In this document: positions 1 to 64,000 of the stretch, piece by piece | How the letters are laid out: each line of letters begins with the position of its first letter | How positions within the stretch are numbered: position 1 is the stretch's first letter | Source: Psammoneis japonica | Lineage: Eukaryota | Reading direction: 5' to 3' | Assembly: GCA_008632985.1 (NCBI GenBank) | Contig: QPGO01000065.1 | Coordinates: 310,001-374,000 of the forward strand | DNA length: 64,000 nt | Made by a program: the position numbers and the translations under genes | Notes under the pieces: generated by a model | The model's input: the letters and a program-made list of their open reading frames with translations, nothing else | What the model was told of the DNA's origin: nothing | The model's database searches: none

Positions 1-3000
1 CAGAACATGGTCTGTGGAGCAACAGCACTGCCGTGTCTGGTCAGTTGGGCACCATGTTGATGCTTTGGGGCAGAGCTTTGTGTGCACTTGCAGCAGTGAG
101 AAGCAACAAGCAGCTTGCAAACTTTGCACAACATTTGGAATTCAAAGGAGCACCACAAGTCACCAACTTTCTCTGGAGACATGGACAAGACAAGATGGAA
201 CAATTGCTTGCTCATTTTGCATCATGCCATCTTAATGCAAAATGTGCATTTCTCCCTGGTGATCACAAATTCATGCAGTGTCTCTGGTGGCTTGAGCCAA
301 GCACTTGTTGGGCAACTCTGTCCTTTGAAAATGGCTGTCACATTGTGCAGCTGCTGTGCATCAGCAGCAGCATGCTGAGGGAAAGGCAATCTCAACTTGA
401 GCCGACTTTTGAGTGACTTTTCTTGTGTCAACAACATGAGGGCGGGTGAGATCAAAAGCCACTCTTTTTTTTAGAGCACAGCTGTTGCAATGTGGACCCT
501 GATTTTTGCACAGTCACCAACTTGCAATTGCTTTGATGAGTGGGGAACAATGTCCCCCCGTGCATTTGCAAATGCTTTGACATGCTGACAAGGCTCTCAC
601 CAGAGCACATCAAACCAAGTGGCTGCTCTCTTCATTTTGCCCCACTTTTGTTGCACCAACAATTGCTCCACAACACAAAGGGTCATCATCTTGGGGAGCA
701 AAGTTTTCTGTTTGTCTCTGCATGAGCAAACAAGCCAACAAAATCTTCCATTTGTTTGTGTGTGGCTGTTCATTGGGAGCCTGTGAGATGCAACAAGTCA
801 GAGAGTGTTTTTCTTCTGTCTTGCACAAAGAGAACACAAAGAGAGACACACTGTGACTCACCTTTTTTCTCTGGAAACATGGACAAGACAAGATGGAATG
901 GTTGCTTGCATCATGTTGTTTGATGTCATGCCACAACAATGCAAAAGATGCATTTCATTCTCCCCAGCAGAGCAGAGCTCAATTTGAGGCCCAGTGTGAA
1001 TTAAGACCCTTGTGCTGTCAGGCTCAAATGATGGATGATTCAAGGCAAGAGCTCCACAAAAACATCACAGGAACAGTGTGCGATGAATGGTCAATGGCCA
1101 TTTCCACCTGCAGTGCAGCTGCAAAAAGGTGACTGTGCTGCCACAAATGGAGGTCCAAATGAACAACACTGCACCAATCCTCATCATGTTGATGCATGGG
1201 TGGATCCTGAGCAGCTTCATTGCTGCAGTCCATGGATCAATTGGCTTGCTCCTCATGGCTCTCCTCTGTTTCTCCAGTGCCTCTCATTGAACTCTTCTGG
1301 CTTTTGAAAATTTCAACTGGTTTCTCCTTGTTGCGCTGACCTTCATGAACAAAGATGACACAGTCAACAAACATGACAGAGCACATTCTTCTGTCTTTGG
1401 ATGCTCATTTGGCAGGGCCATGGCGCATCTTTTATGTCACGTCAATGCAGTGCAGGGATCCTGCACAGGACACAGTGCCAATTCCATGCATGTGATGTGG
1501 AGGGCCTTGAATCATGACCATGTTGTCATCCTTGCTTGTCGGACGTTTTGGTTCACATGCCAAAACTCATCAACCACCCAGATTTGAAAAAGTGGAACAA
1601 CTTTTTTTCTGACAAGTTCAATGTGATCTTTCATGCAAATGCACAAAAGTGTGAAATTCGCGCGCATCATGTTGTCTGCATGGGTGCAGTTCTTGGCCGG
1701 GCCTCAACTGCGCTCCACTCTAGAAGTTGTTGCAAATTCATGCTTTCCACTTTCTGTGCAGTCTCTGTGGTGGCTGCTGGCTAGAGAGGTGCTGTCAGTT
1801 GAAGTGAAACGTCATCATGCACGCATGCCAACCACTCAAATTTTCAAAAATTCTCCGCACAAATTGGTGCTTTCTCAAACCCCTCACCCGGCACATCCCA
1901 GAACTGCCACAAAAAAAAGGTGAGGGACCTGGATCCTTTTTTAAAAGGTGAGTTTCTTGACACCCTCCTGGATCACATGCTGAAAAAGGATCCAGGGAAA
2001 CAAAGAGAAAGATCTCATTTCCCCGGAAAAGGAACATGGCTCTCATTTCTTTGCGACATTGCACAAAAGTTAGGATGCTGCACACACTTTGCTCTGACAT
2101 GGCCCTGGCAGCAGTCTGGCACATTTTGTTTGGTCTTCAGGATGAAGTGTGGATTTGCACATTGGACGATCTGGGTCTCATTGATTGCAATTGGCCATGT
2201 TTGTTCTGGACTTTGTCCGCAAGGTGTCGGCTGCTCGAGCCGCCTTTAAACCCCGACCTTTGCATCAGAAGAGGCTGCTTTCAATGTTGATCGGGTTGCT
2301 TTCTTGATTCATGTGTCATGTGCCGAGAACCTGGACAATTTAAATTGGGAGCTCAAGATAAAATGCACCAACCTCATCAAAGACGGAAATGACATCCTTG
2401 TCTTGTCCCTGTGATTCAAGCTGCAGAAAATGCCGGTGCATGCTGCACCCATCTGAGAAGCGCTGGTCCAACCGTCATGACATTGAGCAGTGGCGCTTCT
2501 GGAGATGTCTTTGCACAGCACAAGAAGGAAAGGAAAGGGTTGATTCTGCGGTGGCCAAGGCCATGAGGGAGATTGCTGACTCACTCGGCATTCTTCAAAA
2601 AATCCACATGACTAACGCCGCCAATGAGGGCGCACGGGCTGTCAAGGTCGAACCGCCCATTCTTCTGGAGAGATCACTTGTTGAGACAACATCTAAAGAA
2701 AGGCACCCTTGTGCTTGGTGTCTCTAACTTTAACTTTTAAACTGCACAACAAACTTGCACACCGTGCTGGTGAACAAACATCGCCTTTGGAGATCAACGC
2801 TTTAGCACTGCGAACTCAAGGGGAACTTCGCACCCGCCTTCCACCGACAGCTTTGCGAGGAGATCCCCACGCTAAGTAAATTTGACTTGGCACTCCTCTG
2901 TTGACATGTCCTTCATGAATCGTCGTGAGAAATGACCCCATCCAACATGTGAACCTGTTCCGGTTCATCCAAGTCAATCATGAGTTGTTTGGACAGCTTA

Positions 3001-3370
3001 TCTTCAATGTTCTGAGACGTGACAACACCTGGATGAACCACATGAGTGTTGGGATCGACTTTACACCTCTAAGCTACGCCCCAACAGGACGGGTTTCGGT
3101 TTAGCACGGACCAAAAAGAAATCACTATCACACAGTGTATGATGTCCAGTGCACCACTCACCTCTTTGCGCCACAAGTAATCAGAGCGGTAGACTGGTGA
3201 CGAGAATGGAGACCTGGACATTTAAAAAACGGGGGACAGCGCGCACGCGCACAGAAACACGAAATTCCGATTCAAAAAACCAACCGTCACCATGACCGTC
3301 AGTTTGTTGCGTCCGTCTCATCCCGGTGGTCTGCATTAATGTTGTTGCTGCATGACACATCCATTTCATC
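1..3370. other. TpA-depleted (and largely CpG-depleted) degenerate repeat/TE-derived block
   Basis: Manual count: 3 TpA in bases 1-1200 (TTAA, TTAG, TTAA). ORF-track peptides here contain essentially no Tyr and are Cys/His/Trp rich. Internal diverged repeat ~160-260 vs ~860-965 (ctctggaRacatggacaagacaagatggaa). Confidence 0.85.
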
Positions 3371-5717
3371 CGCTATGGGCATAAAAGGCTGCCAATTGCT
3401 GGTGTGTCACCTTGTCGAGAAGGATGGAATGTCGTTTGATGACTGATGACTCATGCACCGTTTTGCGGCACAGAGCGACGGTGCGTGATAGAGAGACGCT
3501 GCATTTGTATGTTGACGCCAGTTGGCTTGTCTCGGAAACATGTCAATCTCATCAGTGGACCCATGCCGTTGGGAGATGGTGTGCAGTCGGTGCAGCTGAT
3601 GGATTTGTGGATGGTGCAGCACTTGGCATGACTGCAGGCATGCGTGACGGTGACGGCACCGGTCAGTGCGACAAAGCTCCCATCACGTTTCGTATAAGTT
3701 GTCCTCGTCATCAATCAAAACGGTACAGGTGCACACGCGAAGAATTGTTAAAATCTGTGGTTGGCATTCTGGTGCCTCCGCCCGCATGGAGAACAAGGAC
3801 AAAAAGTGGCTTGTTGACTTGAAACTGCATCACGTCGAAGTTGTGTTGTTTATCCAGCCAATTGCACTGGCGGCGGTTGGAGCCTGTGTACTACTGTCAA
3901 TCAATGTGGTTGTATCCTTTTTATCTGGTGGCGGTGGGTACCCCTGCATGCTACTTTTGCTGGTGGTGGTTGGAGCTTTTTTGCGACTAGGCCCCAGCAG
4001 TGGTAGAAGTGGGAGCTTATGTACTGCCAGCACTGGTGGCGGTGGGAGCCTGTACCGGTACAGTAACACCACTGGCACTGGAGGTGGTTGGAGCCTTTTG
4101 CCACTAGCACTGGTGGCAACAGGTGCCTGTGCACTGCTGTTGTAGCACTGGTGGCGGGCGGTGGGAGCCTGTGTAGCTGCCAGCACTGGCGGCGGTTGGA
4201 GCCCGTGTACTGCTAGCAAAATCGAGGTGGTTGGATCCTTCTATCTGGCGGCGGTGCCTGCCCCTGTATAATGCTGGCACTTGTGGTGGTTGGAGTGTTT
4301 CTACTGCTGACACTGGTGGCAGTGGGAGCCTGGTTACTACTTCTAGCACTGGTGGCGGTGGGAACCTTCGTAGCTGCTGGCACTGGTCGAGTCGGTTGGA
4401 GCGTGTGTAGGCTACTGCCAGCAATCGAGGCGGTTGGAGCCTTTTTGTCTTTGTCTGCTGCTGGCACTAGTGGTGGTTGGAGCGTTTCTGCTACTAGAGC
4501 ACTGGTGGCAGTGGGAGCCTAGTTACTGCTAGCACTTGTGGCGGTGGGAACCTGCGTGGCTGCTAGCTAGCACTGGTCGAGGCGGTTGGAGCGTGTGCAG
4601 GCTACCACCAGCAATCAAGGCGGCTGGAGCCTTTTTGTCTTTGTCTGCTGCTGGCACTGGTGGTGGTTGGAGCGTTTCTGCCACTAGAGCACTGGTGGCA
4701 GTGGGAGCCTAGTTACTGCTAGCACTTGTGGCGGTGGGAACCTGCGTGGCTACTAGCTGGCACTGGTCGAGGCGGTTGGAGCGTGTGTAGGCTACCACCA
4801 GTAATCGAGGCGGCTGGAGCCTTTTTGTCTAGTGGCAGTGGGTATCTCTGTGTGCCACTGGCACTGGCGGTTGACAGTGGGAGCCTGGTTGCTGCTGCCG
4901 GTGGCACTGGTGCGGTGGGATGCCGGCACAGGCACTGGAGGCGGTGGGATCCTCATGCTACTAGCACTGGTGGCAGCAGGTGCCTGTGCACTACTGCTGT
5001 AGCACTGGTGGTGTTGGGAGCCTGCATGCCACTGGCGCTGGTGGTAGTTGGAGCCTGTGCACTACTGGCTATCGAGGCGGTTGAATCCTTTACAATACGA
5101 TCACAAAGACACACTGCTAGAAGTGCTGGATCACGACAGACACTTAGAAGCAGTCAATTTCAAACCGGTAAAAGAATTTCCAAAGACAATGTAGAATAGC
5201 AGTGGATAGAATTGCATCATTAAATGTGATTACTTGATAGATGATCGAGTCGAAACCGCATTGTTGAATGCGCAGCACACTGCACCACCAACTTTAAAAA
5301 AAGTCTAGCGTGTTTCATTTGCACTCTGGTGTCAACTGCTTCCATCTGAAAATCGTCCATGCCAGATCCGCCCGAGTTCTTGTTATCTAGGAACCTGCGC
5401 CATTGAGCAAGCGTAAGCTGGCATCAAGGTCAACTCGAACGCTCCGACGTGAACGAGCATGTGACACATGGCTTGCCTTTGGGTTCCAGGCTAATTTTAT
5501 GCACAATCCTTCAATGTAAATATGTAACATCAATGACTGCTTCTTTGTGCTGACAATGAAGGAGTTGTTTTGCACTATCTTGTTGTCTCTTACAACCTTT
5601 TCAACTGCCTTTCTCGCAACCGCTTGATGTCGGATCTTTTGATGTGCTTGTGTGTTTTTCGATTTTTCGCGCAGCGCCGCGCTGTCCCCCGTTTTTTAAA
5701 TGTCCAGGTCTCCATTC
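3204..5717. mobile_element. Non-autonomous TIR DNA element, 2.5 kb, perfect 40-bp terminal inverted repeats and 4-bp target-site duplication ACGA
   Basis: 3204-3243 GAATGGAGACCTGGACATTTAAAAAACGGGGGACAGCGCG is the exact reverse complement of 5678-5717. ACGA at 3200-3203 and at 5718-5721. No transposase ORF recognised inside. Confidence 0.85.
3850..5085 (-). repeat. Low-complexity tandem repeat, minus strand encoding broken TQAPTATSA-type Thr/Ala/Pro/Ser repeats (mucin-like pseudogene cargo), with a 190-bp higher-order unit
   Basis: Recurrent gcactggtggcggtgggagcc motif. The near-identical unit gYaatcRaggcggYtggagcctttttgtct recurs at 4421, 4611 and 4801. Frames are broken by stops and shifts. 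Confidence 0.75.
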
Positions 5718-6089
5718 ACGATTGAAGTTGCCTTGGAATAGGTTGTCATGGTGGCAAAGACAAAATCCATATTTGGTAACAAGCCTCGTTGGCCTTGTTG
5801 AGGCAGCATCTTTTGCTCGTGTGGAGTATCTGCATCAGTTTCGATCACTTCTTTATCGAGTTTGGTGGGGCTTAAAATCATTCCGCTCGTGTACATGGAC
5901 GGAAGCAGTGGTTTTGTGTTAGTAGCATTTCCTACTGATGCCTCTGATAGACATGAGTTGAGAAAGGACGAAACCGCATCAAGCCTTGAAACTTTTTCAG
6001 TCGTCGGAGAAACAGACAGAATCGCCTTGGCCGACCAAGGACCTGCCTGAGAGTTTGATACTCTCTTTGTCAAATGAAGCATTGAAGCA

Positions 6090-6243
6090 TGTAGAATGCG
6101 GCAGCATGATACGTCGACTACATCGTGTCGGTCCGGATCCGAACACTCGGAAGCAAATCCTCATCAAGAAGATCGATTACATGTCTGCGTACCGCCGAGG
6201 TCACGTCAACAGCGAATCAGCTGTCCAAGCCACTGTATCGTAA
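6090..6243 (+). pseudogene. Short reverse-transcriptase fragment, DIRS/Ngaro (tyrosine-recombinase retrotransposon)-like
   Basis: Peptide ...PNTRKQILIKKIDYMSAYRRGHVNSESAVQ resembles RT motif A (KxDxKSAYR) of YR retroelements; no other RT motifs seen. Confidence 0.45.
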
Positions 6244-7423
6244 CTCTGGACGACCTGGCACCATTGGCTGAACATCTGTTGCACTGACCGAGGGAATCTC
6301 AGTATAGTCCATGCGCAAGTATAGTAACACTGGCAACAACATAATATTATGCACATGAAAACGGAAGCAAACAATGTCAATGTGTGAGGCAAGACGTGAC
6401 CATAATAACATTATTGGACCGCGCTATTGTTGCTCAAATTCAGTTCAGAACTCACGAATTCAAAGTGTAATGAAGGGAAATAACAGCAAAGGACAACAAG
6501 AGCGAGACTCTTATACACACGCATCGTCAACACGGCAAAATAACAAAAATCAAACATGGATTTGCGCGTCTCATTTATTGACACTTACTCCTTTCCTGAT
6601 TCCTGAAAAACACAATATATGCAACATTAGTATCGCTGTCTCCGATAGGCTGTTACTGTATATGGTTATAGACCCTTGGAAACTGCCGAGTAACGAACGC
6701 AAAAGGAATCGAAGCACATCATTGTGCTGTTTGTTTTATATTCAGCGAGCGAGAGCACAAAGCACCGAAACAAATCAATGTTGAACAGTGAAAAGTACCA
6801 CGAAATGCGGATGCTTCATTCTCCACAACCTCTGCTTTGTTCACCGCACCGGTAGGAACGGCCATGCAAGCCCATCCAAGAGCGCCATTGTCTGCCATTT
6901 CCGGCTACCGCCATCACATTTTCAACTCGATGATTCTTCCCTCCGCAAATCCGTACCTAAGCACAACACCCCTCAACCTGTGCGTCAAAAGGACTGACAT
7001 TCTTCGAAAATTTCGTCCACCGCACCATTCGCGACGCTACGTGCAATTGAGCAACTTAGTTACCGAAACTAAATTCTCCCTTGAACTGATCCACCAGTAC
7101 TGTACAGTTGCCCAGGTATTCAAAATAGCGTGTTTTCCCGTCATTTACACCAAACCCACGGAGTCGCTTTCCGTGATTGACTCAGAATATAATAGCCGCG
7201 AATGATATTACAAATGATGCAATAATATGCGTCCCCCGTCGGTCGTTTCGTCCGGTTTCTTGGTGTTGTGAACTTGAAGAAGGGTCGTAGTGACGGGCAC
7301 GCCGTATCGTTCACGGAGAGAGAGTGCAGCAGGATGAGTACGACCTTGCTGCTTGCAAGCCGCAGTCTTGATGGGGATTAGGAAATTTTCGGGAAAAGAT
7401 TTTGTTTCTGCGATTCTCCAAAA

Positions 7424-7665
7424 CAACGAGTTTGTGCGTCAAAAGAGCCACGGTCATAATGCTATATCCCATTCGTCGAATCGTGAACCGGCAACACGTG
7501 AAGCCTTGCGCTGGACTCTATCATTCGCAGCCGACAGATGCATAGGGTGCAATTATGTCACTTCTCGGATCTGGAAACGGATGTTAGACTACCCTCTCTT
7601 GTTGTGCTGTGCGCTTCTACTTTGTAGAACGTTGAACCTGCACATCGTCTCATCGTCAATTTCAT
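7424..7665. repeat. Diverged inverted copy of ~19190-19430
   Basis: atgtcacttctcggatctggaaacg and tttgtagaacg..aacctg..catcgtctcatcgtcaa match the reverse complement of 19195-19303. Confidence 0.75.
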
Positions 7666-7824
7666 CACGCCCAGAGATGCGGCTCTGCCTCTGCCACCCG
7701 CCACCCGTGCTGCAAACACCATGGGAGATCTTCTTGTAACCGCACAAAACCACCTCGGCAGTATCTACGACATCACCCGAGAGCTCGACTCCCACTTTTC
7801 TAACATGCTGGAGATCTGAGAACC

Positions 7825-10032
7825 GGTAAAGCACCCAGAAGCCCAGAAGGAAACCAGCAACTTGCCAACGAAACACAGTCACTGCCTGCATGTTGGACGC
7901 AGGACGCACAGCGCTTTCAAGATGAGCCGTAGAAATAGCCTGTACTGTACGGAACGGTCGGAGACATTTCTACATAAAGGAGGGAAGACATTTCTACACT
8001 TATAGGAGGGAAGAAGGGTCATTGCTCTTTGTTACGTTTGTTGTCAGTTGACACTTTCCTCATGGATTCTCATGGATCCTCTTCATACAAATCTACGAGC
8101 GGAACTGAGTAGGGCGGAGCAAGGTCATAATTACAAAAAGTCATTTTCATATACTGCGTTTGCTTCGTATAAAGTACGAGAGAAAGTCATTCAATTGACA
8201 AAACGGTCATTTTCTCAGTCATCCACATGAATCCACATGGTATAAATCTACGTACGAGAAATCAACGGTCAATGCAAAGAGTCATTCTCTAAACTCCGAT
8301 TCCTTCGTACAATGTACGTGAAAAGTCATTGAAAATTTCAAAATTTCCATGAGGATGACTGAGGATTCGTGAGGATCCGTGAGGATCCGTGAGAAAAAAA
8401 ACACACGACACAAACCCGACCCCCCAGGTCGCTGTTATGAGCTTAGCATCCAACGCCGTCGCGATCGCTGCTTTCTGTGGTTGTACTAGTACGTAGGTGT
8501 CGTGTGACTGAACCGTCACTTCAGCTGGGATCGAAGACATGTCGAGACCGCGACGCTGTCCCAGCCGACGGACAGTGGTCCTTGCTACGACAAGAACAAG
8601 AAACCCTGCCAAATCATCGATCTCTTTGGATTGTTGAATGCTCTTTCTCTACCGGAACGCTACATCATCACGACATGCCATCGTCTTGTGGTTTTGGTGA
8701 CGGATGAAATCGAGAGGTACCAGATAGTGGCTGCTGGAAGCAAGGTGAGCTTCTAAAGACAGACAACGAATCTGGAAATGGCTGTCATCTAACTGAGACA
8801 CCGCTCATTGTTTTTACAATTCTATGGGTTTTTTGTGGAATCAATATGCAGACTGCTAAGTTGAAATTTCGAAGACTCACCTTTACGAAGGAGCAGGAGC
8901 AGGCGAAAAAAAGAGGACGCTAAAGCCGCTCGACGCGTTCTTTTCTGTGTTTTGGACACGAGTTTGCGTCTGCTACACCCCTAAATGCCTTACGTGACTG
9001 AGACTTGCGGATTGACCTCGGATGGAAGCTGTAAGAACTTTCGAATGTTTTCAGGCTCTCATTCGAAGTATCCGTAACACGAGGGCTGAGTACAACGTTA
9101 AGCCGGGGAGCGAACCAGGGCGACTGTAGTCGCGAGCGAAGATCTGCTTTAGGACATTGAAACAGAGCTCAAATCTCTTGTTGCTCTTGCTAAGCTCGAC
9201 CCGGATAAGGTAGCTGTGCGTGCAGCTGGAAGTAAAGATGCCAAAGAAATGATGGAGATTGGCGAGTCTGTTAAGATTGTAGTCCAAGATGGCGTTAAAG
9301 CGAATTTGCCGCTCTCGGGATTGATTGACGCTGAGAAGGAACGCCAGTGGTTGCAAAAACAAAGCGAAAAGCTGACAATGGAGATCCAGAAGCTTACATG
9401 GAGATTGAAGTCCAGTGGATTTGTTGATAAGGCACCTGCTGCTGTTGTACAGCAAGCCAGGATTAGCTTGCAACACTGGAAGATCACTTTTCCTAAATCG
9501 AAAGCAGCCTTTTGGCATTTCCCAAGTAGAACTCTCAGATTTCGTCTTATCTATATAGAGCATCTCTCTAGCTAGTTCAAAACTAACTTCACGTCTTCTT
9601 CCCCAGATTTGATGATTGAGGAAGGGGTTATGGCAACTGAATGCTGAACAAGACACATTGTCAAGAACAGAATAAGGCGAGCGAAGCTTACAATTGAACC
9701 GCCGACTATTACAAACTACTCTCCTTGGTAGAGGGAGTTTTAGCATTACTTTCGAACATGCAAACTTAGTCGATTGCAGTTGTACGACGTCGATGGACGT
9801 TCCCACATGCCAGAATTGCAAAACATGCTTTGCATTGACATTCAATGTTCAGATACATCTCAACTTGACTAGAGCACAGTGCTCTACAGAACAAGGCAAT
9901 CAAAGGGAACCGCCGACTGTTGCAAATTACTCTCCCTCGTGCTCATCGAGGGAGCATTGGCATGAGTTTCAAACATGCACACATGTGCTAGATGGACGTT
10001 GCTAGAGGGCCCAGCAGCAACAACATCGCGAC
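7825..10032 (+). repeat. Segmental duplication copy A (inverted relative to copy B 20750-23160 and copy C 37636-39540)
   Basis: Near-identical ORF translations in all three places (e.g. MTLSSWILMDPL..., ...ERQWLQKQSEKL...). Copy A lacks ~320 bp at ~8640 that is present in B and C. Confidence 0.95.
8640..9480 (+). pseudogene. Valyl-tRNA synthetase C-terminal fragment (copy A), intron retained, with stops and a deletion
   Basis: SLPERYIITTCHRLV; gtgag...intron; LDTSLRLLHP*MPYVTE; LIRSIRNTRAEYNV; LPLSGLIDAEKERQWLQKQ...RLKSSGFVDKAPAAVV (ValRS anticodon-binding domain and coiled-coil arm). Confidence 0.85.
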
Positions 10033-12190
10033 GCCTGCCAACTTGCTTGCCAATGCGTTGACATTGCATGGATTGCTGATTTGCTTGGGGTGTGCTGTGC
10101 GTCAAACCGTGGGAGGAGAACTGGTCAGTTATGAAGACATTTACACAAGCGTGACCAGTCCAAGTCCTCATCGGGACCAATGGCATTTGTTGTTCATCGG
10201 AACAAGTGCATGACATGACGTGCAGGATTCAGCATGTTGGTTTGGACCTGGCCGGGAATTGGACCTTGCGTTTTTCGCTGGTCCCTGCGTGCTTGTTTGT
10301 GTCTTCTGTGCAGGTGTTGCTGTTTGAAGGCTCCATTGCACCTGCCAGGTCCTTTGCAAGAGGCGGCCCATGGAGAATTTAAACATGAGCTGTTCTTTGC
10401 CTTACTTTCTCTGAAGCCTTCTTTGGCATGGTGTGGTGGAAGGGTTTTGGAGATTCCGCTCAGAAGGTCTTCCAACTGGCTGCTTGGCCACCTCTGTGCA
10501 ACTGTCATTGTTGCGGGCATTTGCACCTTTCCACTGCCCATTCTCCCACTCTTCAAACTGCTTTTCATTCCATGACTATTGCTGCAGATCACCGGCATCC
10601 CAGCCCATCCAATCAAGATGCGCGTTCTGACGCTGCCATCAACACGCAACTTTCAATCGGCTCTCTGTGTGTCTGCTCGCGATTGTCATGGCATGCACCG
10701 TGGATTGCCAGCTGGACAAGGTGGTTTGTCTCATGGGATCAATGCTGGGTTGTCCCATCTTGGTCTTTCCGCCGCAGAATTTGCAATCGGCTGGATCCCA
10801 ACATTGCACCTTCGAGAACGTTCTTGAATGACGTCGTGTCGGGGATGGGTTTCATTGCAATGGTCGTTGCATCCACAATCACCATTCTCACATGGAACAA
10901 CAGATGAAACAGATGCTCGAGCAACACATCCCTTTCTTTTTAACTGATGGAGACTTCATTGGACTTTAACAACTTTGCCTTGACGTCTTCATTGGATGCC
11001 TTGTCCGGCATGTCTTCATTCAATGCTTGTTTTGGTTCCGGTGACGACCCGCCAGAGTCACAAAGGGGTCCTTTAGAGCCAAAAAGCGAGATTCGCCCGA
11101 GCTCTTTCGAACTTCCTTGCAGGTCCTGCGACATGTGCTCAACTCTCTCCAAGCCAAGCCGTTCAAGCATGGAAGTGGCTTTCTTGCTGCATCGCTGCCT
11201 GCCTTTTGAGCTGGTTTTGTTCGGCCATCACAGCACTTCTTCGTCAATCTGATTTTGTTGCTCAACCATGGATCCTGTGACAAAAGGAGCGGAGAGAGCC
11301 CGTTGTTTGATCAAAGTCCGGTTCATGCTTCGTTCCTTCATTTTGGACATTCCTTCACAACCGCGCATGTAAAACAGGCTCCTTCTCCAAGCAACCATGC
11401 CGACTTGACTTCGCCTCACGTGGCATCATCCCCGGTTCCCTCCGAGTCTACTCGATCATCCACGAAAGCTCTCGGGTTTTGACGTCGACACTGTCATCAC
11501 ACGCCAGCAGCGACGGTTGACGACGATGATTGCACACTCTCGTTTGCGGCCTCTTCTCGCCCATGCCATTTGATGCACTGCTCACCATCGACACCAACAA
11601 ACTCCATTGTGTTGCTGATGACATTATGTACGGCAACAACTGCATTCATTCATCATTGGAGAATTCTGTTTTCAATGACACGTGTGCCAAATTCGCAAAG
11701 ACGTTTCGAGTGGGTCCACAATGTGACGCTCTCCCGTGAGACCTGGGCCCATGTGCGGCATGCGAAGTGTGGCACTTCAGATCTTCCCAGTCGCAGGTCT
11801 ACTCTAGTGGTCTCTCGACAGGAAAGAGTGTGAAGCATCCACTGGTTCTCTTTCACGCACATTGTTGAGACAACTGCTGTCGGTGTTTCCAAGTGACGGG
11901 ACACTGCACCAGCACCAGTGCAAGAATGATGACACTGAAATGCAAGTCCATGGCTCGACCAATGGTTGTTGGACAGCAAATAGTGGCAGGTGCCGTGCAT
12001 CATTGTTGCACATCTTGTCGCTCGAGACGACGTTGATGCGTGCTCCATGTGATTGCAAAATCTTGTCCGCAAAAGTTCAACACACTTCTTCCATTTCTTT
12101 TCTTGGTTGATGGAGGACGAGTTCCAGGTCTCGAAACTGAAAGCCAATGTTGCAATCACAGAACGACTTGCCCGCAATGTCACACCGGTA
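9760..12190. other. TpA-depleted block of degenerate, probably TE-derived sequence
   Basis: Very few TpA. Left edge aligns with TA-rich paralog 20750-21090 and shows directional TA>TG/CA changes. Confidence 0.85.
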
Positions 12191-12726
12191 AGCTTTTTCT
12201 CGATGCGATGCTGATGGTGCTTGCATCTTCAATCTGGCATCCTTTTTTTTGTTTGTGCTCTATCGCGTTCATCTTATCGGTTGTAGGCGTGTGTTCGCCA
12301 TCATGACAAATCAAAAACGTTCGTTACTGGAGCGTTTTTATTATTCAAAGTCATACGCGCTCTTTCTATACCTTATATATTAATGTTTTTTGAAACACAT
12401 AAAAATCATTTGATTAGATGGACTGAAATTTTCCAAAGGGGGTACATCACGATTTTTTTCAGTCGGACTAATCAAATTCAATTTTATATGCTATACGGCG
12501 CATAGGATATAAATTATATCTTCTACGTTGCCATAAAGAAGACTTTCATACCAATCTCATTTCCGTAGATATTGATTGAGACACAGATACGACGACGACG
12601 ACTCTTTGTGTAGGGCCCCTAAAGTAGAACACAACATCGTCAAAAAATACACCGTAGTCCTTACTACCGTAGCCCTAATCTTCTCTAATATAGTAGAGGG
12701 CCATCTACTAGAGTATGGAGTAGGGC

Positions 12727-14098
12727 CTACTTGACTGCTTGCTTCCCTTCCTTGTCAATTACTGGAAAGATTCGCATTGGATGTGCTTCCGTATTGAAGA
12801 CATGCTTGTTTAAAATGTCCACGGGTGTATCTGGATCCTGTAATAAATACAAATACTTGAGAGTCTCTGCCAAGAAGAAGGACTCCATCTTGTCTTGTGG
12901 CGGTCTGTTCACGTCTTGTACATTTTTCAACTGTCCATAGGCAATCTTGGTTTTGCAATACCGCTCGATTGCAGAAAATATTTCCCATCCCCATTCTCGG
13001 TACACTGGATCACCCGTGAGTTGATTGAGAATAAACATGGACTCGACCGCTTCCGGTCTCAAGAGATAATGAGGAGAGCCGTGACCAATCGCAAAGTCCT
13101 CGTCGGGGTGGAACTGAACCCATTCCGCCGAAATACCCGTGTTCATGCGAGCGTACATTTGATAGCACGTGTAGGTAAGAGCCTTTCCAGTCTTGAGGTC
13201 GCGTTGAGCTCGGTCCGAATCAAGGCCTTCCGGGTCCGTGTAGGCTCCAAGCGCGAGCAATCCTAAACGTAAAACAAGAAAAGCAAGCCATGGGATTGAA
13301 CATTCGGACCAACAATACTACCAGCATCAGACAACACGGGAGAAATGCGAAAAACTTACCTCCCATGAAGCAAACCAAATGGTCCATCTTGTGATCGATA
13401 CGAGCACTATTCTTGTCGGCAATGTAGGTGAGACCGGACGGCGTTGACGTGTGTAGCAATTCATCATGCATGCCCTGGATCGCCTTGTCATACATTTTTC
13501 GGTACATCGGTTCCGTCTTTCCGCCCTGCAACCACACCTTGAGCATGTACTCGTAGAAACTGTCCGCCATGGCCCCAAACGTAATTTTCTGATTGGCAAA
13601 GACAGGTTTATCCTGATGGTTCTTGACATAGTAAGGAAAGAGTCCATTTTTGGGTGACACACTGTCCATGATTTCAAAAATGTTGTTTGCTTTTGTGGCG
13701 TATTCTGGTTTGTTGATGGCCTTGGCAAGATACCGAAACTCGAGTTGCAATGTTCCAAACTCGGCAAGAATAGCATTGCCTCCAGCCCAACTAATGTTGC
13801 TTTTCGCCCCCGTTACCAAGTTGATTTGTCCACAGGGAATACCAGATGGTGAGTCGAATGCTTTAAACAATCGCTTTCCCAAATCCGATGCCTTGTCTAA
13901 AAACGCCTTGTCGCCCGACCAATCATACGCCGACAACAATCCGCTCAAACTCCGAATTGTCGTTTCAAAGACAGAGACTCCTCGCCCCGCATGTTCGTGG
14001 CGTAATTCATCCCTCACCCAATCTCTCGCCTTGTAGAATTCGTCCTTGAGTCCCATGAGCCACAAGGTATCCAGAGCATCCACCAGGGTAGTCCCCAT
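12727..14098 (-). pseudogene. GH47 alpha-1,2-mannosidase, 5'-truncated copy 1 (intron 13263-13359); spliced frame open but N-terminus replaced by a PPR fragment
   Basis: [84 protein letters not shown] are GH47 motifs; GTAAGT...TAG intron. Confidence 0.9.
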
Positions 14099-14129
14099 CG
14101 TTTAGTCTTTGAATTTCGTAGATTCTGCA

Positions 14130-14925
14130 TGTACTCTTCCTTCCTTATGCGATTGTACATTTCGTTTGCTTGCTCTAAAAGGACCAGCGTCATTAAGGAA
14201 GTATCGGGGTCGGTGCTTTTCAAGAGGCATTCCACGACACTTGTAAAAGCAATGCTGTCGGGTTGCAAATCTCGACTTCGTCGCATTCGTTGCAATACGT
14301 CCATTGCCTTTTGCTGTGCACCACGATCGCGCTGGCTCTTGACGTAGGCATTAACCACAACATTGTAGTTTCGGACATTTTTCTCGGTCCCCTTGCGCAG
14401 CGAGTTGTTCCATTCTCACCAACATATGCTCACTCTGCTGCGCCGCACCCTGCGTTTCTTTGAGACACACTTCCTGTGCCATTTGTTCGAGCGCTTTCGA
14501 GACCTCCACCCCCATGCTCCGACGACGATTCATAGCCCCCACAAAATCTCGCGGAGAATCGCCTATTGGTAGTAGAAGAGATGACGACGGTGCGGAATCG
14601 TCCCCGAAGGGTGGTGGTGGAGGGAAAGTGGCCGCGGCTGCTGCCTCCTTCGCTTTTTGGTGTGCATTGTGAAATGTTTTGGGAGCAGCCGGAACTTGCG
14701 AGGGGCTGTCTCGTTGTTGCTTCCACAGTGGAGTGATAGGGACGTTGATGATATTGTGAGCGTCACTACTCCCTGGGTAAAACTTGTACGCGTTGCCTCT
14801 TCTCTTGATGTTGTCATCAAGGTGGATATAAAAGAAGAATAGCCTCCCCGGGTCGTAGCACTTTTTCACAATTTCTTCCGTCTAACGAAAACAAAAGAAA
14901 CAAACTTTGTGAGAATCGTTCGAAT
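14130..14925 (-). pseudogene. Pentatricopeptide-repeat (PPR) protein 5' fragment, frameshifted
   Basis: VNAYVKSQRDRGAQQKAMDVLQRMRRSRDLQPDSIAFTSVVECLLKS is a PPR-type repeat preceded by AQQSEHMLVRMEQL. 14455-14925 is duplicated at 17525-17995. Confidence 0.65.
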
Positions 14926-14959
14926 GAATTCCAAAGATATTACTCATCGGGGAATACTT

Positions 14960-15825
14960 ACGACATTTTCGTGGCGTGCGTCAACGTCCACGATGCGCAA
15001 CGCTCGCAAACGAGACGTTCGTCAGATATCGCGTGCATCGCACCAGCTGCAACATTGCTGAAAATACAGAAGCCACATGATTCCCCTCCCCCCCCCCTCG
15101 TCCAAAAGGCCTTGGACACCAGCATGGTAAGCAGGCGGCCGAACAACGCAAAACGCGTTTCTATCACGACCCAGAAGAACTCTTTATCACGACGAGATGA
15201 GACAAAAGGCATTTTGTCAACGAGCAAATAATGATCTGGCGACGGGACGGCGCAGAAACTAAGACCCACCTATCCACTGCGTGCTGTACTGCACCGGCTG
15301 CTCTTCTTGCTGCACGAAGAGACCCAGCGCAAAACGAAGTGACCAAGTGAGCCGCTTGTTTTACGTTATCGAACTTCATCATTGATTTTTGCACCTGATA
15401 AGAAAGTATGGGCATAAGCAAGTATTGATATTGAAACCTGCAGAGAACAAAACCTAGGGTGAGCTTACCATTGGCGTAAACGGAACCCCAGCAGCGTGTG
15501 CCGACTTGTTGTCACTGGCTTCGTCCGAATCTCTGTACGTTTCAGACAACGCCTCTTGTTGCTTGCACTCGAGCTCCTTGTTCAGAGAGTCAACAAAATA
15601 CAGATACTCGGTGCTGTGCACACGGCTAAGAAGCTCGATCTCTGCCTTTTCAAAATCGGTTGAAACTGCCACCTCGTGCGGAAAGATACCTGTCGTTTCT
15701 GTGGAGCCCGCTGGTGGGACGATTCGTCTCATGGTAGACTCGACGCGATCAGGAGCTTCTTAATCACTTTCAGACTTCGGAATATGTTCCAGACACTCTG
15801 GATGGTGAAGCACAAGTGTTCGTGC
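14960..15825 (-). pseudogene. Class II-type histone deacetylase domain fragment with introns, stops and frameshifts
   Basis: LVLHHPECLEH...*EAPDRV; LLSRVHSTEYL; SFCAGSLRAARRAAGAVQHAVD; RNAFCVVRPPAYHAG; SCGFCIFSNVAAGAMHA; VDVDARH (HDAC catalytic motifs, degenerate). Confidence 0.85.
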
Positions 15826-16263
15826 TTATGGTGAGAGTCTGAGAAAGTTGGCGCGAGTGTCACGGATTTCTCCGATTTTGGCCATCTGCAGCTGCTTCTG
15901 TTCGGATTTGATGGTCTTTTTAGTATTTCAGGTCACCACTCGAGCCACTTGAAGACAAACCCGCTTTCGACTCGTCCGCTTCACAGACAAGCGCCTTGCC
16001 ATCATTGTCAATACGATTGCTGACTGACAAAACATTAATATCACAAACCGCCTTATGCAAAGCCGATCTACCATACAAAGATCCCGGCCCACATACTGTG
16101 TGGGCAAGAATAGGAGTCATGATCATTGTCCGTGTCGTCCTCCATGAATTCACTCTACTTTAAAGCTCCCTTGCTTTTTGACTTGCTAACCGTACAGAGA
16201 AGGTGGTACATGTCAGGCTCCAAAGACAAAACCCTTTTTAATAGCAGTACACATGCATGACAC

Positions 16264-17160
16264 TCACCTGACAAGTGCCTCTAGCTGACCATCCCACGGA
16301 GTTGTCGGAGAAGCCTCTCCATCTAAACCCCTCCTTTTCTTGTTTCCCGAATGCGGCACACCCAGAGACTCGGGGTTCACGATCTGAAGCGAGAGCCCCT
16401 TTGCCACGTTGCGTCTAGCAGCCGGACCCTTCTCAGCATCATGAGGAGGTGGACTTTCGTCACCCGCAAGAGAGGAGCGCTTCTTCTTTGCCTTTCCTGT
16501 GCGACCCCCACTCGCCGCCACATCGGCAAGCATTCGGGCCGCGGCAATCTCTGCCACCTTCCTCTTCCCACACGCTGCCGGTGATGGTTCGGGGAATTTT
16601 CCTCGCGCAAAGGCAGAATCTGGGTCACAAGCCTTAATCTGCGTTGGCCCAAAGCCCCCTTGATACGACACTGAATACAGTTGTCGGAGGGGTTGCTCAT
16701 TCGGCGCTCCCGACGACGATGTGGAGAATCCACGAGGATTGGGAAAGTGACCCAAACCATGGGTAGCGGGAACGCCACAAGAAGCATACGGACTCACCGA
16801 CGCTACAGTTTGAGGCACCGATGACAAATTAGTCATGAGATGCGCGGCTGCCTGAGTCGAAGCAGACTGCTGACGGGGTAAACGTTTCTTCTTTTGTGCA
16901 CTGGCCTTCTTGGCCTCTACGGCGACCCCCATTTCAACATGCGCGACTTCTCCTTTTTTACCCTCCGCACCATTCATCACCGTATCTACTTTCTGAAAGT
17001 ACTTCTTCGCATGAGTCCTTGTCTGAACCACCGTTCTCGTCTTCCCCTTGGCTGCTACCTTTCTACATTCTTTCCCATTCAGTTGAAGAGCGCTAAGGAA
17101 CGCTTCGTGATCTTCTCGAGTCCAGCGCCCCGTGAGTTCTTGGCCAGCTTCCACCACCCA
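16264..17160 (-). pseudogene. Myb1R (SHAQKYF-class) transcription factor copy, probably degenerate
   Basis: TGRWTREDHEAFLSALQLNGKECRKVAAKGKTRTVVQTRTHAKKYFQK. Conserved YGKEW and HAQKY are altered to NGKEC and HAKKY. Ends at a probable GT donor near 16270. Confidence 0.8.
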
Positions 17161-17389
17161 CCACTCTACCGGGCGTGTTTGGGTCAAATCGTGCGGGACG
17201 TTTCATACTGCTGGCAGTAGGACTAGTAATTGTAGATTCAGGCCGAAGTTCTTCTGCTGTACTCTCTGGGCTAAACGAGCTTTCACCGCCTCCTCCTTCG
17301 CCATTGGTCAGATCCAGAAATTGCGTATGACGCGGTGCACTTCCTTCGGACGGCGGTTCATTGGAGAGAACGTGAGGCGACGCATCGTG

Positions 17390-17495
17390 GACACTGATTA
17401 AGATAAGACCGGGGTTAAAAGCACGGAGAGCAGGTAAGAGGTGATGCTGAATTGCCGGTCGGTACGTATGCCGCCCAGATCCAGAAAGGAACCGT
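17390..17495 (-). pseudogene. HDAC C-terminal fragment
   Basis: GSGRHTYRPAIQHHLLPALRAFNPGLILIS resembles the HDAC 'llPal..FnPdliliSAGFD' segment. Confidence 0.7.
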
Positions 17496-17524
17496 GCACT
17501 CCCCGGCTTTGATGTAACAGTTGC

Positions 17525-18300
17525 ACTTCTTTGAGACACACTTTCTACGTCACTTGTTCGAGCGCTTTCGAGACCTCCACCCCCATGCTCCGACGACGAT
17601 TCATAGCCCCCACAAAATCTCGCGGAGAATCGCCTATTGGTGGTAGAGGAGATGACAACGGTGCGGAATTGTCCCCGAAGGGTGGTGGTGGATGGAACGT
17701 AGCGGCGGCGGCCGCCTCCTTCACTTTTCTGCGTGTATTGTGAAATGTTTTGGGAGCAGCCGGAACTTGCGAGGGGCTATCTCATTGTTGCTTCCACAGC
17801 GGAGTGATAGGGACGTTGATGATATTGTGAGCGTCACTACTCCCCGGGTAAAGCTTGTAAGCGTTGCCTCTTCTCTTGAAGTTGTCATAGAGGTGGATAT
17901 AAAAGAAGAACAGCCTCCCCGGGTCGTAGCACTTTTTCACAATTTCTTCCGTCCACCGAAAACAAAAGAAAATAAACTCTGTGAGAATCGTTCGAATCAA
18001 GACCAAGACACTACCCATCAAATACTTACGACATTTCCGTGGTGTGCGTCAACGTCCACAATTCGCAACACTAAGACCCACCTATCAACTGCGTGCTGTA
18101 TTGTACTGGTTGCTCTTCTTGCTGCACGGAGAGGCCCAGCGGTAAACGAAGAGTCCGAATGAGCCGCCTGTTTTACGTTATCGAACTTCATCATTGATTT
18201 TTGCACCTGACAGGAAAGTGTGGGTATTGGCAAGCATTGACAACGGAACACGCACAGAACAAAAGCTAGGGTGAGCTCACCACTGGCGTAAAGATAACCC
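17525..18300 (-). repeat. Second, internally deleted copy of the HDAC+PPR fragment cassette (14455-15490)
   Basis: CSSAFETSTPMLRRRFIAPTKSRGESPIG and QVQKSMMKFDNVKQAAH translations are repeated. Contains VDVDAHHGN. Confidence 0.9.
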
Positions 18301-18334
18301 CAGCCAACGATGCAGCCGCGTGCTCCGCATCGTC

Positions 18335-18585
18335 CTTGCTGTGCTCCAGTGTAACCATCAGCGGAAATTGTCCCTCACGGTTTCGCACCTTGGCCGCCTC
18401 GGGATGCTGTTTCAAAAAGACAGCCGGTCGCATCCTCGTCAACCCACTACAACAGCATCCGACTTGTAGCACTGGAGGAGCCATGCATGCCACGTGAAGA
18501 GGCGTGTTGCCTTTTGTATGATCGATGTGTTGCAGTTCATCCGGGTATTGCATTACTGCACATTGAATCAATTCCATACGTGCAA
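18335..18585 (-). pseudogene. Ankyrin-repeat protein fragment
   Basis: YPDELQHIDHTKGNTPLHVAC and HPEAAKVRNREGQFPLMVTLE; fused to the HDAC fragment at ~18300. Confidence 0.7.
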
Positions 18586-19632
18586 ATAAATCGAATGCAT
18601 GGAGCTTTCCAAACCGCATGGCCTTGATTAAACAAAACAGCTTTGGAAAGAGAGCTCCTCCGTTGCTGTTCTTCTTCGTTTGCATGTAGACCACCACCAA
18701 AATTGGGATCAACCGATATAGGAAGATCACCCTTGTCGTCCTTATCATAATTCAAGCCGAGGCCGGATGATTCTGGAGAATGAGTTCCAACACTTACTTG
18801 AGGATTTTCAACACTCTGTGCGTCTGCGCGGATTGATGCGCCAGAGTCCAGCCCACAGCGTTCTCGTGGCGAACATCAGGCATCATTCTGCACGTGTCTT
18901 AGGGCCCTAGTGGTAGAATGGCATTCGTATCGTGCTTGAGGATACCAGGTAAGCCTTTAGCAATAAAGCTTGTACCGGTAGCCCTAAAATAGACTACTGA
19001 GGTAAGTCAAGGCGAGAGGAGAGAGGAGAACGGTGGGTGTGTGTTTACCGAGGGCACTGTATCCTTGTGAGTTCGCTTGGCGGTTTGTTTGGGTGCGAAA
19101 TCAAAATACAGATGAAAGTTTTTGCTTCCACGTGGCATGTCTCTCGTCCACATGTGATTTTGAAATTCGAGAATTTGGAAATTTGCTCCAAGAAACTTGA
19201 CGATGAGACGATGAGCAGGTTCGACGTTCTACAAAGCAGCAGCGCACAGTCAGATTACAACAAGTGAGGGTAACATTCGTTTCCAGATCCGAGAAGTGAC
19301 ATAGTAATTGTACCCCATACTTTTGTCGGCTGTTAATGACAGAGTCCAGCACAAGGCTTTTCGCGAGTCGACGAACGGGATATTATGACCGTGGCTCCTT
19401 CACTCATCAATTGACGCACAAACTCGTTGGACAAAAATCAAATACATCAAACACACTCCCGATTCTGTCTGCAACAAACGTCGGAGGGAAAAAAAGGAGA
19501 CGCGTCCTGGTGGTTCATAAATACCGCCAGCAACTCATGTCCGTAAATTTCCCGTGACTGCTCATTCCTTGCTCTCATAATTTTCTCTTTGCGACGAGTC
19601 CATTGCACATCATATCCGTACCATCATCCGCC

Positions 19633-20749
19633 ATGTCCATGAGGTTCAGCCCAACGTTTTACGCGCAAGAGGAGTGGAAGAAGGCTCTTCTCCTGACGCT
19701 CGGCACCCATGTATTGCTTCCTGCGGAGGAGAGGGCGAAGAACGTCGTGCTGGAAAACTCGACGAGGAACCCTGTGACCGTGCGGCGAGAGTACGACGCG
19801 AAATTCGAGTGAGTTTTTGTGCTGATGATTGCTAATTCGCACCGACTTTTGTTCTGAGGTTCCGAGGATACTCACCTCTTGGTATTGCTGTTTGTCGTAT
19901 TACCGCAGGGCAAGCAAGGCCGAAGGATTACGTTTGAGCCAGCGGAAGGCGGCAGCTGTCGAGGCGAGGGGAAAGCGGGCAGCTTCGTTGGCTGAAGCAA
20001 GGGCTACCGAGGCCGAAGATCGCGAGCGGTTGGCGCGCTCGACGGCTGCTGTGACGATGATGGAGGCGGAGCTGCAGCGCGAGGACGACGCGATTAATCT
20101 GGCCGAAGAATCTGAGAACGAGTGGAGGGCGGAACACAACGACTTGACCCGCGAGTGGAACGCTCACACCTTCTTTTTGGGGACAGTTCCAGTCGGCGCA
20201 GATATTGAGCCGTTGCTGCTACAGTTTCATGCGTCAGATGTCCCGGCTGCGCTCAAGGTTAGGTCTGCGATGGACATTTACCTCAAGTACAGTGTCGACG
20301 CAATCGAGGATCTCATGTATGCTGTGAAGAACTGGGGTGGGGAAGAGACCGACGTTTCCCGCTCGCTTCCGTTTGATGACCCGGAGTTTGTTCAAACCTA
20401 CGGTCCCGCTCAAATCCTCGCCTTCCGCCGCCCGAACGAAAAGCACTGGGAACTCGCCAAACGTTTTGCAACCTACATTGGCCTCCTCGAATGGGCCGCG
20501 CGTGTGCCTCCCACCCCTGTCAAGTCTAGTAGGAATCCACCCACTGTGGAATCTCCAAGCATTGCTGAGGCAGAGGATGCCAGCTCTTTTGAGTCCCCTT
20601 CCAAGCGTGCTCGCACCATGCCTCGCATCGAGGAAGCAGCTTCTTGTGAGGATGCGGATCGTGCTTTCCTCGTTAAGCGCATTGCAGAGCTGGAGCTGGA
20701 GCTGAAGCTTCGCGGTCGCGAGGAACAAGGCAAGACCCGTCTTGCCTAA
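19633..20749 (+). CDS. Hypothetical protein, ~338 aa, two exons (19633-19808, 19909-20749), coiled-coil rich
   Basis: ATG 19633. Removing the GTGAGT...GCAG intron 19809-19908 joins the two ORFs in frame (KFE|ASKAEG). GC-rich coding-like composition. No family recognised. Confidence 0.65.
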
Positions 20750-23160
20750 GTCGCGATGTTGTTGCTACTGGGCCCTCTAGCAACGTCCATCTAGCACATG
20801 TATGTATGTTTGAAACTAATACTAATGCTCCCTCGATGAGCACGAGGGAGAGTAATTTGTAATAGTCGGCGGTTCCCTTTGATTGCCTTATTCTGTAGAG
20901 TACTATGCTACCGTAGTCAAGTTGAGATATATCTGAATATTGAACATCATTACAAAGCATATTTTGCAATTCTGGCGTAGGAACGTCCATCGACGTCGTA
21001 CAATTGCAATCGACTAAGTTTGTATGTTCGAAAGTAATGCTAAAACTCCCTCTACCAAGGAGAGTAGTTTGTAATAGTCGGCTGTTCAATTGTAAGCTTC
21101 GCTCGCCTTATTCTGTTCTTGACAATGTGTCTTGTTCAGTATTCAGTTGCCATTACCCCTTCCTCAATCATTAAATCTGGGGAAGAAGACGTGAAGTTAG
21201 TTTTGAACTAGCTAGAGAGAGAGAGATATAGATAAGACGAAATCTGAGAGTTCTACTTGGGAAGTGCCAAAAGGCTGCTTTTGATTTAGGAAAATTGATC
21301 TTCCAGTGTTGCAAGCTAATCCTGGCTTGCTGTACTACAGCAGCAGGTGCCTTATCAACAAATCCACTGGACTTCAATCTCCATGTAAGCTTCTGGATCT
21401 CCATTGTCAGCTTTTCGCTTTGTTTTTGCAACCACTGGCGTTCCTTCTCAGCGTCAATCAATCCCGAGAGCGGCAAATTCGCTTTAACGCCATCTTGGAC
21501 TGCGATCTTAACAGACTCGCCAATCTCCATCGTTTCTTTGGCATCTTTACTTCCAGCTGCATGCACAGCTACCTTATCCGGGTCGAGCTTAGCAAGAGCA
21601 ACAAGAGATTTGAGCTCTGTTTCAATGTCCTCAAGCAGATCTTCACTCGCGACTACAGTCGCCCTGATTCGCTCCCCGACTTAACGTTGTACTCAGCCCT
21701 CGCGTTACGGATACTTCGAATAAGAGCCTGAAAACATTCGAAAGTTCTTACAGCTTCCATCCGAGGTCAATCCGCAAGTCTCAGTCACGTACCGGTAAGG
21801 CATTTAGGGGTGTAGCAGACGCAAACTCGTGTCCAAAACACAGACAAGAACGCGTCGAGCGGCTTTAGCGTCCTCTTTTTTTCGCCTGCTCCTGCTCCTT
21901 CGTAAAGGTGAGTCTTCGAAATTTCAACTTACCAGTCTGCATATTGATTCCACAAAAAACCCATAGAATTGTAAAAACAATGAGCGGTGTCTCAGTTAGA
22001 TAACAGCCATTTCCAGATTCGTTGTCTGTCTTTAGAAGCTCACCTTGCTTCCAGCAGCCACTATCTGGTACCTCTCGATTTCATCCGTCACCAAAACCAC
22101 AAGACGATGGCATGTCGTGATGATATAGCGTTCCGGTAGAGAAAGAGCATTGAATTCTTCTTCTGTCATCGGTCCATCTACACTCCGCTCAGATAAGTTC
22201 GATTCGCTCAAGTCTCTCAGAGCGCTGCCCTTTACAAACTTGCAACAATTCCAAAGCTTGTTTGCAAAATTACGATTGGCCTCGATCTTCTCCATGTTGA
22301 GTGGAATATGTTGTCCCGGCGTGACATCGCCACCCCGCGGGGCTCTGGGCTGCCATCGGTGGAAGGTATCGAACTCAGGTTGCTGAGGCAGGTATGGAGC
22401 TGGTAGTCATCAATCTTGTCCTCCTTACTGGCCACAGCTACTCCTGTCACCGCTTCCTATTGGGGGGCATCCAACAATCCAAAGAAATCGGTGATTTGGC
22501 AGGGTTTCTTGTTCTTGTCGTAGCAAGGACCACTGTCCGTCGGCTGGGACAGCGTCGCGGTCTCGACATGTCTTCGATCCCAGCTGAAGTGACGGTTCAG
22601 TCACACGACACCTACGTACTAGTACAACCACAGAAAGCAGCGATCGCGACGGCGTTGGATGCTAAGCTCATANAGCGACCTGGGGGTCGGGTTTGTGTCG
22701 TGTGTTTTTTTCTCACGGATCCTCACGGATCCTCACGAATCCTCAGTCATCCTCATGGAAATTTTGAAATTTTCAATGACTTTTCACGTACATTGTACGA
22801 AGGAATCGGAGTTTAGAGAATGACTCTTTGCATTGACCGTTGATTTCTCGTACGTAGATTTATACCATGTGGATTCATGTGGATGACTGAGAAAATGACC
22901 GTTTTGTCAATTGAATGACTTTCTCTCGTACTTTATACGAAGCAAACGCAGTATATGAAAATGACTTTTTGTAATTATGACCTTGCTCCGCCCTACTCAG
23001 TTCCGCTCGTAGATTTGTAGGAAGAGGATGCATGAGAATCCATGAGGAAAGTGTCAACTGACAGCAAACGTAACAAAGAGCAATGACCCTTCTTCCCTCC
23101 TATAAGTGTAGAAATGTCTTCCCTCCTTTATGTAGAAATGTCTCCGACCGTTCCGTACAA
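20750..23160 (-). repeat. Segmental duplication copy B
   Basis: Reverse complement of ~7945-10032 and direct copy of 37636-39398; contains one N at 22673. Confidence 0.95.
21300..22325 (-). pseudogene. Valyl-tRNA synthetase C-terminal fragment (copy B)
   Basis: TPGQHIPLNMEKIEANRNFANKLWNCCKF; SLPERYII; intron; LWNQYADW*VEISK; LRLLHP*MPY; LIDAEKERQ...GFVDKAP. Confidence 0.9.
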
Positions 23161-23399
23161 AACCAGTACATACTTCTACTACTGTATCGTACAGTGAACC
23201 GACATCAATGTTTGCACGACCTTTTCGATCCGTCGAAGGATGACTATTCTTTTTATCTTTCCCCCTAATCAGACATACTGAGCTCACCATTACGACGTCA
23301 AGTGCTTGTAGTGGGCCTACGACCAGCCTCTTAGGTGGTTCGCTTGCGCGTCGCTTGGTATTTACCGTATGGCGGGTGATGGTGATAGTACGGCCGGTG

Positions 23400-23900
23400 C
23401 TCATGGTTGGTCTTTGCGGTGTGTTGTGAAAGACATGTGGAACAAAAATTGTGTGGGATTCTACGCAGGTCTCTCTGGTCACCCGGAATTGAGGACACCT
23501 GTGACATTTTTGGCGACCGCGGACAGCGCAATCCCCATGATTCCCATGATGATGTTGGAAGCGACGCACAATCACAGCACTGTGAATTGGAAAGGAGCCT
23601 CTCGACTTTGTTGTCAGAGATCTTCTGCTCGTGAAAATGTCTTGGTTCAGCACTTTGTTGCTTGTGGTTTTTGAATTGTTGCAATTTCATTCTTTTGTTG
23701 TTGGGAGATGATGAATGTTGTGCAATTTAGAGCCATTCTCAACTGTGGCACTCAGCGTTACTTCGAAAGACCCCACTCTAGTTGCCGGGCAAAAAACACT
23801 CGAGCGCAATTTGGCGGGGTCGCTGCAGATTTTCGTGAGGCGTCCGTCCTTGTGGAGAAGCATTTTGTTGCGTTGGGGTGGACTTTTCTCCTGTGCCATC
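23400..23900. other. Small TpA-poor patch
   Basis: Only a handful of TpA over ~500 bp, against TA-rich flanks at 23160-23390 and beyond 24270. Confidence 0.5.
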
Positions 23901-24230
23901 TCATCAGTGGCGTTATGCTTATTGCTTGCGTCACTAAGGTTAAACGCCCCTTCGCCAGGGGCGTTTTGCCTAATGCTTGCGTCACTAATGTTTGCGCCTG
24001 AGCTGGGAAGCGTTGTATGAATAGTGGTGGAACCCGTTTCACCGTAGTTTTAACCCCACTCCGCGAAGCATGCACGAAGCTGAACACCGGTAGGGCCCTA
24101 CGCGCACACGCGAGCTTCGATTGTGGCTCGAAAAAATGGTGGGCGACCGGCGACCGCTGTGACCGCTGAGAACGGGATACGAGGGACCGAGGTAGCGCAA
24201 AGAGGCAACCATATGGACTGATCCTTCAAC

Positions 24231-24985
24231 ATGCATGTGCTGCATAGCTTCTTTTGGCTGCTCATGTTGTTCTATTCCCGGTACTTGAGCCAGAGAACAA
24301 CATCAGCGTTTGTTGTTGTGTCACCCACAACGTGTGTTCAACGATGTAGCTCGAGAGTCGTCTCCTTTCTCTCGTCTGATACCTATACTACTGAGCAAGA
24401 AACATCTGCCCCTCAACCGCTCAAGGAAATAGTTCGGCTTCGAGGACCCGTTGATTCTGGATACGGCCGAGGAGGAAAGAAACTTGGATTCCCTACGGCC
24501 AACTTGCCCTCGTCACGTTTTGCGAGTGCACTCGACCGTGTAGATACGGGTGTGTACTTTGGGTGGGCACTTATCGAAGACCCAAGCAAAAGTACAAACA
24601 AGCTACGCAATACCAAGCTTCGAGCTGTTGTCAATGTGGGATACTCTCCCACTTTTGAGGGCAGGAAAATAAGGAAAAGATTGTGGAAGCTCATCTAATG
24701 CTCGAAGAAAGCCAAGTCATGTCGGACTTTTACAACGAAACGATGAAATTGTCTCTTGTTGGATTTCTTCGAAATGAGCAAAAGTTTCCATCCTTTCCTG
24801 ACTTAGTTGCTGCAATTCATGAAGATGTCAGGAATGCAAAAGACGCTTTGGAGATTGAACCCTTTGTGTCGCTACGATCCGACACCTTTTTCAGCCAAGG
24901 CAAATGGGTTGGAGATGGTGGTGGTGACAGCACTGCCAGTTGGGAGTTCCAAGACATGGAAGATGCTTTGAAATTGGTTCCGTGA
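24231..24985 (+). CDS. RFK: Riboflavin kinase with signal/plastid-type presequence; 1-nt frameshift at ~24660
   Basis: LRGPVDSGYGRGGKKLGFPTANL, GVYFGWA, VVNVGYSPTF in one frame; ENKEKIVEAHL, DFYNETMKLSLVGFLRNEQKFPSFPDLVAAI in the next. N-terminus ...TTSAFVV. Confidence 0.9.
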
Positions 24986-25505
24986 TAGTAGTACCGGCAA
25001 TAGGTTACATAAAGTCATACAGATGATAGCGACATAACGATACAGATAGGAGACTAAACTGGCTTTTTGCATGAGATGGCTACTTGAGCTAGCTTAAAAT
25101 ACTTATCACCCCAGCTGCTTGAGATGTTGAACTCTACAAGTAGCTGCATGTGGCATTGCCGGCAAGCAAAGCAATGAGGGAAAGCTGCCACTCAAGCTTT
25201 ACAAAAAGAAAAGCAATAAAGAGAGGTAGGATGAAGGCATTGAGCCTTATCCAAAGCAGTTAAATCTATTCATGCTTAACGACCAAAGCACGAAGACACG
25301 CGACTTTCTCTTCATCGTTAGTACTGCCAATCGCACATCACCCTCGAAGGTCGTATTCGAGCATCCTGAGCTCAGTGAAACTCGGCACACCCTAAGCTTT
25401 CACAATCCAATCTCTTGGTCCTACGCTTTGGAATATAATGAAATCTAGTTTTCCAAGTATAGTCTACTGGTACGATAGCAGGTAAATCGACTTCAAACAC
25501 TGCGA

Positions 25506-27545
25506 TTACGATGGACCTTTTGCTCGAGATGCACGCTGCCTAGCTGCAAGGGCTTTTCCGGCGGCTGCCCGACGCTTCCTGGCCCCCGCCTGGTCTAGTG
25601 CCGCTAAAGCAGCTACTCGGTACATTTCATGATAAGTCACTGCTGAGAAGATACTTGAAGTTAGCTCCTCGATGGTACTTTGCGCCTTGACAAGCTCCAT
25701 GCCGAAATGAATCAGTTCACACGCGTCGTCTCCACAAATATGAACGCCTAACACCCGGCCCGCTGGTTTCTCATAAACGAGTTTGAGCAAACCATTGGGA
25801 GCAAACACTCGCCCTCGAAGACATTCACAATACAAAGCAATAGCATCACCTGCATCAATACCAATCTCTTTTGCTTGTTGCAACGAGAGCCCGTAAAATG
25901 CTGCCTCGGGAGACGTCCAAACTCCTGTCGGGAAGGCAAACGGGTTGGCCGCAAGTGCTTTTGGGTCGAATGACTCCCCGGATGCACTGATATCTCCGTC
26001 GATACATGCCTCGCCATCACCATCCTCGTCACTACAAACAGGAACAATCCCGGGACCGGCTCTGGCAGTGCCATACATTGCCGACACAGCTCCAATGCCT
26101 TGTGCTACACCGGTGGAAGCCAAAAAGGGACGACCCAAGACATCGCCAGCTGCGTAGACATTTCCCAACTTGGCCGTGGTTGCTAGTGTAGACGAGACTA
26201 AGATTCCTCCAAATTCATCCGTGTCGATTCCAGCACTTTGGAGATTAAGGTTTGCCGTGTTTGGCTTCCTTCCAACTGCTGCGAGGTAGGCATCGCAGAC
26301 GATCTCCCGATTCAATGACTTTCCTTCACGATCTGAAAGACCAATCCTGATCGGAGCCGCGAGATTATCCTTGGGGACCTCAAACGACGATGCTTGAGCG
26401 CCACGTTCGATTTTAATACCTGACCGCTTAAAGGGAGTAAAGGTTTAAACAACTCAATTCCGTAAGCTCGCAAAGACGATACATGGGAAATAAAAATGCA
26501 ACATGAACGTTGTGTACTCACTACCAGATCAGCAACGAGCGTCGCCGACACATCAATATCAAGACCAATCTTCATCAAAGCATTTCGTGGCACCAAATCA
26601 CGAATGATTAGAGTCACCTCTGCACCCAAATTTCGAAAGATCTTGGCAAACTCAATCGCAATGATTCCACTGCCGGTAATAGCAATCGACTTGGGAAGAA
26701 AGCTCAGCTAAGAGACGAGAGGTGTTAAATGCAAGCGTGAGAGGACTGTCTGAATATCGAGAAAAATCCAAGTAGGGTGACCTTACCTGGTTGATACTGT
26801 CCGAGTCAAATACTCTTGTTCCGTCAAAAGGGATTCCGCCAGGAAGGAAGGGTTTTGATCCTGTCGCAATTAGAATGTTCTCTGCGGTAACTGATGACAT
26901 TGCATTATCCGATGAGACGAGAAGGGACTTGGTTTCGCCAGAGTCAGGGAAGGACGCAAATCCTTGAATAAGCTCTACTCCAGAGAACTCCAATTGACGT
27001 TTAACGTCATCAGCATTGGATGAAGCTAAGTCTACACAGGAATTAATAATTTCATTCCACACACTGTAGCAAAAAAGAGAAATCGAGAGAGGTATCGTCA
27101 GTTCTTCGACGCATATAAACCCAAACAAGTACTCAGAATACACCTACCTGTCTTCTCGAAGCCCCATTCCACGCAACGTGGAAACTTTGATTCGCTTGCT
27201 AGTGTCACGGAGTGCCTTGCTGAAGAGTCCCGTCGGACCTCCAATACTGAGATCTTCGTTCGTTGCTTCATTCATAAGCATTCCAGAAGCACGAGGTGCA
27301 TCAATTAAACAGACTTTCTTATTGTATGGCGAGGAGGCTGCCATGAGAGCTACCTGAACACCCACTGGACCCGCCCCAACCACGGCAAGATCATAGTTCG
27401 TGGACGCTGCGGAAAGCGAAGAGGATTTGCGCAAGGCGGAGCCGGCTACACCAACATGGAAAGCTCCCGCTTCAAAAAGACAGAGTAATATAATAAGAAC
27501 TCCGTTTAGAACCTGCAAAGCGGCAGAGTATCTTGCATCTCGCAT
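25506..27545 (-). CDS. Pyridine nucleotide-disulfide oxidoreductase family flavoprotein, soluble transhydrogenase (SthA)/dihydrolipoamide dehydrogenase-like; introns 27064-27147, 26708-26786, 26427-26521
   Basis: YDLAVVGAGPVG, GPTGLFSKALR (no redox-active CxxxxC), ILIATGSKP, VFDSDSI, ITGSGIIAIEFAKIF, VYAAGDVLG, GLLKLV...VLGVHICGDDACELIH. Signal peptide ending AGAF. Exons splice in frame. Confidence 0.85.
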
Positions 27546-27995
27546 CTTAGTTTTTTGATGGTGGTTGCGTTTGATGTGTGATGTGTGATGTGTGAAGAAC
27601 AACAATAAATCACACAACATCATCGGTTTGGGGTTATCGGCCGGCAGGAACACGTACTTGCCCTGGCTGTTGTCCGCTTTCAGAGGAGGAGACATAAATT
27701 ATTTTATGTGTTATAAAATGTATAATATAACAGTTTCTTGCTTCTTCATGCATTGATACTTATGATGAGAATCTTTGCACTTAAAAGGCAATATTAGGTA
27801 GATTCTAGCTACGCTGATCTGTATCACTACACATTATTCCGCACTTCTTCAACTTCCAACTTTGGACCACAATCATCATTCCGACACATGCCATCAGTCC
27901 AAACGCTGAAAGCAATTGCTTTGTCGCTGCCGCCGTCCTACTGTACACTGGAATTCATTCACCCTCTTCGCTTTTGTCTGTCTTTAATTTGAATA

Positions 27996-29060
27996 ATGCT
28001 GTCCACCACTCGAGAAATCCTCGTTAAGCATGCCACACGCCGTTCCTACTCGTCGAGTACTGTTCTTCAAGAAAGGCTCGTGATCGCCGTTGGAGGCAAC
28101 GCACTGCAACGTCGTGGTGAGCGCCTAACGATTGAAAACATGCTAAAAGCGTCAGCCGACATGGCGCCCACAATTGCTCAGTTGGCGGCAGAGCATCAAG
28201 TGGTACTGACGCACGGAAATGGTCCTCAAGTCGGTGAACTCGCCTTGGAACGGTCGGCTGCCACTTTTGATATTCTCGGGGCGGAGAGTATGGGCCAAAT
28301 AGGATTTGTACTGGCACAGGCGTTGGCATCCGTGGGGTGTCACGCTGTACCAATTCTGACCCAAGTTGTGGTCGATCAACAAAGTGATGCGTTCAAAAAT
28401 CCAACAAAGTTTGTTGGTCCGATTTATGGAATGAAGGAAGCTCATGCTCTTGCCGAACAGCTGCATTGGACTGTCAAGGCTGACGGGGAATACTATAGAC
28501 GTGTTGTCCCATCTCCGCCACCGCTAGAAATCTTACAACTGGAAGCGATTCGAACCCTCTTGGAAGAGCAACCTGATTGCCTTCCTATTGCATGTGGCGG
28601 CGGCGGAGTTCCTGTGGCTCGAGTCCCATCATGTCCCAGCACGTTGGTTGGTGTCGAGGCAGTCATTGACAAAGACATGTGTGGGGCTCGTCTAGCGGTA
28701 GATCTAGAAGCTGACGGACTCATCATCTTGACAGATGGAGGTGGTATATGGGAGAAGTTCGGCAAACCAGACGCTCGAGAAATGTCAAGTGTCACACCCG
28801 AGTATCTCGAAGGGACCAAGGCTGGCAAGTCCTTTCCTGGAAGTATGGGCCCGAAAATCCAAGCTGCCATTAATTTTGTCAACGAATCAAAGTCTAGTTC
28901 TGCATGGGCCGCTATCGGTGACTTGAAAGACGCAGCAAAGATAATGTCAAATGAGGAAGGCACGTTTGTCAAGAAGGACGTTGAGGGAGGAGTCGTTTGG
29001 AGAGCCGGGAAGTCGGGCCCACAATCTCGACCGACCAAGGAACCTCACAAGTCAGGATGA
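27996..29060 (+). CDS. arcC: Carbamate kinase with probable mitochondrial transit peptide
   Basis: LVIAVGGNAL, LTHGNGPQVG, NPTKFVGP, YRRVVPSP, CGGGGVPV, GVEAVIDKD, GSMGPKI. Confidence 0.95.
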   Translation: MLSTTREILVKHATRRSYSSSTVLQERLVIAVGGNALQRRGERLTIENMLKASADMAPTIAQLAAEHQVVLTHGNGPQVGELALERSAATFDILGAESMGQIGFVLAQALASVGCHAVPILTQVVVDQQSDAFKNPTKFVGPIYGMKEAHALAEQLHWTVKADGEYYRRVVPSPPPLEILQLEAIRTLLEEQPDCLPIACGGGGVPVARVPSCPSTLVGVEAVIDKDMCGARLAVDLEADGLIILTDGGGIWEKFGKPDAREMSSVTPEYLEGTKAGKSFPGSMGPKIQAAINFVNESKSSSAWAAIGDLKDAAKIMSNEEGTFVKKDVEGGVVWRAGKSGPQSRPTKEPHKSG

Positions 29061-29433
29061 AATGAGCTGTTCTTTAATTTGATTGTGCTTCAGCCTGAGA
29101 AGAGAATGGTTTAGTTACATTTTGTTTTGTGCACCCAAAGCGGTAATGTAATTCATAGCTGTGTTGTTATCGATCCACTCTATGAAAGTTTCAATTATTG
29201 CTGGTTTATATTATACAAGAAGAACTATCGTCTACTAACTTGCTTGAGTTCTCGTTCCATCGGCTTCTTCACTCTCACCCGTACGACACAGGCTTCAACT
29301 TCTGGAGAGCTTCCCCCAGACTTTGGCTTTTTTTTTTTGAAATCGCCGCGAAAGGCGCGAAAGCGATGCACACGGTGGGAGGCGCCACGAATTAAAGATA
29401 CAGTATTGTCAACAATGAATGTTAGTTCCAGCA

Positions 29434-29806
29434 CATTCGAAGCGAGAATGCGTGATGTGAGTGTTTGAATTGAAAAAAGGCAGACTACTGTACATACTGT
29501 ACTGTACCATCCACACGATAAAAGTAAAAATTGGCGCCAAGAATTTATACACTACATTTTAAAATTACAGCAGCTCTCTTTTTCTAATTCGTATTCTCAA
29601 CAATGTGTATGTTAAGTTGAGCATTCGAAGCCGAGAATGCAGGCCCGCTACACGATAGGAGGCATCTTTCCATCCATAAAAATTGGCGCCAGGAATGAAT
29701 TGAATTATTATTCACAATGAATTTTGCAGCATACATACAGAAATGTGGGTATTCGAAGCCGAGAAGGCGGGAGTAGATGTGAGTGTTTCAATTGAAAAAA
29801 GGCAGG
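29434..29806. repeat. Degenerate short tandem/dispersed repeat cluster
   Basis: attcgaagc(c)gagaa x3 (~29434, 29623, 29751); gatgtgagtgtttSaattgaaaaaaggcag x2; aaaattggcgcca x2. Confidence 0.7.
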
Positions 29807-30003
29807 CCAGCGCACAGAAGATTTGGCCAGATCATATTCGTCGTCTCGTGATCGATTCTTCTCGTGGTCTTCCGCAGGTGTATCGTCTCACTTCTTCAGC
29901 ATCGACCGCCCTCTCTGCTCGTTAGTAAGGTTGCGGCGCTCTGCGAGACAAGAAGAAGTGCTAACCCCCTTTCTAACGATGCCAAACTGGCGGAGTTATT
30001 ACT

Positions 30004-31356
30004 CCTGGTGGATGCTCTGGATACCTTGTGGCTCATGGGACTCAAGGATGAATTCTACAAGGCGAGGGATTGGGTACGGGATGAATGATTCGTGGCGGGG
30101 CGAGGAGTCTCTGTCTTTGAAACGACAATTCGGAGTTTGGGCGGATTGTTGTCGGCGTATGATTGGTCGGGAGACGAGGCTTTTTTAGACAAGGCGTCGG
30201 ATTAGGAAAGCGATTGTTTAAAGCATTCGACTCACCATCTGGGATTCCCTATGGACAAATCAATTTGGTAACGGGGGCGAAAAGCAATATCGGTTGGGCT
30301 GGAGGCAATGCTATTCTTGCCGAGTTTGGAACATTGCAACTCGAGTTTCGGTACCTTGCCAAGGCCATCAACAAACCAGAATACGCCACAAAAGCAAACA
30401 ACATTTTTGAAATCATGGACAGTGTGTCACCCAAAAATGGACTCTTTCCTTACTATGTCAAGAACCATCAGGATAAACCTGTCTTTGCCAATCAGAAAAT
30501 TACGTTTGGGGCCATGGCGGACAGTTTCTACGAGTACATGCTCAAGGTGTGGTTGCAGGGCGGAAAGACGGAACCGATGTACCGAAAAATGTATGACAAG
30601 GCGATCCAGGGCATGCATGATGAATTGCTACACACGTCAACGCCGTCCGGTCTCACCTACATTGCCGACAAGAATAGTGCTCGTATCGATCACAAGATGG
30701 ACCACTTGGTTTGCTTCATGGGAGGTAAGTCTTTTGCATTTCTCCCGTGTTGTCTGATGCTGGTAGTATTGTTGGTCCTCATTTTCAATCCCATGGCTTG
30801 CTTTCTTGTTTTACGGTTAGGATTGCTCGCGCTTGGAGCCTACACGGACCCGGAAGGCCTTGATTCGGACCGAGCTCAACGCGACCTCAAGACTGGAAAG
30901 GCTCTTACTTACACGTGCTATCAAATGTACGCTCGCATGAACACGGGTATTTCGGCGGAATGGGTTCAGTTCCACCCCGACGAGGACTTTGCGGTTGGTC
31001 ACGGCTCTCATCATTATCTCTTGAGACCGGAAGCGGTCGAGTCCATGTTTATTCTCGATCAACTCACGGGTGATCCAGTGTACCGAGAATGGGGATGGGA
31101 AATATTTTCTGCAATCGAGCGGTGTTGCAAAACCAAGATTGCCTATGGACAGTTGAAAAATGTACAAGACGTGAACGGACCGCCACAAGACAAGATGGAG
31201 TCCTTCTTCTTGGCAGAGACTCTCAAGTATTTGTATTTATTACAGGATCCAGATACACCCGTGGACATTTTAAACAAGCATGTCTTCAATACGGAAGCAC
31301 ATCCAATGCGAATCTTTCCAGTAATTGACAAGGAAGGGAAGCAAGCAGTCAAGTAG
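30004..31356 (+). pseudogene. GH47 alpha-1,2-mannosidase, 5'-truncated copy 2 (intron 30725-30820), with a stop and frameshifts in the first 200 bp
   Basis: Near-identical to the reverse complement of 12727-14088. Indel and TGA at ~30086, 1-nt deletion near 30205. Homology to copy 1 flank continues to ~32075 (vs ~11965). Confidence 0.92.
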
Positions 31357-33449
31357 GCCCTACTCCATACTCTAGTAGATGGCCCTCACGGTAGTACACT
31401 ACGGTGCATTTTTTGACGATGTTGTGTTCAACACAAGAAGAGTCGTCGTCGTTGTATCTGTGTCTCAATCAATATCTACGGAAATGAGATTGGTATGAAA
31501 GTCTTCTTTATGGCAACGTAGAAGATATAATTTATATCCTATGCCCGTATAGCATATAAAATTGAATTTGATTAGTCCGACTGAAAAAAATCGTGATGTA
31601 CCCCCTTTGGAAATTTCAGTCCATCTAATCAAATGATTTTTATGTGTTTCAAAAAACATTAATATATAAGGTATAGAAAGAGCGCGTATGACTTTGAATA
31701 ATAAAAACGCTACAGTAACGAACGTTTTAGATTTGTCATGATGGCGAACACACGCCTACAACCGATAAGATGAACGCGATAGAGCACAAACAAAAAAAAG
31801 GATGCCAGATTGAAGATGCAAGCACCATCAGCATCGCATCGAGAAAAAGCTTACCGGTATGACATTGCGGGCAAGTCGTTCTGTGATTGCAACATTGGCT
31901 TTCAGTTTCGAGACCTGGAACTCGTCCTCCATCAACCAAGAAAAGAAATGGAAGAAGTGTTGAACTTTTGCGGACAAGATTTTGCAAGCACATGGAGCAC
32001 GCATCAACGTCGTCTCGAGCGACAAGACGTGCAACAACAATGCACGGTACCTGCCGCTATTTGCCGTCCAACAACAAGCATGTCTTCAATGCGGAAGCAC
32101 ATCCAATGCGAATCTTTCCAGCAATTGACAAGGATTGTTGTGTTCAACACAAAGAGTCGACTCTCTAAAACAACCACCTGTTCACAAGCACTCATGCACA
32201 CAGCTGCACCTGCCCATTTGCAAGCGCCGAGAGTCAGTCGTTGTCGTTGGGATGTTGATCGACGTGGCGTTTGGGCACTGGTTTTGATTGCCCGAGTCAA
32301 TGCCGGTGAACAATTGTTTTCGTCGTTGCTCAAAACCATTGAGGCCATTTCGTCACAACAAGCCAGAGCATGGGCAACACTTGTTCATTCCCATCGTGCC
32401 ACAGCATTTGCAACAAGACCTTGCAGGGTGTGCCAGAAATTCGAGTGGAGTGCCAGCAGCTGTGCCTTTGGATGCGAATGAAAAGGAAACGCGAGGCATG
32501 CCCGCATCGCATGCACTCAATGACATTCCAGACTTGTGTTCGAGGAGTGTGCTCATGGAGACATCGAACAAACGGGTCTCCCTTGGGCTGGAGGCAGCCA
32601 TGGTTTCTCTCCATTGCACTCATGGGGACCATTTTTTGATGCCGCTGGTTGCGCCTCTTAAGTTCTTGGCATGGCCTTGGGGGAGGTGCGCATGGTGAAT
32701 CTTGGCTGAAGGGCGACAGATGACACTGGGGGCAGGATCCGAACATTCTTTTCTGAATCGCAACGCGTCTTCCAACGGGAGCTTTCGGTCCTTGTTTAGC
32801 ATGTGGATCATGTGTCACTGGACGGTCTTGATGGCATGAACCAAATGACTTCGACAAGTTTGGGTGCGGATGCAGAACAAAAAAAAGAGCTCGATTCCCT
32901 GGGCGAATGCATCATCGCGAAATTGAGCAGCAGCGTGTCGCGTTTCACAGTGCTTTTACGCCATGTTGCTGCACACCGGACCAGAATGATGGAGACATGC
33001 GAGTCGATGCAGTTGCACCTGCTTCTGCCACCACATGCAATCTGCACGCTGCTAACCATCGTGAGGGATGACCAGGGATGACGCTGCGCAAAAGGTGCCA
33101 TCCATGCTCTCTGTACGAGAGGGACTCGGCAAACCTTGATTAATCCATGAATGGCCAACAAGACCAAAACAGCGGACCTGCCAAGTTGCATGCGTTGAAC
33201 GGCGGCATGGACAGCAGCTCCAATGCCTCAGTCAGTCACTCGTCCTGCCAATCTCGGGCGGAAGACTCGTGAGTTTGCAGTTGACAAGGTGGAGATCCGC
33301 AAGACCAGTCAGCAAGCCAATGTTGGGTGAGTGACGTCTCGAGCGAGTGACAAGTGCTCACATCAAGAACGCGAGGCTGGCTTTGCACTCCAATCTTGTT
33401 GGGAAGCGAAGGCGAGTGCAACAGGTGCAGCTTCTCAAAGGCTTGGCAT

Positions 33450-33590
33450 CAGTGTGTCTCGGCAGGCACGGACTTGAGCTGCTTGCAACCAGAGAGACTC
33501 AGTTGTTGAACCTCCGGGAGCCACTTCGCATCTGACGTCAAGGCTGCAATGTCCACATTTGAAAAATCGAGCGAAACATCCTGCCTTGCT
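33450..33590 (-). pseudogene. Possible leucine-rich-repeat fragment
   Basis: VSLDFSNVDIAAL...LPEVQQLSLSGCKQLKSVP fits LxxLxLxxCxxLxxxP. Confidence 0.35.
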
Positions 33591-35198
33591 TGTCGTGTTT
33601 CATTGTGGTGGCCAATCTCGCTCGCGACACGGGCTTGGCCCATGCGGCAAGAGCAAGTGTGGGGCTTGGCACAATTTTGACTCGCTGCAAGTAGAAGTGC
33701 AACACACGTTCAATCCGTTCAATGCGAGATTCTCTTCCATGGTAGAATTGCGGATTGTTGTGCTGTGTTTTGACACACATTGGAGAGCAACACCCGAAAT
33801 CGCAGTGTGGAAGCAGGAAAAAAGAGTTCTTGGCCAAGAGATGTCTTGTTTGGAGAGTGCGAGCTGCTGTCGCCGCCGTTCGAGTCAATGCTTCACCGGG
33901 TTGGGTGAACACTTGCCAAACGTTTTGACTGCTTTTGGTTGCTCTGCCAACCGTCTTTCTTTGTTGTCAAGGCTTTCTCGGCGATCGGATGATCATTGAA
34001 TGGAGGCGTGGGAGGAGGGAGAGGCCAGTGGATCGATTTGTCTGCTGGGACTGCGAGCTTTGTTGGGGTTGGGACATTGAATGGCATCAAGATGGGGCAG
34101 TCGGCCTCGGAGGATTGCATGACCCTCTGAAGGTGCTCGTGGGTTTTGGGTGGTGGACGTGCAGGTCCACCTAGAATCGGGTCGCCACTGTCAGGCAACG
34201 ACCGTGCGTCCCATTCTTGCTTGGGCTCCTGTCCGACGCTTCTGCACTTGGCTACCCAGTGGTCCATTTCTTGTGGAATTTGCGACAAAGAGGGGTGTGG
34301 AAACTTGACTGTTGACCCCATCTTCGAGTGGGGCACTTTTTCGTAATCTTGCTGCTTGCAAACGCATCGTGTCTGGGACCAAGAACGTGAAGCAAATTCC
34401 GATTTCTAAAGCTGCAGCAGCACATGCATTTCGGCAGAGGGGAATGTTGGCGGTTGGGGTGATTTGCCAAGGCTTGGGCACTGTCTGGCTCTCAAGAGGG
34501 ACAAAAGCCTGTTTCTGCATGACTCCGAACCGATGGCGTGACTCTTTTGCATTGAAATGTCGAACCGGGACATCACAAAAGATCTGTGGACACAAACAGC
34601 TCGAAAACCATCATTCCACTTCTCTTGGAGCCCAGTGGATCTGGCCAAATTGATGAAGCAGGGAGTGTGTCATCTCCGTCACGAGGACACCAAGCATGGC
34701 AATGTGGGACCTCTTGCTGTGGCACTTGGTGGCTGGACCGCACTGGACGGGACCGCTGCAACGAAGCAAATGAATGACTCGCAATTGCTTCCTGTTGCCT
34801 TTGTCAGTGACACTGAGTCGCTGTTTTGACGATGAGTGGCACTCTGTGTCGCACATTGTGTCTTGTCAACGAGCGTCTCTAGGTGACAATCAACAGGGTG
34901 CGTGGTGCCAAGCGGTGCATTCTTTGAACACGTGTTCATTTGTGATGATTTCTTGTCATTAATCTGACAATTGTGGAGCTTGTCTTTCATGCTCTCTTCC
35001 TCCCCTGGGATTGCGTGACAGATCGCATGAACTCTCGGAACTGATGGGTTGTGCGACTCGACAGAATCGTCACTGTGAGTCGCACCAACTTAGTGTGGTT
35101 CGGGCATCAGAGACACCAACCTCGTTTGAGTTCTTGGGCGCATTCCGCGATTCCAGAGGCAAGAAAGAAGAACGGTTAGACAAGCTCCACGTAAACCT

Positions 35199-37112
35199 TT
35201 ACAACATCTCACTCTCCATTGCATCCTCCTCCTCTGCGTTCATGGGGTCATTGGTCTTCAATGTTTTGGCTCCAATGCCACGAAGCTTGCACATCCGTTC
35301 ATGTTTCCTCTGGCGTCGGATCTTTTCAATGGACTTCCGTTTCATTGTTTGAATGTTCTTTTTGACATTCTCATTGGACTTGGGAGGGGACCGCTTGAGC
35401 TGATGACGGGGTGTTGGTGCTTTCTTTCGTCGAAGCAACTCAAGAGCGAAAGGATTTGGTTTGCCGGGCTCGTGGAACTCAAGCTTTCTCCTTTTTCTTG
35501 GAGCTTCCTCAGCTTCAATGCAACGTTTCAATGACTTGCGCTCTTCATTCAAAGACGGCTTTTTGGCTTGCGATGAGCTTGTTCCAGGTTGGTCGTGGAG
35601 CGACGGAGTGCTTGTTTCAGGCTGTGTTTGGAGCGGCGGAATCCTGTTGCTTGCTGCGAGAAGTGTTTGGATCATCTCGGCAATCACTGCAATGCTTTCC
35701 ACGGTGCTTTTCTTGGCGGGCATTTTCATCACCAAGTCGTCGTTGCACTCACTCTCTTTGTCTGTGCCATTCAAGCAGGGAGTCGAGAATTCATAAAAAT
35801 TAGGATGATGGGCGCTGAAAATGCCACCGGCATCCCTCCAACAGTGGAGTTTGAAAAGGCTTCTGAAACAGCTCAACTTCTCCTCGTTCTCGACACGGGT
35901 GCGATGTTGTCGGCAAGCGACCTGGATCCTCATGACGGCGGCGACTTTCTTCTCGTGTTTGCAACTCTTCGCAATGAAGCTTTGGAAGGTGACCTGGACA
36001 GTTGCAGCAGCACCGTTCATCATGGCAACTCGCTGCAGGATGTTTCGGAAAGCGCAATGTTTTCGGCAAGCGACCTGGATCCTCACGACGGCGGCGAGTT
36101 TCTTGTCGTGGTTGCGGCGCTTGACAATGAAGCTTTGGAAGGCGACCTGAACAGTTGCAGCAGCAGTGTTCATCGTGGCAACACGTTGTAGGATGTTTCG
36201 AAAAGTGCGCTGGATTGTTTTGAGCGCGTTCACCTTTTCGTTGACCATGTTGAAGGCTGCAGGCACGGAATGGACAATCGTGGTTGACAAAACAGGCGAT
36301 GGAGCCTCGATGAGGGCAATCGGATGGGTGGCGTTCCGGCGGATTGGACGAGCTTGAGTGTTGAGCGTGAAGCTCGCATTGAATGGGAGGGAGGGCGTGC
36401 ACTTTTTCCGATTGAATGCAACGTTGCATCTTTGGTTGGGTGTTTCCACATTTGTGGCGAAGTCGCATGTTGACAGCTCGAGGATCGCCATCACATCGAT
36501 GGATGGACCCGAGGACGTGTTGCTGTGCTTGAGTAAAACATTCGCTTGAACGCCTGGAGCGAAAATACGAAGCTTCTTCTTGAGGTTGTCAATCACGACT
36601 TCTTCGAAATCGTCAGGACGCGAGTCGGAGGAGGAAGGCTTGAACACAAGCTCAACGAGAACCGAGTTTGTAGAACAAGAAATGGCAGCACCATGGATCA
36701 TGCCAGACACAGCAGCAACCATTTTCTGCGTGCAGGTGGGAAGGATTTCCGCAACGGCTTGCGCAGTGGCTTCGTTGGCGGCGGCAGGAAAAACGCAGAT
36801 TTTCTCAACACGAGTCTTGACCACAAAACGAGCAAGATTCTGAACGCAACATTTGAACCAAGGTGCGGTCAACCCAATGAAGAAGACAGTGTTGCCATTG
36901 GAGTGCGGAACAATCGAAAGAACTTCTTGAACAGTTGGGGCCAGATCAAGTTGAAACGTGCCGACTTGTTCATCGTCGAAAAGCTTCTTCGAAATCGACT
37001 TCAAAGCAACGAAAACCGAGAATGCGGCAATGTCAACATTGCCGATAAAAGCAACGCCACCGGCAAGGATGGTCGCAAAGAGAACAATAAAGATCATGAG
37101 GGAGAGCGACAT
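35199..37112 (-). CDS. 637-aa ORF with IQ-like calmodulin-binding repeats, hypermutated (probably a non-functional copy)
   Basis: ATG start, hydrophobic N-terminus, IQRTFR, VQVAFQSF, IQVACRKH, VQVTFQSF, IQVACRQHR; internal ~135-bp duplication; only 1 Tyr in 637 aa. Confidence 0.7.
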   Translation of the reverse strand: MSLSLMIFIVLFATILAGGVAFIGNVDIAAFSVFVALKSISKKLFDDEQVGTFQLDLAPTVQEVLSIVPHSNGNTVFFIGLTAPWFKCCVQNLARFVVKTRVEKICVFPAAANEATAQAVAEILPTCTQKMVAAVSGMIHGAAISCSTNSVLVELVFKPSSSDSRPDDFEEVVIDNLKKKLRIFAPGVQANVLLKHSNTSSGPSIDVMAILELSTCDFATNVETPNQRCNVAFNRKKCTPSLPFNASFTLNTQARPIRRNATHPIALIEAPSPVLSTTIVHSVPAAFNMVNEKVNALKTIQRTFRNILQRVATMNTAAATVQVAFQSFIVKRRNHDKKLAAVVRIQVACRKHCAFRNILQRVAMMNGAAATVQVTFQSFIAKSCKHEKKVAAVMRIQVACRQHRTRVENEEKLSCFRSLFKLHCWRDAGGIFSAHHPNFYEFSTPCLNGTDKESECNDDLVMKMPAKKSTVESIAVIAEMIQTLLAASNRIPPLQTQPETSTPSLHDQPGTSSSQAKKPSLNEERKSLKRCIEAEEAPRKRRKLEFHEPGKPNPFALELLRRKKAPTPRHQLKRSPPKSNENVKKNIQTMKRKSIEKIRRQRKHERMCKLRGIGAKTLKTNDPMNAEEEDAMESEML

Positions 37113-37635
37113 GGTTGATGCTTGATGATGACAAAAGACGAGTTGTCCGTTTTGTGAGATGGAGTGGGAAAGCGCAAAGCGTGGAAGATGATATGAGCAC
37201 TGGTGGCTACGTGGTTTCTACGTAGGTCCCAGAGATCACAAAACCGGGACACGTTTTTTTTCTGTTATATCGAAACCTGACCAAAACACCGTTTAGCATC
37301 CCTCGGCGCCAATGTCAACACCGTTTCGGAGACTCATGACGTGATCAACTGTTGCGATACCGACAGGTGATGATTTGTACTATTGGTGCTTCCTACGTGT
37401 TATCGTCTTACAACTTCTACTACCACAACAACTCAGGTCGAATGTTCTCGGTATCATTGCCCTACAAATAGCTACGTACTCTAGAGAGTACAACTCTTTC
37501 AAACTTTTGCTACCGGTATGCACAGTGCGCGCGGAGTGGGGATAGAGTCGTCGCGTCGTATCTGTGTCTCAATCAATATCTCCGGAAATGAGATTGGTAT
37601 GAAAGTCTTCTTTCTTGGCAACGTAGAAGATATAG

Positions 37636-39540
37636 TCTGGATCTCCATTGTCAGCTTTTCGCTTTGTTTTTGCAACCACTGGCGTTCCTTCTCAGCGTCA
37701 ATCAATCCCGAGAGCGGCAAATTCGCTTTAACGCCATCTTGGACTGCGATCTTAACAGACTCGCCAATCTCCATCGTTTCTTTGGCATCTTTACTTCCAG
37801 CTGCATGCACAGCTACCTTATCCGGGTCGAGCTTAGCAAGAGCAACAAGAGATTTGAGCTCTGTTTCAATGTCCTCAAGCAGATCTTCACTCGCGACTAC
37901 AGTCGCCCTGATTCGCTCCCCGACTTAACGTTGTACTCAGCCCTCGTGTTACGGATACTTCGAATAAGAGCCTGAAAACATTCGAAAGTTCTTACAGCTT
38001 CCATCCGAGGTCAATCCGCAAGTCTCAGTCACGTAAGGCATTTAGGGGTGTAGCAGACGCAAACTCGTGTCCAAAACACAGACAAGAACGCGTCGAGTGG
38101 CTTTAGCGTCCTCTTTTTTCGCCTGCTCCTGCTCCTTCGTAAAGGTGAGTCTTCGAAATTTCAACTTACCAGTCTGCATATTGATTCCACAAAAAACCCA
38201 TAGAATTGTAAAAACAATGAGCGGTGTCTCAGTTAGATAACAGCCATTTCCAGATTCGTTGTCTGTCTTTAGAAGCTCACCTTGCTTCCAGCAGCCACTA
38301 TCTGGTACCTCTCGATTTCATCCGTCACCAAAACCACAAGACGATGGCATGTCGTGATGATATAGCGTTCCGGTAGAGAAAGAGCATTGAATTCTTCTTC
38401 TGTCATCGGTCCATCTACACTCCGCTCAGATAAGTTCGATTCGCTCAAGTCTCTCAGAGCGCTGCCCTTTACAAACTTGCAACAATTCCAAAGCTTTTTG
38501 GCAAAATTACGATTGGCCTCGATCTTCTCCATGTTGAGTGGAATATGTTGTCCCGGCGTGACATCGCCACCCCGCGGGGCTCTGGGCTGCCATCGGTGGA
38601 AGGTATCGAACTCAGGTTGCTGAGGCAGGTATGGAGCTGGTAGTCATCAATCTTGTCCTCCTTACTGGCCACAGCTACTCCTGTCACCGCTTCCTATTGG
38701 GGGGCATCCAACAATCCAAAGAAATCGGTGATTTGGCAGGGTTTCTTGTTCTTGTCGTAGCAAGGACCACTGTCCGTCGGCTAGGACAGCGTCGCGGTCT
38801 CGACATGTCTTCGATCCCAGCTGAAGTGACGGTTCAGTCACACGACACCTACGTACTAGTACAACCACAGAAAGCAGCGATCGCGACGGCGTTGGATGCT
38901 AAGCTCATAACAGCGACCTGGGGGGTCGGGTTTGTGTCGTGTGTTTTTTTTCTCACGGATCCTCACGGATCCTCACGAATCCTCAGTCATCCTCATGGAA
39001 ATTTTGAAATTTTCAATGACTTTTCACGTACATTGTACGAAGGAATCGGAATTTAGAGAATGACTCTTTGCATTGACCGTTGATTTCTCGTACGTAGATT
39101 TATACCATGTGGATTCATGTGGATGACTGAGAAAATGACCGTTTTGTCAATTGAATGACTTTCTCTCGTACTTTATACGAAGCAAACGCAGTATATGAAA
39201 ATGACTTTTTGTAATTATGACCTTGCTCCGCCCTACTCAGTTCCGCTCGTAGATTTGTAGGAAGAGGATCCATGAGAATCCATGAGGAAAGTGTCAACTG
39301 ACAGCAAACGTAACAAAGAGCAATGACCCTTCTTCCCTCCTTTAAGTGTAGAAATGTCTTCCCTCCTCTATGTAGAAATGTCTCGACCGTTCCGTACAGT
39401 ACTTGTACAAACAGTGCCGTGGCTCATCTGAATAACGAAAGCGCTGTGCGTCCTGCGTCCAACATGCAGGCAGTGATTGTGTTTCGTTGGCAAGTTGCTG
39501 GTTTCCTTCTGGGCTTCTGAGTGTCCCATTCTCAGCACCC
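37636..39540 (-). repeat. Segmental duplication copy C, including ValRS fragment 37636-38562
   Basis: Direct copy of 21392-23160. Shares with copy A (inverted) the extension gtgcgtcctgcgtccaacatgcaggcagtga that is absent from B. Confidence 0.95.
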
Positions 39541-40139
39541 TCAGGAAACCCCACTCGAGACGAAACTCGATGTTAACAACTAAAACGGCGAGGTTAGGAA
39601 AGCACCTCGATGAAAAAGACAAGCCAAGAACCTTGGCGGGGCGCCAAGCAAACAACAGGCCCCTTGGTTAGGAAAGCACCAAGTTAAGAAAGCCCCGAGT
39701 TTTTCATGTTAATCGTAAAAAACATTGAACATGGCTGTAGTAAGAGCTGACGGGCTAATAACAACCTGCACGGGGCCCCCCAAGGGTACCACAGGCATCA
39801 GCACTCCTTCTTGTTGACGACCGTGCCGTTGTGAGGGAGCATGAGTCATCAGACCGCAAATCTGATGGTGACCAGCATTCAACATACCTTGGATAGTGCA
39901 ATAGAAAGACTAAATAAGACGATCTTTAGTTGCGTTTAACGTATTCCATGCGCATGTCGATGGACAGAGATGACGGTCGTAGGGCTTCTTGTAGCATGTG
40001 AGTGGGGGGGGGGGGTGAAATTTGGTGGCGGTGCAATGACGATCCGGATCGGAGTCGTGAAAGCAGGAATGGGGTGGACCGAGTCATTATTGGACGCCAT
40101 GAGTGGCAACAAGGGCGGTCTCAATGTTCCATCAACTTC

Positions 40140-40395
40140 GTCACTCTCACCATAACCTCGGCAATGAGTGACTTGAGACACTGCGCAACCGCGGGTCTTA
40201 CCATGTCGCGATTACTCTCAAAGAGCTCCGTGATTGTAGCAATGTACCAAGCATTGTTGGGAGCATTGCGTTCTACCACAGAACAGACTCTTTTGGCGAG
40301 TACCTTTCCGAGCACATAGTCCGTCCGAGAGTCTCTCTGTCAGGAATTCGACATTGACGGGATTGACAAGCTTGTACATCAAATCCATAATGGCC
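40140..40395 (-). pseudogene. AP-4 adaptor complex epsilon subunit fragment
   Basis: MDLMYKLVNPVNVEFLTERL, then frameshifted LAKRVCSVVERNAPNNAWYIATITELFE...DMVRPAVAQCLKSLIAE; matches the adaptin N-terminal trunk of AP4E1-type proteins. Confidence 0.7.
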
Positions 40396-42580
40396 ACCCC
40401 TGTGCGAATCTCTCGGATGTGCTCAAGTCTTCCGTTGTGCAAGTTGTACCAAGACATACAATGCAAAGTTACCTGGGTCTCTAACGTCCCCCCAAAAGAC
40501 ATTTCCTGTGCCAGAAGATATCATGTGTCCGATCGAATCTTCGGTCGAAGACAGGGTCTGCCGAATAAAGGCACAAGGATGTTTGCGTCGCCTTGTCCGG
40601 AGCGGAACAGACCGAGGACCAAGGAAGCTACCTTGAACAATCAGAACGGTAAAATGCAACAAATCCAAACAATTCAAATAGAACTGGAATTGAACCGTTC
40701 GCAGCAACGACACCTGTGATATCCCCGTGTCCCACCTCTCAGCCACAATTTGTTCGCCCCAGATCAATGACAACTGTAATCATAAAGATCTCGGGCGGAT
40801 TCCGGGGAAACGGTGGAAAGATCATGCGTTGACCAAAAGAAAGATAAAATTCCAAAGCATCGACTGGGAAGTCCAAATTTTGATTTTGGACCCTTGCTCT
40901 GCCAGAATCGAGGTGCAAGTCATGAACTGGGTCCAATGCTTGTTGTGGTCGCAATGAGTGACCTCGAAGCAACATCTCAAGATCCCAAATTTCCTTGCAT
41001 GCTCTGAAGACTGATCTAATGCAATCTTTCAATCAAAAGCATGTTTCCATCGGATGCTACAGGCCACAGATGCGTGCTGATCTTCGAACGGCCGGGAACC
41101 GGGAACTCCAGTGCGTCTGTTCGCGCACTCGAGCAAGATAGCCTCCAGTACAGTGTACAGTATGTTTGATGAGCCCCGGTGTTCCTTACAATCTCCTCAG
41201 CTTTCGCTTTGATCCGAGCGTCAAAGCATCCATCTGCATCGTAGAATTGCTTGATCTTGTTCATCTGCTTTTCACAAACGCCTCCATTTTGCTTTATTGA
41301 AGTGTCGGCAGGTTGATCGCACAAAAAAGCAAGAATAGAAGAATCTTGTCCAGCATCGCTTCTGGCAGTGTCAACAGAATAAAGGGAGTAGTTGACGTGG
41401 AGGCATCGGTATTCGGTATCCATACCGGGAGGAGTCGCCGTGCCCGTATCCATGCCAGCCGCGGGACGCATCTTCATGGTCGCATGATAATGGGAGCCCG
41501 TACTCCGAATATATCTGAAGGTGCCCAACTTTTCCTTTTCCTTCGATTTTTCTGCGTTCAAGGCAACATCATGAGAATGTCCGAATGTGTCATTAGTCTT
41601 GGTAGCCTGGAGAATGCGCAAAAGGTTGCACAACATACAAAAAAGGCTGCGGTAGAAGCAGCGGGGGCCGCGGCGGCGGATGGCAGGCGAGGACAAACCA
41701 GAAAGCGAAGAGGAACCGCAGGGCGAGTAAAGACCGCAGCACTATCCCGTGATATTTGTATCAATAAAGAAGACTTTTAATCTCGACATAGGAAATCGAA
41801 GCTCAAAAAAGTGTCGTGATACTGTAGAACATGGGTAGATGACACGCCGCGATATGCCAACTAGCTAGTAGTGGGGATAGCCTTCTTCGACCCTGGACAC
41901 GAGGTCGCGAGGAGGTTGCGACAAAGGTCTCCGACTTCAGTCTCACGATACGGCATGGCACCCATCTGATGTTACTTGCTTTGCTTGTTGATTGATTGGA
42001 TCTCTAGAGTAGAGACCATCTTGGCGGAGAACAGTAGCGGCACACAACATGGCTTGCACACGGTGGCAAGCGCACTCTCGACTTTACCCGTCTCCGACTT
42101 ACAATCATGACAGCAGGAGACTGCAAACTTCTAGAACACATCTCTCCTCTGCAGTAGAAGAGAATTCATGGCATGGAAAATTGTAGGAGCGTCGAAGCGC
42201 CGCTTCAGCGCATGACAATGCCAAGCGTCATGGCTGGTGTTGGTGTTGCGTCGCTTCGAAGCGTGCGAAAGCACAAGTGCGCGGAGCGGAGGCGGACGGG
42301 GGTCTGACGTTGGAGGGAGTTTTTTCGAAATCAAACTCACGTAGAAGTTTTCGTCTTTTTCGTACTGATCGTGACGTCAAGGATTTCTCCACCTGCCGGC
42401 CGGCTCGCCGCTGAGCTAGAGTACCACACACCCACGTCGGTTGCGCCGTACAAACAAGCCGAACATACACACGGCGCGGTCGTGTGTCGTGTTGCTTTTG
42501 ATTTCGCCGCGCGTGCTCCTCTTTTTCGTCGTGGTGTCAAAATACTGTACTCATTACACTCCGCCTCTCTCTCTTTCACC

Positions 42581-45500
42581 ATGGAGCCACCCGCTAAGAA
42601 AAGAAAGCGTTTATTCATCGACACGGATGGGCTGCGTGCGTTAATTCCAGCGTCGGAAATTCGTAGGCATATACAATCGGAAGCAGCCGCGGCATCCGCA
42701 CCGACTGTACCCAATGCACAAGCCACCAACAATGCTGCTGCTGCTGCTCGTGTTGCTTCAAATCAGAATACCAACGACGGCGGTACGATTCACCAAGAAC
42801 CGCAAAAACAGAAAGAAGATCTCGTCACCCTGATGGTTCCATCTGGCCGTCTCGGAATATCAGTACGCGTCGCGGATAATAATGATTCTTCTCTGATTGT
42901 ATCACGTGTGAACCCTTCGAGTGTGATGCATGGTAAATTGCACGAGGGAGATACTATTGTTTCGCTCCACGGCAGTGCTATACCCAAAGATGTATTTGAC
43001 GTGCACCGCCTGTTGCAATCGTCAATGCATAAGCCTGGTGAATGGACCGTATCAAGATCAACAAGGTCAAGTCAAAGTTCCGAGAGGAAGAATCAAAAAG
43101 AAGAAGAGACTGGTGCTACAGCCGCTGTTTCGACGACTACGACTAGTAATGCTTCTGTATCTACGACGCAGGCTGTCACAAATGTTCAATCGCAGCCTCC
43201 GCCCACTCCTCAAATACAAGCCCAATCGATCAGTACCACGGATCACGCGCCTCCTCAGCGGAGGGAGTCGATTTCGACGCAGATTGATTTCTTGCTGGAA
43301 AACGCGCCCACCGCCACCAACAACGATACGTTGAATAGATCACCGCAGCAAGAAGACCATATTAACGACACTGCCATGGAGGACACGCAAGAGGAAGGTA
43401 TCCTTGGGGAACATATTGCTGATAAAGAACAAGAAGTTCAAGAAACGGGTTCTTTTTCGCAAGAGACGACTGCAAGCATTCCGGTTCCACCGACCGCATC
43501 AAGTGAAACAAGTGTCGATGGAACACAAGACGAGTACGAACTATCTCACCAAGACTCGCAGTATCGGGAAGTGAGCGAGCCAATTCAAGAAGGCAGGACG
43601 GAAATGTCTGTTTCTCCAACTCCATCATCGCAACGTCCGAGTTTGATTCGTGATGATCCTGATTGGATTCTACTCAAGCAGCGTGTTGAAAACTCCATTA
43701 TCAAGGCTGAAGAAAAGTGGCTCATGGAAAAAATCGATCGAGACATTATCAAAGCCGAAGAACGGGATTTGATGGACAGGATTGATCAATACATTCTTGC
43801 AGCCGAACGGGCTCCTTCTCCACCGCCACCGCCATTGCCACCCTATGTCGGAAGTAAAGTAATGGACTTGTGTACTTACCAAGAGGGTCAGCAACAGGAC
43901 TCGTCTACGGAGATTGATTTTGTTTGGACTACAACAAAGGTGACAGAAGCTGATCGCCACAAGAAAGCACGTGATACTAACGACTCGTTGGAGGTACTTC
44001 ACGATGGCAGGGGCGGGCGTGTCTTAGACCTGGAACACGAAGACATGGTCGTGGTCCAGGCTCACAAGATTTTGCCGCGATACATTCCAGGCACGGACAG
44101 GCTCTTGCTGCCGCACCATGCATTACAAACGGGGGTAGTGGATTGGTTGAACGCCCGCAAGCCGTCTTGGGGAGACAAGGTTGTTTTCCACATCAACGAT
44201 GCTCCTGGGGGAGACGAGGGGTCTATTTCACTGTATGTTCAAGCTCGACGACGTGTCGTAGAGCAGATCAAGGAACGAGTCAATATCATCATGAAGCAGA
44301 ATCTTCAAAACCATAATTTGGACTTGCTTGTGTCCGACTTGGACAATTTGGAAATTGAGCTGAAATGGAAGCTTGGCCCGGAGCTCTCTACAGTGTATGT
44401 TCCCGAGAGGTGTGCAGACGGATCGATTCGTGCGGAGGGGGTGGCCCTATCTAACAAGGAGGATGAGAATCTGGAACTTGTCGACATTCTAGGCGACGAC
44501 GCACTCGAGTCTCTTGCGGCTATTCTTCGGGTAGACAACCGGTCGGTAGCGACGCCAGAGCGTTTGCAAACACTACTGCAAGACGCCGTCAGACGAGAGG
44601 CGAAGTATGTCAAGTTGTCGCTCTGTTTGAGCAAACACGCCAGGTTGAAGCATCTCGATATAAGGGCACACTTGTGGCCCAATTCTTCTATTCAGAGGAG
44701 AGGCGACATTGATGTCTTTGCAACAGACTCTTCTTTCGAAGATGAGGACCTTGGCGTTGATGCGTGGCTCCATAATACAAGTGCGAGTAGCTTACCGTCA
44801 CTCAGCAGGGACAAGCAGCATTCTCCCGAACCGGAAAAGCTGTCGTCATACAATTCCTTTACGAAAAAGTATGATCAAGTCAAGGATATCGAGTATGGCG
44901 CTTCGAAAATCCACATTCAGTTCGTCAACAGGTACGCTCGTACTGCGTTGGTGGGGTGATGTACTCGGCAGCTTTGTATTGTCGAAATTCTGACGTTTTC
45001 GTCTGCAAACCTCTATCTTTCTCTTTTTAGTCGAATGTGGAAACAGCACAAGCGTTTAGGCTTTGGTACCAGCTGTAGTGACGAATGCCCGTGTGTGGAA
45101 CGGCTGGCGTCCTTGACAGAGACCATCATTCCCGAATATCTGGCAGAACAAGAGAGCAAGCATGCTGCGGATAGGCAACCTCTGGATTTGAAGGCGGGGG
45201 ACTTTCTGGTGGGATTCACAAACAACTTCGCGCCACGGGTAAGTACAGCGTTAAGATTCAGTCGATTACTTGCAATGATTTGCAAACGACTCAAATTGGT
45301 TACCCGTTTGCAGTTCTTCCCGAAACTTCGTGAGGAGTATCCCCAAGAGAGCCATGCACAGATCCTTCGCCGTTTGGAAAATATGTGGGCCGTGCATAAG
45401 CGAAATCGCAAGTACGGTCTGGTCTGCAAAATGTCTTGCAGCTGCAGGGAAGGTTGGGATCGCGTTTTCAACAAGGGGGAACAGTCGACACACGAAGTGG

Positions 45501-48500
45501 AAATTCAAGAATCCACTGAGAAGCAAGAGGGCGAAGGCAGCAATGCCGCAACTTCGATTCCAAGAATTCAAAGGAAATCGTCTGTGGAAATGACTCCCAC
45601 CCCTGCTTTGCAATACAAAAAAAGACCCCCTATTTCCGACGCTCCCCAGCGGTCACTGAACAAGGTTACACAGGAGAGTGGCCTTGTCGTTTCTGGGAAA
45701 ATGGAAAGGAACCCCAAGAGCTCCAAGGACACTACGTCTGCTAAAACCGCTTCTCATCAGAAAGAATACTCCGTGACGTTTGACCCACAAGAGCCCTTGG
45801 GTTTCTACTGCATTACTGAGAAGAAGGGATCAGAAGAAGTCTGTAAGATAACCTCGGTGAATCCTCATAAGAAGGATGCGGATGTTCGACTTCGAACGGG
45901 TACCATTGCCGTGGCTGCTTCCATTCTGAAAGGATCGACAAAAGTCCCAAATCCCACTGAGATACGCTCGTCCTGGGACCTGAAGGGAATTTACGACGAT
46001 GCACGAGACCTGCATGGTGCAAAGCTGCATATCTCGTTCATCAATTCCGACGTGAAGGCTTCGGCTTATTCCTCGACAAGGTTCAACAAGGACTGGAAGA
46101 TAAACGGGGTTTGGCAAGGTAAAGCGGGGACAAAGGGTTGGCCAGGTGGGGCTTTGACGAAAAGAGCTGCAGAACCAAAAACAAGGAGCAGTTCGCCAAT
46201 AGGGGGCGAGATCAAACCCATCGCCTCTGGCATCCTGGATTCGAGAACTGAGTCGGACAAACAGGCCGACACTGCACCTCTAGCTACCGAAGTGGTCCGC
46301 CTCCGAAGCAGGCCGTTGCCGTCGAAGGATCTAAGTCCAGGCCCATCGCTTTTACGTGCATCAAGGTTGGGAAGACAAGCTAGTGAAAGAACTCGTATTA
46401 CGGGCACTTCGCTGACGGTGCAGGTAGGGGCTGTATCCCGGAGTTCAAGGAACGTGCGTTTTGTTGACAATTCGGAATTCGAGATTATGTTGTATCAGAC
46501 AGGCAGCAATAGCACGGACTTCTTGGCGACAACAGCGGAAGCGTCTTCACTAGATGTGTTACGTAAAATCGTCCCCGAAGCAAGTATAAATCAAGAGCAC
46601 CAAGATTTGCACGAAGGAGAGCTCATGCAAGCCGCTGGTGAGCAGAGCTATGACGAAGTCGTTAGGATTCTCTATGAAGGTGTCGCAAAAAGTGAAGTAG
46701 ATGAGGCAAAGAGGTTTGTAGGCAACCTGATATCGAGCCTTGAGAGCCGCGTAGGAACTCAGAGTCAAGAGGAGAAGCAGAAGCTTATCGATGCGCATTT
46801 GAAAATGAAAGCGTTGAAGATATTCCTGCAATCAAAACACGCTGTGGACAAGGCTCGAAACGCAAAGAAGGTTGTTCGTTACAACTTCCAGATTCAGAGA
46901 CTGGAAAATCTTCAGCTAACCGAAAAGGGACACAAGCATGGCTCTTCGAACGTGTTGACTTGTAGTACGAGCGTGATCAACGGTGGTCACCAAATAGATC
47001 TAAAGCCGGCAATGCCTCATGCACCTCTTTCGAGGACGATAGACTGGGTTTCAATGGGGGTAATCCCTACTTACGACGTCAGCTGCAACAAGTACTTGGA
47101 ATCCGACCGTCGTAAGGAAATTGCCATTGTGTTGAAAAAAGGCGATGGTCACTCAAGTGGAGCGGTTAGATTGGGTAGAATCGTTATTCCCGTCACAAGT
47201 ATCCCGGAAAGAGATTTCAATGAGGAAGGGGTATTGTCTTTCGATGTCGTGGGTAGTGAGCATCTTTCCGGTGGCCAGGCAAAGATCAAGTTCTCTCGCA
47301 AACTTGCAGATGAAAGTTACATCAAACAGAAGAAAATGGATATTAGGAGAGACATCTCGAAAGCGGTGGATTGGCTCGAACAGTTCTGCTCTGAAACGGA
47401 AGAAGACGACTCCGTGAAACACATGGTCGGTAACATCAAGGCATCAGATGGAACAGGGTTCTCTCTGCTGCATGCCGCAGTGTCTGTTGCAGATGCTAAC
47501 TTAGTGGAGAGGCTGCTGAAGCTCGGTGCGGACCCGAAAGCAAGGGGTGAATCTGGATCCGCTATATACATGGCATCGAATATGGAAAAAATTCTAAAGG
47601 TGCTTGTTCCCGGCAACGAAGACGAGACCAACGAAGCACAAATTGACGACGAAAGCGAAACCAGGATGGAGGACCTTACAGGGGGGGCGACTTCATCAGC
47701 CTTTAGCAGAATGGGTGACGCCGGTAGTCTGACGCACCATACTTTGGAAAATCAGCAGTCAGGCGAGCCAGAGAAAGAAAACATTCCCACTGAGGAGCAC
47801 ACAAACGACTCGGACTCTCGGAATGTTCGGGGTAACACGAGTGCCCTACCAGACTCAGGTGGAAAAGTCAGTCCTGTGCCGCCGCGGGTCGATGATTCGA
47901 AGGCTGCGCCAGCGCGTCCGGAGGCTTTGGCCGGTGATGATTCGTCGGTGAGTCCGCCAGCAGCTTCCGATCACAGCCACGACGCCAGTGATTGCCCAGC
48001 GCGATCGCCACATTCAGACGAGCTCCCTCTTCTTGCAGACAAAGATTGGATGGTGCCAAAGAAGAAGAAGAAGACATGCGTCTTTTTCAATCGGCCGCGT
48101 GGGTGCTGGCATGGACATGAATGTCGCAATCGACACGTCCGACCTCTTCTTGGTTCCTCTCTAGACCGCGAAGGAAACTCAATTTCCGGCAATCCAGCAT
48201 GCTTGGACCAGAAGGGAATTAGCATATTGCGAAGGAAAATGTCGAGAGGTCTGACGTGGATTTCGGCAGGTTATGAAGACCCAGGGGATAAAACGATTTA
48301 CTATGCCGAGGGTGGCGGGAGTTCCCGCCGGAGTCACCAAGATGTGTTTTGGTATCCAAACGAGGCAGATGCTACGGAAGCACTGGCAAGAGTAGTGACG
48401 GTATGGAATCGCCTGAATGGAACTGATGCTCTACATAAGAAACCATCAAACAGAGGGAGGATGGCTTCAGAATCGCAGGACTACTACGGGCCTGGAGTGT

Positions 48501-49858
48501 CATTGTCGTCCACGAATTCTCGTTCCTCCAATGGGGTCTCATCACCGGACTACTACGGGCCTAAAGTGTCATTGTCATCCACGAATTCTCGTTCCTCCGA
48601 TGGGGTCTCATCACCATCGGACTCTCGTGATAGACACACTCCTCCCTTTTCCAAGCCGGGCAATCACTACATGCGCCGAACTTCCGCATCGGAAGGGAGA
48701 AAGCCTTCTTTGGAGTCTTCTAGTTCTCATGAAGTATCAAAGAGGCGTTCTCCGGTCAGCTCGGACGCGAAGGGTTACTACGCACCGGAAGCATCAATAA
48801 CGCAGAGGAGAAGGCGATCCTCCGAGTCGCAGCTGTACGATTCTTCGTCATCATTTGGAGACGGAAGTCAGTGGTCTCGGCCCCACTCACCCCACTTATC
48901 CTCGCCACCAAAAAGACACGAGCTTCCTACTCTCAACGATGTTGATTGGATGTCATCAGGCAAGGATAGACGGTGTTTATTTTTCAACAGTGCAAAGGGA
49001 TGCAAGAATGGGCACAGGTGTAGATATGAACACATCAAGTCTTCGCTCGGTTCCATACTTGACGTCGTCGAAGGGCAGAGACCATATCCAAGTGTAAACC
49101 TTGACGATGGGGGCATTTGTCTGGAACGCATGGAGGATAGTCGCGGAAGACTCTGGATGACGGCTGCATACAAAGATCCAACTGATAATTGTATCTATTA
49201 CGCAGAACGAGGTGCTAACTCGTTTCAGAGCAGTCAAGGTATATACTGGTATCCTGAGGAAACTGATGCGTTGGATGCATTGCGAAATGTGGTAGCTGTT
49301 TGGCGGTTTGGACGGGATGGGAGGCACGTTGACCCGACACAAGCTTCTACATCAGCACCAAGAAGGCCGTCGCTGGAGCAACATGACCCGCCGTACCAGC
49401 CTGCACTCAAGCGACCTCGACTTGAAGAAGAGCGCAAGAGCCCTGATCATTTCATTCACAACCGTGTAATGCAGGATACATTTCGTCAGTTGCTAGATTC
49501 TTCGAACTACTCGCCTTGTCACCAAAAAGTTGCTGGAAGCCCACTGAAGAGGGAATACTGGCATGTCAGGTCCAAAGATGACCAGTTTACTGCCCGTTTT
49601 TATTGTCCGCAGGGCGCAATGCAAGGAGATTACCTTTCCAATGCAAATTTTGATGGCATCTTAAATAACAATTATTGGTGGCATAAGGACGAACGCAGTG
49701 CCAAGGCGAGCGCTTTCCTTCGCTTCCTTGAAGTTGCTGCGGAGAAAGGCATTGTTGACAGGGATTTGGCGCACACGTGCGAGGGAAAGCCCCTATTTTC
49801 TTCAGGGAATGCTCCTGGTCACTCGAGCAAGTTCCACATGGATGAGGGAATCCTATGA
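42581..49858 (+). CDS. Large (~2,370 aa) multidomain protein: PDZ, two HMG-like/CxxxCxC repeats, second PDZ-like region, possible C2-like region, ankyrin repeat, two CCCH zinc fingers each followed by a duplicated dsRBD-like module; introns 44932-45030 and probably 45239-45313
   Basis: VTLMVPSGRLGISV...IVSRVNPSSVMHGKLHEGDTIVSLHG (PDZ); GFSLLHAAVSVADANLVERLLKLGADP (ankyrin); CVFFNRPRGCWHGHECRNRH and CLFFNSAKGCKNGHRCRYEH (CCCH). The GT-AG introns keep the frame. Confidence 0.85.
48479..48617 (+). repeat. In-frame 69-bp coding tandem duplication (DYYGPxVSLSSTNSRSSxGVSSP x2)
   Basis: gactactacgggcct at 48479 and 48548. Confidence 0.9.
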
Positions 49859-50388
49859 CCTTAGCCGGCGATGAATCCAGAATTCCTGTTCGAGGAGGAA
49901 CCAATAAATATCACTGCATCTGCTCTAGAGTAGAGCATTATTTGATAACGTACCATACTTCGTACATGGAACATTGCTCTTGTTCATTGTTAACTTCTTA
50001 TGCTACTTCGTACATGAGGCATTGCTGTTGTTCATCATTTTGAGCTACTTGCTCTCTACTAGAGGCAAGAGAAACTACTCACTTTGAATGAGTCTGTGGA
50101 GCTACTGTTCACGTCAGATGACTCACGTGAAGTCCCAATGCGCCTACCGGTGCCGGATCATGCGTCAGACATGCATTGGGTCACACGAATCATCTCTTTA
50201 AGGACGATAGACTGGGACTCTCCCTGACCTTAACCTTCGTCGAAAGACGGGGATGATTTGGGATCAGCCCCGTTTCATGTTGACACCGACATACAGAATC
50301 CACTCTCGCGTGCCGCCTCAAACAACACGCATCGCATTATTTAATCATCACTTGTACCGTGACTATCTCAAAATGAGGTGTTCACAGT

Positions 50389-53300
50389 TCACATGCTCTT
50401 GCCGGTGCTAGATGACGGTGCGGACGGTCTTGGCTGTAATTCCCCCGACCAATAGGGGATGCCTCCTGGTGCATACTGCTGTTGCTGCTGCAACTGCATC
50501 TGTTGTTGCAGTCCCATTCCCTCATAAGATTGCGGAGGAAGCTGTTGCGGGACGATTCCATGCGACATCGGATGAATCGGGGCAGACATTGCAGCGGCGG
50601 CGTACTGCATAGGAGCCACACCTGTACCATGACTACCATACATTATTGGAGCCTGTGCGGACATCATTTCAATTTGTTGAGGAGTGACCATAACATGACT
50701 TCCGTCGGGTGCAACATAGTAGTAAACGTTCATTTGAGGGGGCATCGACCCTCCAGCACCATACATCCCAGGGCTTACTCCATATCCACCATACGGGAAA
50801 GAAGCCGAAATCTGTTGCTGTTGCACATTGGGATCCACCATAAGCGGCGGTTGGTCCTGCGTCTGTTGGTTTACACCTGACTGATCAGCCAGCTGCTGCG
50901 ATAGTAAGCTCGTGGCGCCGGCTGCTGTCACTCCATGCGGCTGCATGGAACCGTCATTTGCAACATCGTAGTCAGCACCGTCTTCAAGAATGGCGGGTCT
51001 TGATGATAGCGCGCGGGAACCGCGATGCGCCGGAGATGTTGGGTTATTCATGGAATTGAACGTGTGTCTGGTTCGACTAGAAGGCTTCGACTGCGCATTC
51101 GAAAAGCTACCGGAACGCATTGGCGGTCCTGGGCGCGCATGCATAAGTGGGTTAATTTGATGAGGTGAGAGAGCTCCGGCAGGAATCGTAGCCATGTGTG
51201 GATACACTACCGGTAGCGGAGTTGATGCCATGTCACCACCCATACCGGGAACAACTCCAGGACGCTGCAAGGCGTAACCCAATTCCGCCTCAATTGGCAA
51301 GTGCTGTATTCCATCGGGTGTTAAACCTGAGAAGCTCTGAGCACCAGATGGAAGGTAGACCGGTCGCTGGTGACTCGCGTTGATATCCCCGATTCCGCTG
51401 CTTACGCTATGGATTAATGGGGATGCCATCGGCGTCATTCCCCCGTGAACCACGGCCCTATGATGAGGATAAACATCAGAAAGACTGGACGCCGCAACGT
51501 AAGCAGAGCGTGCGAAATTTGCCGCATTAGCCATGACAGGAACGCCACTCCCATCAGTCTGATATACCCCAACCTGAACAGCCCCAAAACTACTTGCGTT
51601 GGATGAAGCGTTGACCGCGACCGGATGGCTACCTTGATTATGGGCGGCATGGCGTTGCGTAGCAGGAGTTACCTGATCAGCGGTAGCCGCATGTTCGATT
51701 GACTTTGGGGGAGAACCAGATGCTCCGGAGCTCGCAATGTGTTGAGGAGCTGAGTGCGCCTTTGTGTCGAGAGACATGCTCTCTGCCATGGCCGTTACTC
51801 GCGATGCACTAGAAAGACGAAACACAGGTAAGTTCAAGAGTAAAGGATGGACAAAATATCAGCATGCTGCGCGATATCATTGTAGCTTACCTATTGTTTC
51901 CGGACATTGATTTTTTTTCGCGTCGGGCTGCCTCATACTTCTGCCTAATCGCCTGCTGTCGCTCTCGCGTTTTTTGCACATGGAGGAGCCTTCGGCGGCA
52001 AATAGACGGATCCCACGGCGGCACCCAGTAAATGTCAAAATCATTCTTCTCTTCTCCGTCAGAGTTTGTACTTTGCTTTCTTCTGTGTAGCTTGCTCCCG
52101 CTTATGAAGGGATGCTGTGAAGCTTGGAAAGCGGTCCATCTCTTCCATGGATCGGGGTCAAGAATGCCTACAATGGACAAAAACAAATGAGCAAAGGAGT
52201 TTACAAGTAAAAAGTGGCGGCCAAAACCGAAGCTTACCCATGAGAAAGTGAACAAACAACCCCACAGCCTCTTGTTCTTCATCCGTCCTATTCGACCCTC
52301 CATGCATCATAACAATATCTGTCAGCTTCGTCCTCTTGAAGTATCGATTGGTGGGTTGCTTCTCTAGCTTCCGCAGCCCGCCTTTCTTTCGGATTTCTTC
52401 TTCTGAGAGGCCATCGAGATATTCTTTCTGTGTCTTGATGCGCCATGATGGTTTTGGAGGAGGAGGCGAAGATGACGGCTTCTTGTCGCTATCTGTGCCG
52501 GCTTGTGGCTGCATCGGAGTTGAAGTACTTTCCGACTTGGAAATGAACTTTACAAAGTACTTGGACGATTTAGTACTGAACAAAGAGAAGTAGCGAGCAG
52601 CAAGAAATGAGCACGTGCGTCCTTTCAAAAGAAGTAATAAATACAAAGAATGGCACGTACCCTTCGCCAAGCATTTTGTCTGGAATGGGTCCAATCATTT
52701 CACAAATTCGCCTCAGCTGATCGTGCTCGTGAACACCGGGTAGTATAGGCAACCCGAGGAACAGCTCTGCCGCCACGCAGCCCAAGGACCACATGTCAAT
52801 AGCGGAATCGTACGGTAGCCCTAGAAGAACTTCCGGGCTGCGGTAAAACCGAGACTGAATATAGGTATGAGCAGTGTGTCCCTCAAAACAAGCCGAACCG
52901 AAATCAATTAACTTGATATTGATCGAACCAGACTCCTTCTCAGTCAGTAAGATATTCTCAGGCTTCAAATCGCAATGTACGATCGATCGCTGACACAACT
53001 CCTTCACGCCGTCCATCGCTTGCGCGAGCAGCGATCGAACCTTTGTCAAGGGTAATCCTCGGAATTGGCGTTGTTTCAACACCTCATATAAATTCAACCC
53101 CAACAATTCAAACACCAAGCAAAGGTGATTCTGATGCGTACTGTACGACTGCAGGTGTACCATCTTGCGGTCTTTCGCTTGAACGTTAATGGCCAAGCCA
53201 TCCTTGTCTTTACTCAGTACCCGAAATACGTCAATCTCCACAGCTGCTTGCTGTGTGTAAGCTTGCCTATTCTTCACCACTTTCAGGGCCACAAAGCGAT

Positions 53301-54348
53301 TGTTATGGACGTCCAGACACTTGAAGACTTGGGCAAACGTGCCCTGTCCAAGAAGTCCCAGTACTTTGTACTCGACCTTTTCCTTTGTCTTTGCCTCCAA
53401 GTTCCGAACTACCATATGCAACACATCATGCTGGTGGACAATCAAATTCCCATCCACGTTATCGTACCCACCATTTGCGACAGGCTCCGACGGCAACGTT
53501 AAGCACTTGCCGCGGGACGGCGGAGGTGGGTTCTTTGAGCTATCGACAGCTTCGCATTCCAGAACCGAATGCAACAAGCCTTTTGAAGATGACGATGCGG
53601 AGCGAGCGCGTTCCTTGGTGGGAGTCGACTCTAGCGCAAGCTGCGACAATGCATGTCGTTGTGGCGATACGAGCGGACTGCTACTTGTAGATTTCTGTTG
53701 CAACTGAGCGCTCGGTGAACTTCGCTTCTTCTTTCCTTTTGCCTTTTCGGGTGTAGCTGACGTATCCACAAGATTACGATAGTTCTCTCGGGCATAGCAT
53801 GTGATCTTTTTAAGAATAGATGACTGACTCGGCGATGACGAATGGTGCTCACCATGGTCTCTTAGATGCATCTTGGCAACCTTATGCGTTCGATCGTATG
53901 TAGCTAAATCCGAAGTGTCGTCATCCGTGTTTGTCGTGGATAAGGTGGATACAGTTACAGAGGAGGGTTGACTGGTGCTTGGCAGAGACGGCCTCGAAGG
54001 CGTGGGAGTTACTGCGTCAAAGGCTCCAGTGGGAGTAGCTTTTAAGTTCGCCTGTTTTGGCACGATCGATGCATAATCCTTTCCAACCACGCTCAGACTC
54101 AGACGCTGCCCCAACCTTCTGTACGCCTCATCCATTTCGGACTGTGAGAGACTGGAAGCTGTAGACTTGCTGCTCCGTTGGTGAAGCATACGTCGGGCCT
54201 GTTCAGACGAGCTGTTGCTACTGCTACCGCCGCCGCTAGCACTGCTCACGCTGTTATCGGTCCTAAGCTTCTTGTCCTCGTTTCTCCCATACAGAGAAGG
54301 CATTCGGTTCCGCGGCGCTGAAGAGCCTCTATCTGGCGGTCTCTCCAT
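50389..54348 (-). CDS. YAK1: YAK1/DYRK-family dual-specificity protein kinase; introns 52576-52660, 52168-52237, 51809-51890
   Basis: GYDNVDGNLIV, YKVLGLLGQGTFAQVFKC, HCDLKPENILL, IKLIDFGSAC, HTYIQSRFYRSPEVLLGLPYDSAIDMWSLGC, LDPDPWKRWTAFQASQHPF; Q/P-rich C-terminus. Confidence 0.92.
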
Positions 54349-54895
54349 GCAATAAAACAACTAGAGGGACGGATGGTCGCTTCCCGATACGTTCCTTCTA
54401 CTGAATCGCACTATGAGAACCCCTTTTTCGATTCGGCACTGACACTGACTACCGCTCACGATCCGTTCAAATCCAACTTTTTCGTTTCGCTAATTTTTCC
54501 CGTTGGAATTCACCAACACAAGTTACTGCCTTTGTTCGTCTTCACTATTCTGGAAGGACGCTCTCAAGTTGCCGCTTACAGTAGTGCATTAATTCCTATG
54601 TAGAGAGTCTCCATGTGCATTGAGAGGTTACGGTACAGTGCTCAGATAGATCCGCCCGATCGAAATGACACCCAGCTGAACGCATCACCCGTATCACCAG
54701 CTGCCAAGGCGGAGATTTCATACCAAAGGATTACGTAGAATCCTACGTACTAGGCTTCTGCGGATATTTCCGTGGCAGAAAAAGCATACGTCAGGAATGA
54801 AGATCTACTAAGTAATGTTTACGTGGCATTGCAGTTGCAAATCCCATAGTCGTCAGACTATCGCCCTACACGGATTACCGTGATTATCACCCATA

Positions 54896-55800
54896 CCGGT
54901 AGAAAATCTGTGGCGCACAGATTTCGGTTCAGATCTTGTTCACCAGATTTAGCACAGATTTTCAAGGGTCCACAGAAACAGGCACAGATTTTCAAAAAGC
55001 ACAGATTGTTGACTGGTGCTGCCCAGGCTCTGGATTTGTGCCACTGAAACTGCCACACACAAAATGATGCTGAAACCAAAATTAAAAAACCACAGAATTG
55101 ATCCTCCCCCTCGTCCTTTGCGTCACTTCTTCCATCAAAGCCCTCCGACTTTTTGAGCACAGTTGCCGCATCTTCACCCACTGCATTGTTGATTGAGCTG
55201 AGCAGTCTGTCCCTGCACTGTGTTGCTGTTTCAGCATCAACGATGGCTGTGCATGGGTCGGGGTCATCAGTTGGATGTTGGATCCTTTTGCAGCAAGTGA
55301 TCAAGAAGAACTTGCAAACAAGTTCCTCTGGCACCTTCTCCCATGCATCCACTGTCCGCTGTGCAATGAGTTGCCTTGATGGAGCAACAGGATTCCCAGC
55401 AGCATTGACAGGGGCTTCCAGCATGTGTGAATCATGCAGATCCTGACAGAATGTCTTCCACATTTTGTTGATCAAAATGGCAAGAGGCTGGGCTTTGGGT
55501 GCACACAACTCTTCCCGCCATTGTCAAGAAGTGCAGCTTGTGGGTTGGAGCTGCCCTGCCTTTGACACATTGCTTCAAACACCCCACAAATTTGTCAATG
55601 AGAGTGCTGCTGGCATTTCCATTTTCCTTTCCCATCTGAGTCAACAACTCCAATGCCTGGAAGAATGACGTGTGACCCAACATGTCGTTTGTGAGCACAC
55701 CTGATGAGTTGGCAGTCTTTGACACTGTCATCACTGTCTTGTCTTTGGAGAGACACTCGCTGCCGTGGCTGTCTTTTTTGTGTGTTTGGTCATCTCACAC
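54896..55800 (-). mobile_element. Degenerate pogo-like (DDE_1) DNA transposon end and transposase remnant
   Basis: PKAQPLAILINKMWK...MLEAPVNAAGNPVAPSRQLIAQRTVDAWEKVPEELVCKFFL resembles the DDE_1 C-terminus (QPLD...NK...PSRQ...WV..AW..IP). Begins TA|CCGGTAG with subterminal cacagatt repeats and a hairpin at 54904-54924. Partner TIR not found. Confidence 0.7.
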
Positions 55801-56134
55801 ATGTGAAGGGGCACAACGCTGCTTCAACTTGCGCTGATGTGTCTCTCACCTTCACTCCCTGACCACCAGGGAGCTTCTGCCCAGCTCCCAATTTCCAAGT
55901 GCACAACAAGTTGTGCTGCTTCTTCAATCCATGGCAGAACCAAGTTTTCAACTGCTTCATTCAGTGCTGCTCTGGTTGTGTGGATGAGGGACAGAGCTTC
56001 GTTGCCTCTCTGAAAATTGTCGAGTGGGCTGTTCTGCATCCCGCGCTGATGCTCAACTCAGCAGGCCTTTTCTCAAGCTTGCTTTCCACTGCCTTCAAGG
56101 TGTTGCCAACCTTGTGGCCCCATTTCTCCTCAGT

Positions 56135-56570
56135 GTGAGCAGTGGCAGATGCAAGGCATGCTCTTTGTTTGCTCAGAGAAAGAGCCTCCAATTTTATGCC
56201 GTGCAGCAACAACCCCTCCTTTCCTTTCTTGTGAGCATCTGAAACCAGCTTGCATGTCCTTTTGTGTGTCTCATCTTTGCAAGATCTGCTCCAGGACATG
56301 TGGAAGTTATTTTGGACAAGACAGGTGAGGTCTTTCAGTTTGGAGCCACTTGAGATTGCCTCATGAGCAGCAATGTGCCGCTTGCTGGTTTGTTGCTTTC
56401 CACAGGTTGGGCTCCAACCTGCTGACAACCCAAGCAACTGCCAATCTCCACGCTGCATTGTGGCAAGATGAATGGCTTCAGAAACATCACAAGAGATGCC
56501 AGCTGCTCCTCTTTTCCTTGAGGCATGAATTGCTTCTACACAAGCATGTTGCTGTTGCTTGTGTCATTGC
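56135..56570. repeat. Diverged direct repeat of 61970-62230 plus 62870-63020
   Basis: Shared ctgctccaggacatg..gaagtt..ttggacaagacagg and tggcaagatgaatggcttcagaaa..tcacaagagatgccagctgc. Confidence 0.85.
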
Positions 56571-57369
56571 CGTTGTCATCAACCAAACTCATGATGCTCT
56601 CCACTCAATCCTTCTGGCTTGAAGCAGCACTGTGTGCTGGCTTTGACTCATTGCTTGATGGCCTCAAAAAATGGGTGGCTTTGTGAGTGACCATTTTCTT
56701 CCTCTTCTGCTTGGGAACAGTGCTGCAGAAAGAGCACATGCATGGCCCATTTGCCATTGTCACCCCCCAAGTTTTTGGCCCATTTTTTCATCTTTGATTC
56801 ACTTGTGCTGGCACTGTCATCTTCAGTGGCTTTGACACCAGCACTGAAGCTGTCATGGATGGGCAATGGGCAGGTTTTTGTCTCATCAAACTCACCCTTG
56901 TGCAGCATTTTGAACTCAGCTAGAAACACTTGGTGCTTGATTGGTTTGCATGGCAGAACACAATCCTTGCAAAGAAGGTCCTCCCATTGTGGCATGGCAA
57001 CATTTGTTTGTTTCCTTTGTGCAAGATGGGTTCTTGTCAGAGAAACACTTTCTTGTGGCATCATGTGCCGCCGCCCACACTGGCTTCAACAGGGCTTCAT
57101 CCAAAGCTGCACTCTCCTTGGATGCCATTGTTGTGGCAAAGACATGATGAGTGGAACGTTGCTGCAAAGAAATGATGTGCAGACAACTGCCACCAAAAAA
57201 CTCAAAAACTGACATCATGAAGTAGACTTTTTGCAGTTTTCTGCAGGCAATCTTGGCACAGTCTGTGCAATGCTCCAACTGGATGGGAGAGAGAAGACTG
57301 AAGAAGATTCTGACTTCAAGAACTGAGCAAGGCACCAACAACCATGTTTGGCACAATTTGTCACCACAG

Positions 57370-60300
57370 TTGTCTCTGAGGGCATTCAAAAGTTCCCAAG
57401 GTGAAGCCAGGGAACACTTTGAGAGCAGTGGTTGAGAGCAGCAAGGCTTGTCTGCTGGCGCAGCTGTGCAACACCAGACAAAGCCTGCAAAGTGAAAGGG
57501 CATCTTGATGCAACAAACCAACCCAACAACAGCAGGCTGAGAGCATTGAAGGTCTCCGGTGCAACCCAGGGACCACTTTGAGAACAGTGGTGGAGCACTG
57601 CAAGGCTCATCTGGTGCAGTTGCATTCCCCAGTCACTTCATCCATGCCAGAGTGAGAGCTGCAAGACACCTGCTGGCTCCAAAGCGAAAGGACACCCTGG
57701 TGCAACCAACCAAACCACCAACTGCAAATTGAGGGCATTGAAGGTCTCCAAAGAATCCCAGCAAACATTTTGAGAACAGTGGTGGAGTGTTGCAAGGCTC
57801 ATCTGGTGTGCAAATGCAATGCCCCAATCACTTGGTCCATGCCAAAATGAAATGAGAAAAATTCCCAACTGCTCCACAGTGAAAGGACACTGTGATGCAA
57901 TCAACAAAACCCAACAGCTGTGGGCTGAGAGCATTGAAAGTCTCCAGAGGAACCCAGAAAACACTTTGAGAATGGCAGTGAATTGTTCTTTGAGAATGGC
58001 AGTGGAGTGTTGCAAGGCTTGTCTGATGCGCACATGCAATGCCCCATTCACTTGGTCCATCCCAAAGAGAAAGGAGAAAAATTCCCAAATTGCCCTGGAG
58101 TGAAAGGACACTGTGGTGCAAACAATCAACCCTGCAACTGCAGGCTGATGGCATTGAAGCTTTTCAGAGGAACCCAGAAATCAATTTTAAAATGGCAACT
58201 GAGCACTGCAAGGCTCATCTGGTGCTGTTGCAGCCACCAGTCACTCAGTTCATGCAAGAGTGCTCTCAGAGCTGAAAAACTCCAAACTCCTCAGAGAAAG
58301 AACACACTGGTGCACCAGCCAACCCAACAACTGCATGCTGAGGGCATTGAAGGTCTTCAAAAGGACCCAGGGAACACTTTGAGAATGGTGGTGGAGTGTT
58401 GCAAGGCCCATCTGTTGCAGTTGCAGCCATCAGTCACTGAATGCATGCCAGAGTTTGAGCAGAACAACCCATGACTCCACAATGAAAGAACATCCTGGTG
58501 AAACCAAGCAGCCAACCCAGCAACAACTGCTTGCTGAGAGCACAGAAGGACTTCACAGGAACCCAGGAAAGACTTTGACAATGGCAGCAGAGTGTTGCCA
58601 GGCCTGTCTGGTGCAGTTGCACCCACCAGTCACTGAATGCATGCCAGAGTGAGAGCAAAAAAACTCCTGACTCCTCAGAGAAAGAACATCATGATTCAAC
58701 CAATCAACCCAATGCCTGCATGCTGAGGGCATTGAAGGTTTTCAGCAGAACCCAGAGAACACTTTCAGAATGGTGGTGGAGTGTTGCAATGCCCACCTGG
58801 TGCAGTTGCAGCCACCAGTCACTAAATTCATGAAAGAGTGCTCAGAGTGGAAAAACCCCTGAGGACTCCTTAGAGAAAGAACACCCTGATGCAACTGACC
58901 AACTCAAGAACTGCTTGTTGAGGTCATTGAAAAGCTCCAGAGGAATGTTGGGAACACTTTGAGAATGACAGTGGAGTGTTGAAGGGCTCATCTGGTGCAG
59001 GCGCAGCCCCAAGTCACTTGATCCATGACATGGTGAGAGCTGAAATTCCCAACTCCACAATGAAAGAACACACTCATGCAAACAACCAACCCAACAACTG
59101 CAGGCTGAGGGCATTGAAGGTCTTTTGAGGTGCCCACCAAATGCTGTGAGATTGGTGGTGGGGTGTTGAAAAGCCCATCTGGTGCAATTGAAACCGCCAG
59201 TCACTGAGTGCTGCATGCCAGTGTGAGAGCAGAAAAACTCAAAACTCTTCAAAGAAAGAACATCCTGATTTAACCAACAATCCCAACAACTGCATGCTGA
59301 GGGCATTGAAGGTCTTCAGCAGAACCCAGAGAACACTTTCAGAATGGTGGTGGAGTGTTGCAATGCCCACCTGGTGCAGCTGCAGCCACCCGTCACTAAA
59401 TTCATGAAAGAGTGCTCAGAGCAGAAAATCCCCTGAGGACTCCTCACAGGTGGAAAGAACACCCTGATGCAACCAACCAACCCAAGAACTGCATGCTGAG
59501 GTCATTGAAGGTCACCAGAGGAATGTCAGGAACACTTTGAAAATGGTCATGGTGAAGTGTTGAAGGGCTTGTCTGGTGCAGGTGCAGCCCCAATCCACTT
59601 GATCCACGACATGGTGAGAGAGCTAAAATTCCCAACTCCACAATGAAAGAACACACTCATGCAACCAACCAACAAAACAGCTGCAGGCTGAGGGCATTTA
59701 AGGTCTTTGAAGGCACTGCAAAACACTGTGAGAATGGTGGTGGAGTGATGCAAGGCCCATCTGGTGCAGCTGCAGCCACCAGTCACTGAGTGCACGCAAG
59801 AGTGCTCTGAGCAGAAAAACTTTAAACTCCTCCTTGGAGAAAGAACATCATGATGCAACCAACCAACCCAACAACCCCACAGGCCAAGGGCAAGGAACCA
59901 AGAAAAGGCTTTCAGAATTGTGGTGGAGTGTTGCAAGGCCCATCTGGTGCAGTTGCAGCTGCCAGTCTCTCAAGAATTCATGCAAAAGCATTGAGAGCAG
60001 AAAAACTCCACCAAACTCTGCAGAGAAAGAACACCCTGACACAGCCGACCAACCCAAGAGCTGCATGCTGAGGGCATTGGGGGTCTCCTGTCAAACTCAG
60101 GGAACAAATTGAGAATGGTGGTGGAGTGTTAAAGTGCTCATCTGGTGCAGGTGCAATCCCCAGTCACTCAATCTGTGACATGTTGAGAGCTGAAAATCCC
60201 AACTCCACATTGAAAGACACATTCATGCAACCAACAAACCCAACAACTGCAGGCTATGGGCATTGAAGGTCTTCAGAGACACCTGCAAAACACTGTGAGA

Positions 60301-63300
60301 ATGGTGCTGGTGGAGTGTTGCAAGGCCCATCTGCATGCCAGAGTGAAAGCAGAAAAACTCCCAACTCCTCAAAAAAAGAAAATCCTGACATGCAAGCAAC
60401 CAACCCAATGACTGCACCCTGACAGCACCGAAGGTCCTCAGAGGAACCCAAAGAACACCAAGGGCCATCTGGTGCAGTTGCAGCCACCGCCAGTCACTCA
60501 ATGCCTGCAAGAGTGCTCAGAGCAGAAAACTCCAAACTCCTTGGAGAAAGAACAACATCATGATGCAACCAACCAACCAACCTGACAACCAGCGCCGGCT
60601 GAGATCATTGAAGGTCTTTAATTTGAACCCAGGGAACACTTTGACAATGACAGCAGAGTGTTGCCAGGCCCATCTGTCGCAGTTGCACCCACCAGTCACT
60701 GAACGCATGCCAGAGTGAGAGCAGAAAAACTCCTCACTCCTCAGAGAAAGAACATCATGATTTGACCAATCAACCCAATTCCTGCATGCTGAGGGCATTG
60801 AAGGTCTTCAGCAGAACCCAGAGAACACTTTCAGAATGGTGGTGGAGTGTTGCAATGCCCACCTGGTGCAGCTTCAGCCACCAGTCACTAAATTCATGAA
60901 AGAGTGCTCAGAGTGGAAAAACCCCTGAGGACTCCTTAGAGAAAGAACACCCTGATGCAACTGACCAACTCAAGAACTGCTTGTTGAGGTCATTGAAAGG
61001 CTCCAGAGGAACGTCGGGAACACTTTGAGAATGGTGGTGGAGTGTTGAAGGGCTCATCTGGTGCAGGTGCAGCCCCAAGTCACTTGATCCATGACATGGT
61101 GAGAGCTGAAAGTCCCAACTCCATACAAAAGAACACACTCATGCAAACAACCAACCCAACAACTGCAGGCTGAGGGCATTGAAGGTCTTTGGAGGCACCC
61201 ACAAAACAGTGTGAGAACAGCAGCAGAGTGCTGCAAGGCCCATCTGGTGCAATTGAAACCACCAGTCACTGAGTGCTGCATGCCAGTGTGAGAGCAGAAA
61301 AACCCAAAACTCTTCAAAGAAAGAACATCCTGATTTAACCAATCAACCCAACAACTGCATGCTGAGGGCATTGAAGGTCTTCAGCAGAACCCAGAGAACA
61401 CTTTCAGAATGGTGGTGGAGTGTTGCAATGCCCACCTGGTGCAGCCACCAGTCACTAAATTCATGAAAGAGTGCTCAGAGCAGAAAATCCCCTGAGGACT
61501 CCTCATAGAAAGAACACCCTGAGGCAGCCAACCAACCCAAGAACTGCATGCTGAGGTCATCAAAGGTCACCAGAGGATGTCAGGAACACTTTGAAAATGG
61601 TGGTGAAGTGTTGAAGAGCTTGTCTGGTGCAGGTGCAGCCCCAATTCACTTGATCCATGACATGGTGAGAGAGCTGAAATTCCCAACTCCACAATGAAAG
61701 AACATGCTCATGCAACCAACCAACAAAACAACTGCAGGCTGAGAGCATTGATGGTCTTTGAAGGCACCCACAAAACACTGTGAGAATGGTGGTGGAGTGA
61801 TGCAAGGCCCATCTGGTGCAGTTGCAGCCACCAGTCACTGAATGGATGCAAGAGTGCTCTGAGCAGAAAAACTTCAAACTCCTTGGAGAAAGAACATCAT
61901 GATGCAACCAACCAACCCAACAACCACAGACCAAGGGCAAGAGAAGCCAAGAAAACACTTTCAGAATGTCAGTGTGAACAGTGGCAGATGCTAGACATGC
62001 TCTTTGTTTGCTCAGAGAGAGCCCCTCCAATTTCATGCTGTGCAGCAACAACCCCTTTTCTCCTTTCTTGTGTGCATCTTAAACCAGCTTGCGTGTCCTC
62101 TTGTGTGTCTCATCTTTGCAAGCTCTGCTCCAGGACATGCAGAAGTTTCTTTGGACAAGACAGGCAAGGTGTTTCAGTTTAGAGCCACTTGAGATTGCCT
62201 CATGTGCAGCAATGTGCCACTTGTCAGTTTGTTGCTTTTTCCTTTGTTGTTGCACCGCCAACCCTTCTTGGTGGCTTTTTTGAGGAATCTTGGATTTCTT
62301 GTCCTCCAGATTTTGAGATTGCTTTTGCAACATTGTTTCAGTGTTTCTTCTTGTTGTGCTGCCCAAATGTTGAAATGTGTGCAGCTCTGCCAAAGGTGGA
62401 TTGCCCTGTTGCACTTCATGTTGTGTGCAATCCCATGTGAACAAAAATTGGGGTGCATCATTGGCACATTGGTCTCATGCATGGAAAAAACAAAAACATC
62501 CAAGCAGCACCACACACTTGCCGAGCCTCTGCATTGGCAAGTGTGGCATCAGCCCCAGCCATTTTTGCCTCCCCTTCATTGCTCGTTTCCTGAAACTTTT
62601 CTTTGTCACAACCACAATGAGGGTGTGATGCTGCTGGCCTTTTTCTGTTCTATCTTTTGGCCTTGTCAGCAAGGGCCCCAGGTGCATCATGTTGGTGTCA
62701 CTGGCAGCACTGCCACCACCAAGGACATGGCAGCATCCAAGGATGTCCTCAGTTTTGTTGCTCTTGATGCCACACATTCATCAAGAGTTGCTGCCCAAAA
62801 CTCTCAAGAGCTGGGGACTCTTTCCAATTTTCCGTCTCCCAATTCATTGCCATTTTCACAAGTTTGGCTCCACCCCAACAACCCAGCTGCCAATCTCTGT
62901 GCTGTGTTGTGGCAAGATGAATGGCTTCAGAAATGTCACAAGAGATGCCAGCTGCCCCTCTTTTCCTTGAGGCACAAATTGCTTCCACACAGGCATGTCA
63001 CTGTTGCTTGTGTCATTGCCAAAAAATTCCCAAATTGCCCTGGAGTGAAAGGGTGCAATCAATCAACCCTGCAACTGCAGGCTGATGGCATTGAAGGTCT
63101 TCAGAGGAACCAAGAAATCAATTTTAAATTGCCTTGGAGTGCTGCAAGGCTCATCTGGTGCTGTTGCAGCCACCAGTCACTCAGTTCATGCAGGGGTGCT
63201 CTCAGAGCAGAAAAACTCCAAAAACTCCTCAGAGAAAGAACACCCTGATGCAACTGACCAACTCAACAACTGCTTGTTGAGGGCATTGAAGGTCTCTGGC

Positions 63301-64000
63301 AGAACTCAGGGAACACTTTGAGAATGGTGGTGGAGTGCTGAAGGGTTCGTCTGGCACAGGTGCAGTCCCCAGTCACTCAATCTGTGACAAGGTGAAAACT
63401 GAAATTCCCAACTCCACAATGAAAAAACACACTCATGCAACCAACCATCCCAACAACTGCAGGCTGAGGGCATTGAAGGTCTTCTGAGGCACCCACAAAA
63501 TGCTGTGAGAATGGTGGTGGAGTGTTGAAAAGCCCATTTGGTGCAGTTGAAACCACCAGTCACTGAATGCTGCACGCCAATGTGGGAGAGCAGAAAAACT
63601 CAAAACTCTTCAAAAAAAGAACACCCTGATTTAACCAATCAACCCAACAACTGCATGCTCAGGGCATTGATTGAAGGTCTTCAGCAGAACCCAGAGAACA
63701 CTTTCAGAATGGTGGTGGAGTGTTGTGATGCCCACCTGGTGCAGCTGCAGCCACCAGTCACTAAATTCATGAAAGAGTGCTCAGAGCAGAAAATCCCCTG
63801 AGGACTCCTCATAGAAAGAACACCCTGATGCAACCAACCAACCCAAGAACTGCATGCTGAGGTCATTGAAGGTCACCAGAGGAATTTCAAGAACACTTTG
63901 AAAATGGTGGTGAAGTGTTGAAGGGCTTGTCTGGTGCAGGTGCAGCCCCAATTCACTTGACCCATGACATGGTGAGAGAGCTGAAATTCCCAACTCCACA
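57370..64000. repeat. Complex satellite, ~190-bp diverged monomers with a ~2.07-kb higher-order repeat, interrupted at 61970-63020; TpA- and CpG-depleted; runs off the window
   Basis: gagggcattgaaggtct...aacactttgagaatggtggtggagtgttgcaaggcccatctggtgcagttgcagccaccagtcact recurs about every 190 bp. 58655-59900 matches 60721-61950, and part of it recurs at 63230-64000. Confidence 0.92.

Follow-up and report, generated by a model that had tools for sequence, protein, structure and literature searches.

The closest described counterpart of the signature reported here comes from the chlorarachniophyte Bigelowiella natans. In a 2026 preprint, Mettrop et al. report that TpA>TpG/CpA hypermutation arose in B. 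natans lines and was confined to integrated viruses (10.64898/2026.01.13.699255). As that preprint describes it, two viral regions of mutation-accumulation lines gained 231 mutations, 230 of which were A>G or T>C, the GC-biased mutations in those regions all fell on TpA at about 1000 times the background rate, and 124 TpA-poor, CpA+TpG-rich clusters occur genome-wide (10.64898/2026.01.13.699255). The same source proposes, without proof, an ADAT2-like DNA adenine deaminase, and ADAT2 of amphioxus and Trypanosoma is reported to act on DNA (PMC10354150; 10.64898/2026.01.13.699255). RIP, in fungi, is described as making C:G>T:A changes, CpA>TpA in Neurospora and at TCG in some basidiomycetes (PMC3318451). 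The TpA signature otherwise rests on the single preprint and its one species in the literature that we searched, and that search found no report of it from a diatom.

We analysed a 64-kb stretch of DNA from a diatom-like lineage (hereafter, the window). Loss of TA in the window is limited to discrete regions, four blocks and one mini-block, with sharp edges. The blocks were delimited by a 1-kb sliding dinucleotide profile and by segmentation, which placed them at 1-2581, 10281-12125, 32003-37058 and 55045-63999; edges refined from TA positions gave limits of 1-2581 (block A), 10143-12188 (block B), 31859-37045 (block C) and 55084-64000 (block D), none of which has a strand. Together they occupy 18.7 of 64 kb (29%), in agreement with an original prediction of about a third. 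TpA occurs 81 times in these 18,731 bp versus 1,689 times in 42,863 bp elsewhere, a 9-fold drop in density. Relative to base composition, 11 TA were observed where 182 were expected in block A (o/e 0.06), 13 versus 123 in B (0.12), 27 versus 304 in C (0.095) and 30 versus 582 in D (0.05), while the other 43 kb has an o/e of about 0.45-0.8. The dinucleotide profile and the segmentation also bear out the predicted excess of TG/CA, at about 1.4-2.2 times expectation (TG 1.36-1.96 and CA 1.51-1.80 by segmentation), so that loss of TpA is coupled with gain of CpA+TpG in dinucleotide o/e.

The individual blocks differ in their surroundings and in their other dinucleotides. Block A, which runs off the start of the window, has o/e values of 0.25 for CG, 1.75 for TG and 1.80 for CA; nine of its 11 TA are YTAR, and a partly affected zone extends to about 3000, with nine TA and no RTAY in 2501-3000. 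CG is nearly normal in blocks B (0.73) and C (0.86), both of which have a GC content about 4 points higher, in C relative to its flanks, and GpC o/e is 1.1-1.46. Block D runs off the end of the window with CG at 0.09, TG at 1.96 and CA at 1.60, and its edge is sharp: as far as 54950 one TA follows another at intervals of 10-30 bp, and the next are at 55083, 56195 and 56308. A small block predicted at 23.4-23.9 kb was recovered as a 266-bp gap without TA (23462-23728, no strand) whose adjoining TA are mostly YTAR; in 23501-24000, none of nine TA is RTAY and six are YTAR. As anticipated for genes, the 10 long ORFs outside the blocks sit in DNA with normal TpA, and one long intact ORF lies inside a block (35199-37112, minus strand).

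The TpA that survive in the blocks reveal the target. Survivors are mostly YTAR and RTAY is reduced about 45-fold, indicating that the target is T[A]Y or, equivalently on the other strand, R[T]A. Sites with two targets, one target and none (RTAY/one-target/YTAR) number 5/29/47 in the blocks versus 509/892/288 outside (chi-square 88, p 7e-20), and TA survival is 0.0225, 0.074 and 0.373, respectively. Additive per-strand rates fit these values, predicting a survival of 0.092 for one target, and the preference for T[A]Y over T[A]R is about four-fold. TGY and RCA are correspondingly enriched in the blocks. All of the depletion is at TpA and AA is intact (o/e 1.1-1.4), leaving a 5' T/U before the target adenine, which is a resemblance to TadA/ADAT2 in motif only. 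Among pairs of sites within 30 bp, seven were converted on the same strand versus three on different strands; with so few sites, coordinated strand choice at neighbouring sites is only suggestive.

These context counts, together with the paralog comparison below, support the original prediction of a domain-restricted A:T>G:C mutagenesis at TpA on both strands, with a 3' pyrimidine preference (TAY>TGY = RTA>RCA) and a signature distinct from RIP, CpG decay and the WA pattern of Pol-eta. The likeness to RIP is one of style, as both are regional, produce saturating transitions in non-genic DNA, leak into flanks and leave a dinucleotide footprint. RIP changes CpA to TpA and thus creates TpA, whereas TpA is destroyed here; no RIP-type rise of TpA through C:G>T:A change was found in the blocks. 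CpG decay through 5-methylcytosine likewise feeds TG/CA, and loss of CpG with gain of TG/CA is confined to block A (o/e 0.25) and block D (0.09). It cannot remove TpA, however, and is near absent from B and C. Because TpA is lost equally at CpG o/e values of 0.09 and 0.86, its loss is independent of CpG decay. The loss of CpG in A and D, which has a roughly two-fold preference for a 5' T (TCG bias), is probably a separate, slower process of 5-methylcytosine decay in methylated heterochromatin.

Duplicated sequences within the window bear on how the blocks arose. Ordinary DNA beside block B (9611-10142, no strand) has had its TA partly converted, and an unmutated paralog at 20750-22154 (plus strand) of the copy at 10032-8634 has TA where the B-side copy has TG/CA, with 20750-21172 as the normal counterpart of the flank itself. 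In successive 200-bp bins away from 10032, converted TA number 13/20, 4/14, 1/13, 0/5, 1/10, 0/7 and 2/10, a distance gradient that extends about 400 bp beyond the edge of block B, while another edge stops abruptly. Overall, this comparison holds 21 TA>TG/CA conversions versus one difference in the opposite direction, and so bears out, for this pair, the expectation that paralogs differ by A>G at TAY on both strands. A segment at 31530-32075 (no strand) is common to 12514-11965 at 97.5% identity and contains the same edge from normal to depleted DNA, at about 31859 in one copy and about 12189 in the other. In the 217 depleted bp that the copies have in common, six of seven differences are transitions at YR steps (TA/CA, CA/TG, CG/CA and CG/TG, the last twice). 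Post-duplication differences thus cluster at TA and CG steps, as do the variants between the window and contigs from sequencing runs. Adjacent TG<->CA pairs make up 53 of 141 double differences between copies inside blocks versus one of 20 outside, which is expected if unstable TA (or CG) was resolved independently in each copy after duplication. Judged from these comparisons, the mutation took place in situ on the chromosome. We infer the polarity TA>TG/CA, which is unrooted, from composition, from the gradient and from the B. natans experiment as the preprint describes it; two of the three paralogs are sisters, so a three-copy test cannot polarize the changes.

Repetition does not appear to mark DNA for this process, contrary to the original prediction of a repeat-targeted system. 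Duplicates of 1.4-2.1 kb with 95-98.5% identity within the window keep normal TpA (30004-31858/14087-12190, 37636-39412/21392-23173 and 38704-39523/8641-7832), unlike what would be expected of RIP, which needs duplication. Blocks B and C have no repeat copies within the window, and the main B. natans target is, in the preprint, single-copy. A 91-bp direct repeat at 31439-31529 (plus strand), with further copies at 37544-37634 and 12605-12515, brackets a 6-kb segment containing block C. We found no terminal inverted or direct repeats at the ends of this segment or of the 3-kb segment, and the whole window holds no tRNA and no Rfam family, hence no obvious barrier element at block edges.

What the blocks contain is varied and mostly non-genic. 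Inside block D lies a satellite with a monomer of about 190 bp and higher-order structure (57375-63997, plus strand; 31 monomer matches, interrupted at 61975-63051), in whose monomers TG and CA alternate at fixed dinucleotide columns. This satellite, which is non-coding, shows as strong an effect as the long ORF of block C, an orphan with 637 codons, or 672 if counted between stops (35199-37112, minus strand). The ORF exceeds all 400 composition-matched simulations (maximum 409), and its protein has 0.16% Tyr versus 2.69%, and 2.83% Cys versus 1.37%. It is probably a fossil gene with converted Tyr codons, as its composition suggests. It had no Pfam match and no relatives by word-indexed search; HMMER against 1.84 billion representatives gave one marginal match (E 6e-4), and a scan of viral contigs gave nine pattern matches and no relatives. 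Outside the blocks, the ORF at 42371-44959, taken as a second marker of lineage, also had no relatives; a tree of the one conserved marker did not place the lineage more closely than diatom-like. Pfam was run on 26 ORFs of at least 100 aa and then on 149 of 204 ORFs of at least 60 aa from blocks and flanks, 55 satellite ORFs being omitted. None of the 149 had a transposon or viral match, only weak matches below the cut-off, so that the predicted transposon remnants find no support in these ORFs. Where mutation is this heavy, the provenance of the targeted DNA may be masked.

The earlier view that such a system was undescribed does not stand, since the preprint measures the same localized TpA>TpG/CpA hypermutation in B. 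natans lines (10.64898/2026.01.13.699255). On the sequence evidence, the mutational signature is the same as the one that arose de novo in B. natans viral DNA, now in a second, diatom-like lineage. As the preprint presents them, the two cases have in common that only TpA>TpG/CpA changes are involved, in discrete regions of an otherwise normal genome and with no need for repetition, and that over the long term TpA is depleted and CpA+TpG enriched; the B. natans clusters are rich in unannotated genes. The differences are equally clear. B. natans is a chlorarachniophyte, and its mutations were observed de novo, whereas here the signature is known from standing sequence alone. TA o/e is 0.05-0.12 here versus 0.45 in the B. 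natans NCLDV region given in the preprint. The targets here are satellite and orphan DNA in which no viral hallmark was found among 149 ORFs, unlike the integrated viruses that the preprint reports. The 3' pyrimidine preference, the edge gradient and the co-occurring CpG loss are features of our locus; the words 'trinucleotide' and 'CpG' do not occur in the main text of the preprint. What is new relative to B. natans is therefore the near-saturation, the satellite and orphan targets, the 3' pyrimidine preference and the spill-over of about 400 bp on one edge.

We conclude that the blocks are, with good probability, the product of in-place, long-term, localized hypermutation of TpA on both strands, taken near to saturation. 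The A:T pair of a TpA would be turned into G:C, giving TpA>TpG, or CpA when the other strand is hit, and the process would spare neighbouring genes and strike DNA that is silenced or lacks genes, namely the satellite, the orphan sequence and the fossil ORF. By-products fit hypermutation: GC is raised in B and C, GpC, TGY and RCA are raised, and the ORF has lost Tyr codons and gained Cys. A serious candidate, short of a probable one, is an enzyme of the TadA/ADAT2 family that chromatin state or small RNA would direct to the blocks, where it would deaminate adenine in DNA; the resulting inosine would then be copied as G. Bacterial TadA reads U-A-C, matching T[A]Y. The natural substrate of TadA and ADAT2-ADAT3 is described as A34 after an invariant U33, so that a 5' T/U precedes the target A, as it does here. 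Amphioxus ADAT2, as reported, works on hairpin loops and deaminates A best in GAA and C best in TCG; TAY is not its preferred adenine context, which counts against the enzyme step (PMC10354150). The adenine deaminase of the original prediction is reasonable, and is also what the B. natans authors propose in their preprint; the enzyme itself and a function in genome defence are what we infer. No deaminase domain was found among the 13 long ORFs of the window.

The same in-place hypermutation could instead start from a damaged thymine. A dioxygenase of the TET/JBP type would oxidize T in R[T]A to 5-hydroxymethyluracil or 5-formyluracil, which mispairs with G and yields T>C. TpA is palindromic, so T[A]Y>G and R[T]A>C describe a single base-pair change, and sequence does not reveal whether adenine or thymine was damaged. 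In dinoflagellates hydroxymethyluracil is enriched at TpA, and 5-formyluracil causes A:T>G:C changes, both of which speak for this route. We consider it unlikely overall, and the authors of the B. natans preprint favour adenine deamination, likewise without proof.

A different account would do without mutation in place: the blocks could be foreign (e.g. viral) DNA that was already TA-poor, or could have been selected against TA, for instance to avoid a nuclease. The sharp edges and the orphan content without homologs would suit an import, as would a contig from run X2 that joins 9390 to 12515 and so documents a form without these 3124 bp (9391-12514), which places block B within an insertion/deletion polymorphism. 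Against this, the gradient lies in a native flank that has a normal paralog, and TG<->CA differences that postdate duplication are frequent. Non-coding satellite is hit as strongly as an ORF and the context of survivors fits a mutational motif, neither of which points to import or selection, and we know of no genome with TpA o/e near 0.05. We find this account very improbable.

Slightly less credible still is an artefact, in which real TA carrying a modified base was miswritten as TG/CA by base-calling or polishing. Strand-specific miscalls would produce alternating TG and CA wherever the modified site is a palindrome, and the records of the runs do not state a library type. Contigs assembled from exact 31-letter words at depths of 78-700, however, reproduce the TA-poor sequence from a public run whose platform is not on record (run X1, which may be the assembly's own sample). 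One 433-letter contig, at word depth 78, matches 479-913 with three other letters, and five of the 40 listed differences between window and contigs pair as TG<->CA, all in or beside blocks. Where contigs differ, they carry all or most of the depth, not half of it (78.1/78.1 at 649-650 and 305.8/371.8 at 11155-11156). In addition, old conversions are common to both paralogs (31859-32075 and 12189-11965), and miscalls would hardly produce a loss of Tyr codons or a distance gradient.

Two other explanations fall further behind. A T:G-specific mismatch repair, like bacterial very-short-patch repair, might be over-active in methylated chromatin and fix G:C at TpA. In E. coli very-short-patch repair turns TA-containing words into CA/TG words, with the bacterial type depleting CTAG, and blocks A and D look methylated (CpG o/e 0.09-0.25). 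We think this most improbable: B and C lose TpA equally at near-normal CpG, R[T]A is not a CpG-derived context, and the roughly 1000-fold rate given in the B. natans preprint far exceeds the supply of replication errors. ADARs are metazoan, which weighs against RNA-level A-to-I editing by an ADAR-like enzyme with a 5' U preference, followed by reverse transcription and re-insertion. ADARs are described as favouring U before the edited A (10.64898/2026.01.13.699255), but hits on both strands are interleaved, the affected DNA includes a tandem satellite and a flank still at its original site, and no reverse-transcriptase remnant was found among the 149 Pfam-scanned ORFs, making this the least credible route.

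In-place hypermutation of TpA, by contrast, would amount to a new kind of eukaryotic genome editing, in which one dinucleotide is erased from chosen chromosome domains. With its signature in a second, unrelated alga, a new genome-editing defence may be widespread, and its presence in a second group, far removed in phylogeny and dominant in ecology, would show that the process is more than a peculiarity of a single alga. Tentatively, TpA-directed DNA editing might be an old defence or heterochromatin system across SAR (chlorarachniophytes and diatom-like stramenopiles) in which the deaminase reads a 5' T and has a T[A]Y motif like that of TadA. Here its guide would be chromatin rather than repeats or viruses; it would take satellites and silent DNA to saturation, reach about 0.4 kb past its domain and perhaps also accelerate C>T change at T[5mC]G, an effect that, if true, would account for the two-fold preference for TCG with which CpG was lost from A and D. 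The mechanism is constrained by the T[A]Y motif, by action on both strands, by one sharp and one decaying edge, by independence from CpG decay and by action on satellites as well as genes. The locus further directs the search for the enzyme to organisms for which genetic tools exist, and developers of base editors would have an interest in a DNA adenine deaminase that occurs naturally and has a defined motif. For annotation, such blocks hide the origin of the DNA that they affect; as TAA and TAG stops vanish, long false ORFs appear and gene finders are misled.

We also examined a small, gene-centred metagenome sample of 80 loci around relatives of a carbamate-kinase-like gene. In this sample, TA o/e over 600 bp never falls below 0.26 in the diatom-like loci (GC 0.40-0.49), and the contigs with low values are all GC-rich, mostly resemble those of prokaryotes and have no excess of TG/CA. 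Run X2 appears to be spliced, with joints that have CT..AC ends, and leaves block A and part of block B uncovered. Among the X2 contigs listed, the one on block B differs from the window by 59 letters and 12 gaps.

We profiled all sixteen dinucleotides in 1-kb sliding windows over the whole window, and in four stretches, here called blocks A to D, TpA falls to 0.02-0.14 of expectation, compared with about 0.45-0.8 in the remaining sequence; AA, AT and TT show no erosion. Segmentation placed block A at 1-2581 (11 TA, observed/expected ratio (o/e) 0.06; CG 0.25, TG 1.75, CA 1.80), block B at 10281-12125 (13 TA, 0.12; CG 0.73, TG 1.46, CA 1.64), block C at 32003-37058 (28 TA, 0.095; CG 0.86, TG 1.36, CA 1.51) and block D at 55045-63999 (31 TA, 0.05; CG 0.09, TG 1.96, CA 1.60). 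A list of every TA refined B to 10143-12188, C to 31859-37045 and D to 55084-64000. The edge of block D is sharp, with TA every 10-30 bp until 54950 and then only at 55083, 56195 and 56308. Pooled, the blocks hold 81 TA in 18,731 bp (4.3 per kb) against 1,689 in 42,863 bp (39.4 per kb) of DNA taken as normal. Base composition predicts 182, 123, 304 and 582 TA in A, B, C and D, where 11, 13, 27 and 30 are observed. By both measures the TpA-depleted blocks of the original prediction are real, far beyond chance. Its small fifth block, near 23.4-23.9 kb, contains a 266-bp gap without TA (23462-23728), and surviving TA nearby lie in block-like contexts. The assembly has a lone N at 22673.

As far as can be told, the TA-poor sequence is not an artefact, as contigs from one public sample (possibly the assembly's own, with library type absent from the record), assembled from exact 31-letter words with depths of roughly 80-700, reproduce blocks A and B in TA-poor form. 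A contig of 433 letters matches 479-913 with 3 letters differing. In the best-supported cases, contig-window differences are carried by all or most of the depth, and the best-supported 40 of 1,330 differences include at least five adjacent TG<->CA pairs (649-650, 1652-1653, 2450-2451, 2675-2676 and 11155-11156), all five in or beside blocks. In a second run, one contig connects 9390 with 12515 through a single additional letter, so a form without 3,124 bp, block B included, is present somewhere in the sample. A 91-bp direct repeat (31439-31529 and 37544-37634, also 12605-12515) flanks a 6-kb segment holding block C; together with the 9390/12515 joint, this places the blocks in insertion/deletion-polymorphic DNA. 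Terminal repeats were sought at this segment and at the 3-kb segment of block B, and none were found.

The contexts of surviving TA are non-random between blocks and normal DNA (chi-square 88, p 7e-20). RTAY, which presents the target T[A]Y on both strands, occurs 5 times in blocks and 509 times in normal DNA, a survival (density ratio) of 0.0225; the corresponding values are 29, 892 and 0.074 for RTAR/YTAY, with the target on one strand, and 47, 288 and 0.373 for YTAR, with the target on neither. Survival fits independent two-strand decay in which T[A]Y decays about four times as fast as T[A]R, predicting 0.092 for one-target sites against the 0.074 measured. The target is therefore the A:T pair of 5'-T[A]Y-3', or R[T]A on the opposite strand, and the predicted TAY>TGY change was correct. 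Conversion prefers a 3' pyrimidine and is near-saturated in the blocks. Its expected by-products are present: GpC o/e reaches 1.1-1.46 in blocks, as fits TAC>TGC and GTA>GCA; in blocks A-C the gain in TGY and RCA exceeds that in TGR and YCA; and GC in B and C is about 4 points above the flanks. Two intervals of normal TA density, 39501-40000 (RTAY only 3 of 22 TA) and 8501-10000 (2/16, 3/19 and 3/24), are possibly weakly affected.

TpA loss is equal where CpG o/e is 0.09 and 0.25 (blocks D and A) and where it is 0.73 and 0.86 (B and C), so the two losses are separable. In blocks A and D, survival of CpG falls from 0.172 where no strand reads T[C]G to 0.098 where one does and 0.032 where both do (p 0.004); relative to V[C]G, loss at T[C]G is roughly doubled, a modest 5'-T dependence. 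None of the CpG context classes compared in B and C was depleted. The simplest reading of the CpG loss is 5-methylcytosine decay, confined to A and D. Its 5'-T bias, a lead, resembles the 5' T of the TpA process.

A duplicate at 10032-8634 adjoins block B, and its paralog at 20750-22154 lies in normal DNA. When TA sites present in the normal copy were grouped into 200-bp bins by distance from block B, TA had become TG/CA at 13/20 sites in the nearest bin, followed by 4/14, 1/13, 0/5, 1/10, 0/7 and 2/10, with 1 difference in the reverse direction. Conversion thus spills over about 400 bp at this edge. On reading the listed contexts, 16 of 21 flank conversions (about three-quarters) are in T[A]Y or R[T]A context; TG and CA outcomes are intermingled along the flank, and therefore both strands are targeted, bearing out the predicted A>G at TAY between paralogs. 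Within these regions TpA has been turned into TpG/CpA, with both strands affected. An imported composition, offered as the source of the TA-poor blocks, is hard to square with a conversion gradient that lies in native flanking DNA.

Blocks B and C each have an abrupt edge on the opposite side, which falls on the same base of the two paralogs (about 31859 and about 12189), so the depletion there is older than their duplication. The 217 bp of depleted sequence shared by B and C has gained 7 differences since, 6 of them YR-step transitions (TA/CA once, CG/CA once, CG/TG twice, and CA/TG as two neighbouring changes). In eight pairs of paralogs or satellite units from inside the blocks, 53 of 141 adjacent double differences are TG<->CA, the next commonest type numbering 13, against 1 of 20 in six pairs outside the blocks. 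Such pairs are expected from a TA (or CG) that was unstable at duplication and later changed differently in the two copies, giving TG and CA. Hypermutation has acted in place, both long ago and recently, after duplication.

Paralogous segments lie in opposite orientations at 30004-32075/14087-11965, 20750-22154/10032-8634 and 38704-39523/8641-7832, and in the same orientation at 37636-39412/21392-23173. The GH47 mannosidase gene and a neighbouring segment occur in two to three copies of 95-98.5% identity, in both orientations, and TpA in these copies is normal. Untouched duplicates of this identity speak against repeat targeting, and from them we infer that chromatin or RNA, and not repetition, guides the process. 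A GC-rich tandem repeat at 4272-4830 (190 bp, 3 copies, 91% matches; wider zone 3400-5200) has ApT o/e of 0.34 and abundant CTAG. The sample contigs give many alternative joints across 3400-5200, and RTAY makes up only 2 of 41 TA at 4501-5500; the zone may be partly affected.

The blocks are mutually unrelated except for a 546-bp segment common to B and C. The transposon remnants ascribed to them were unconfirmed: a domain scan of 149 of the 204 ORFs of at least 60 aa in blocks and flanks (55 satellite ORFs omitted) gave no match to any family of transposons or viruses. In block D lies a roughly 190-bp satellite that has higher-order structure (31 monomer matches, 57375-61974 and 63052-63997). 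Block C holds a minus-strand open frame of 672 codons (35199-37217, ATG at 37112), longer than the longest frame in 400/400 composition-matched simulations (maximum 409), and so was probably once a real gene. It gave no Pfam domain, no relatives in a word-indexed search or among viral contigs, and 1 match (E 6e-4) among 1.84 billion representatives. Its tyrosine content is 0.16% versus 2.69% across ten of the window's normal ORFs and its cysteine content twofold theirs, the effect that TAY>TGY has on reading frames. TA>TG/CA cannot make a stop codon, since TAA is the sole source of TGA; a dead gene thus keeps its open frame, and long ORFs in blocks are no sign of function. A 351-codon frame in block D (62193-63248, plus strand), rich in Cys, His, Gln, Leu and Trp and free of Tyr, is of borderline length against chance (reached in 3/200 and 0/200 simulations) and is likely a by-product of lost stop codons.

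Our literature search found no report of the TpA-depletion signature in diatoms. The signature and its oddity stand from the original prediction, which failed on repeat targeting, transposon remnants and novelty: TpA-restricted regional hypermutation is already described in a preprint on Bigelowiella natans (Mettrop et al., bioRxiv 10.64898/2026.01.13.699255). As reported there, 15 mutation-accumulation lines yielded 302 new point mutations, 231 within an integrated giant-virus region of 186 kb, which is single-copy and transcriptionally silent, and a 25-kb virophage region; 230 of the 231 are A>G or T>C, every GC-biased mutation of the viral regions being on TpA according to the authors. At about 6e-7 per site and generation, the viral regions mutated at roughly 1000x background, with hypermutation in only 11 of 15 lines, and the genome has 124 clusters of TpA-poor, CpA+TpG-rich 1-kb windows, most of which contain unannotated genes (bioRxiv 10.64898/2026.01.13.699255). 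The words 'diatom', 'CpG' and 'trinucleotide' are absent from the preprint's main text. Our window is a second major lineage for a kind of process known from that one preprint, with mechanistic detail added.

Composition, the flank gradient and the B. natans experiment together point to the direction TA to TG/CA. The preprint's proposal is a DNA adenine deaminase resembling ADAT2/ADAT3 (bioRxiv 10.64898/2026.01.13.699255), and deamination of adenine at TpA by a TadA/ADAT2-type enzyme may, tentatively, operate here. Amphioxus ADAT2, in a study that the preprint cites, is reported to deaminate A and C in DNA, preferring GAA and TCG and hairpin loops (PMC10354150). Its adenine motif is unlike the T[A]Y of the window. 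Its TCG preference shares the 5' T of the CpG loss in blocks A and D. The main alternative is that thymine is oxidized rather than adenine deaminated, two routes that sequence is unable to tell apart.

The window is intron-poor eukaryotic DNA of 49% GC, and its genes include two copies of the GH47 mannosidase, a Myb protein, a protein kinase and a carbamate-kinase-like gene. Three ORFs in normal-TpA DNA have no Pfam domain (42371-44959, plus, 862 aa; 45035-49858, plus, 1607 aa; 50389-51837, minus, 482 aa), and a word-indexed search gave no relatives of the first. A tree of the carbamate-kinase-like gene, one marker, did not settle the placement of the lineage. The best named matches of this gene (69-74% identity) are four diatom records, from Cyclotella, Mayamaea and, twice, Cylindrotheca; B. 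natans reaches 69% identity and the top match overall at 84%. Judged from these sequences, the lineage appears diatom-like and clearly other than B. natans.

Follow-up and report, generated by a model that had tools for sequence, protein, structure and literature searches.

Discrete blocks of TpA loss with a graded four-base context in a 64,000-nt window of the Psammoneis japonica genome

Layout and composition of the TpA-erased blocks

The DNA that we analysed (the window: 64,000 nt of Psammoneis japonica contig QPGO01000065.1) contains four blocks from which the TpA dinucleotide has been nearly erased, together with the copies of two duplicated segments, X and Y, that reach into two of these blocks, and tandem satellite DNA that makes up much of the last one. 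The features are as follows.

1–2880, no strand: block A, TpA- and CpG-erased; left edge outside the window
8634–9803, no strand: spill-over zone in duplicate X1, with low-density erasure upstream of block B
9804–12255, no strand: block B, TpA-erased with CpG mostly retained (TA O/E 0.14, CG O/E 0.58–0.83)
20750–22154, minus strand: duplicate X2, the untouched paralogue of X1
23463–23727, no strand: small patch that may be a mini-block, with no TpA over a gap of 266 bp
30004–32075, minus strand: duplicate Y2, paralogue of Y1 (11965–14087), carrying a copy of a GH47 mannosidase gene (Pfam GH47)
31860–37190, no strand: block C, TpA-erased with normal CpG
35199–37112, minus strand: orphan open reading frame (ORF) of 637 aa with a single Tyr, in block C
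54951–64000, no strand: block D, TpA- and CpG-erased; left edge sharp (~130 bp), right edge outside the window
57494–61988, plus strand: tandem satellite of ~190-bp units in block D (TRF periods 187–195, ~70% matches)
63052–64000: second satellite array, in block D

Observed-to-expected (O/E) values are dinucleotide or tetranucleotide counts against base composition, and the block map covers the 64,000-nt window. Inside the blocks, which range in size from 2.5 to >9 kb, TA O/E in 1-kb windows was 0.02–0.14, reaching 0.20 at the graded edge of block A; outside them TpA occurred at ~40 per kb (1,767 in 43,746 nt). AT, AA and TT remained near expectation inside the blocks, and TG and CA rose to O/E 1.4–2.3 (1-kb windows), a gain that almost exactly offsets the loss of TpA. 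The first three 1-kb windows of block A had TA O/E of 0.03, 0.07 and 0.20 and CG O/E of 0.08, 0.28 and 0.60, with TG and CA at 1.4–2.0. The corresponding values for block D, which is largely the 190-bp satellite, were 0.02–0.08 for TA, 0.02–0.23 for CG, 1.7–2.3 for TG and 1.4–2.0 for CA. CpG is therefore depleted in A and D as well, whereas B and C largely keep it (TA O/E 0.07–0.11 and CG O/E 0.65–1.15 across 32001–37000 of block C).

The erasure domains are discrete. At 55000 the TpA count per 250 nt falls from 15 to 1; at the edge of block C, across 31500–32250, the successive counts are 27, 5 and 3. The sharpness of the edges varies, from ~130 bp up to ~1.4 kb of graded spill; the right edge of block A is of the graded kind, with partial erasure reaching ~3700. 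In the patch at 23463–23727, CA and TG together amount to 19.9 per 100 nt, and a gap of this length is very unlikely at the outside density of ~40 TpA per kb. The sequence-only reading from which this work started dealt with positions 1–3370; the depletion extends past that segment and was found again in three further blocks.

Under the assumption that the ancestral composition of the blocks was similar to that of the rest of the window, blocks B and C together have lost 34.5 TA and 4.1 CG per kb and gained 39.7 TG+CA per kb. The balance also closes within flanking-base classes (R, purine; Y, pyrimidine): 11.8 RTAY per kb were lost against 12.6 RTGY+RCAY gained, and 18.3 RTAR+YTAY were lost against 19.9 gained. 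GC content is ~4–10 points higher in B and C than in neighbouring 1-kb windows (0.51 in block B against 0.41–0.46 in its flanks; 0.50–0.53 in block C against 0.41 and 0.47), as expected from AT-to-GC changes. The loss is nevertheless specific to the TpA step, with AT, AA and TT left near expectation, so that the sequence-only reading was right to set aside GC-biased drift.

Gene content and origin of the blocks

None of the 106 block ORFs of at least 80 aa has a credible Pfam domain (0 of 15 in block A), five having weak matches below the curated cut-offs, and no reverse transcriptase or integrase domain is among them. The 637-aa ORF of block C likewise has no Pfam domain; a word-indexed search limited to lengths of 350–1115 returned no homologue, and an exhaustive search of representative sequences two marginal matches (E 6e-4 and 9e-4). 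Because the change removes TAA and TAG and creates no new in-frame stops, long open reading frames persist in the blocks, where they can mislead gene prediction.

Blocks B and C lie at equivalent junctions of a duplicated segment, and their sequences are unrelated. Compared by blastn as candidate diverged copies of each other, they matched in the shared flank only, and a comparison in purine/pyrimidine code gave 50–52 bits against 44–56 bits for 10 shuffles. At the edges of B and C no convincing repeats were seen, neither terminal inverted nor long direct ones. The targets are orphan DNA and satellite in which no virus or transposon was recognised; degraded foreign DNA is a possible identity.

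Direction of change in the duplicated segments

The near-identical copies of X and Y record the direction of the change. X1 and X2 align over 1,396 positions with 49 substitutions, and Y1 and Y2 over 2,072 positions with 52; block B spans the final 230 bp of X1 and the initial 290 bp of Y1, and the block-proximal end of Y2 enters block C. Taking X2 as the reference for the ancestral TpA sites of X1, we found TA opposite CA or TG at 22 sites, with TA lost in X1 at 21 and in X2 at one. The 21 losses in X1 comprise 12 changes to CA and 9 to TG, and 18 of them lie within 9610–10015. Three distal TA-to-CA changes (8663, 8786 and 9060) occur only in X1, both X2 and a third copy, X3, keeping TA. Between 8634 and 9599, conversion had affected 3 of 42 reference TpA. 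One further TpA was lost by transversion (TTAG to TGAG at 9964), which lies outside what deamination explains. Duplicates X2, X3 and Y2 are largely unaffected. TpA was converted to CA or TG, and the conversion acted on the DNA in place. A 264-aa ORF at 9051–9845 in X1 is closed in the X2 copy and is probably no gene.

The frequency of conversion differed with the flanking bases. In the transition zone (9600–10032), CA or TG had replaced 9 of 11 RTAY, 4 of 7 RTAR, 3 of 10 YTAY and 2 of 7 YTAR sites; in Y1, both RTAY reference sites (2/2) and neither RTAR site (0/2) were converted.

Independent mutation of satellite units

The satellite of block D gave 30 nhmmer hits, and 28 units were aligned. 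Among these units, 16 pairs of adjacent columns are dimorphic for CA and TG, 12 of the 16 having neither TA nor CG in any unit; of the other 31 double-transition dimorphisms, 30 include a one-step intermediate. The satellite units were mutated independently, after amplification.

These observations bear on the idea that the blocks inherited their composition, as foreign or selfish DNA shaped elsewhere by selection against TA (through restriction or other nucleases, or against UpA in RNA) and then inserted. Such a history would fit the position of the unrelated blocks B and C, which sit at equivalent duplicate junctions as insertions would, and the fact that no host-like gene is recognisable in the blocks. 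We consider it very unlikely, because the erasure runs into X1 and Y1, host duplicates that have TA in their other copies, because the satellite units were struck one by one once amplified, and because B and C are not bounded by terminal inverted or direct repeats. Depletion of TpA to 2–14% of expectation, moreover, far exceeds the avoidance known in viruses.

Sequencing support

Read support comes from contigs of one sample, sequenced on an unrecorded platform, and this sample may be the assembly's own source. In sequencing run X1 (unconnected with duplicate X1), contigs with a word depth of ~80–600 reproduce the TpA-free sequence with their own choices of CA or TG at some sites: a contig of 433 nt matches positions 479–913 with 3 differences, and adjacent TG/CA swaps relative to the window occur at 649–650, 1652–1653, 2450–2451, 2675–2676 and 11155–11156. 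Contig depth is ordinary over blocks B and C. Sequencing run X2 is RNA-like, its contigs jumping short CT..AC intervals; they give no cover on 1–2668, although contigs cannot prove absence.

We asked whether the blocks could be an artefact of assembly or base-calling, in which dense modification at TpA (and CpG) is misread by a signal-based sequencer and the true DNA has TA. In its favour, the blocks fall on repeat or satellite DNA, a kind of sequence that is frequently modified, all read support stems from a single sample and from contigs of unrecorded platform, and the best run contains only 54% of the 31-mers sampled from 30000–37500. Against this stand the run X1 contigs, which replicate the TpA-free sequence and yet make their own CA/TG choices, and the scarcity of CG in blocks A and D, since TA would yield CG as well if strand-specific miscalls were merged column by column. 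Both the mass balance and the way in which the erasure grades into duplicate X1 resemble mutation, and the main text of a preprint on Bigelowiella natans (B. natans) reports the same signature from Illumina reads of mutation-accumulation lines (Mettrop et al., bioRxiv 10.64898/2026.01.13.699255). We therefore regard an artefact as highly improbable.

Flanking-base context of surviving TpA

The sequence-only reading had noted three TpA in positions 1–1200 and had proposed that YTAR sites are spared and that the others are removed by an enzyme-like specificity for 5′-TAY-3′ on either strand. There are exactly three TpA in that segment (TTAA at 233, TTAG at 472 and TTAA at 1002), where ~48 would be expected at the outside density. 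YTAR accounts for 16 of the 19 survivors in 1–2880, the others being TTAT (1433), ATAA (2359) and GTAA (2877), and for 20 of 30 across 1–3370; the run singled out at about 2722–2741 contains CTAA, TTAA and TTAA. Among TpA sites outside the blocks, no class is rarer than YTAR (298 of 1,766 NTAN, 17%), and the binomial p against this share is 2.8e-10 for 16/19 and 2.1e-9 for 20/30.

The ranking of NTAN tetramers foreseen in the sequence-only reading, with RTAY lowest, RTAR and YTAY low and YTAR highest, is borne out by the 84 TpA pooled from the four blocks: O/E was 0.013 for RTAY (n = 4), 0.053 for RTAR (n = 16), 0.054 for YTAY (n = 16) and 0.160 for YTAR (n = 48). The order is opposite in the rest of the window (RTAY 0.746, RTAR 0.651, YTAY 0.650 and YTAR 0.416; Fisher p for the YTAR share inside versus outside, 8e-16). 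Blocks A and D show a strong bias: YTAR makes up 38 of 50 survivors, with p 2e-9 even when the expectation is taken from a first-order Markov model of the blocks themselves. In block D the share is 22 of 31, or 15 of 23 once copies of single satellite positions are collapsed. In blocks B and C the context bias is weak: YTAR makes up 20 of 51 survivors, which differs from the outside share (p 1.4e-4) and not significantly from the in-block Markov expectation (p 0.084).

YTAR thus survives best, yet it is slowed rather than spared, being still 2.5–3 times depleted (2.4–2.7 per kb in the blocks against 6.8 per kb outside), and direct conversions of this class are seen in X1 (TTAA to TTGA at 9610, TTAG to TTGG at 9958). 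A strict three-nucleotide TAY rule does not hold. At the 10 informative RTAR or YTAY sites lost in mutated copies, 7 products were those that TAY predicts and 3 were the opposite, and the compositional surplus is split ~61:39 between the two kinds; these splits rule out a one-flank model as an absolute rule. Since products of both kinds arise, both flanks contribute, and the context is a rate preference, with survival in the order RTAY < RTAR = YTAY < YTAR. The TpA-specific part of the original interpretation and its order of contexts hold up, the absolute three-nucleotide specificity does not, and the enzyme-like agent is a putative one. Fresh origin of the surviving TpA from CA or TG would give, from the flanks of CA and TG in the blocks, 23–26% YTAR; the observed shares are 40–74%, so de novo TpA alone cannot account for them.

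The context also bears on RNA-level hyperediting, in which dsRNA would have undergone ADAR-like A-to-I changes and the edited copies would then have been reverse-transcribed and integrated. ADARs favour a 3′ G, and a purine in that position is disfavoured here. The change grades into flanking chromosomal duplicates and altered a tandem satellite unit by unit, and the 106 block ORFs lack reverse transcriptase or retroelement domains, as the blocks lack terminal repeats. Hyperediting is for these reasons extremely unlikely in our judgement, even though both strands are affected, as would be the case for dsRNA, and ADAR prefers a U preceding the edited A, as stated in the Discussion of the preprint (Mettrop et al.).

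Separable loss of CpG

The losses of TpA and CpG are separable. Blocks A and D have a CG O/E of 0.02–0.28 and block C a normal one, B and C being TpA-poor with CpG kept; conversely, positions 4001–5000, the tandem-repeat core of an element, are CpG-poor (0.44) with normal TpA (1.16). A second, separable process has probably removed CpG in A and D, the simplest candidate being the deamination of methylated cytosines within repeats. Decay of methylated CpG would fit a CG-to-TG/CA loss limited to the repeat-like blocks A and D and the 4001–5000 core, but it leaves TpA alone and does not explain B and C. Vertebrate genomes have a CpG O/E of roughly 0.2, and most of block D, at 0.02–0.12, falls below that level. 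By context, CpG retention in A and D was lowest for TCG (0.09) and 0.21 for GCG, ~twofold apart.

Proposed mechanism and relation to known systems

We consider it probable that the blocks are chromosomal domains in which localised point mutation has struck TpA in place and almost to saturation, that is, TpA-specific hypermutation. Each event would turn TA into TG (A to G) or, when the same event falls on the opposite strand, into CA (T to C), the strands being used about equally. The neighbouring bases would set the rate, fastest at RTAY, intermediate at RTAR and YTAY and slowest at YTAR, and with long exposure the slow rate at YTAR would leave survivors that are mostly TTAA, CTAG, TTAG and CTAA. 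The simplest chemistry would be deamination of the adenine after T, perhaps by a DNA-acting deaminase aimed at silenced or foreign chromatin.

The attacked base might instead be the thymine: the T of TpA could be modified, for example by TET/JBP-type oxidation to a base resembling 5-hydroxymethyluracil, and then miscopied or misrepaired to C. In some algae the T in TpA is replaced by 5-hydroxymethyluracil. TA to CA and TA to TG are mirror images, so that sequence does not distinguish which base is attacked, and the palindromic optimum RTAY is compatible with either. We think attack on thymine quite unlikely, given that the main text of the B. natans preprint and passages of a paper on an ADAT2 deaminase (PMC10354150) contain no mutagenic T-to-C pathway of this kind, and that the authors of the preprint favour adenine deamination.

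The closest parallel to TpA-specific hypermutation comes from B. natans. The main text of that preprint reports that two integrated viral regions acquired 231 de novo mutations in mutation-accumulation lines, of which 230 were A-to-G or T-to-C, all 230 on TpA, at a hypermutation rate of ~6e-7 per site per generation, and that the genome contains 124 clusters of TpA-poor, CpA+TpG-rich 1-kb windows (bioRxiv 10.64898/2026.01.13.699255). Hypermutation of the B. natans type is characterised by foreign targets (integrated virus, virophage or transposon) and by an ongoing rate ~1000-fold over the background. Shared with our blocks, as described there, are the exclusive, domain-confined loss of TpA to TpG or CpA on both strands and the long-term footprint of TpA-poor, CpA+TpG-rich clusters with mostly unannotatable genes. 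On this comparison, the footprint described here is best read as the long-term trace of B. natans-type TpA hypermutation in another organism. It differs in that it targets orphan DNA and a 190-bp satellite and spills into host duplicates; in near-complete erasure (O/E 0.02–0.14) compared with the Rho of 0.45 given in that text for their NCLDV region; and in the co-erasure of CpG in two blocks and the four-base context ranking. The main text of the preprint does not treat four-base context and has no mention of trinucleotide, context, flanking or CpG. A literature search on TpA depletion and hypermutation, including diatoms and genome defence, returned this preprint as the only relevant source; the SPLASH paper, which also came up, proved unrelated.

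Repeat-induced point mutation (RIP) of ascomycete fungi resembles the process proposed here in being defence-like, domain-wise and specific for a dinucleotide, with transitions made on DNA in place and spreading to neighbouring sequence. RIP turns CpA into TpA, creating TpA and lowering GC, whereas here TpA was destroyed and GC raised, the opposite direction. In contrast to RIP, moreover, the near-identical duplicates X and Y were largely spared and the unique DNA between them was hit, so that duplication is not an evident trigger.

For the putative deaminase, the TadA/ADAT2 family offers a candidate with partial resemblance. The tRNA substrate A34 of ADAT2 always follows U33, a TA-like context. 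Amphioxus BjADAT2/3 represents the one natural enzyme type for which deamination of A as well as C in DNA has been shown (PMC10354150). The cytidine context of BjADAT2 is TCG, which contains CpG, and in blocks A and D no CpG context is more depleted than TCG, though only ~twofold compared with GCG; its adenine context in DNA is GAA, not TA, with hairpin loops preferred (PMC10354150). A more far-reaching scheme, conceivable but unlikely, would have one chromatin-directed DNA-deaminase system erase both TpA (at adenine) and CpG (at cytosine), with B and C versus A and D as stages or states of a single RIP-like defence common to distant algal lineages, in place of a TpA process accompanied by ordinary decay of methylated CpG. 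If so, the palindromic four-base context, RTAY best and YTAR worst, would suggest a dimeric enzyme acting on dsDNA.

The sole report of TpA-directed hypermutation so far dates from 2026 and concerns a single chlorarachniophyte. Its footprint, here at saturation and outside B. natans, suggests that the process may be widespread in algae, and it constrains candidate enzymes: approximately equal use of the strands, a preference of RTAY over RTAR and YTAY over YTAR, in-place action, a satellite hit unit by unit, and independence from the loss of CpG.

With respect to the affiliation of the window itself, identity of a window gene was 69% to the best B. natans match, 72–74% to the nearest named hits, which are diatoms, and 84% to the best match of all; an ORF of 1,607 aa had no match at E 1e-10 or better. 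A carbamate kinase tree built from a quick search (52 of the 120 listed hits) supports only an affiliation outside B. natans that is probably diatom-like: the window falls among diatom sequences, and B. natans lies elsewhere, on a long branch.

TpA-erased blocks in the window

Dinucleotide profiles in 1-kb windows, together with TpA counts per 250 nt, delimited four stretches from which TpA has been almost entirely erased:

1–2880, block A (right edge graded)
9804–12255, block B
31860–37190, block C
54951–64000, block D

Within these blocks the observed/expected (O/E) ratio of TA was 0.02–0.14, rising to 0.20 where the edge of block A is graded, as against 0.43–0.80 across most of the window outside them. 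TG and CA reached O/E values of 1.4–2.3, and AT, AA and TT were close to expectation. Compared with the rest of the window, blocks B and C showed a deficit of 34.5 TA and 4.1 CG per kb and a TG+CA surplus of 39.7 per kb, which fell in the flank classes matching the lost sites; their GC content was approximately 4–10 points above that of the adjoining 1-kb windows. Two short TpA-free, CA/TG-rich patches outside the main blocks, at 23463–23727 (266 bp) and 3509–3692 (185 bp), could represent erased domains that are small or only starting to form.

Direction of change

The window has large inverted segmental duplications (95–98.5% identity) in two sets, X and Y, and the two GH47 mannosidase gene copies are among the duplicated sequence:

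7832–10032, duplicate X1
20750–23173, duplicate X2 (end at ~23159–23173; the one N of the assembly, at 22673, lies within it)
37544–39523, duplicate X3 (start at ~37544–37636)
11965–14087, duplicate Y1
30004–32075, duplicate Y2

Block B lies between X1 and Y1 and block C between Y2 and X3, that is, at equivalent junctions of the duplicated segments; the two blocks showed no relatedness to each other, even when recoded as purine/pyrimidine. Alignment of X1 with X2 (1,396 positions) revealed 49 substitutions. TA stood opposite CA or TG at 22 sites, and X1 was the copy without TA at 21 of them. Eighteen of these 21 losses fell in the last 420 bp before block B, and the three more distal ones were polarised by X3, in which TA persists. 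The products were 12 CA and 9 TG, indicating that both strands were used; one further TpA, at 9964, was lost by transversion. The change in the blocks is thus in-place mutation of TA to CA or TG.

Four-base context of TpA loss

The sequence-only reading had proposed an enzyme-like specificity that spares YTAR and erases TAY/RTA. The three TpA in 1–1200 were indeed TTAA, TTAG and TTAA, and 16 of the 19 in 1–2880 were YTAR, as it had described. Pooling the four blocks (84 TpA at the initial boundaries; O/E relative to base composition), we recovered the predicted order of RTAY (0.013), RTAR (0.053), YTAY (0.054) and YTAR (0.160), so that depletion of NTAN tetramers was not uniform after correction for composition. 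Outside the blocks the order was reversed (0.746, 0.651, 0.650 and 0.416, respectively), and the YTAR share differed between inside and outside with a Fisher P of 8e-16. With slightly wider boundaries, YTAR made up 58 of 101 TpA. The effect was strong in blocks A and D (38/50; P = 2e-9 even against the in-block Markov expectation), with YTAR still at 15 of 23 sites in block D after satellite copies were collapsed, and weaker in blocks B and C (20/51), where P was 1.4e-4 relative to the outside share but 0.084 relative to in-block Markov expectation. The initial observation is genuine and far from random.

Taking X2 and Y2 as proxies for the ancestral state, we scored the fate of individual sites in the transition zone (9600–10032), where X1 runs into block B, and in Y1. 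RTAY had been converted at 9 of 11 sites in the transition zone and 2 of 2 in Y1, RTAR at 4 of 7 and 0 of 2; for YTAY and YTAR the transition-zone counts were 3/10 and 2/7. Because two YTAR sites were converted, with changes at TTAA and TTAG directly observed, and YTAR density was 2.4–2.7 per kb in the blocks versus 6.8 outside, this class is slow rather than immune. The proposed motif therefore orders the classes correctly by loss (RTAY first, RTAR/YTAY next, YTAR last) but fails as an absolute rule. Given the flanks of CA and TG in the blocks, just 23–26% of newly made TpA would be YTAR, too few to account for the YTAR surplus, which requires a context-dependent loss rate. With the event expressed as A-to-G, the relevant flank can be read from the asymmetric classes: 7 of 10 informative sites had the product expected when a pyrimidine follows A (TAY), the other 3 had the one expected when a purine precedes T (RTA), and the compositional surplus had the same sense (12.2 versus 7.7 per kb). 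Both flanks seem to count, and the 3′ pyrimidine perhaps weighs more, on small numbers.

Satellite and CpG loss

Block D holds a 190-bp satellite, in 28 units of which 16 adjacent-column pairs were dimorphic for CA/TG, 12 of them without either intermediate (TA or CG); a one-step intermediate accompanied all except one of the 31 remaining double-transition dimorphisms. On the simplest reading, an ancestral TA or CG would have been resolved separately in each unit once the array had formed.

CpG O/E was 0.02–0.28 in the cores of blocks A and D; CpG was retained in block C (0.65–1.15) and mostly retained in block B (0.58–0.83), whereas at 4001–5000 CpG was scarce (0.44) and TpA normal (1.16). 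Each loss can therefore occur without the other, and CpG loss in blocks A and D is most simply ordinary methylated-CpG decay. Less probably, one dual-specificity system may lie behind both. The most depleted CpG context in blocks A and D was TCG (retention 0.09, approximately twofold below GCG at 0.21), and amphioxus ADAT2/3 deaminates DNA at C in TCG and at A in GAA, preferring hairpin loops, so the family can act on both bases (PMC10354150); its reported adenine context, GAA, differs from the TA lost here. The CpG remaining in blocks A and D was strand-asymmetric (RCGR 8, YCGY 29), and the satellite was markedly richer in A than in T (skew of +0.16 to +0.29 at 57001–62000 and 63001–64000); both may reflect satellite composition or a strand-biased process.

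Precedent and targets

A full-text literature search for TpA hypermutation returned one relevant study, that of Mettrop et al. (bioRxiv 10.64898/2026.01.13.699255). Of the 302 nuclear mutations in mutation-accumulation lines of Bigelowiella natans, 231 lay in one integrated giant-virus region and one virophage region, and 230 of these 231 were A-to-G or T-to-C, every one on TpA, at ~6e-7 per site per generation and in some lines only. The B. natans genome has 124 clusters of windows that are poor in TpA and rich in CpA+TpG and whose genes mostly lack annotation, and an ADAT2-like adenine deaminase was proposed. In the accessible text of that preprint the terms trinucleotide, context, flanking and CpG never appear, and a motif logo in its Figure 2B could already show flank preferences. 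The best explanation of the blocks described here is that B. natans-type TpA-to-TpG/CpA hypermutation, in another lineage, has left its saturated footprint. The process acts in place on satellite and unannotatable DNA and leaks into adjoining host duplicates.

The window is eukaryotic, with short-intron genes on both strands, and Pfam identified two GH47 mannosidases, a protein kinase, a Myb protein and a carbamate kinase, among others; no tRNA genes were found in it. The following frames and element are referred to below:

27996–29060, intact carbamate kinase ORF
35199–37112, minus strand, 637-aa open frame in block C
3201–5720, 2.5-kb element with 43-nt inverted repeats (3201–3243 versus 5720–5678, 97.7%)

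The top match of the carbamate kinase ORF had 84% identity, its nearest named matches were diatoms (Mayamaea, Cylindrotheca closterium and Cyclotella, 72–74%) and B. natans matched at 69%; a quick tree weakly fits a diatom-like placement. The source organism is accordingly taken to be something other than B. natans, probably a diatom or one of its close relatives.

Pfam searches of 106 block ORFs of at least 80 aa and a homology search of the 637-aa frame revealed no recognisable foreign genes in the blocks, and no mobile-element ends (terminal inverted or long direct repeats) were found at the edges of blocks B and C. The 637-aa frame matched no family or homologue in Pfam and protein homology searches. 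It has a single tyrosine, an internal 153-nt tandem duplication (35901–36206) and IQ-motif-like repeats. Because TAA and TAG are lost and no new in-frame stop is created, frames of this kind could persist in the absence of selection.

Read support comes from contigs of one public sample, of unrecorded platform and possibly the source of the assembly itself. These contigs matched the TpA-free sequence and differed from the window by adjacent TG/CA swaps at several places, which gives limited support against an artefact of this assembly. At 30000–37500 the best public run contained only 54% of sampled 31-mers, and its contigs were separated from the window by numerous fixed differences, most of which were transitions. 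The run may come from a different haplotype or strain, or errors may persist in the assembly. Part of block B (10612–11216) matched a contig of sequencing run X2 (4,303 nt, depth 30; runs X1 and X2 are distinct from the duplicates) at ~90%, with 59 other letters and 12 gaps, so the sample contains a diverged second copy of block B sequence. The core of the 2.5-kb element is GC-rich (0.595), CpG-poor and TpA-normal, with tandem repeats of ~190-bp period at 4272–4830. Contigs of runs X1 and X2 connect 3205 to 5714, bypassing the element, and thus show that there is an empty-site copy or allele.

Follow-up and report, generated by a model that had tools for sequence, protein, structure and literature searches.

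A 64-kb stretch of diatom DNA from Psammoneis japonica (the window) contains long blocks in which the dinucleotide TpA is nearly absent. One of these blocks adjoins the end of a segmental copy that differs from its paralog mainly at TA sites. The locus raises the question of what erases TpA from such blocks, and whether the same process has altered the neighboring DNA.

TpA-poor blocks and segmental copies

Four large TpA-poor blocks and one small stretch occupy 19.8 of the 64 kb, about 31% of the window. Within blocks, TA observed/expected is 0.02–0.14 and TG/CA 1.1–2.3, and TAY targets (Y, pyrimidine) number 0–3 per kb, compared with 27–77 in ordinary 1-kb bins. Block b1 (1–2600), depleted of both TpA and CpG, extends beyond the start of the window, and its depletion tapers off over about 1400–3000. 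Block b2 (10033–12200) has a TA observed/expected of 0.14, TG/CA of 1.4–1.8, and CpG of 0.58–0.82; the depletion reported here by the first-pass annotation is real, with TA observed/expected at 0.14 in 10001–12000, where ordinary sequence elsewhere in the window has about 0.6. Block b3 (31850–37200) has a TA observed/expected of 0.07–0.11, near-normal CpG, and sharp edges on both sides. Block b4 (55000–64000), again depleted of TpA and CpG, contains arrays of a satellite of approximately 190 bp, begins at a sharp left edge, and runs off the window end. The small TA-poor stretch at 23400–23800 is without a paralog and may be due to chance.

The DNA affected is a dispersed repeat in b2, satellite in b4, and otherwise unannotatable sequence, with no recognizable viral genes. 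Block b2 belongs to a multi-copy repeat family whose other copies carry different sequence left of 10030, and no second copy of it occurs within the window; its homology to b3 is limited to a 235–278-bp edge beside copies of a GH47 open reading frame, for which the best matches are diatom sequences at about 66% identity. Because TAA and TAG stops are erased, long but empty reading frames run through the blocks. Of the 86 block open reading frames of at least 90 amino acids, none has a Pfam match at an E-value of 0.001 or better; four weak matches (E 0.002–0.008) lie under the Pfam cut-offs and represent neither viral nor transposon domains. A 672-amino-acid frame has a single weak match (E 6e-4) among 1.84 billion proteins.

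Loss of TpA is distinct from loss of CpG. CpG observed/expected falls to 0.02–0.27 in b1 and b4, and CpG decay is also present at the b2 edge, yet b2 and b3 are TpA-free at CpG values of 0.58–1.14, indicating that TA is lost by a separate process, and one faster than CpG decay. The edges of b2 (11965–12242, forward strand) and b3 (32075–31800, opposite strand) form a second paralog pair, which differs by three CpG-versus-TG/CA changes, two TA-versus-TG/CA changes, one CA-versus-TG double change, and one transversion. The TA-erasing process went on after the large inverted duplication, as the two TA-versus-TG/CA sites and the single CA-versus-TG site indicate.

Three segmental copies were located by BLAST and pairwise alignment within the 64-kb window. 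Copy A (7832–10032, forward strand) is homologous to copy C alone from 7832 and to copy B from 7946 onward (7946–10032). Copy B (20750–23159, reverse strand), the unmutated comparator, starts directly past the stop codon of an open reading frame at 19829–20749, and its end segment (20750–21033, 284 bp) contains 26 TA sites. Copy C (37636–39523, reverse strand), nearly the same sequence as B, extends only as far as the position matching 9390 of A and is therefore uninformative on the altered end of A. The copies are 96–100% alike across 1.7–2.4 kb, and A contains a C-terminal fragment of valyl-tRNA synthetase (9159–9491; PF10458, E 5.5e-11) together with its downstream non-coding DNA. The window holds one N, at 22673.

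TA-site divergence at the block-facing end of copy A

Copy A was aligned to the reverse complement of B, and mismatches were counted per bin of A coordinates. They number 3/651 in 7946–8600, 12/600 in 8600–9200, 9/396 in 9200–9600, and 4/150 in 9600–9750, rising to 9/98 in 9750–9850, 7/100 in 9850–9950, and 6/83 in 9950–10032. Divergence is 7.8% (22/281) in the last 283 bp (9750–10032) versus 1.5% (24/1647) upstream (7946–9600). Nineteen of the 22 mismatches at this end are transitions, and 16 set TA in B against TG or CA in A. The first-pass annotation had put the differences at about 20 and assigned 14 to TAY>TGY or RTA>RCA (R, purine) and one to TAG>TGG; the 14 stand, while the recount finds two TAR sites (9804 and 9958) in place of one. 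Both GCTAG sites said to survive near the end do so (9989 and 10003).

The excess lies wholly at TA sites. Of B's 26 TA sites in this segment, A retains 8, has TG at 7, CA at 9, and GA at 2, so that 16/26 ancestral-type sites are converted and both strands are affected; the four mismatches elsewhere amount to 1.7% per base, the same as the background of 1.5%. Only 3/74 TA sites of B are CA in A across 7946–9600 (Fisher p = 2.7e-9 against 16/26), and the opposite case, TA in A but TG or CA in B, occurs at 1/87 TA sites of A, giving 21 forward changes versus 1 reverse (sign test p = 1e-5). The excess per target base since the A/B duplication is about 33- to 66-fold. This pattern agrees with the earlier proposal of dense A>G change at TpA that depends on position and affects both strands of A, and the remainder of A, B, and C is without such an excess, in line with the earlier view that duplication alone is not sufficient.

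The affected zone spans roughly 280 bp at about 60% conversion, with a thin tail to about 420 bp. In the tail (9600–9749, forward strand), 2/11 TA sites have become TG (9610 and 9642). The gradient proposed in the first-pass annotation therefore holds as position dependence, but its shape is closer to a zone with a tail, and 9000–9750, described as near-identical with TpA intact, is so only roughly: identity is about 98%, and 9060, 9610, and 9642 are already converted. Elsewhere the blocks have edges sharp to about 100 bp, which means that a spill-over of 280 bp may not be general.

The step-like change in divergence at about 9750 would also be expected if the last ~280 bp of A had been acquired by gene conversion or recombination with an already hypermutated copy, with no leakage in place. 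The region is rich in segmental duplicates and rearrangement joints, and contigs of the B type have 2–3 times the depth of those of the A type, so further copies exist. Such a mosaic origin is nevertheless very unlikely. Converted sites thin out gradually away from the junction (9642 and 9610, then 9060, 8786, and 8663) without a single hard breakpoint, just two versions of 9780–9932 occur among the contigs examined, and the same TA-erasing process would still be required to produce the donor.

Errors of base calling or assembly at modified bases, or collapsed diverged haplotypes, are so improbable a source of the signal as to be close to negligible. The N at 22673 lies in the window, only 46% of sampled words of 9000–12000 are found in the best public run, and at 9523–9778 and 9959–9980 the B type is the only version represented by a contig. 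However, the A-type version of 9780–9932 is present in short-read-like contigs of that run, at word depths of 33–96 and alongside the B type at 139, which makes an assembly artefact unlikely. The signature also extends across about 20 kb, in several blocks that have sharp edges and follow one three-base rule throughout, and the other b2-family copies in the run are a mix of TA and TG/CA states.

This three-base rule, in which TAY is altered and TAR spared, emerges alike from two independent data sets. Between the paralogs, TAY targets are altered at 14/31 sites and TAR at 2/21 (p 0.007). Among the 102 TA sites surviving in the 19.8 kb of blocks, 54 are YTAR (TTAA, CTAG, and CTAA), 39 mixed, and 9 RTAY, compared with 309, 947, and 534 outside the blocks (chi-square 83, p 1e-18). 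Block/non-block frequency ratios in b1 and b4 together are 0.01 for TAC, 0.04 for TAT, 0.12 for TAG, and 0.23 for TAA; in b2 and b3, a TAC loss of 10.9 per kb is balanced by a TGC gain of 10.1 per kb.

The same rule bears on error-prone repair synthesis in silenced DNA, by a polymerase-eta-like enzyme, which would act in the same direction without an adenine deaminase. Polymerase eta makes WA>WG errors (W, A or T) in antibody hypermutation, and the changes here are likewise A>G transitions at an A preceded by T, affecting either strand; the CpG decay in b1, b2, and b4 points to frequent base damage and repair there. The WA rule predicts AA>AG as well as TA>TG changes, but a single AA>AG difference is present (at 9779), and AAC and AAT frequencies in blocks are unchanged (ratios 0.90–1.30). 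The strong preference for a 3' pyrimidine and the near-total erasure of TpA suggest a dedicated activity, making error-prone repair unlikely.

Direction of the change

Copies B and C are near-identical, so the three copies cannot polarize A against B/C or root the tree. An outgroup is provided by an internal repeat (9685–9775 versus 9905–10000) that is present in both A and B. By this comparison A is derived at four sites (three TA>TG and one T>G), and B at a single contrary site, where unit 1 and A both have GCAT and B has GTAT. In 7 of the 13 variant rows listed (10060–10147), TA in other genomic copies of the b2 repeat family stands against TG or CA in the window, and no row has the reverse. 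Whether further copies have CA/TG as the ancestral state, a point raised with the original observation, is thereby answered in part, both comparisons favoring TA. Two exact-pattern metagenome scans for an outgroup to the altered segment gave 0 matches. At the protein level, where Tyr>Cys/His is expected, the 672-amino-acid frame (Y 2, C 20, H 21) has no conserved tyrosines to compare.

The opposite polarity would make the locus a case of change resembling repeat-induced point mutation (RIP), with TG/CA ancestral and C>T at CpA (G>A at TpG) in the last ~300 bp of B. The contrary internal-repeat site favors such a change, and the composition of segment B is compatible with it: TA observed/expected is 1.08, the 97th percentile of ordinary 283-bp windows, and TA/AT (0.96) and (CA+TG)/(AC+GT) (1.00) pass the fungal RIP index thresholds. 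For TG+CA, segment A reaches the 98th percentile, and because both segments lie in a tail, composition and RIP indices are ambiguous on polarity. The adjoining stretch, unchanged in both A and B, is equally TA-rich (TA/AT 0.95–1.10), indicating that high TA is native to the locus. Read in the RIP direction, the third-base pattern of the 16 sites (14/16 versus a baseline of 27/40) is not significant (p 0.19).

Position and context also stand against RIP in B. The altered copy is the one in contact with a TpA-free block, the changes clustering where A, not B, meets it, and the near-identical 1.9-kb duplicates B and C are otherwise untouched. RIP is triggered by duplications from a few hundred bp upward, but the duplicates here, of 1.9–2.4 kb at 96–100% identity, have no excess beyond the last 283–430 bp of A. 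RIP leaves a TpA excess and a CpA/TpG deficit, but the repeat blocks of the window are all of the opposite kind, none being TA-enriched and CA/TG-poor, and the 284-bp segment B alone is RIP-like. Within the blocks, TA/AT of 0.07–0.13 and (CA+TG)/(AC+GT) of 1.55–2.09 mean that the net direction must be TA loss. RIP-like mutation of B is highly improbable, and the four internal-repeat sites that point the other way suggest that TA is ancestral and was lost in A.

A putative TpA-directed process and its relatives

The preferred reading is that a DNA-level TpA>TpG/CpA process acts on repeat domains and has spilled about 280 bp from b2 into copy A, which is likely on the evidence above. Such a process would change A to G on either strand at TpA, preferring sites where the A is followed by a pyrimidine, and would act on defined domains built on repeated DNA until hardly any TA is left. 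Block b2 would be one such domain, with a reach beyond the repeat junction of some 280 bp, and thinly about 420 bp, into copy A; the spill-over can be read site by site because the unaffected paralog B exists. What is targeted may be a chromatin or silencing domain, with duplication of the sequence not in itself the cue. Chemically, a targeted deaminase may be turning adenine in DNA into hypoxanthine, the mechanism put forward for the chlorarachniophyte Bigelowiella natans.

To date, a single 2026 preprint, on one organism, reports naturally occurring targeted A>G hypermutation of nuclear DNA (bioRxiv 10.64898/2026.01.13.699255), and a full-text literature search found no such report from diatoms. 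According to the main text of that preprint, two regions of integrated viral DNA in mutation-accumulation lines of B. natans acquire de novo TpA>TpG/CpA changes at ~6e-7 per site per generation, a 1000-fold rate excess; TpA Rho is 0.45 in the giant-virus region, the genome contains 124 TpA-poor clusters, and ADAT2 is named as a candidate enzyme (Mettrop et al., bioRxiv 10.64898/2026.01.13.699255). Judged by its sequence footprint, the process in the window appears to match this hypermutation as described there. In both, the changes are almost only A>G/T>C, only at TpA, and on both strands (the direction here being the probable one), confined to genomic domains at a rate far above background, and the long-term footprint consists of TpA-poor, CpA/TpG-rich clusters mostly without annotated genes.

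Several differences are apparent. The host is a diatom and not a chlorarachniophyte, and the targets are dispersed repeat, satellite, and unannotatable DNA, whereas those in B. natans are integrated viral DNA. Depletion is deeper here (TA observed/expected 0.02–0.14 versus a Rho of 0.45 in the giant-virus region), while the excess of 33- to 66-fold since the duplication is lower than 1000-fold and was measured differently. The B. natans process was seen in cultured lines, whereas the one here is known from comparison of sequences alone. The TAY-over-TAR rule and the ~0.3-kb flank spill can be made out here, whereas the main text of the preprint uses none of the words "trinucleotide", "context", and "flanking" (bioRxiv 10.64898/2026.01.13.699255).

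Among other systems, fungal RIP resembles this process in that transitions in a dinucleotide context riddle repeats and leave a dinucleotide footprint. RIP also leaks into adjoining single-copy DNA. The direction is opposite, since RIP makes TpA from CpA and creates stops, whereas the process here destroys TpA and removes TAA and TAG, and the lineage is not fungal. Decay of CpG by cytosine methylation in diatom repeats likewise enriches TG/CA in silenced repeats and co-occurs in b1, b4, and the b2 edge, but cannot remove TpA.

ADAR enzymes share the A>G outcome and favor U/T immediately 5' of the edited A, a point made in the main text of the B. natans preprint (bioRxiv 10.64898/2026.01.13.699255). 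Retro-copying of an ADAR-edited RNA intermediate predicts clean flanks, but the flank outside the repeat junction (10030–10033) and the satellite are both affected. The alteration of unique flanking DNA and of a satellite array argues for action on DNA in place. ADARs usually prefer a 3' G, whereas the preferred 3' neighbor here is a pyrimidine. The tRNA adenosine deaminases TadA/ADAT2, the former also the parent of DNA adenine base editors, have as their natural target A34, which follows an invariant U33 and, in bacterial tRNA-Arg, precedes C35, giving U-A-C. By analogy, this context may mirror the TAC > TAT > TAG > TAA order of loss in the blocks.

A broader hypothesis, possible in its entirety though short of probable, is that a "reverse RIP" exists in diatoms and perhaps, counting Bigelowiella, in much of the SAR supergroup. 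This would be a defense by a domain-targeted DNA adenine deaminase with tRNA-anticodon-loop-like specificity (T-A-C > T-A-T >> T-A-R), erasing TpA from silenced repeats, satellites, and invading DNA far faster than methylated CpG decays and spreading a few hundred bases past its target. Elements would be disabled through the rewriting of tyrosine codons and the loss of TATA and poly(A) signals, not through new stops.

The finding has consequences for genome annotation and for enzyme discovery. Because TAA and TAG stops are erased, the blocks mimic long open reading frames, and they distort repeat dating and estimates of mutation bias. The three-base target rule narrows the search for the enzyme, and a naturally occurring deaminase of DNA adenine that favors TAY would be of interest for base editing. 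For genes beside repeats, it would matter that the process acts on DNA in place and reaches past the target. A second case, in an ecologically dominant and genetically tractable algal group, would mean that the process is not peculiar to a single lineage.

Divergence between duplicated copies A and B

Copies A (7832-10032, + strand), B (23159-20750, - strand) and C (39523-37636, - strand) of a segmental duplicate share a valyl-tRNA synthetase C-terminal arm (9159-9491 in A; PF10458, E 5.5e-11) and the DNA downstream of it. A ~320-bp insertion in B (22151-22471) and C (38388-38704) is absent from A, or is alternatively a deletion in A, and copy B has one N, at position 22673. When A is compared with reverse-complemented B, binned divergence is 0.5% over 7946-8600, 2.0% over 8600-9200, 2.3% over 9200-9600 and 2.7% over 9600-9750, and then 9.2%, 7.0% and 7.2% in the three successive bins of 9750-10032. 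The excess lies at TA sites: 16 of the 26 TA sites of B in these last 283 bp are changed in A (7 to TG, 9 to CA), versus 3 of 74 upstream (Fisher p 2.7e-9), and non-TA bases of 9750-10032 differ by 1.7%, which is background. Across the whole pair, 21 cases have TA in B against 1 in reverse (p 1e-5).

This alignment with context-stratified counts confirms the observation of the first-pass annotation, in which 14 changes in TAY or RTA context (Y, pyrimidine; R, purine) and one TAG>TGG had been listed; the recount is essentially the same. Its description of 9000-9750 as near-identical with TpA intact stands for identity (~98%) and fails at three TA sites that are already converted. Over 9317-9980, word depth in contigs of public run X1 is 139-209 for B-type and about 33-96 for A-type sequence, a gap that may reflect either more B-like copies or a hypermutated A on one haplotype only.

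The third base and the TpA-depleted blocks

Every TA in B contains a target A on both strands; of these targets, 14 of 31 were altered where a pyrimidine follows versus 2 of 21 where a purine follows (p 0.007). This third-base rule accounts for the survival of two GCTAG sites near the end of A, noted at first pass and seen again on recheck. Four large TpA-depleted blocks, b1 to b4, support the rule independently of the A/B pair. The 102 TAs surviving in 19.8 kb of blocks comprise 54 YTAR, 39 mixed and 9 RTAY, compared with 309, 947 and 534 outside them (chi-square 83, p 1e-18). Relative to ordinary sequence, survival in blocks is 0.60 for TTAA, 0.33 for CTAG and 0.31 for CTAA, and 0.02-0.06 for ATAT, ATAC and GTAC. 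Trinucleotide ratios in b1 and b4 together are 0.01 for TAC, 0.04 for TAT, 0.12 for TAG and 0.23 for TAA; in b2 and b3, TAC at -10.9 per kb is offset by TGC at +10.1 per kb. In b4 and in b1 (1-3000) there are 0-3 TAY targets per kb, versus 27-77 in ordinary 1-kb bins.

TA observed/expected, about 0.6 in ordinary sequence of the window, is 0.03-0.20 in b1 (1 to about 2600), 0.14 in b2 (about 9800-12200), 0.07-0.11 in b3 (31850-37200) and 0.02-0.08 in b4 (55000-64000). The corresponding CpG values are 0.08-0.60 (lowest before 1400), 0.58-0.82, 0.65-1.14 and 0.02-0.23, and TG and CA reach 1.1-2.3 times expectation, indicating that TA loss is separate from CpG decay and saturates sooner. At most block edges the change is abrupt, within ~100 bp, and b2 is contiguous with the altered end of A. 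Contigs of the public run, matched to the window at 80% likeness, identify b2 from 10030 onward as a multi-copy repeat family (3-7 distinct contigs per site), whose other copies carry different sequence to the left of 10030, with loose contig ends at 10030. The repeat junction is thus at 10030-10033, and the 283 affected bp fall on its non-repeat side.

In b4, arrays of a ~190-bp satellite with ~70% matches between units span 57782-63997, a stretch where AT skew is strongly positive and TG outnumbers CA. At 4272-4830 lies a GC-rich 190-bp tandem repeat (3 copies, 91% matches) whose consensus unit is rich in CTAG, a TA context resisting erasure; TA observed/expected is 1.16 in 4001-5000. Long stop-free frames are numerous in the TpA-free blocks, as at 35202-37217 (- strand; 672 aa, Y 2, C 20, H 21), which has one weak match only among 1.84 billion proteins. 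Block ORFs have no Pfam match at E 0.001 or better; four weak matches (E 0.002-0.008) fall below Pfam cut-offs and involve neither viral nor transposon domains. The frames seem to be non-genic, a side effect of TAA and TAG stops having been erased, and could be miscalled as genes. Elsewhere, 42308-49858 (+ strand) holds two frames, of 883 and 1632 codons, that adjoin in one reading frame with a single stop between them (44957-44959); they carry no Pfam domain, and the stretch has positive AT skew.

Direction and timing of change

Polarised by internal evidence in place of a true outgroup, TA is very probably the ancestral state that was lost in A, which supports the earlier interpretation of dense A>G change at TpA in this copy. 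Both copies contain an internal repeat (unit 1, 9685-9775; unit 2, 9905-10000) that serves as outgroup: unit 2 of A is the odd one out at four sites, favoring ancestral TA, and one site favors CA>TA in B. Of the 13 variant rows listed for 10060-10147, 7 have TA in other copies of the b2 family where the window has TG or CA, none shows the reverse, and one more is CA versus CG. The A/B differences also obey the block context rule and adjoin a block, and the neighboring stretch, unchanged in A and B, is natively TA-rich (TA/AT 0.95-1.10). Inside the blocks themselves, no net change other than TA loss is possible.

Fungal RIP follows a similar logic, yet its mutations go the other way and duplication sets it off; the window was checked for these two features and shows neither. 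As had been argued at first pass, duplication alone is no trigger, given that A, B and C, despite their length and near-identity, are otherwise clean. Against ancestral TA, or neutral to it, the counterpart of 9750-10032 in B has RIP-like indices of 0.96 and 1.00 and lies at the 97th percentile for TA, the segment in A lies at the 98th percentile for TG+CA, and, taken as RIP-type changes, the 16 sites show no significantly unusual context (p 0.19).

The window is eukaryotic, with genes for a protein kinase, an amino-acid kinase, a Myb-domain protein, a pyridine-nucleotide oxidoreductase and two GH47 mannosidases. Among the best 120 relatives of the GH47 frame at 30163-31356 (50-67% identity), the named organisms are all diatoms except one other ochrophyte (Tetraparma), and the host was accordingly taken to be a diatom or near relative, distinct from Bigelowiella natans. 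The GH47 copies lie in a large inverted segmental duplication (12082-13882 versus 30202-31960, 98-99% identity), each with a TpA-free block beside it and, beyond that, a valyl-tRNA synthetase fragment (A or C), with A-b2-GH47 mirrored by GH47-b3-C. Beside them, the b2 edge (11965-12242) and b3 edge (32075-31800) are 96% identical and both TA-free, so most of this depletion is older than the GH47 duplication. Their differences comprise three CpG and two TA in b3 versus TG or CA in b2, one CA versus TG at the same dinucleotide, and one transversion, indicating that CpG decay and TA erasure have both been ongoing since duplication. CA in one copy facing TG in its paralog occurs at 9839-9840 and 12001-12002, and fits an ancestral dinucleotide hit on opposite strands in the two copies, either a TA changed at its A or a CpG that underwent deamination.

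Mechanism and relation to known systems

The underlying process is DNA-level, strand-symmetric, TAY-preferring A>G change confined to domains, at about 33-66 times background divergence per target base since the A/B duplication. Changes in unique flanking DNA and in the satellite array indicate action in place, for which editing of retro-element RNA does not account. A polymerase-eta-like error process could also yield A>G, but AA sites are left alone except for one AA>AG difference, making it the weaker explanation. The substrate context of TadA/ADAT is U33-A34-C35. Its likeness to T-A-C/T, together with the proposal in the accessible part of the Bigelowiella natans study, suggests that adenine may be deaminated to hypoxanthine. 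Targeting would be directed by a silencing domain that nucleates at the repeat and has a soft, ~0.3-kb edge.

A full-text literature search found no report of a TpA-erasing signature in diatoms. The closest known match is the TpA hypermutation of B. natans, for which the accessible part of the preprint describes de novo TpA>TpG/CpA mutation at ~6e-7 per site per generation in integrated giant-virus DNA and a virophage region, a genome-wide set of 124 TpA-poor clusters, and an ADAT2 homologue as candidate enzyme (Mettrop et al., bioRxiv 10.64898/2026.01.13.699255). Compared with that part of the account, the window differs in lineage and kind of target, its blocks are far more deeply depleted of TpA, and it adds the third-base rule and a resolved spill-over into the flank. 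TA erasure in P. japonica belongs to a very recently described kind of process, not a categorically new one.

Follow-up and report, generated by a model that had tools for sequence, protein, structure and literature searches.

Loss of TpA from a templated insertion inside a TpA-depleted domain of a diatom nuclear genome

Introduction

RIP in ascomycete fungi turns CpA into TpA (C>T), is triggered by duplication and creates stop codons. ADAR hyperediting changes A to G on double-stranded RNA, tolerates U or A on the 5' side and affects one retro-copied strand. Polymerase eta has a WA>WG bias, and thymine hypermodification occurs in some protists. Templated insertions, as left by polymerase-theta end joining and by FoSTeS/MMBIR, are short nearby copies found at junctions, associated with microhomology and often made of several pieces.

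The closest described system is that of the chlorarachniophyte Bigelowiella natans (Rhizaria), where mutation-accumulation lines revealed TpA>TpG/CpA hypermutation directly (Mettrop et al., bioRxiv 10.64898/2026.01.13.699255). According to the accessible text of this preprint, the targets are integrated NCLDV or virophage insertions, nearly all changes are A>G/T>C at TpA, the affected regions are of kilobase scale, their rho_TpA being low and their CpA+TpG high, many of the sequences concerned are unannotated, and an ADAT2-like adenine deaminase is proposed. The same text cites DNA activity for only some ADAT2 proteins. The natural motif of TadA is given as TACG in the accessible part of its source (PMC5630033). 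Our literature searches returned the B. natans preprint as the sole relevant paper on A-to-G hypermutation at TpA dinucleotides, no paper on TpA depletion with CpA in diatoms and no relevant paper on repeat-induced point mutation in diatoms.

Results

TpA-depleted blocks

We analysed a window of 64,000 nucleotides of nuclear DNA from the diatom Psammoneis japonica, a stramenopile (contig QPGO01000065.1). Four blocks in it have a rho_TA of 0.02-0.2 and a CA/TG of 1.4-2.3, against a TA of about 0.6 elsewhere in the window:

1..2999, no strand, block 1: TpA and CpG both low, both rising gradually towards 4000
10033..12189, no strand, block 2: TpA-depleted
31790..37046, no strand, block 3: 29 TpA in 5257 nt, rho_TA 0.07-0.11 per kb; contains the filler described below
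54951..64000, no strand, block 4: TpA rho 0.02-0.08, CpG 0.02-0.23

Kilobase-scale regions poor in TpA and rich in CpA+TpG are also what the accessible preprint text describes in B. natans, although the depletion is far deeper here (rho 0.02-0.1 vs 0.45 in the B. natans NCLDV region). TA is the only dinucleotide low in all blocks, joined by CG in blocks 1 and 4, while AA and AT are unchanged (AA rho 1.24-1.27 vs 1.13 outside). CpA/TpG is enriched and CpG near normal in block 3; from about 57.4 kb on, block 4 consists of a diverged satellite of about 190 bp. The borders of the blocks are fairly sharp.

Searches for the identity of the blocks returned little. Fifty ORFs of at least 110 aa from the four blocks gave no Pfam match at E<=0.1 above the cut-off. 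The 672-aa ORF at 35202-37217 (reverse strand) gave no match among near-length proteins in a search of 5.8 billion proteins, no match in IMG/VR and no usable match in the ESM Atlas. Heavy mutation may mask the origin of a block, and many of the affected sequences of B. natans are likewise without annotation in the accessible preprint text. Blocks 2 and 3 are not decayed copies of one sequence: compared as 30-mers in purine/pyrimidine-coded space, they have no homology besides a shared edge of 285 nt. An internal 153-nt repeat of block 3 (35901-36208) carries 21 differences, which are mixed and uninformative.

Logan contigs from runs X1-X3 reach every bin of the window; no RNA run was listed for it. 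Of 292 contigs placed, many from X1 are on block 3 at 90-99% identity, 115 at 95-99% and 73 at 90-95%. They show several adjacent TG<->CA double differences from the window, compatible with either TpA or CpG as the ancestral state, and six single TG<->CG differences among those listed, which shows that CpG decay is also ongoing in block 3. A joint of X1 at 32158>37567 could be read as a deletion allele, but only 21 letters lie on one side and a shared UTR motif explains it. Around GH47 relatives of other diatoms, 80 metagenome loci (467,890 nt, 1591 windows of 1 kb) contained no block-like TpA desert; this sample is mostly short and genic and is no evidence of absence. Its three windows with rho under 0.25 all lie in one contig, L039, which has 60% GC and is TpA-poor throughout.

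Segmental duplicates as a record of the changes

Two segmental duplications, dupA and dupB, touch the blocks:

30000..32075, forward strand, dupA copy 1: the 3' 60% of a GH47 gene and its 3'UTR, then a spacer rich in AT and the initial 285 nt of TpA-depleted DNA
11965..14090, reverse strand, dupA copy 2: runs on into block 2, where the TpA-depleted sequence is unrelated
9752..10032, reverse strand, end of dupB adjoining block 2: downstream of the 3' end of a valyl-tRNA synthetase gene; normal copy at 20750-21031

The inverted copies of dupA, 2.07 kb long, are about 18 kb apart and share the left border of block 3 at about 31790. The initial annotation missed that the GH47 beside the filler is not the parental gene: it is a truncated and broken fragment, carrying a frameshift and an in-frame stop.

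The end of dupB next to block 2 gives the clearest record. Among the 25 TpA of the normal copy, 16 have become TG/CA, one is otherwise changed and eight are kept, with no change in the reverse direction. Changes thus affect 17/25 TpA against 5/229 other positions (Fisher p = 2e-16), an excess of roughly 50-fold per dinucleotide as calculated from these two fractions, that is, from duplicates rather than from mutation-accumulation lines as described for B. natans. TpA>TG/CA makes up 16 of the 22 substitutions, the class of change described there, and the polarity is taken from adjacency to the block, no outgroup being involved. The earlier proposal that the process is fast relative to background mutation agrees with these counts. 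Loss of TpA reaches about 280 nt, followed by a sparser tail, into host-derived DNA downstream of the valyl-tRNA synthetase gene.

Outside the blocks, the 2-kb duplicates are untouched, at 98-99% identity. The part of dupA outside blocks has 77 TpA common to both copies and two that differ as TG/CA. In distal dupB, 47 TpA are kept, five converted and one changed in reverse, and in the three-copy part of dupB, copy B1, far from the block, has three TpA losses and two gains. The three-copy part served as a control only; as a test of polarity it is invalid, B2 and B3 being closest to each other. At the block edge common to both dupA copies, two of four TpA sites have diverged since the duplication.

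A two-piece filler at the end of dupA

Homology between the dupA copies stops at 32075/11965, and a filler begins at 32073, with an overlap of 3 nt:

32073..32134, forward strand, filler piece 1: 62 nt copied directly from the 3' coding end of GH47, with neither TpA kept
32135..32160, forward strand, filler piece 2: a stretch of about 24 nt taken from the 3'UTR of GH47; the joint carries one additional T
31273..31334, forward strand, template of piece 1, within GH47 copy 1: encodes ...NKHVFNTEAHPMRIFPVIDKE..., TpA at 31290-31291 and 31322-31323
31419..31447 (about), forward strand, source of piece 2 in the GH47 3'UTR: 63 nt past the stop codon at 31354-31356
12749..12810, reverse strand, the same 62-nt source, letter for letter, within the inverted GH47 copy 2

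The initial annotation had also missed that the filler sits where a segmental duplication ends. That annotation had described a GH47 copy with two differences, both at TpA, followed by a piece of 31420-31445, and alignment bears out both parts. Piece 1 is an ungapped 62-nt match with 60/62 identity, its differences being A>G at 32091 (aaTAcgg>aaTGcgg) and T>C at 32122 (cagTAat>cagCAat). The source has two TpA and the copy retains neither, with no other change; the 0/58 at non-TpA positions bounds divergence only below about 5%. The matched span of piece 2 runs from 32135 to about 32158, against about 31419-31447. It lacks a GA present in copy 1, agreeing there with the other UTR copy, and 21 letters of an X1 contig also agree with it.

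The filler has the marks of a templated insertion, namely a rearrangement break point, nearby templates, microhomology and two pieces. The templates lie 800 nt and about 715 nt upstream. The opening AAC (3 nt) of piece 1 is a microhomology common with the end of the duplicated segment, and the joint overlaps are this AAC and GA(T). The end of piece 2 forms with the next bases a 12-nt palindrome (32153-32164), a short snap-back. This part of the finding is ordinary.

Read on the strand with the changed A, both filler sites are TAC, one on each strand, in the contexts TACG (site 1) and TACT (site 2). Two random substitutions in 62 nt would convert both TpA to TG/CA with a probability of 2e-4 if changes are uniform, or 9e-4 if two thirds are transitions. 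Compared with the same duplicated segment outside the block, the filler's 2/2 stands against 2/79 TpA converted to TG/CA (Fisher p = 0.002) or 5/82 changed in any way (Fisher p = 0.006), with the evidence from the filler amounting to two sites.

Polarity of the changes

By tblastn the filler is the GH47 C-terminus in frame, residues 647-667. The change at 32091 replaces Thr by Ala (NTEAH to NAEAH) within an otherwise perfect copy. NTEAHP is found in 113 of 120 diatom GH47 homologues, the remaining seven having no matched region, and this supports the A of the Thr codon as ancestral and the G as derived. At 32122, both gene copies have GTA (Val), a residue that is common but not invariant among the homologues, and the polarity there follows by parsimony only. 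The claim that TA was ancestral, made from the NTEAH motif, is upheld at the first site in this way and at the second by parsimony.

A pyrimidine after the TpA

The contexts of surviving TpA differ between the blocks and the rest of the window (chi-square p = 9e-23). The 95 survivors in the blocks comprise 56 YTAR, 18 YTAY, 15 RTAR and 6 RTAY, while the 1795 TpA outside comprise 307, 470, 480 and 538, respectively. Survival relative to background density is 0.42 for YTAR, 0.087 for YTAY, 0.071 for RTAR and 0.025 for RTAY, a gradation that fits independent hits on each strand. At the end of dupB, 14/16 conversions obey TAY>TGY; where the context is one-sided, the change is on the predicted strand in 6/7 cases, or 7/8 with the filler. 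Among the products, TGC shows the strongest enrichment (1.53x and 1.81x). These counts support a 3' pyrimidine rule, TAY>TGY on either strand, and the TAY bias suggested by the initial annotation is borne out by the block survivors (YTAR 56/95 vs 307/1795 outside) as well as by the dupB end. TAT is affected as strongly as TAC. TACG occurs among the survivors (11629, 32957, 33114, 36566), hence G at +2 is dispensable.

Near-saturation had also been claimed, and the counts do not support it. The filler offers two sites, and four TpA in TAY context survive in the same dupA copy within 283 nt to its left (31852, 31858, 32048, 32058), at distances of 15-220 nt. Since 0/4 of these nearby sites and 2/2 of the filler sites are changed, either exposure is uneven or the filler changes have another origin, perhaps a single-stranded stage during repair. 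Pooled over the young DNA associated with blocks, about 21/35 TpA are changed.

Discussion

A sequence of events

The comparison of copies shows a local process that turns TA into TG/CA at the scale of a domain. We consider it likely that the filler was templated into such a domain and that both of its TpA were converted afterwards, in situ. A 2.07-kb piece, comprising the 3' part of the GH47 mannosidase with its 3'UTR and the margin of a TpA-poor block, would have given rise to an inverted copy about 18 kb away. Repair or replication at the right-hand junction would have changed template twice. Two stretches of the same piece, located 650-800 nt upstream, would have been copied in turn, first 62 nt and next about 24 nt, via microhomologies of 2-3 nt, as in polymerase-theta end joining or an MMBIR templated insertion. 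This filler would have landed within a kilobase-scale domain that converts TpA to TpG/CpA, through A:T>G:C changes that strike the A of 5'-T-A-Y-3' whichever strand carries it, and later both of its TpA would have been converted, one per strand, and nothing else.

The chemistry of the domain process can be approached through its motif. Most likely, a TadA/ADAT2-like enzyme would be brought to the chromatin domain and would deaminate adenine in the DNA to hypoxanthine, a candidate in keeping with the T found at -1 and the pyrimidine found at +1. TadA, ADAT2-ADAT3 and the TadA-derived base editors likewise turn A into I (read as G) at an A after T/U, with Tyr>Cys as typical recoding. The natural TadA motif, TACG, is the context of filler site 1. 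They differ in that the natural enzymes act on RNA loops and in that TAT is affected here as much as TAC. The domain process removes Tyr codons and TATA-like and AATAAA-like signals, and leaves long open frames because it never makes a stop codon.

Comparison with known systems

The window looks like a diatom case of the regional hypermutation of B. natans, with the same class of substitution in the filler (2/2 changes) and at the dupB end. As far as the accessible preprint text goes, the targets there are viral, whereas the window has no viral or transposon signature that we found and host-derived DNA is affected at the edges; a 3' pyrimidine preference is found here and has no mention in that text. 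The blocks recall fungal RIP in being regional, with dinucleotide-specific transitions that degrade nuclear stretches and can leak into flanks. RIP is rejected because the polarity is reversed (RIP makes TpA, which is destroyed here) and because duplicates remain intact outside the blocks, unlike in a duplication-triggered process; RIP also makes stop codons, which the present process cannot. ADAR-type hyperediting carried into DNA is rejected as well, AA being undepleted and both strands being changed within 31 nt. Since both strands are changed, editing of the sense mRNA cannot account for both filler sites.

Alternative explanations

The same in-situ process might act by another chemistry, with the thymine of R-T-A as its target instead of the adenine of T-A-Y. 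The candidates are modification of the thymine by an enzyme, leaving a base that mispairs with G, and error-prone patch synthesis at WA motifs by an enzyme like polymerase eta. TpA is its own complement, so T>C at R-T-A equals A>G at T-A-Y in these data and sequence analysis cannot separate the two targets. A WA-type polymerase should deplete AA, which is undepleted in the blocks, and, with T at -1 and a pyrimidine at +1, the context is similar to the TadA motif as given in the accessible part of its source, yet TACG survives. We regard a thymine target as unlikely.

Editing before integration is improbable. Mobile or viral blocks would have undergone hypermutation while they were an extrachromosomal, RNA or cDNA intermediate, arriving already TpA-poor, the 62-nt GH47 piece being a host fragment captured inside the element when it was edited. 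The fairly sharp borders, with the left border near 31790 in both dupA copies, are consistent with this, as are the X1 contigs at 90-99% on block 3, which fit a multi-copy family or a second haplotype, and the integrated viruses targeted in B. natans according to the accessible preprint text. Other observations argue against it. The templates of the filler lie in cis, 650-800 nt away, at a local duplication end point; TpA loss extends about 280 nt into host-derived DNA by the valyl-tRNA synthetase gene; both strands are changed; the shared dupA edge diverged at 2/4 TpA sites after the duplication; and the searches of the 50 ORFs against Pfam, and of the 672-aa ORF against proteins and IMG/VR, revealed no viral or transposon domain.

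An artefact, through base-calling errors at modified bases or assembly errors at both filler variants, seems very improbable. The variants are known from the assembly letters, and among the contig pieces listed none spans 32091 or 32122. Independent X1 contigs (word depths about 50-460) nevertheless match the block at 95-99%, and of the 25 differences listed between 32161 and 37100 (40 of 343 differences from the window are listed overall) only three restore a TpA. Errors would also need to follow kilobase-scale domain borders, and the Thr>Ala change stands in an otherwise perfect copy.

Ordinary substitutions falling on both TpA by chance, or a diverged paralogue of GH47, so far unseen, as the source, are hardly credible: two sites only are at stake and an X2 contig joining a copy-2-like 3'UTR at 31436 to 37556 reveals a third GH47-like arrangement, but two random changes would give the result with p of about 2e-4 to 9e-4, both gene copies in the window have TA at both sites, and a paralogous source would leave the polarity unchanged, with Thr ancestral.

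Implications

Regional TpA hypermutation has so far been described once, in the 2026 preprint on a chlorarachniophyte. A diatom case would extend the process to a second branch of a eukaryotic supergroup, one with genetic tools, and the sharper rule of T-A-pyrimidine narrows the enzyme candidates. That a host gene fragment and the region downstream of a host gene are affected suggests that what decides targeting is the chromosomal domain, not whether the DNA is of foreign origin. The filler amounts to a natural experiment on a small scale, in which a known ancestral sequence was dropped into a TpA-converting domain. Young insertions and duplicate ends at block borders could give rate and specificity genome-wide without mutation-accumulation lines.

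A broader and more tentative possibility is that diatoms own a chromatin-domain-directed system of TadA/ADAT-like DNA adenine deamination, which would read 5'-T-A-Y-3' on both strands, rewrite kilobase-scale domains and spread a few hundred bases into host DNA. If so, it would affect any sequence placed in the domain. Silencing would then operate by the loss of Tyr codons and TA-containing signals and not by truncation, because no stop codons can arise. Being present in a stramenopile as well as in a rhizarian, the system would represent an old module of genome defence in the SAR group.

TpA-depleted blocks

We delimited blocks of TpA depletion by per-kb dinucleotide odds ratios (rho) and TpA spacing:

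1-2999: block 1
about 10003-12189: block 2
31790-37046: block 3
54951-64000: block 4

Here rho_TA falls to 0.02-0.2 from about 0.6 in the rest of the window, with CpA/TpG at 1.4-2.3. When the ratios are strand-symmetrised, TA alone is depleted throughout (0.10 and 0.06 in blocks, 0.62 outside), with no decrease in AA or AT. The CG decrease (0.15) is confined to blocks 1 and 4, and CpG is near normal in blocks 2 and 3. At the edge of block 1 (1-4000), TpA and CpG rise together over ~2-3 kb (per kb, rho_TA 0.03, 0.07, 0.20, 0.43; rho_CG 0.08, 0.27, 0.60, 0.83), a joint recovery that fits a shared chromatin domain. Block 4 is mostly a diverged tandem array (57400-64000) of ~190-bp units with ~70% identity, depleted in TpA and CpG, with higher-order periods near 390 and 2070-2300. 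The blocks carry many long open frames because the process cannot make stop codons: TpA loss deletes TAA and TAG or converts TAA to TGA. One such frame is:

35202-37217 (-): 672-codon open frame, hydrophobic N-terminus, two IQ-like repeats, first 57 codons outside the block

It has no Pfam family and no detectable homologue. Its IQ-like repeats are a 153-nt tandem duplication (35901-36208), two Tyr are left in it, and contigs of sequencing run X2 align to it with about 91-95% identity.

A run set from this organism contains the stretch, its contigs covering all 30 bins of 30000-38000. The run contigs in block 3 are also TpA-poor. Of 343 differences between contigs and window, 40 were listed, 25 of them at 32161-37100; only 3 of these 25 restore a TpA.

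Segmental duplications

Self-comparison of the window revealed recent segmental duplications:

30000-32075: dupA, second copy inverted at 11965-14090
7832-10032, 20750-23173, 37636-39523: dupB, three copies, one inverted, ~1.8-2.4 kb, 96-99% identical

DupA contains the 3' 60% of a GH47 gene with its 3'UTR, then an AT-rich spacer, and ends with the initial 285 nt of TpA-poor DNA; its normal part shows 16 plain substitutions in 1389 aligned positions. The homology ends at 32075/11965, beyond which the two loci are unrelated TpA-poor DNA, and a purine/pyrimidine-coded comparison also found no similarity. DupB covers the 3' end of a valyl-tRNA synthetase (ValRS) gene (C-terminal arm) and the region downstream of it. 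Between its copies B2 and B3 there is almost no difference, and the only N of the window (22673) lies in copy 2. Besides valyl-tRNA synthetase 3' ends, the window contains carbamate kinase, riboflavin kinase, disulphide oxidoreductase and protein kinase genes, all ordinary genes of the host. The region is a mosaic of recent segmental duplications.

The GH47 3'UTR contributes a 100-nt repeat: 31439-31538 matches 37544-37643 (91%), immediately ahead of the third valyl-tRNA synthetase 3' end. The two repeats thus flank ~6 kb containing block 3. One X2 contig links 31436 to 37556 with 10 other letters in between. This suggests that a tail-to-tail GH47/ValRS arrangement without the block exists somewhere in the sample.

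A templated insert at a duplication junction

Inside block 3, the dupA junction carries a short filler in two pieces:

32073-32134: piece 1, direct copy of 31273-31334 (GH47 3' end), 62 nt
32135-32158: piece 2, about 24 bases, copy of the GH47 3'UTR, about 31419-31447

The ungapped alignment bears out the initial annotation, which described a copy changed only at its TpA sites: 60 of 62 positions are identical, and the sole differences, A>G at 32091 and T>C at 32122, each remove one of the exactly two TpA of the source. The probability that two random substitutions erase both is 2e-4 to 9e-4. Both sites are TAC on the strand bearing the altered adenine, with one change per strand. None of the contigs listed clearly crosses the filler at these two sites. 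The second piece is also present as proposed, with one additional T at the joint and without a GA found in GH47 copy 1 (the copy beside the filler). This filler version is matched by the second UTR copy in the window and, over 21 letters, by a contig from run X1, so it was probably the UTR of copy 1 that changed after the filler was made.

The filler starts at 32073, overlapping the end of dupA homology by 3 nt (AAC), its templates lie 650-800 nt upstream, and its joints show 2-3 nt microhomologies. It is thus a two-piece templated insert at a duplication junction. A perfect 12-nt palindrome (32153-32164) spans its right end; it is too short to be significant alone and may stem from snap-back during that repair. 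The formation of the filler is itself ordinary repair biology. As a repair-junction insert, the filler happens to serve as a dated probe of the TpA-erasing domain.

Direction of change

The open frame at 30163-31356 encodes a GH47 alpha-mannosidase (Pfam E = 1.8e-103), whose best relatives are diatom proteins with 60-67% identity. The motif NTEAHP occurs in 113 of the 120 homologues listed, the remaining seven lacking the matched region, and the filler, which tblastn recognises as the GH47 C-terminus, reads NAEAHP. Judged from the coding sequence, the Thr codon's A is thus the ancestral state, and the polarity claimed initially is sound at this site. At the second site, both window copies have Val (GTA), a residue that varies among homologues. 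Both copies begin at ~residue 250 of the homologues and both are damaged. The frame of copy 1 is broken near 30090-30202 by a frameshift and an in-frame stop; in copy 2 (the inverted one), conserved residues are replaced, twice Gly>Ser and once Tyr>Cys (TAT>TGT). The filler's neighbour is thus a gene fragment rather than the parental gene. The polarity argument is unaffected, since the 62 nt do not differ between the two copies.

An X2 contig with copy-2 variants lacks a GT..AG interval (30723-30818, 96 nt), like a spliced transcript or processed copy. Upstream of the fragment, imperfect direct repeats (29404-29816; periods ~152 and ~322 nt, 75-95% identity) show several inter-unit differences that are TA versus CA.

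Rate and reach of TpA loss

Outside the block, the dupA copies have 77 TpA in common and two that differ as TG/CA, against two of four differing in the shared block edge and two of two changed in the filler (Fisher p = 0.002-0.006 for filler against normal dupA). TpA erasure is thus much faster than background. The initial annotation called it fast and near-saturating: the former holds, the latter is overstated for this time scale, as on the left of the filler four TAY-context TpA (Y, pyrimidine) persist within 283 nt in that dupA copy.

The dupB end that adjoins block 2 lies at 9752-10032 (reverse strand); we aligned it to its counterpart in DNA of normal composition (20750-21031). Among the 25 TpA of the latter, 16 are TG/CA at the block, one shows another change and eight are retained, which also speaks against near-saturation. 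There are no reverse-pattern sites (sign test 16:0, p = 3e-5), and other substitutions affect 5 of 229 positions (Fisher p = 2e-16). Farther from the block (8634-9751), 5 of 52 TpA differ as TG/CA and one in reverse. This pattern of loss shows that the process acts in place and extends a few hundred bases into host-derived DNA. The dupB comparison alone leaves the polarity unfixed, because RIP-like CpA>TpA in the other copy would leave an identical pattern; hence the value of the coding-based polarity from the filler.

A T-A-pyrimidine rule

The 95 TpA surviving in blocks are YTAR 56, YTAY 18, RTAR 15 and RTAY 6 (R, purine), against 307, 470, 480 and 538 outside (chi-square p = 9e-23). Survival scaled to the background density is 0.42, 0.087, 0.071 and 0.025, respectively, as expected for independent hits per strand with T-A-pyrimidine lost ~5x faster than T-A-purine. 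The most enriched product in blocks is TGC. At the dupB end, 14 of the 16 changes obey TAY>TGY on the strand concerned; in contexts with TAY on one strand only, the predicted strand is hit in 6 of 7 changes, or 7 of 8 including the filler (p = 0.07). Survivor contexts and dupB changes both support the TAY bias put forward initially.

Candidate mechanisms

At the level of sequence, these results show that TpA undergoes A:T>G:C change regionally and on both strands alike, preferentially where a pyrimidine follows. Adenine in DNA would most likely be deaminated by a TadA/ADAT2-like enzyme. The natural motif of TadA is given as TACG in PMC5630033; the first filler site is TACG, but TAC is no more prone to loss than TAT, and some of the sites that survive in blocks are TACG. 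Thymine-directed chemistry is a possible alternative, as T>C at R-T-A describes the same data equally well. The undiminished AA level in blocks makes a polymerase-eta-like WA signature unlikely. The two filler changes lie on opposite strands, which excludes edited sense mRNA as a repair template for this insert.

Relation to known systems

Fungal RIP is triggered by duplication and has the opposite polarity to the process described here; unlike in RIP, the window duplicates at 98-99% identity are untouched outside blocks. A closer case comes from Bigelowiella natans, where a 2026 preprint (bioRxiv 10.64898/2026.01.13.699255) documents 231 new mutations across two regions of integrated viral DNA; nearly all were A>G or T>C, all GC-biased ones were at TpA and rates were about 1000-fold over background. 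It also describes genome-wide clusters poor in TpA and rich in CpA/TpG, and proposes an ADAT2-like deaminase; its text has no mention of diatoms or of the base on the 3' side of the target. We found no report of TpA hypermutation in diatoms in the literature searched. The phenomenon thus has one recent precedent, in another lineage, and the new elements are the diatom case, the T-A-pyrimidine rule and the fact that host-derived DNA is affected.

Follow-up and report, generated by a model that had tools for sequence, protein, structure and literature searches.

TpA dinucleotides have been lost from four blocks of the window (the whole stretch of DNA analysed, 64,000 nucleotides), with a gain of CpA and TpG; the loss is directional, spreads into flanking DNA, and covers a real coding frame of 637 codons (positions 35199..37112, minus strand, ATG to TAA) whose product has a single Tyr and is an orphan. 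This open reading frame (ORF) is probably a genuine coding sequence located in a 5.3-kb domain where TpA has been converted in situ to TpG or CpA almost to saturation, by a process of the kind described in Bigelowiella natans (Mettrop et al., bioRxiv 10.64898/2026.01.13.699255). As for its current state, the 637-codon ORF is somewhat more likely to be a neutral relic that is still open than a working gene.

TpA-stripped blocks of the window and the direction of TpA loss

The four blocks (1-2500, 10033-12183, 31860-37190, and 55000-64000) are sharply bounded and TpA-free to the extent that their observed/expected (o/e) ratios are 0.05-0.12, vs ~0.6 elsewhere in the window; 5-10% of TpA survive inside them. 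The block around the ORF (31860..37190) has 29 TpA in 5331 nt (o/e 0.092), whereas the ratio in its flanks is 0.68 (29000-31859) and 0.66 (37191-40000). It is enriched in CA (o/e 1.50) and TG (o/e 1.37). No CpG depletion was found in this block (CpG o/e 0.86) or in the ORF itself (1.03); CpG decay is present in blocks 1-2500 (CpG o/e 0.25) and 55000-64000 (0.09). Across ten 500-bp intervals covering 32001-37000, the o/e ratio of TpA ranges from 0.04 to 0.17 and the mean CA/TG ratio from 1.22 to 1.65, staying below 1.52 over the ORF; the TpA and CpA/TpG cut-offs given in the text of the B. natans preprint are quantiles specific to that genome and are not transferable here.

TpA is depleted to the same degree whatever the frame, and also in non-coding DNA. 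Of the 53 stop-to-stop ORFs with 100 or more codons in the four stripped blocks, 51 have no more than one Tyr, compared with 36 of the 118 outside them. Since every frame of stripped DNA is without TAY, the loss of Tyr is automatic and not special to the 637-codon ORF.

The sister block (10033..12183), with 15 TpA in 2151 nt (o/e 0.116), lies in an inverted duplicate of the GH47-block-ValRS unit. Two inverted copies of this unit are present in the window, each with a different TpA-free filler, and the sister block is unrelated in content to 31860-37190, except that 11965-12183 corresponds to 32075-31860. The 95-98% identical duplicates of the window are its TpA-normal and not its stripped parts. 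No reverse transcriptase or retroelement was found in block 31860-37190, and a search of the 637-codon ORF and 13 other ORFs of the block detected no Pfam family suggestive of a virus or a transposon at E<=0.1, which is weak evidence. In the 3.3 kb that this block has outside the 637-codon ORF, there is neither an ORF beyond chance nor a Pfam match.

The direction of the change is recorded by paralogues. Inside the stripped block, positions 32073..32152 (plus strand) are a second copy of two fragments from the 3' region of the GH47 gene, the originals being at 31273-31334 and 31420-31436. Its 62-bp portion, 32073-32134, differs from the original 31273-31334 at two positions, both TA-type, one being TA>TG and the other TA>CA. 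Both changes (2 of 2) are polarised by a third copy (12749-12810), which matches the original. Together with a copy of 31439-31538 at 37544..37643 (plus strand), the copy at 32073-32152 brackets 32153-37543 as an insertion in a duplicated GH47 3' region. Relative to this apparent insert, the stripped zone 31860-37190 is displaced ~300 bp to the left; because of the offset, the TpA-poor composition did not simply come with the insert.

The flank of the sister block (9600..10032) displays a graded, one-directional loss of TpA when compared with its paralogue at 20750-21185. The paralogue has 36 TpA, and the flank shows TG at 9 of these sites, CA at 9, and TA at 16, with no reverse changes and one discordant TG/CA site. 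In these 433 bp, 20 of the 26 substituted columns are TA-related, including 18 with TA>TG/CA. Beyond this flank, conversion drops to 0 of 21 TpA over the following 500 bp and stands at 3 of 22 over the final 466 bp. The comparison is made without an outgroup, and its polarity comes from the 18:0 asymmetry and the discordant site. In all, two discordant CA/TG sites were found between paralogues, which indicates that an ancestral TA was resolved independently in each copy.

The loss of TpA is mutational, in situ, and directional (TA>TG/CA), and the process acted after the duplication of segments that are now 95-97% identical. A mutational process of this type, acting on DNA, had been proposed in the sequence-only reading, and the polarised paralogues and the CA and TG ratios bear it out. 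A ~190-bp satellite in another stripped block showed no clear CA/TG signal, with 3 mixed column pairs vs 0-3 for seven control pairs. A search of the window with purine/pyrimidine-collapsed 30-mers for paralogues obscured by transitions gave one chance-level match. Only 1 of the 21 differences between the tandem repeats of the ORF itself is TA-type (TA<>TG), which was counted against the in situ reading.

Coding nature and composition of the 637-codon frame

Over its 1914 nt, the ORF contains 9 TpA, including that of the TAA stop codon, and its sole Tyr is encoded by TAT at codon 440, in the string FYEF. A TpA-free leader (37113..37191, minus strand) extends from the ATG (37112) to the right edge of the block, which is sharp; going upstream from the ATG, the first TpA is met after 80 bp, at 37192, and the density is normal beyond. 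The single Tyr in 637 aa and the return of TpA 80 bp upstream of the ATG had been pointed out previously, as had the two IQ-like strings discussed below, and all of these were seen again in our analysis.

The 637-codon frame is a real coding frame, as seen from its length and its composition by codon position. It has no internal stops, vs 90 among 3186 codons when the five alternative frames of the same 1.9 kb are read, and at the stop rate of those frames the probability of 637 open codons is ~1e-8. When the block was simulated 500 times with a first-order Markov model, the longest open frame had a mean length of 216 codons and a maximum of 409 (0 of 500 reached 410); the observed frame is open for 663 codons inside the block and for 672 codons from stop to stop. 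Its first codon positions are purine-rich, like those of the window's genes, and the composition by codon position is alike. The Cys+His content is 5.3%, as in ordinary ORFs, against a mean of 10.7% in the spurious ORFs of stripped blocks. Codon-usage correlation was also tried as a coding test and was rejected as uninformative (r=0.06 for the ORF and 0.18-0.48 for 11 ORFs, with wrong frames at 0.26-0.46).

For amino acid composition, we took as a comparison set the 12 longest ORFs (5962 aa) that the window has in TpA-normal DNA; 5 of them pass a Pfam gathering cut-off, a sixth (Myb-like) narrowly misses it, and the rest are unverified. Relative to this set, Tyr in the 637-codon ORF is reduced from 2.73% to 0.16% (the probability of finding at most one Tyr in 637 residues is 4e-7). 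Cys is higher (2.83% vs 1.59%, P=0.015), His shows no rise (2.51% vs 3.00%), and the C+H+Y total is 5.5% vs 7.3%. The description of such proteins as rich in Cys and His therefore holds here for Cys but not for His, and the sum of the two stays well below that of the spurious ORFs. Phe is also raised (5.18% vs 3.09%, P=0.003); the protein could have been Phe-rich from the start or could have been adjusted later.

Among sense codon families, only TAY starts with TA, so that stripping of TpA erased Tyr codons: ~18 would be expected at the window background and 1 remains. The missing Tyr residues of the ORF would have become Cys or His. The only stop that the process can produce is TAA>TGA, and for this reason the frame would never have been broken. 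We simulated complete TA>TG/CA stripping of 12 window ORFs with 20 runs each, 240 in total. Not one new in-frame stop arose in these runs, in line with the earlier proposal that recoding of Tyr to Cys or His, unlike RIP, makes no stops. The commonest residue changes were Y>C (20.4%) and Y>H (20.0%), together 40%; 4-8% of the residues were changed and 91.5-96.2% amino acid identity was retained. In the ORF, residual and expected TpA by codon phase are 2 (the Tyr codon and the stop) of 17.9, 2 of 20.3, and 5 of 28.3, which means that Tyr codons were not spared relative to positions with synonymous escape. TGY and CAY are not in excess, the phase 1-2 frequencies in the 637-codon ORF vs the comparison ORFs being 0.031 vs 0.027 for TG and 0.068 vs 0.073 for CA.

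Two ideas on how stripping would affect gene annotation had to be corrected. Stripping had been expected to generate orphans, but with at least 91.5% identity kept after full simulated stripping, the change of 4-8% of residues does not alone create orphans and cannot by itself explain the orphan status of the ORF. Inflation of gene predictions was not seen either: the window has 2.79 ORFs of 100 or more codons per kb of stripped DNA and 2.62 per kb of normal DNA. Although stop trinucleotides decrease from 3.55% in normal to 2.75% in stripped DNA, TGA rises from 1.79% to 2.41%, because of which long-ORF density is not raised, and random ORFs are barely lengthened. For annotators, a simple rule follows: in stripped blocks every frame is Tyr-free and spurious ORFs are Cys/His-rich (~11%), whereas a true coding frame can be told from them by length and by an ordinary Cys+His content.

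Predicted protein and its relatives

The predicted protein has an N-terminal hydrophobic helix, a ~260-residue mixed region, two IQ-like repeats, and a Ser/Pro/Lys/Arg-rich tail. The helix (residues 3-23; 37044..37106, minus strand) is predicted from both the sequence and a structural model. The C-terminal tail (approximately residues 520-611; 35280..35555, minus strand) is rich in Lys and Arg and contains basic clusters, e.g., PRKRRK, which may represent a nuclear-localisation-like feature. Single-sequence AlphaFold2 modelling of the 637-codon ORF gave a mean pLDDT of 40 and a pTM of 0.26, with pLDDT >60 only at the N-terminal helix and a C-terminal helix; a model of this quality is not usable for comparing folds.

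The repeats are two tandem units of 153 nt (51 codons) at 35901..36206 (minus strand), with 86% DNA identity and differences in 12 of 51 residues; their 21 mismatches are distributed 9, 3, and 9 by codon position. They contain the strings IQVACRKHC and IQVACRQHR, both of which are found in the 637-codon ORF. The final Cys of KHC had been viewed as the footprint of a former Tyr; however, the sister repeat has Arg at this place, and the two codons (TGC vs CGC) are related by a CpG<>TpG change. Assignment to the IQ motif likewise fell short: a Pfam search of the entire ORF yielded nothing at E<=0.1, with IQ absent even at E<=1, and the Pfam IQ model (PF00612) scored residues 290-421 at 6.8 bits, under its gathering cut-off of 20.3.

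A HMMER search against 1.84 billion representatives produced two marginal matches, one to the IQ-repeat protein P0001 (E 6e-4) and one to a repetitive sequence (E 9e-4). P0001 is a bona fide six-IQ protein that shares 29% identity with residues 307-418, with an E value of 6e-4 library-wide and 4e-13 pairwise. It contains Tyr, yet one of its repeats has Cys where IQVACR has its C. Thus, residues 307-418 resemble a protein with IQ calmodulin-binding repeats, but the ORF remains under the cut-off of that family. The ORF is a genuine coding sequence of unassigned family, probably intronless, that comprises a hydrophobic helix, two IQ-like repeats, and a basic tail.

Other searches with the 637-codon ORF were negative. 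A word-indexed protein search among sequences of near length found 0 of 8000 candidates at E<=1e-3, an exact look-up in the protein collection showed the ORF to be absent, and the ESM Atlas was without a usable match. Metagenome contigs gave 160 pattern matches and viral contigs gave 10, with none confirmed in either set. An unmutated homologue of the ORF was not found in any collection searched. A neighbouring 1607-aa protein has weak ankyrin-like leads only, from the ESM Atlas.

Comparison with known systems and alternative explanations

Two housekeeping proteins encoded in the window suggest where this DNA belongs. Its carbamate kinase is 69% identical to that of B. natans, 72-74% identical to those of named diatoms, and 84% identical to one from another assembly; the best named matches of its GH47 mannosidase are all from diatoms, followed by other ochrophytes and oomycetes. 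On the basis of these two proteins, TpA hypermutation probably extends to a diatom, and the process would be the same kind of regional TpA hypermutation as in B. natans, here in a diatom-like genome. We found no description of TpA-stripped blocks in diatoms in the openly accessible literature searched.

A TpA hypermutation system is already in print for B. natans, in a preprint of 2026. According to its text (Mettrop et al., bioRxiv 10.64898/2026.01.13.699255), two integrated viral regions of this organism acquire de novo mutations that are almost only TpA>TpG/CpA, at ~1000 times the background rate; the genome has 324 low-TpA coding sequences and 124 clusters of stripped 1-kb windows, and 78 of the 96 genes in stripped clusters are unannotated. 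The targets are largely foreign DNA, the signature comes from Illumina mutation-accumulation lines, and an ADAT2-like deaminase, acting through adenine deamination, is proposed as the cause, without proof (10.64898/2026.01.13.699255). The likeness to the present window is close: as described in that text, TG and CA are the only products of TA, both strands are affected, the changes lie in kilobase blocks with a gain of CpA and TpG, and most "genes" in stripped blocks are unannotated. In the window, too, both strands of the 5.3-kb domain appear to be hit equally. There are also differences. B. natans is a chlorarachniophyte, whereas the window is diatom-like by its carbamate kinase and GH47, and the preprint text stresses viral and foreign targets, whereas no viral or transposon domain was found in the present block. 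The main text of the preprint has no mentions of tyrosine, stop codons, or missense (10.64898/2026.01.13.699255). De novo events in mutation-accumulation lines are documented in the preprint and not in the window; conversely, what the window adds to the preprint text is paralogues that record the direction of the events, a 1:1 TG:CA outcome, and a ~400-bp decaying spread from the block edge into the flank.

Among other hypermutation systems, fungal RIP is likewise a blockwise, dinucleotide-bound transition process that spreads some hundred bp into neighbouring DNA; it needs repeats and leaks into adjacent unique DNA. However, RIP (C>T at CpA in repeats) makes TpA from CpA/TpG, and hence stops, whereas here TpA is destroyed and no stop can arise. 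In addition, RIP targets repeats, whereas the 95-98% identical duplicates of the window remain TpA-normal, and RIP was rejected as the source of the pattern. ADAR-type A-to-I hyperediting, as summarised in the preprint, resembles the present process in changing A to G after a 5' T, on both strands and in clusters, but it acts on double-stranded RNA, whereas the present change is a fixed feature of chromosomal DNA and reaches into non-repeated flanks.

Several explanations compete with in situ hypermutation of a coding sequence. The block might be foreign DNA that was already TpA-poor on arrival, as would suit content that has neither relatives nor a paralogue in the window, the bracketing of 32153-37543 like an insertion, and the largely foreign targets in B. 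natans (10.64898/2026.01.13.699255), or its TpA might have been removed by selection, as in UpA avoidance in RNA. We regard both as improbable, given that the stripped zone does not coincide with the insert and covers duplicated host sequence (31860-32152) with polarised TA>TG/CA changes, that the loss at the sister block grades into a host paralogue, and that selection on RNA would not deplete all frames and non-coding parts equally. It is more improbable still that the real DNA keeps TA and that heavily modified TpA sites of particular chromatin domains were systematically miscalled as TG/CA in a long-read assembly. Motif-bound miscalls can occur at methylated sites, and the change here is strictly motif-bound and blockwise; but such an artefact would have to accommodate the TpA that survive inside the blocks, the graded edge, where 16 of 36 TpA persist in the adjacent flank, and the classical CpG decay in other blocks. 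Moreover, the same signature was obtained with Illumina mutation-accumulation lines in B. natans (10.64898/2026.01.13.699255).

A different question is whether the ORF, under regional hypermutation, is a living, expressed gene that selection has reshaped to encode a Tyr-free protein, e.g., with Phe in place of Tyr. This appears rather doubtful. An intact 637-codon frame next to 3.3 kb without an ORF beyond chance speaks for it, but a relic would be intact too, because this type of mutation cannot make stops. The elevated Phe and the normal Cys+His content fit such reshaping, whereas the Tyr codons were unprotected relative to synonymous TpA sites. The tandem units show few second-position differences, which is not significant, and a transcript could start at the block edge, which lies 80 bp upstream of the ATG; on the other side, the searches of the ORF returned no homologues. 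A genuine coding sequence in a domain of in situ TpA>TpG/CpA hypermutation, more likely a relic than a working gene, accordingly remains our preferred explanation.

In a broader reading, which we consider unlikely but of interest, TpA hypermutation is not peculiar to chlorarachniophytes but is a wider system of the SAR lineage that is active in diatoms, hits non-viral single-copy DNA as well, and spreads into adjacent host DNA, with the ORF still functional in its Tyr-free form. If this were true, the system would remodel proteins, taking Tyr out and bringing Cys, His, and Phe in without ever making stops, in addition to inactivating them. If the taxon assignment holds, the window would extend blockwise TpA>TpG/CpA hypermutation to a second algal lineage, distant from the first.

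Two classes of stripped block

The stripped blocks, stretches nearly devoid of TpA, fall into two classes, TpA-only (10033-12183 and 31860-37190) versus TpA plus CpG (1-2500 and 55000-64000), because the satellite-bearing 9-kb block lacks both dinucleotides. Its observed/expected ratios (o/e) are 0.05 for TpA, 0.09 for CpG, and 1.6 to 2.0 for CA/TG, and its AT skew is strong. The satellite array (57375-64000; surroundings, 55000-57400 and 62000-63050) consists of ~190-bp units, 31 of which were detected, with a mutual likeness of ~70%. A tandem repeat of ~190 bp at 3864-5089, GC-rich (58-61%), displays the opposite dinucleotide bias (o/e of 1.1 to 1.2 for TpA, 0.33 for ApT, and 0.45 for CpG).

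Duplications and long ORFs

Nested segmental duplications with 95 to 98.5% identity (7832-14087, 20750-23173, 30004-32075, and 37636-39523) comprise two inverted units, each consisting of a GH47 mannosidase region, a stripped block, and ValRS; among them, the ValRS 3' segment also occurs a third time. The ValRS copy at 37636 has lost the final part of its C-terminal coiled coil at the breakpoint and is therefore probably a truncated pseudogene. The duplicated segment's third copy contains a lone N, at 22673.

Two long plus-strand ORFs, of 862 aa (42371-44959) and 1607 aa (45035-49858), lie in TpA-normal DNA, outside the stripped blocks, and neither has a Pfam family. The latter contains a 69-bp tandem duplication (48478-48615), and an ESM Atlas search with it returned only weak, ankyrin-like leads.

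Tyr-poor ORFs

TpA survivors are scarce in the block at 31860-37190; three are grouped within 25 bp (35177-35201), at and directly after the TAA stop codon of its 637-codon main ORF. Four other ORFs within stripped blocks, at 62202-63248 (plus strand) and at 56916-57521, 54858-55508, and 35800-36468 (all minus strand), span 201 to 348 codons, with 0 or 1 Tyr and 9 to 19% Cys plus His, and look like products of noncoding TG/CA-rich DNA. Such ORFs could be mistaken for orphan genes rich in Cys and His.
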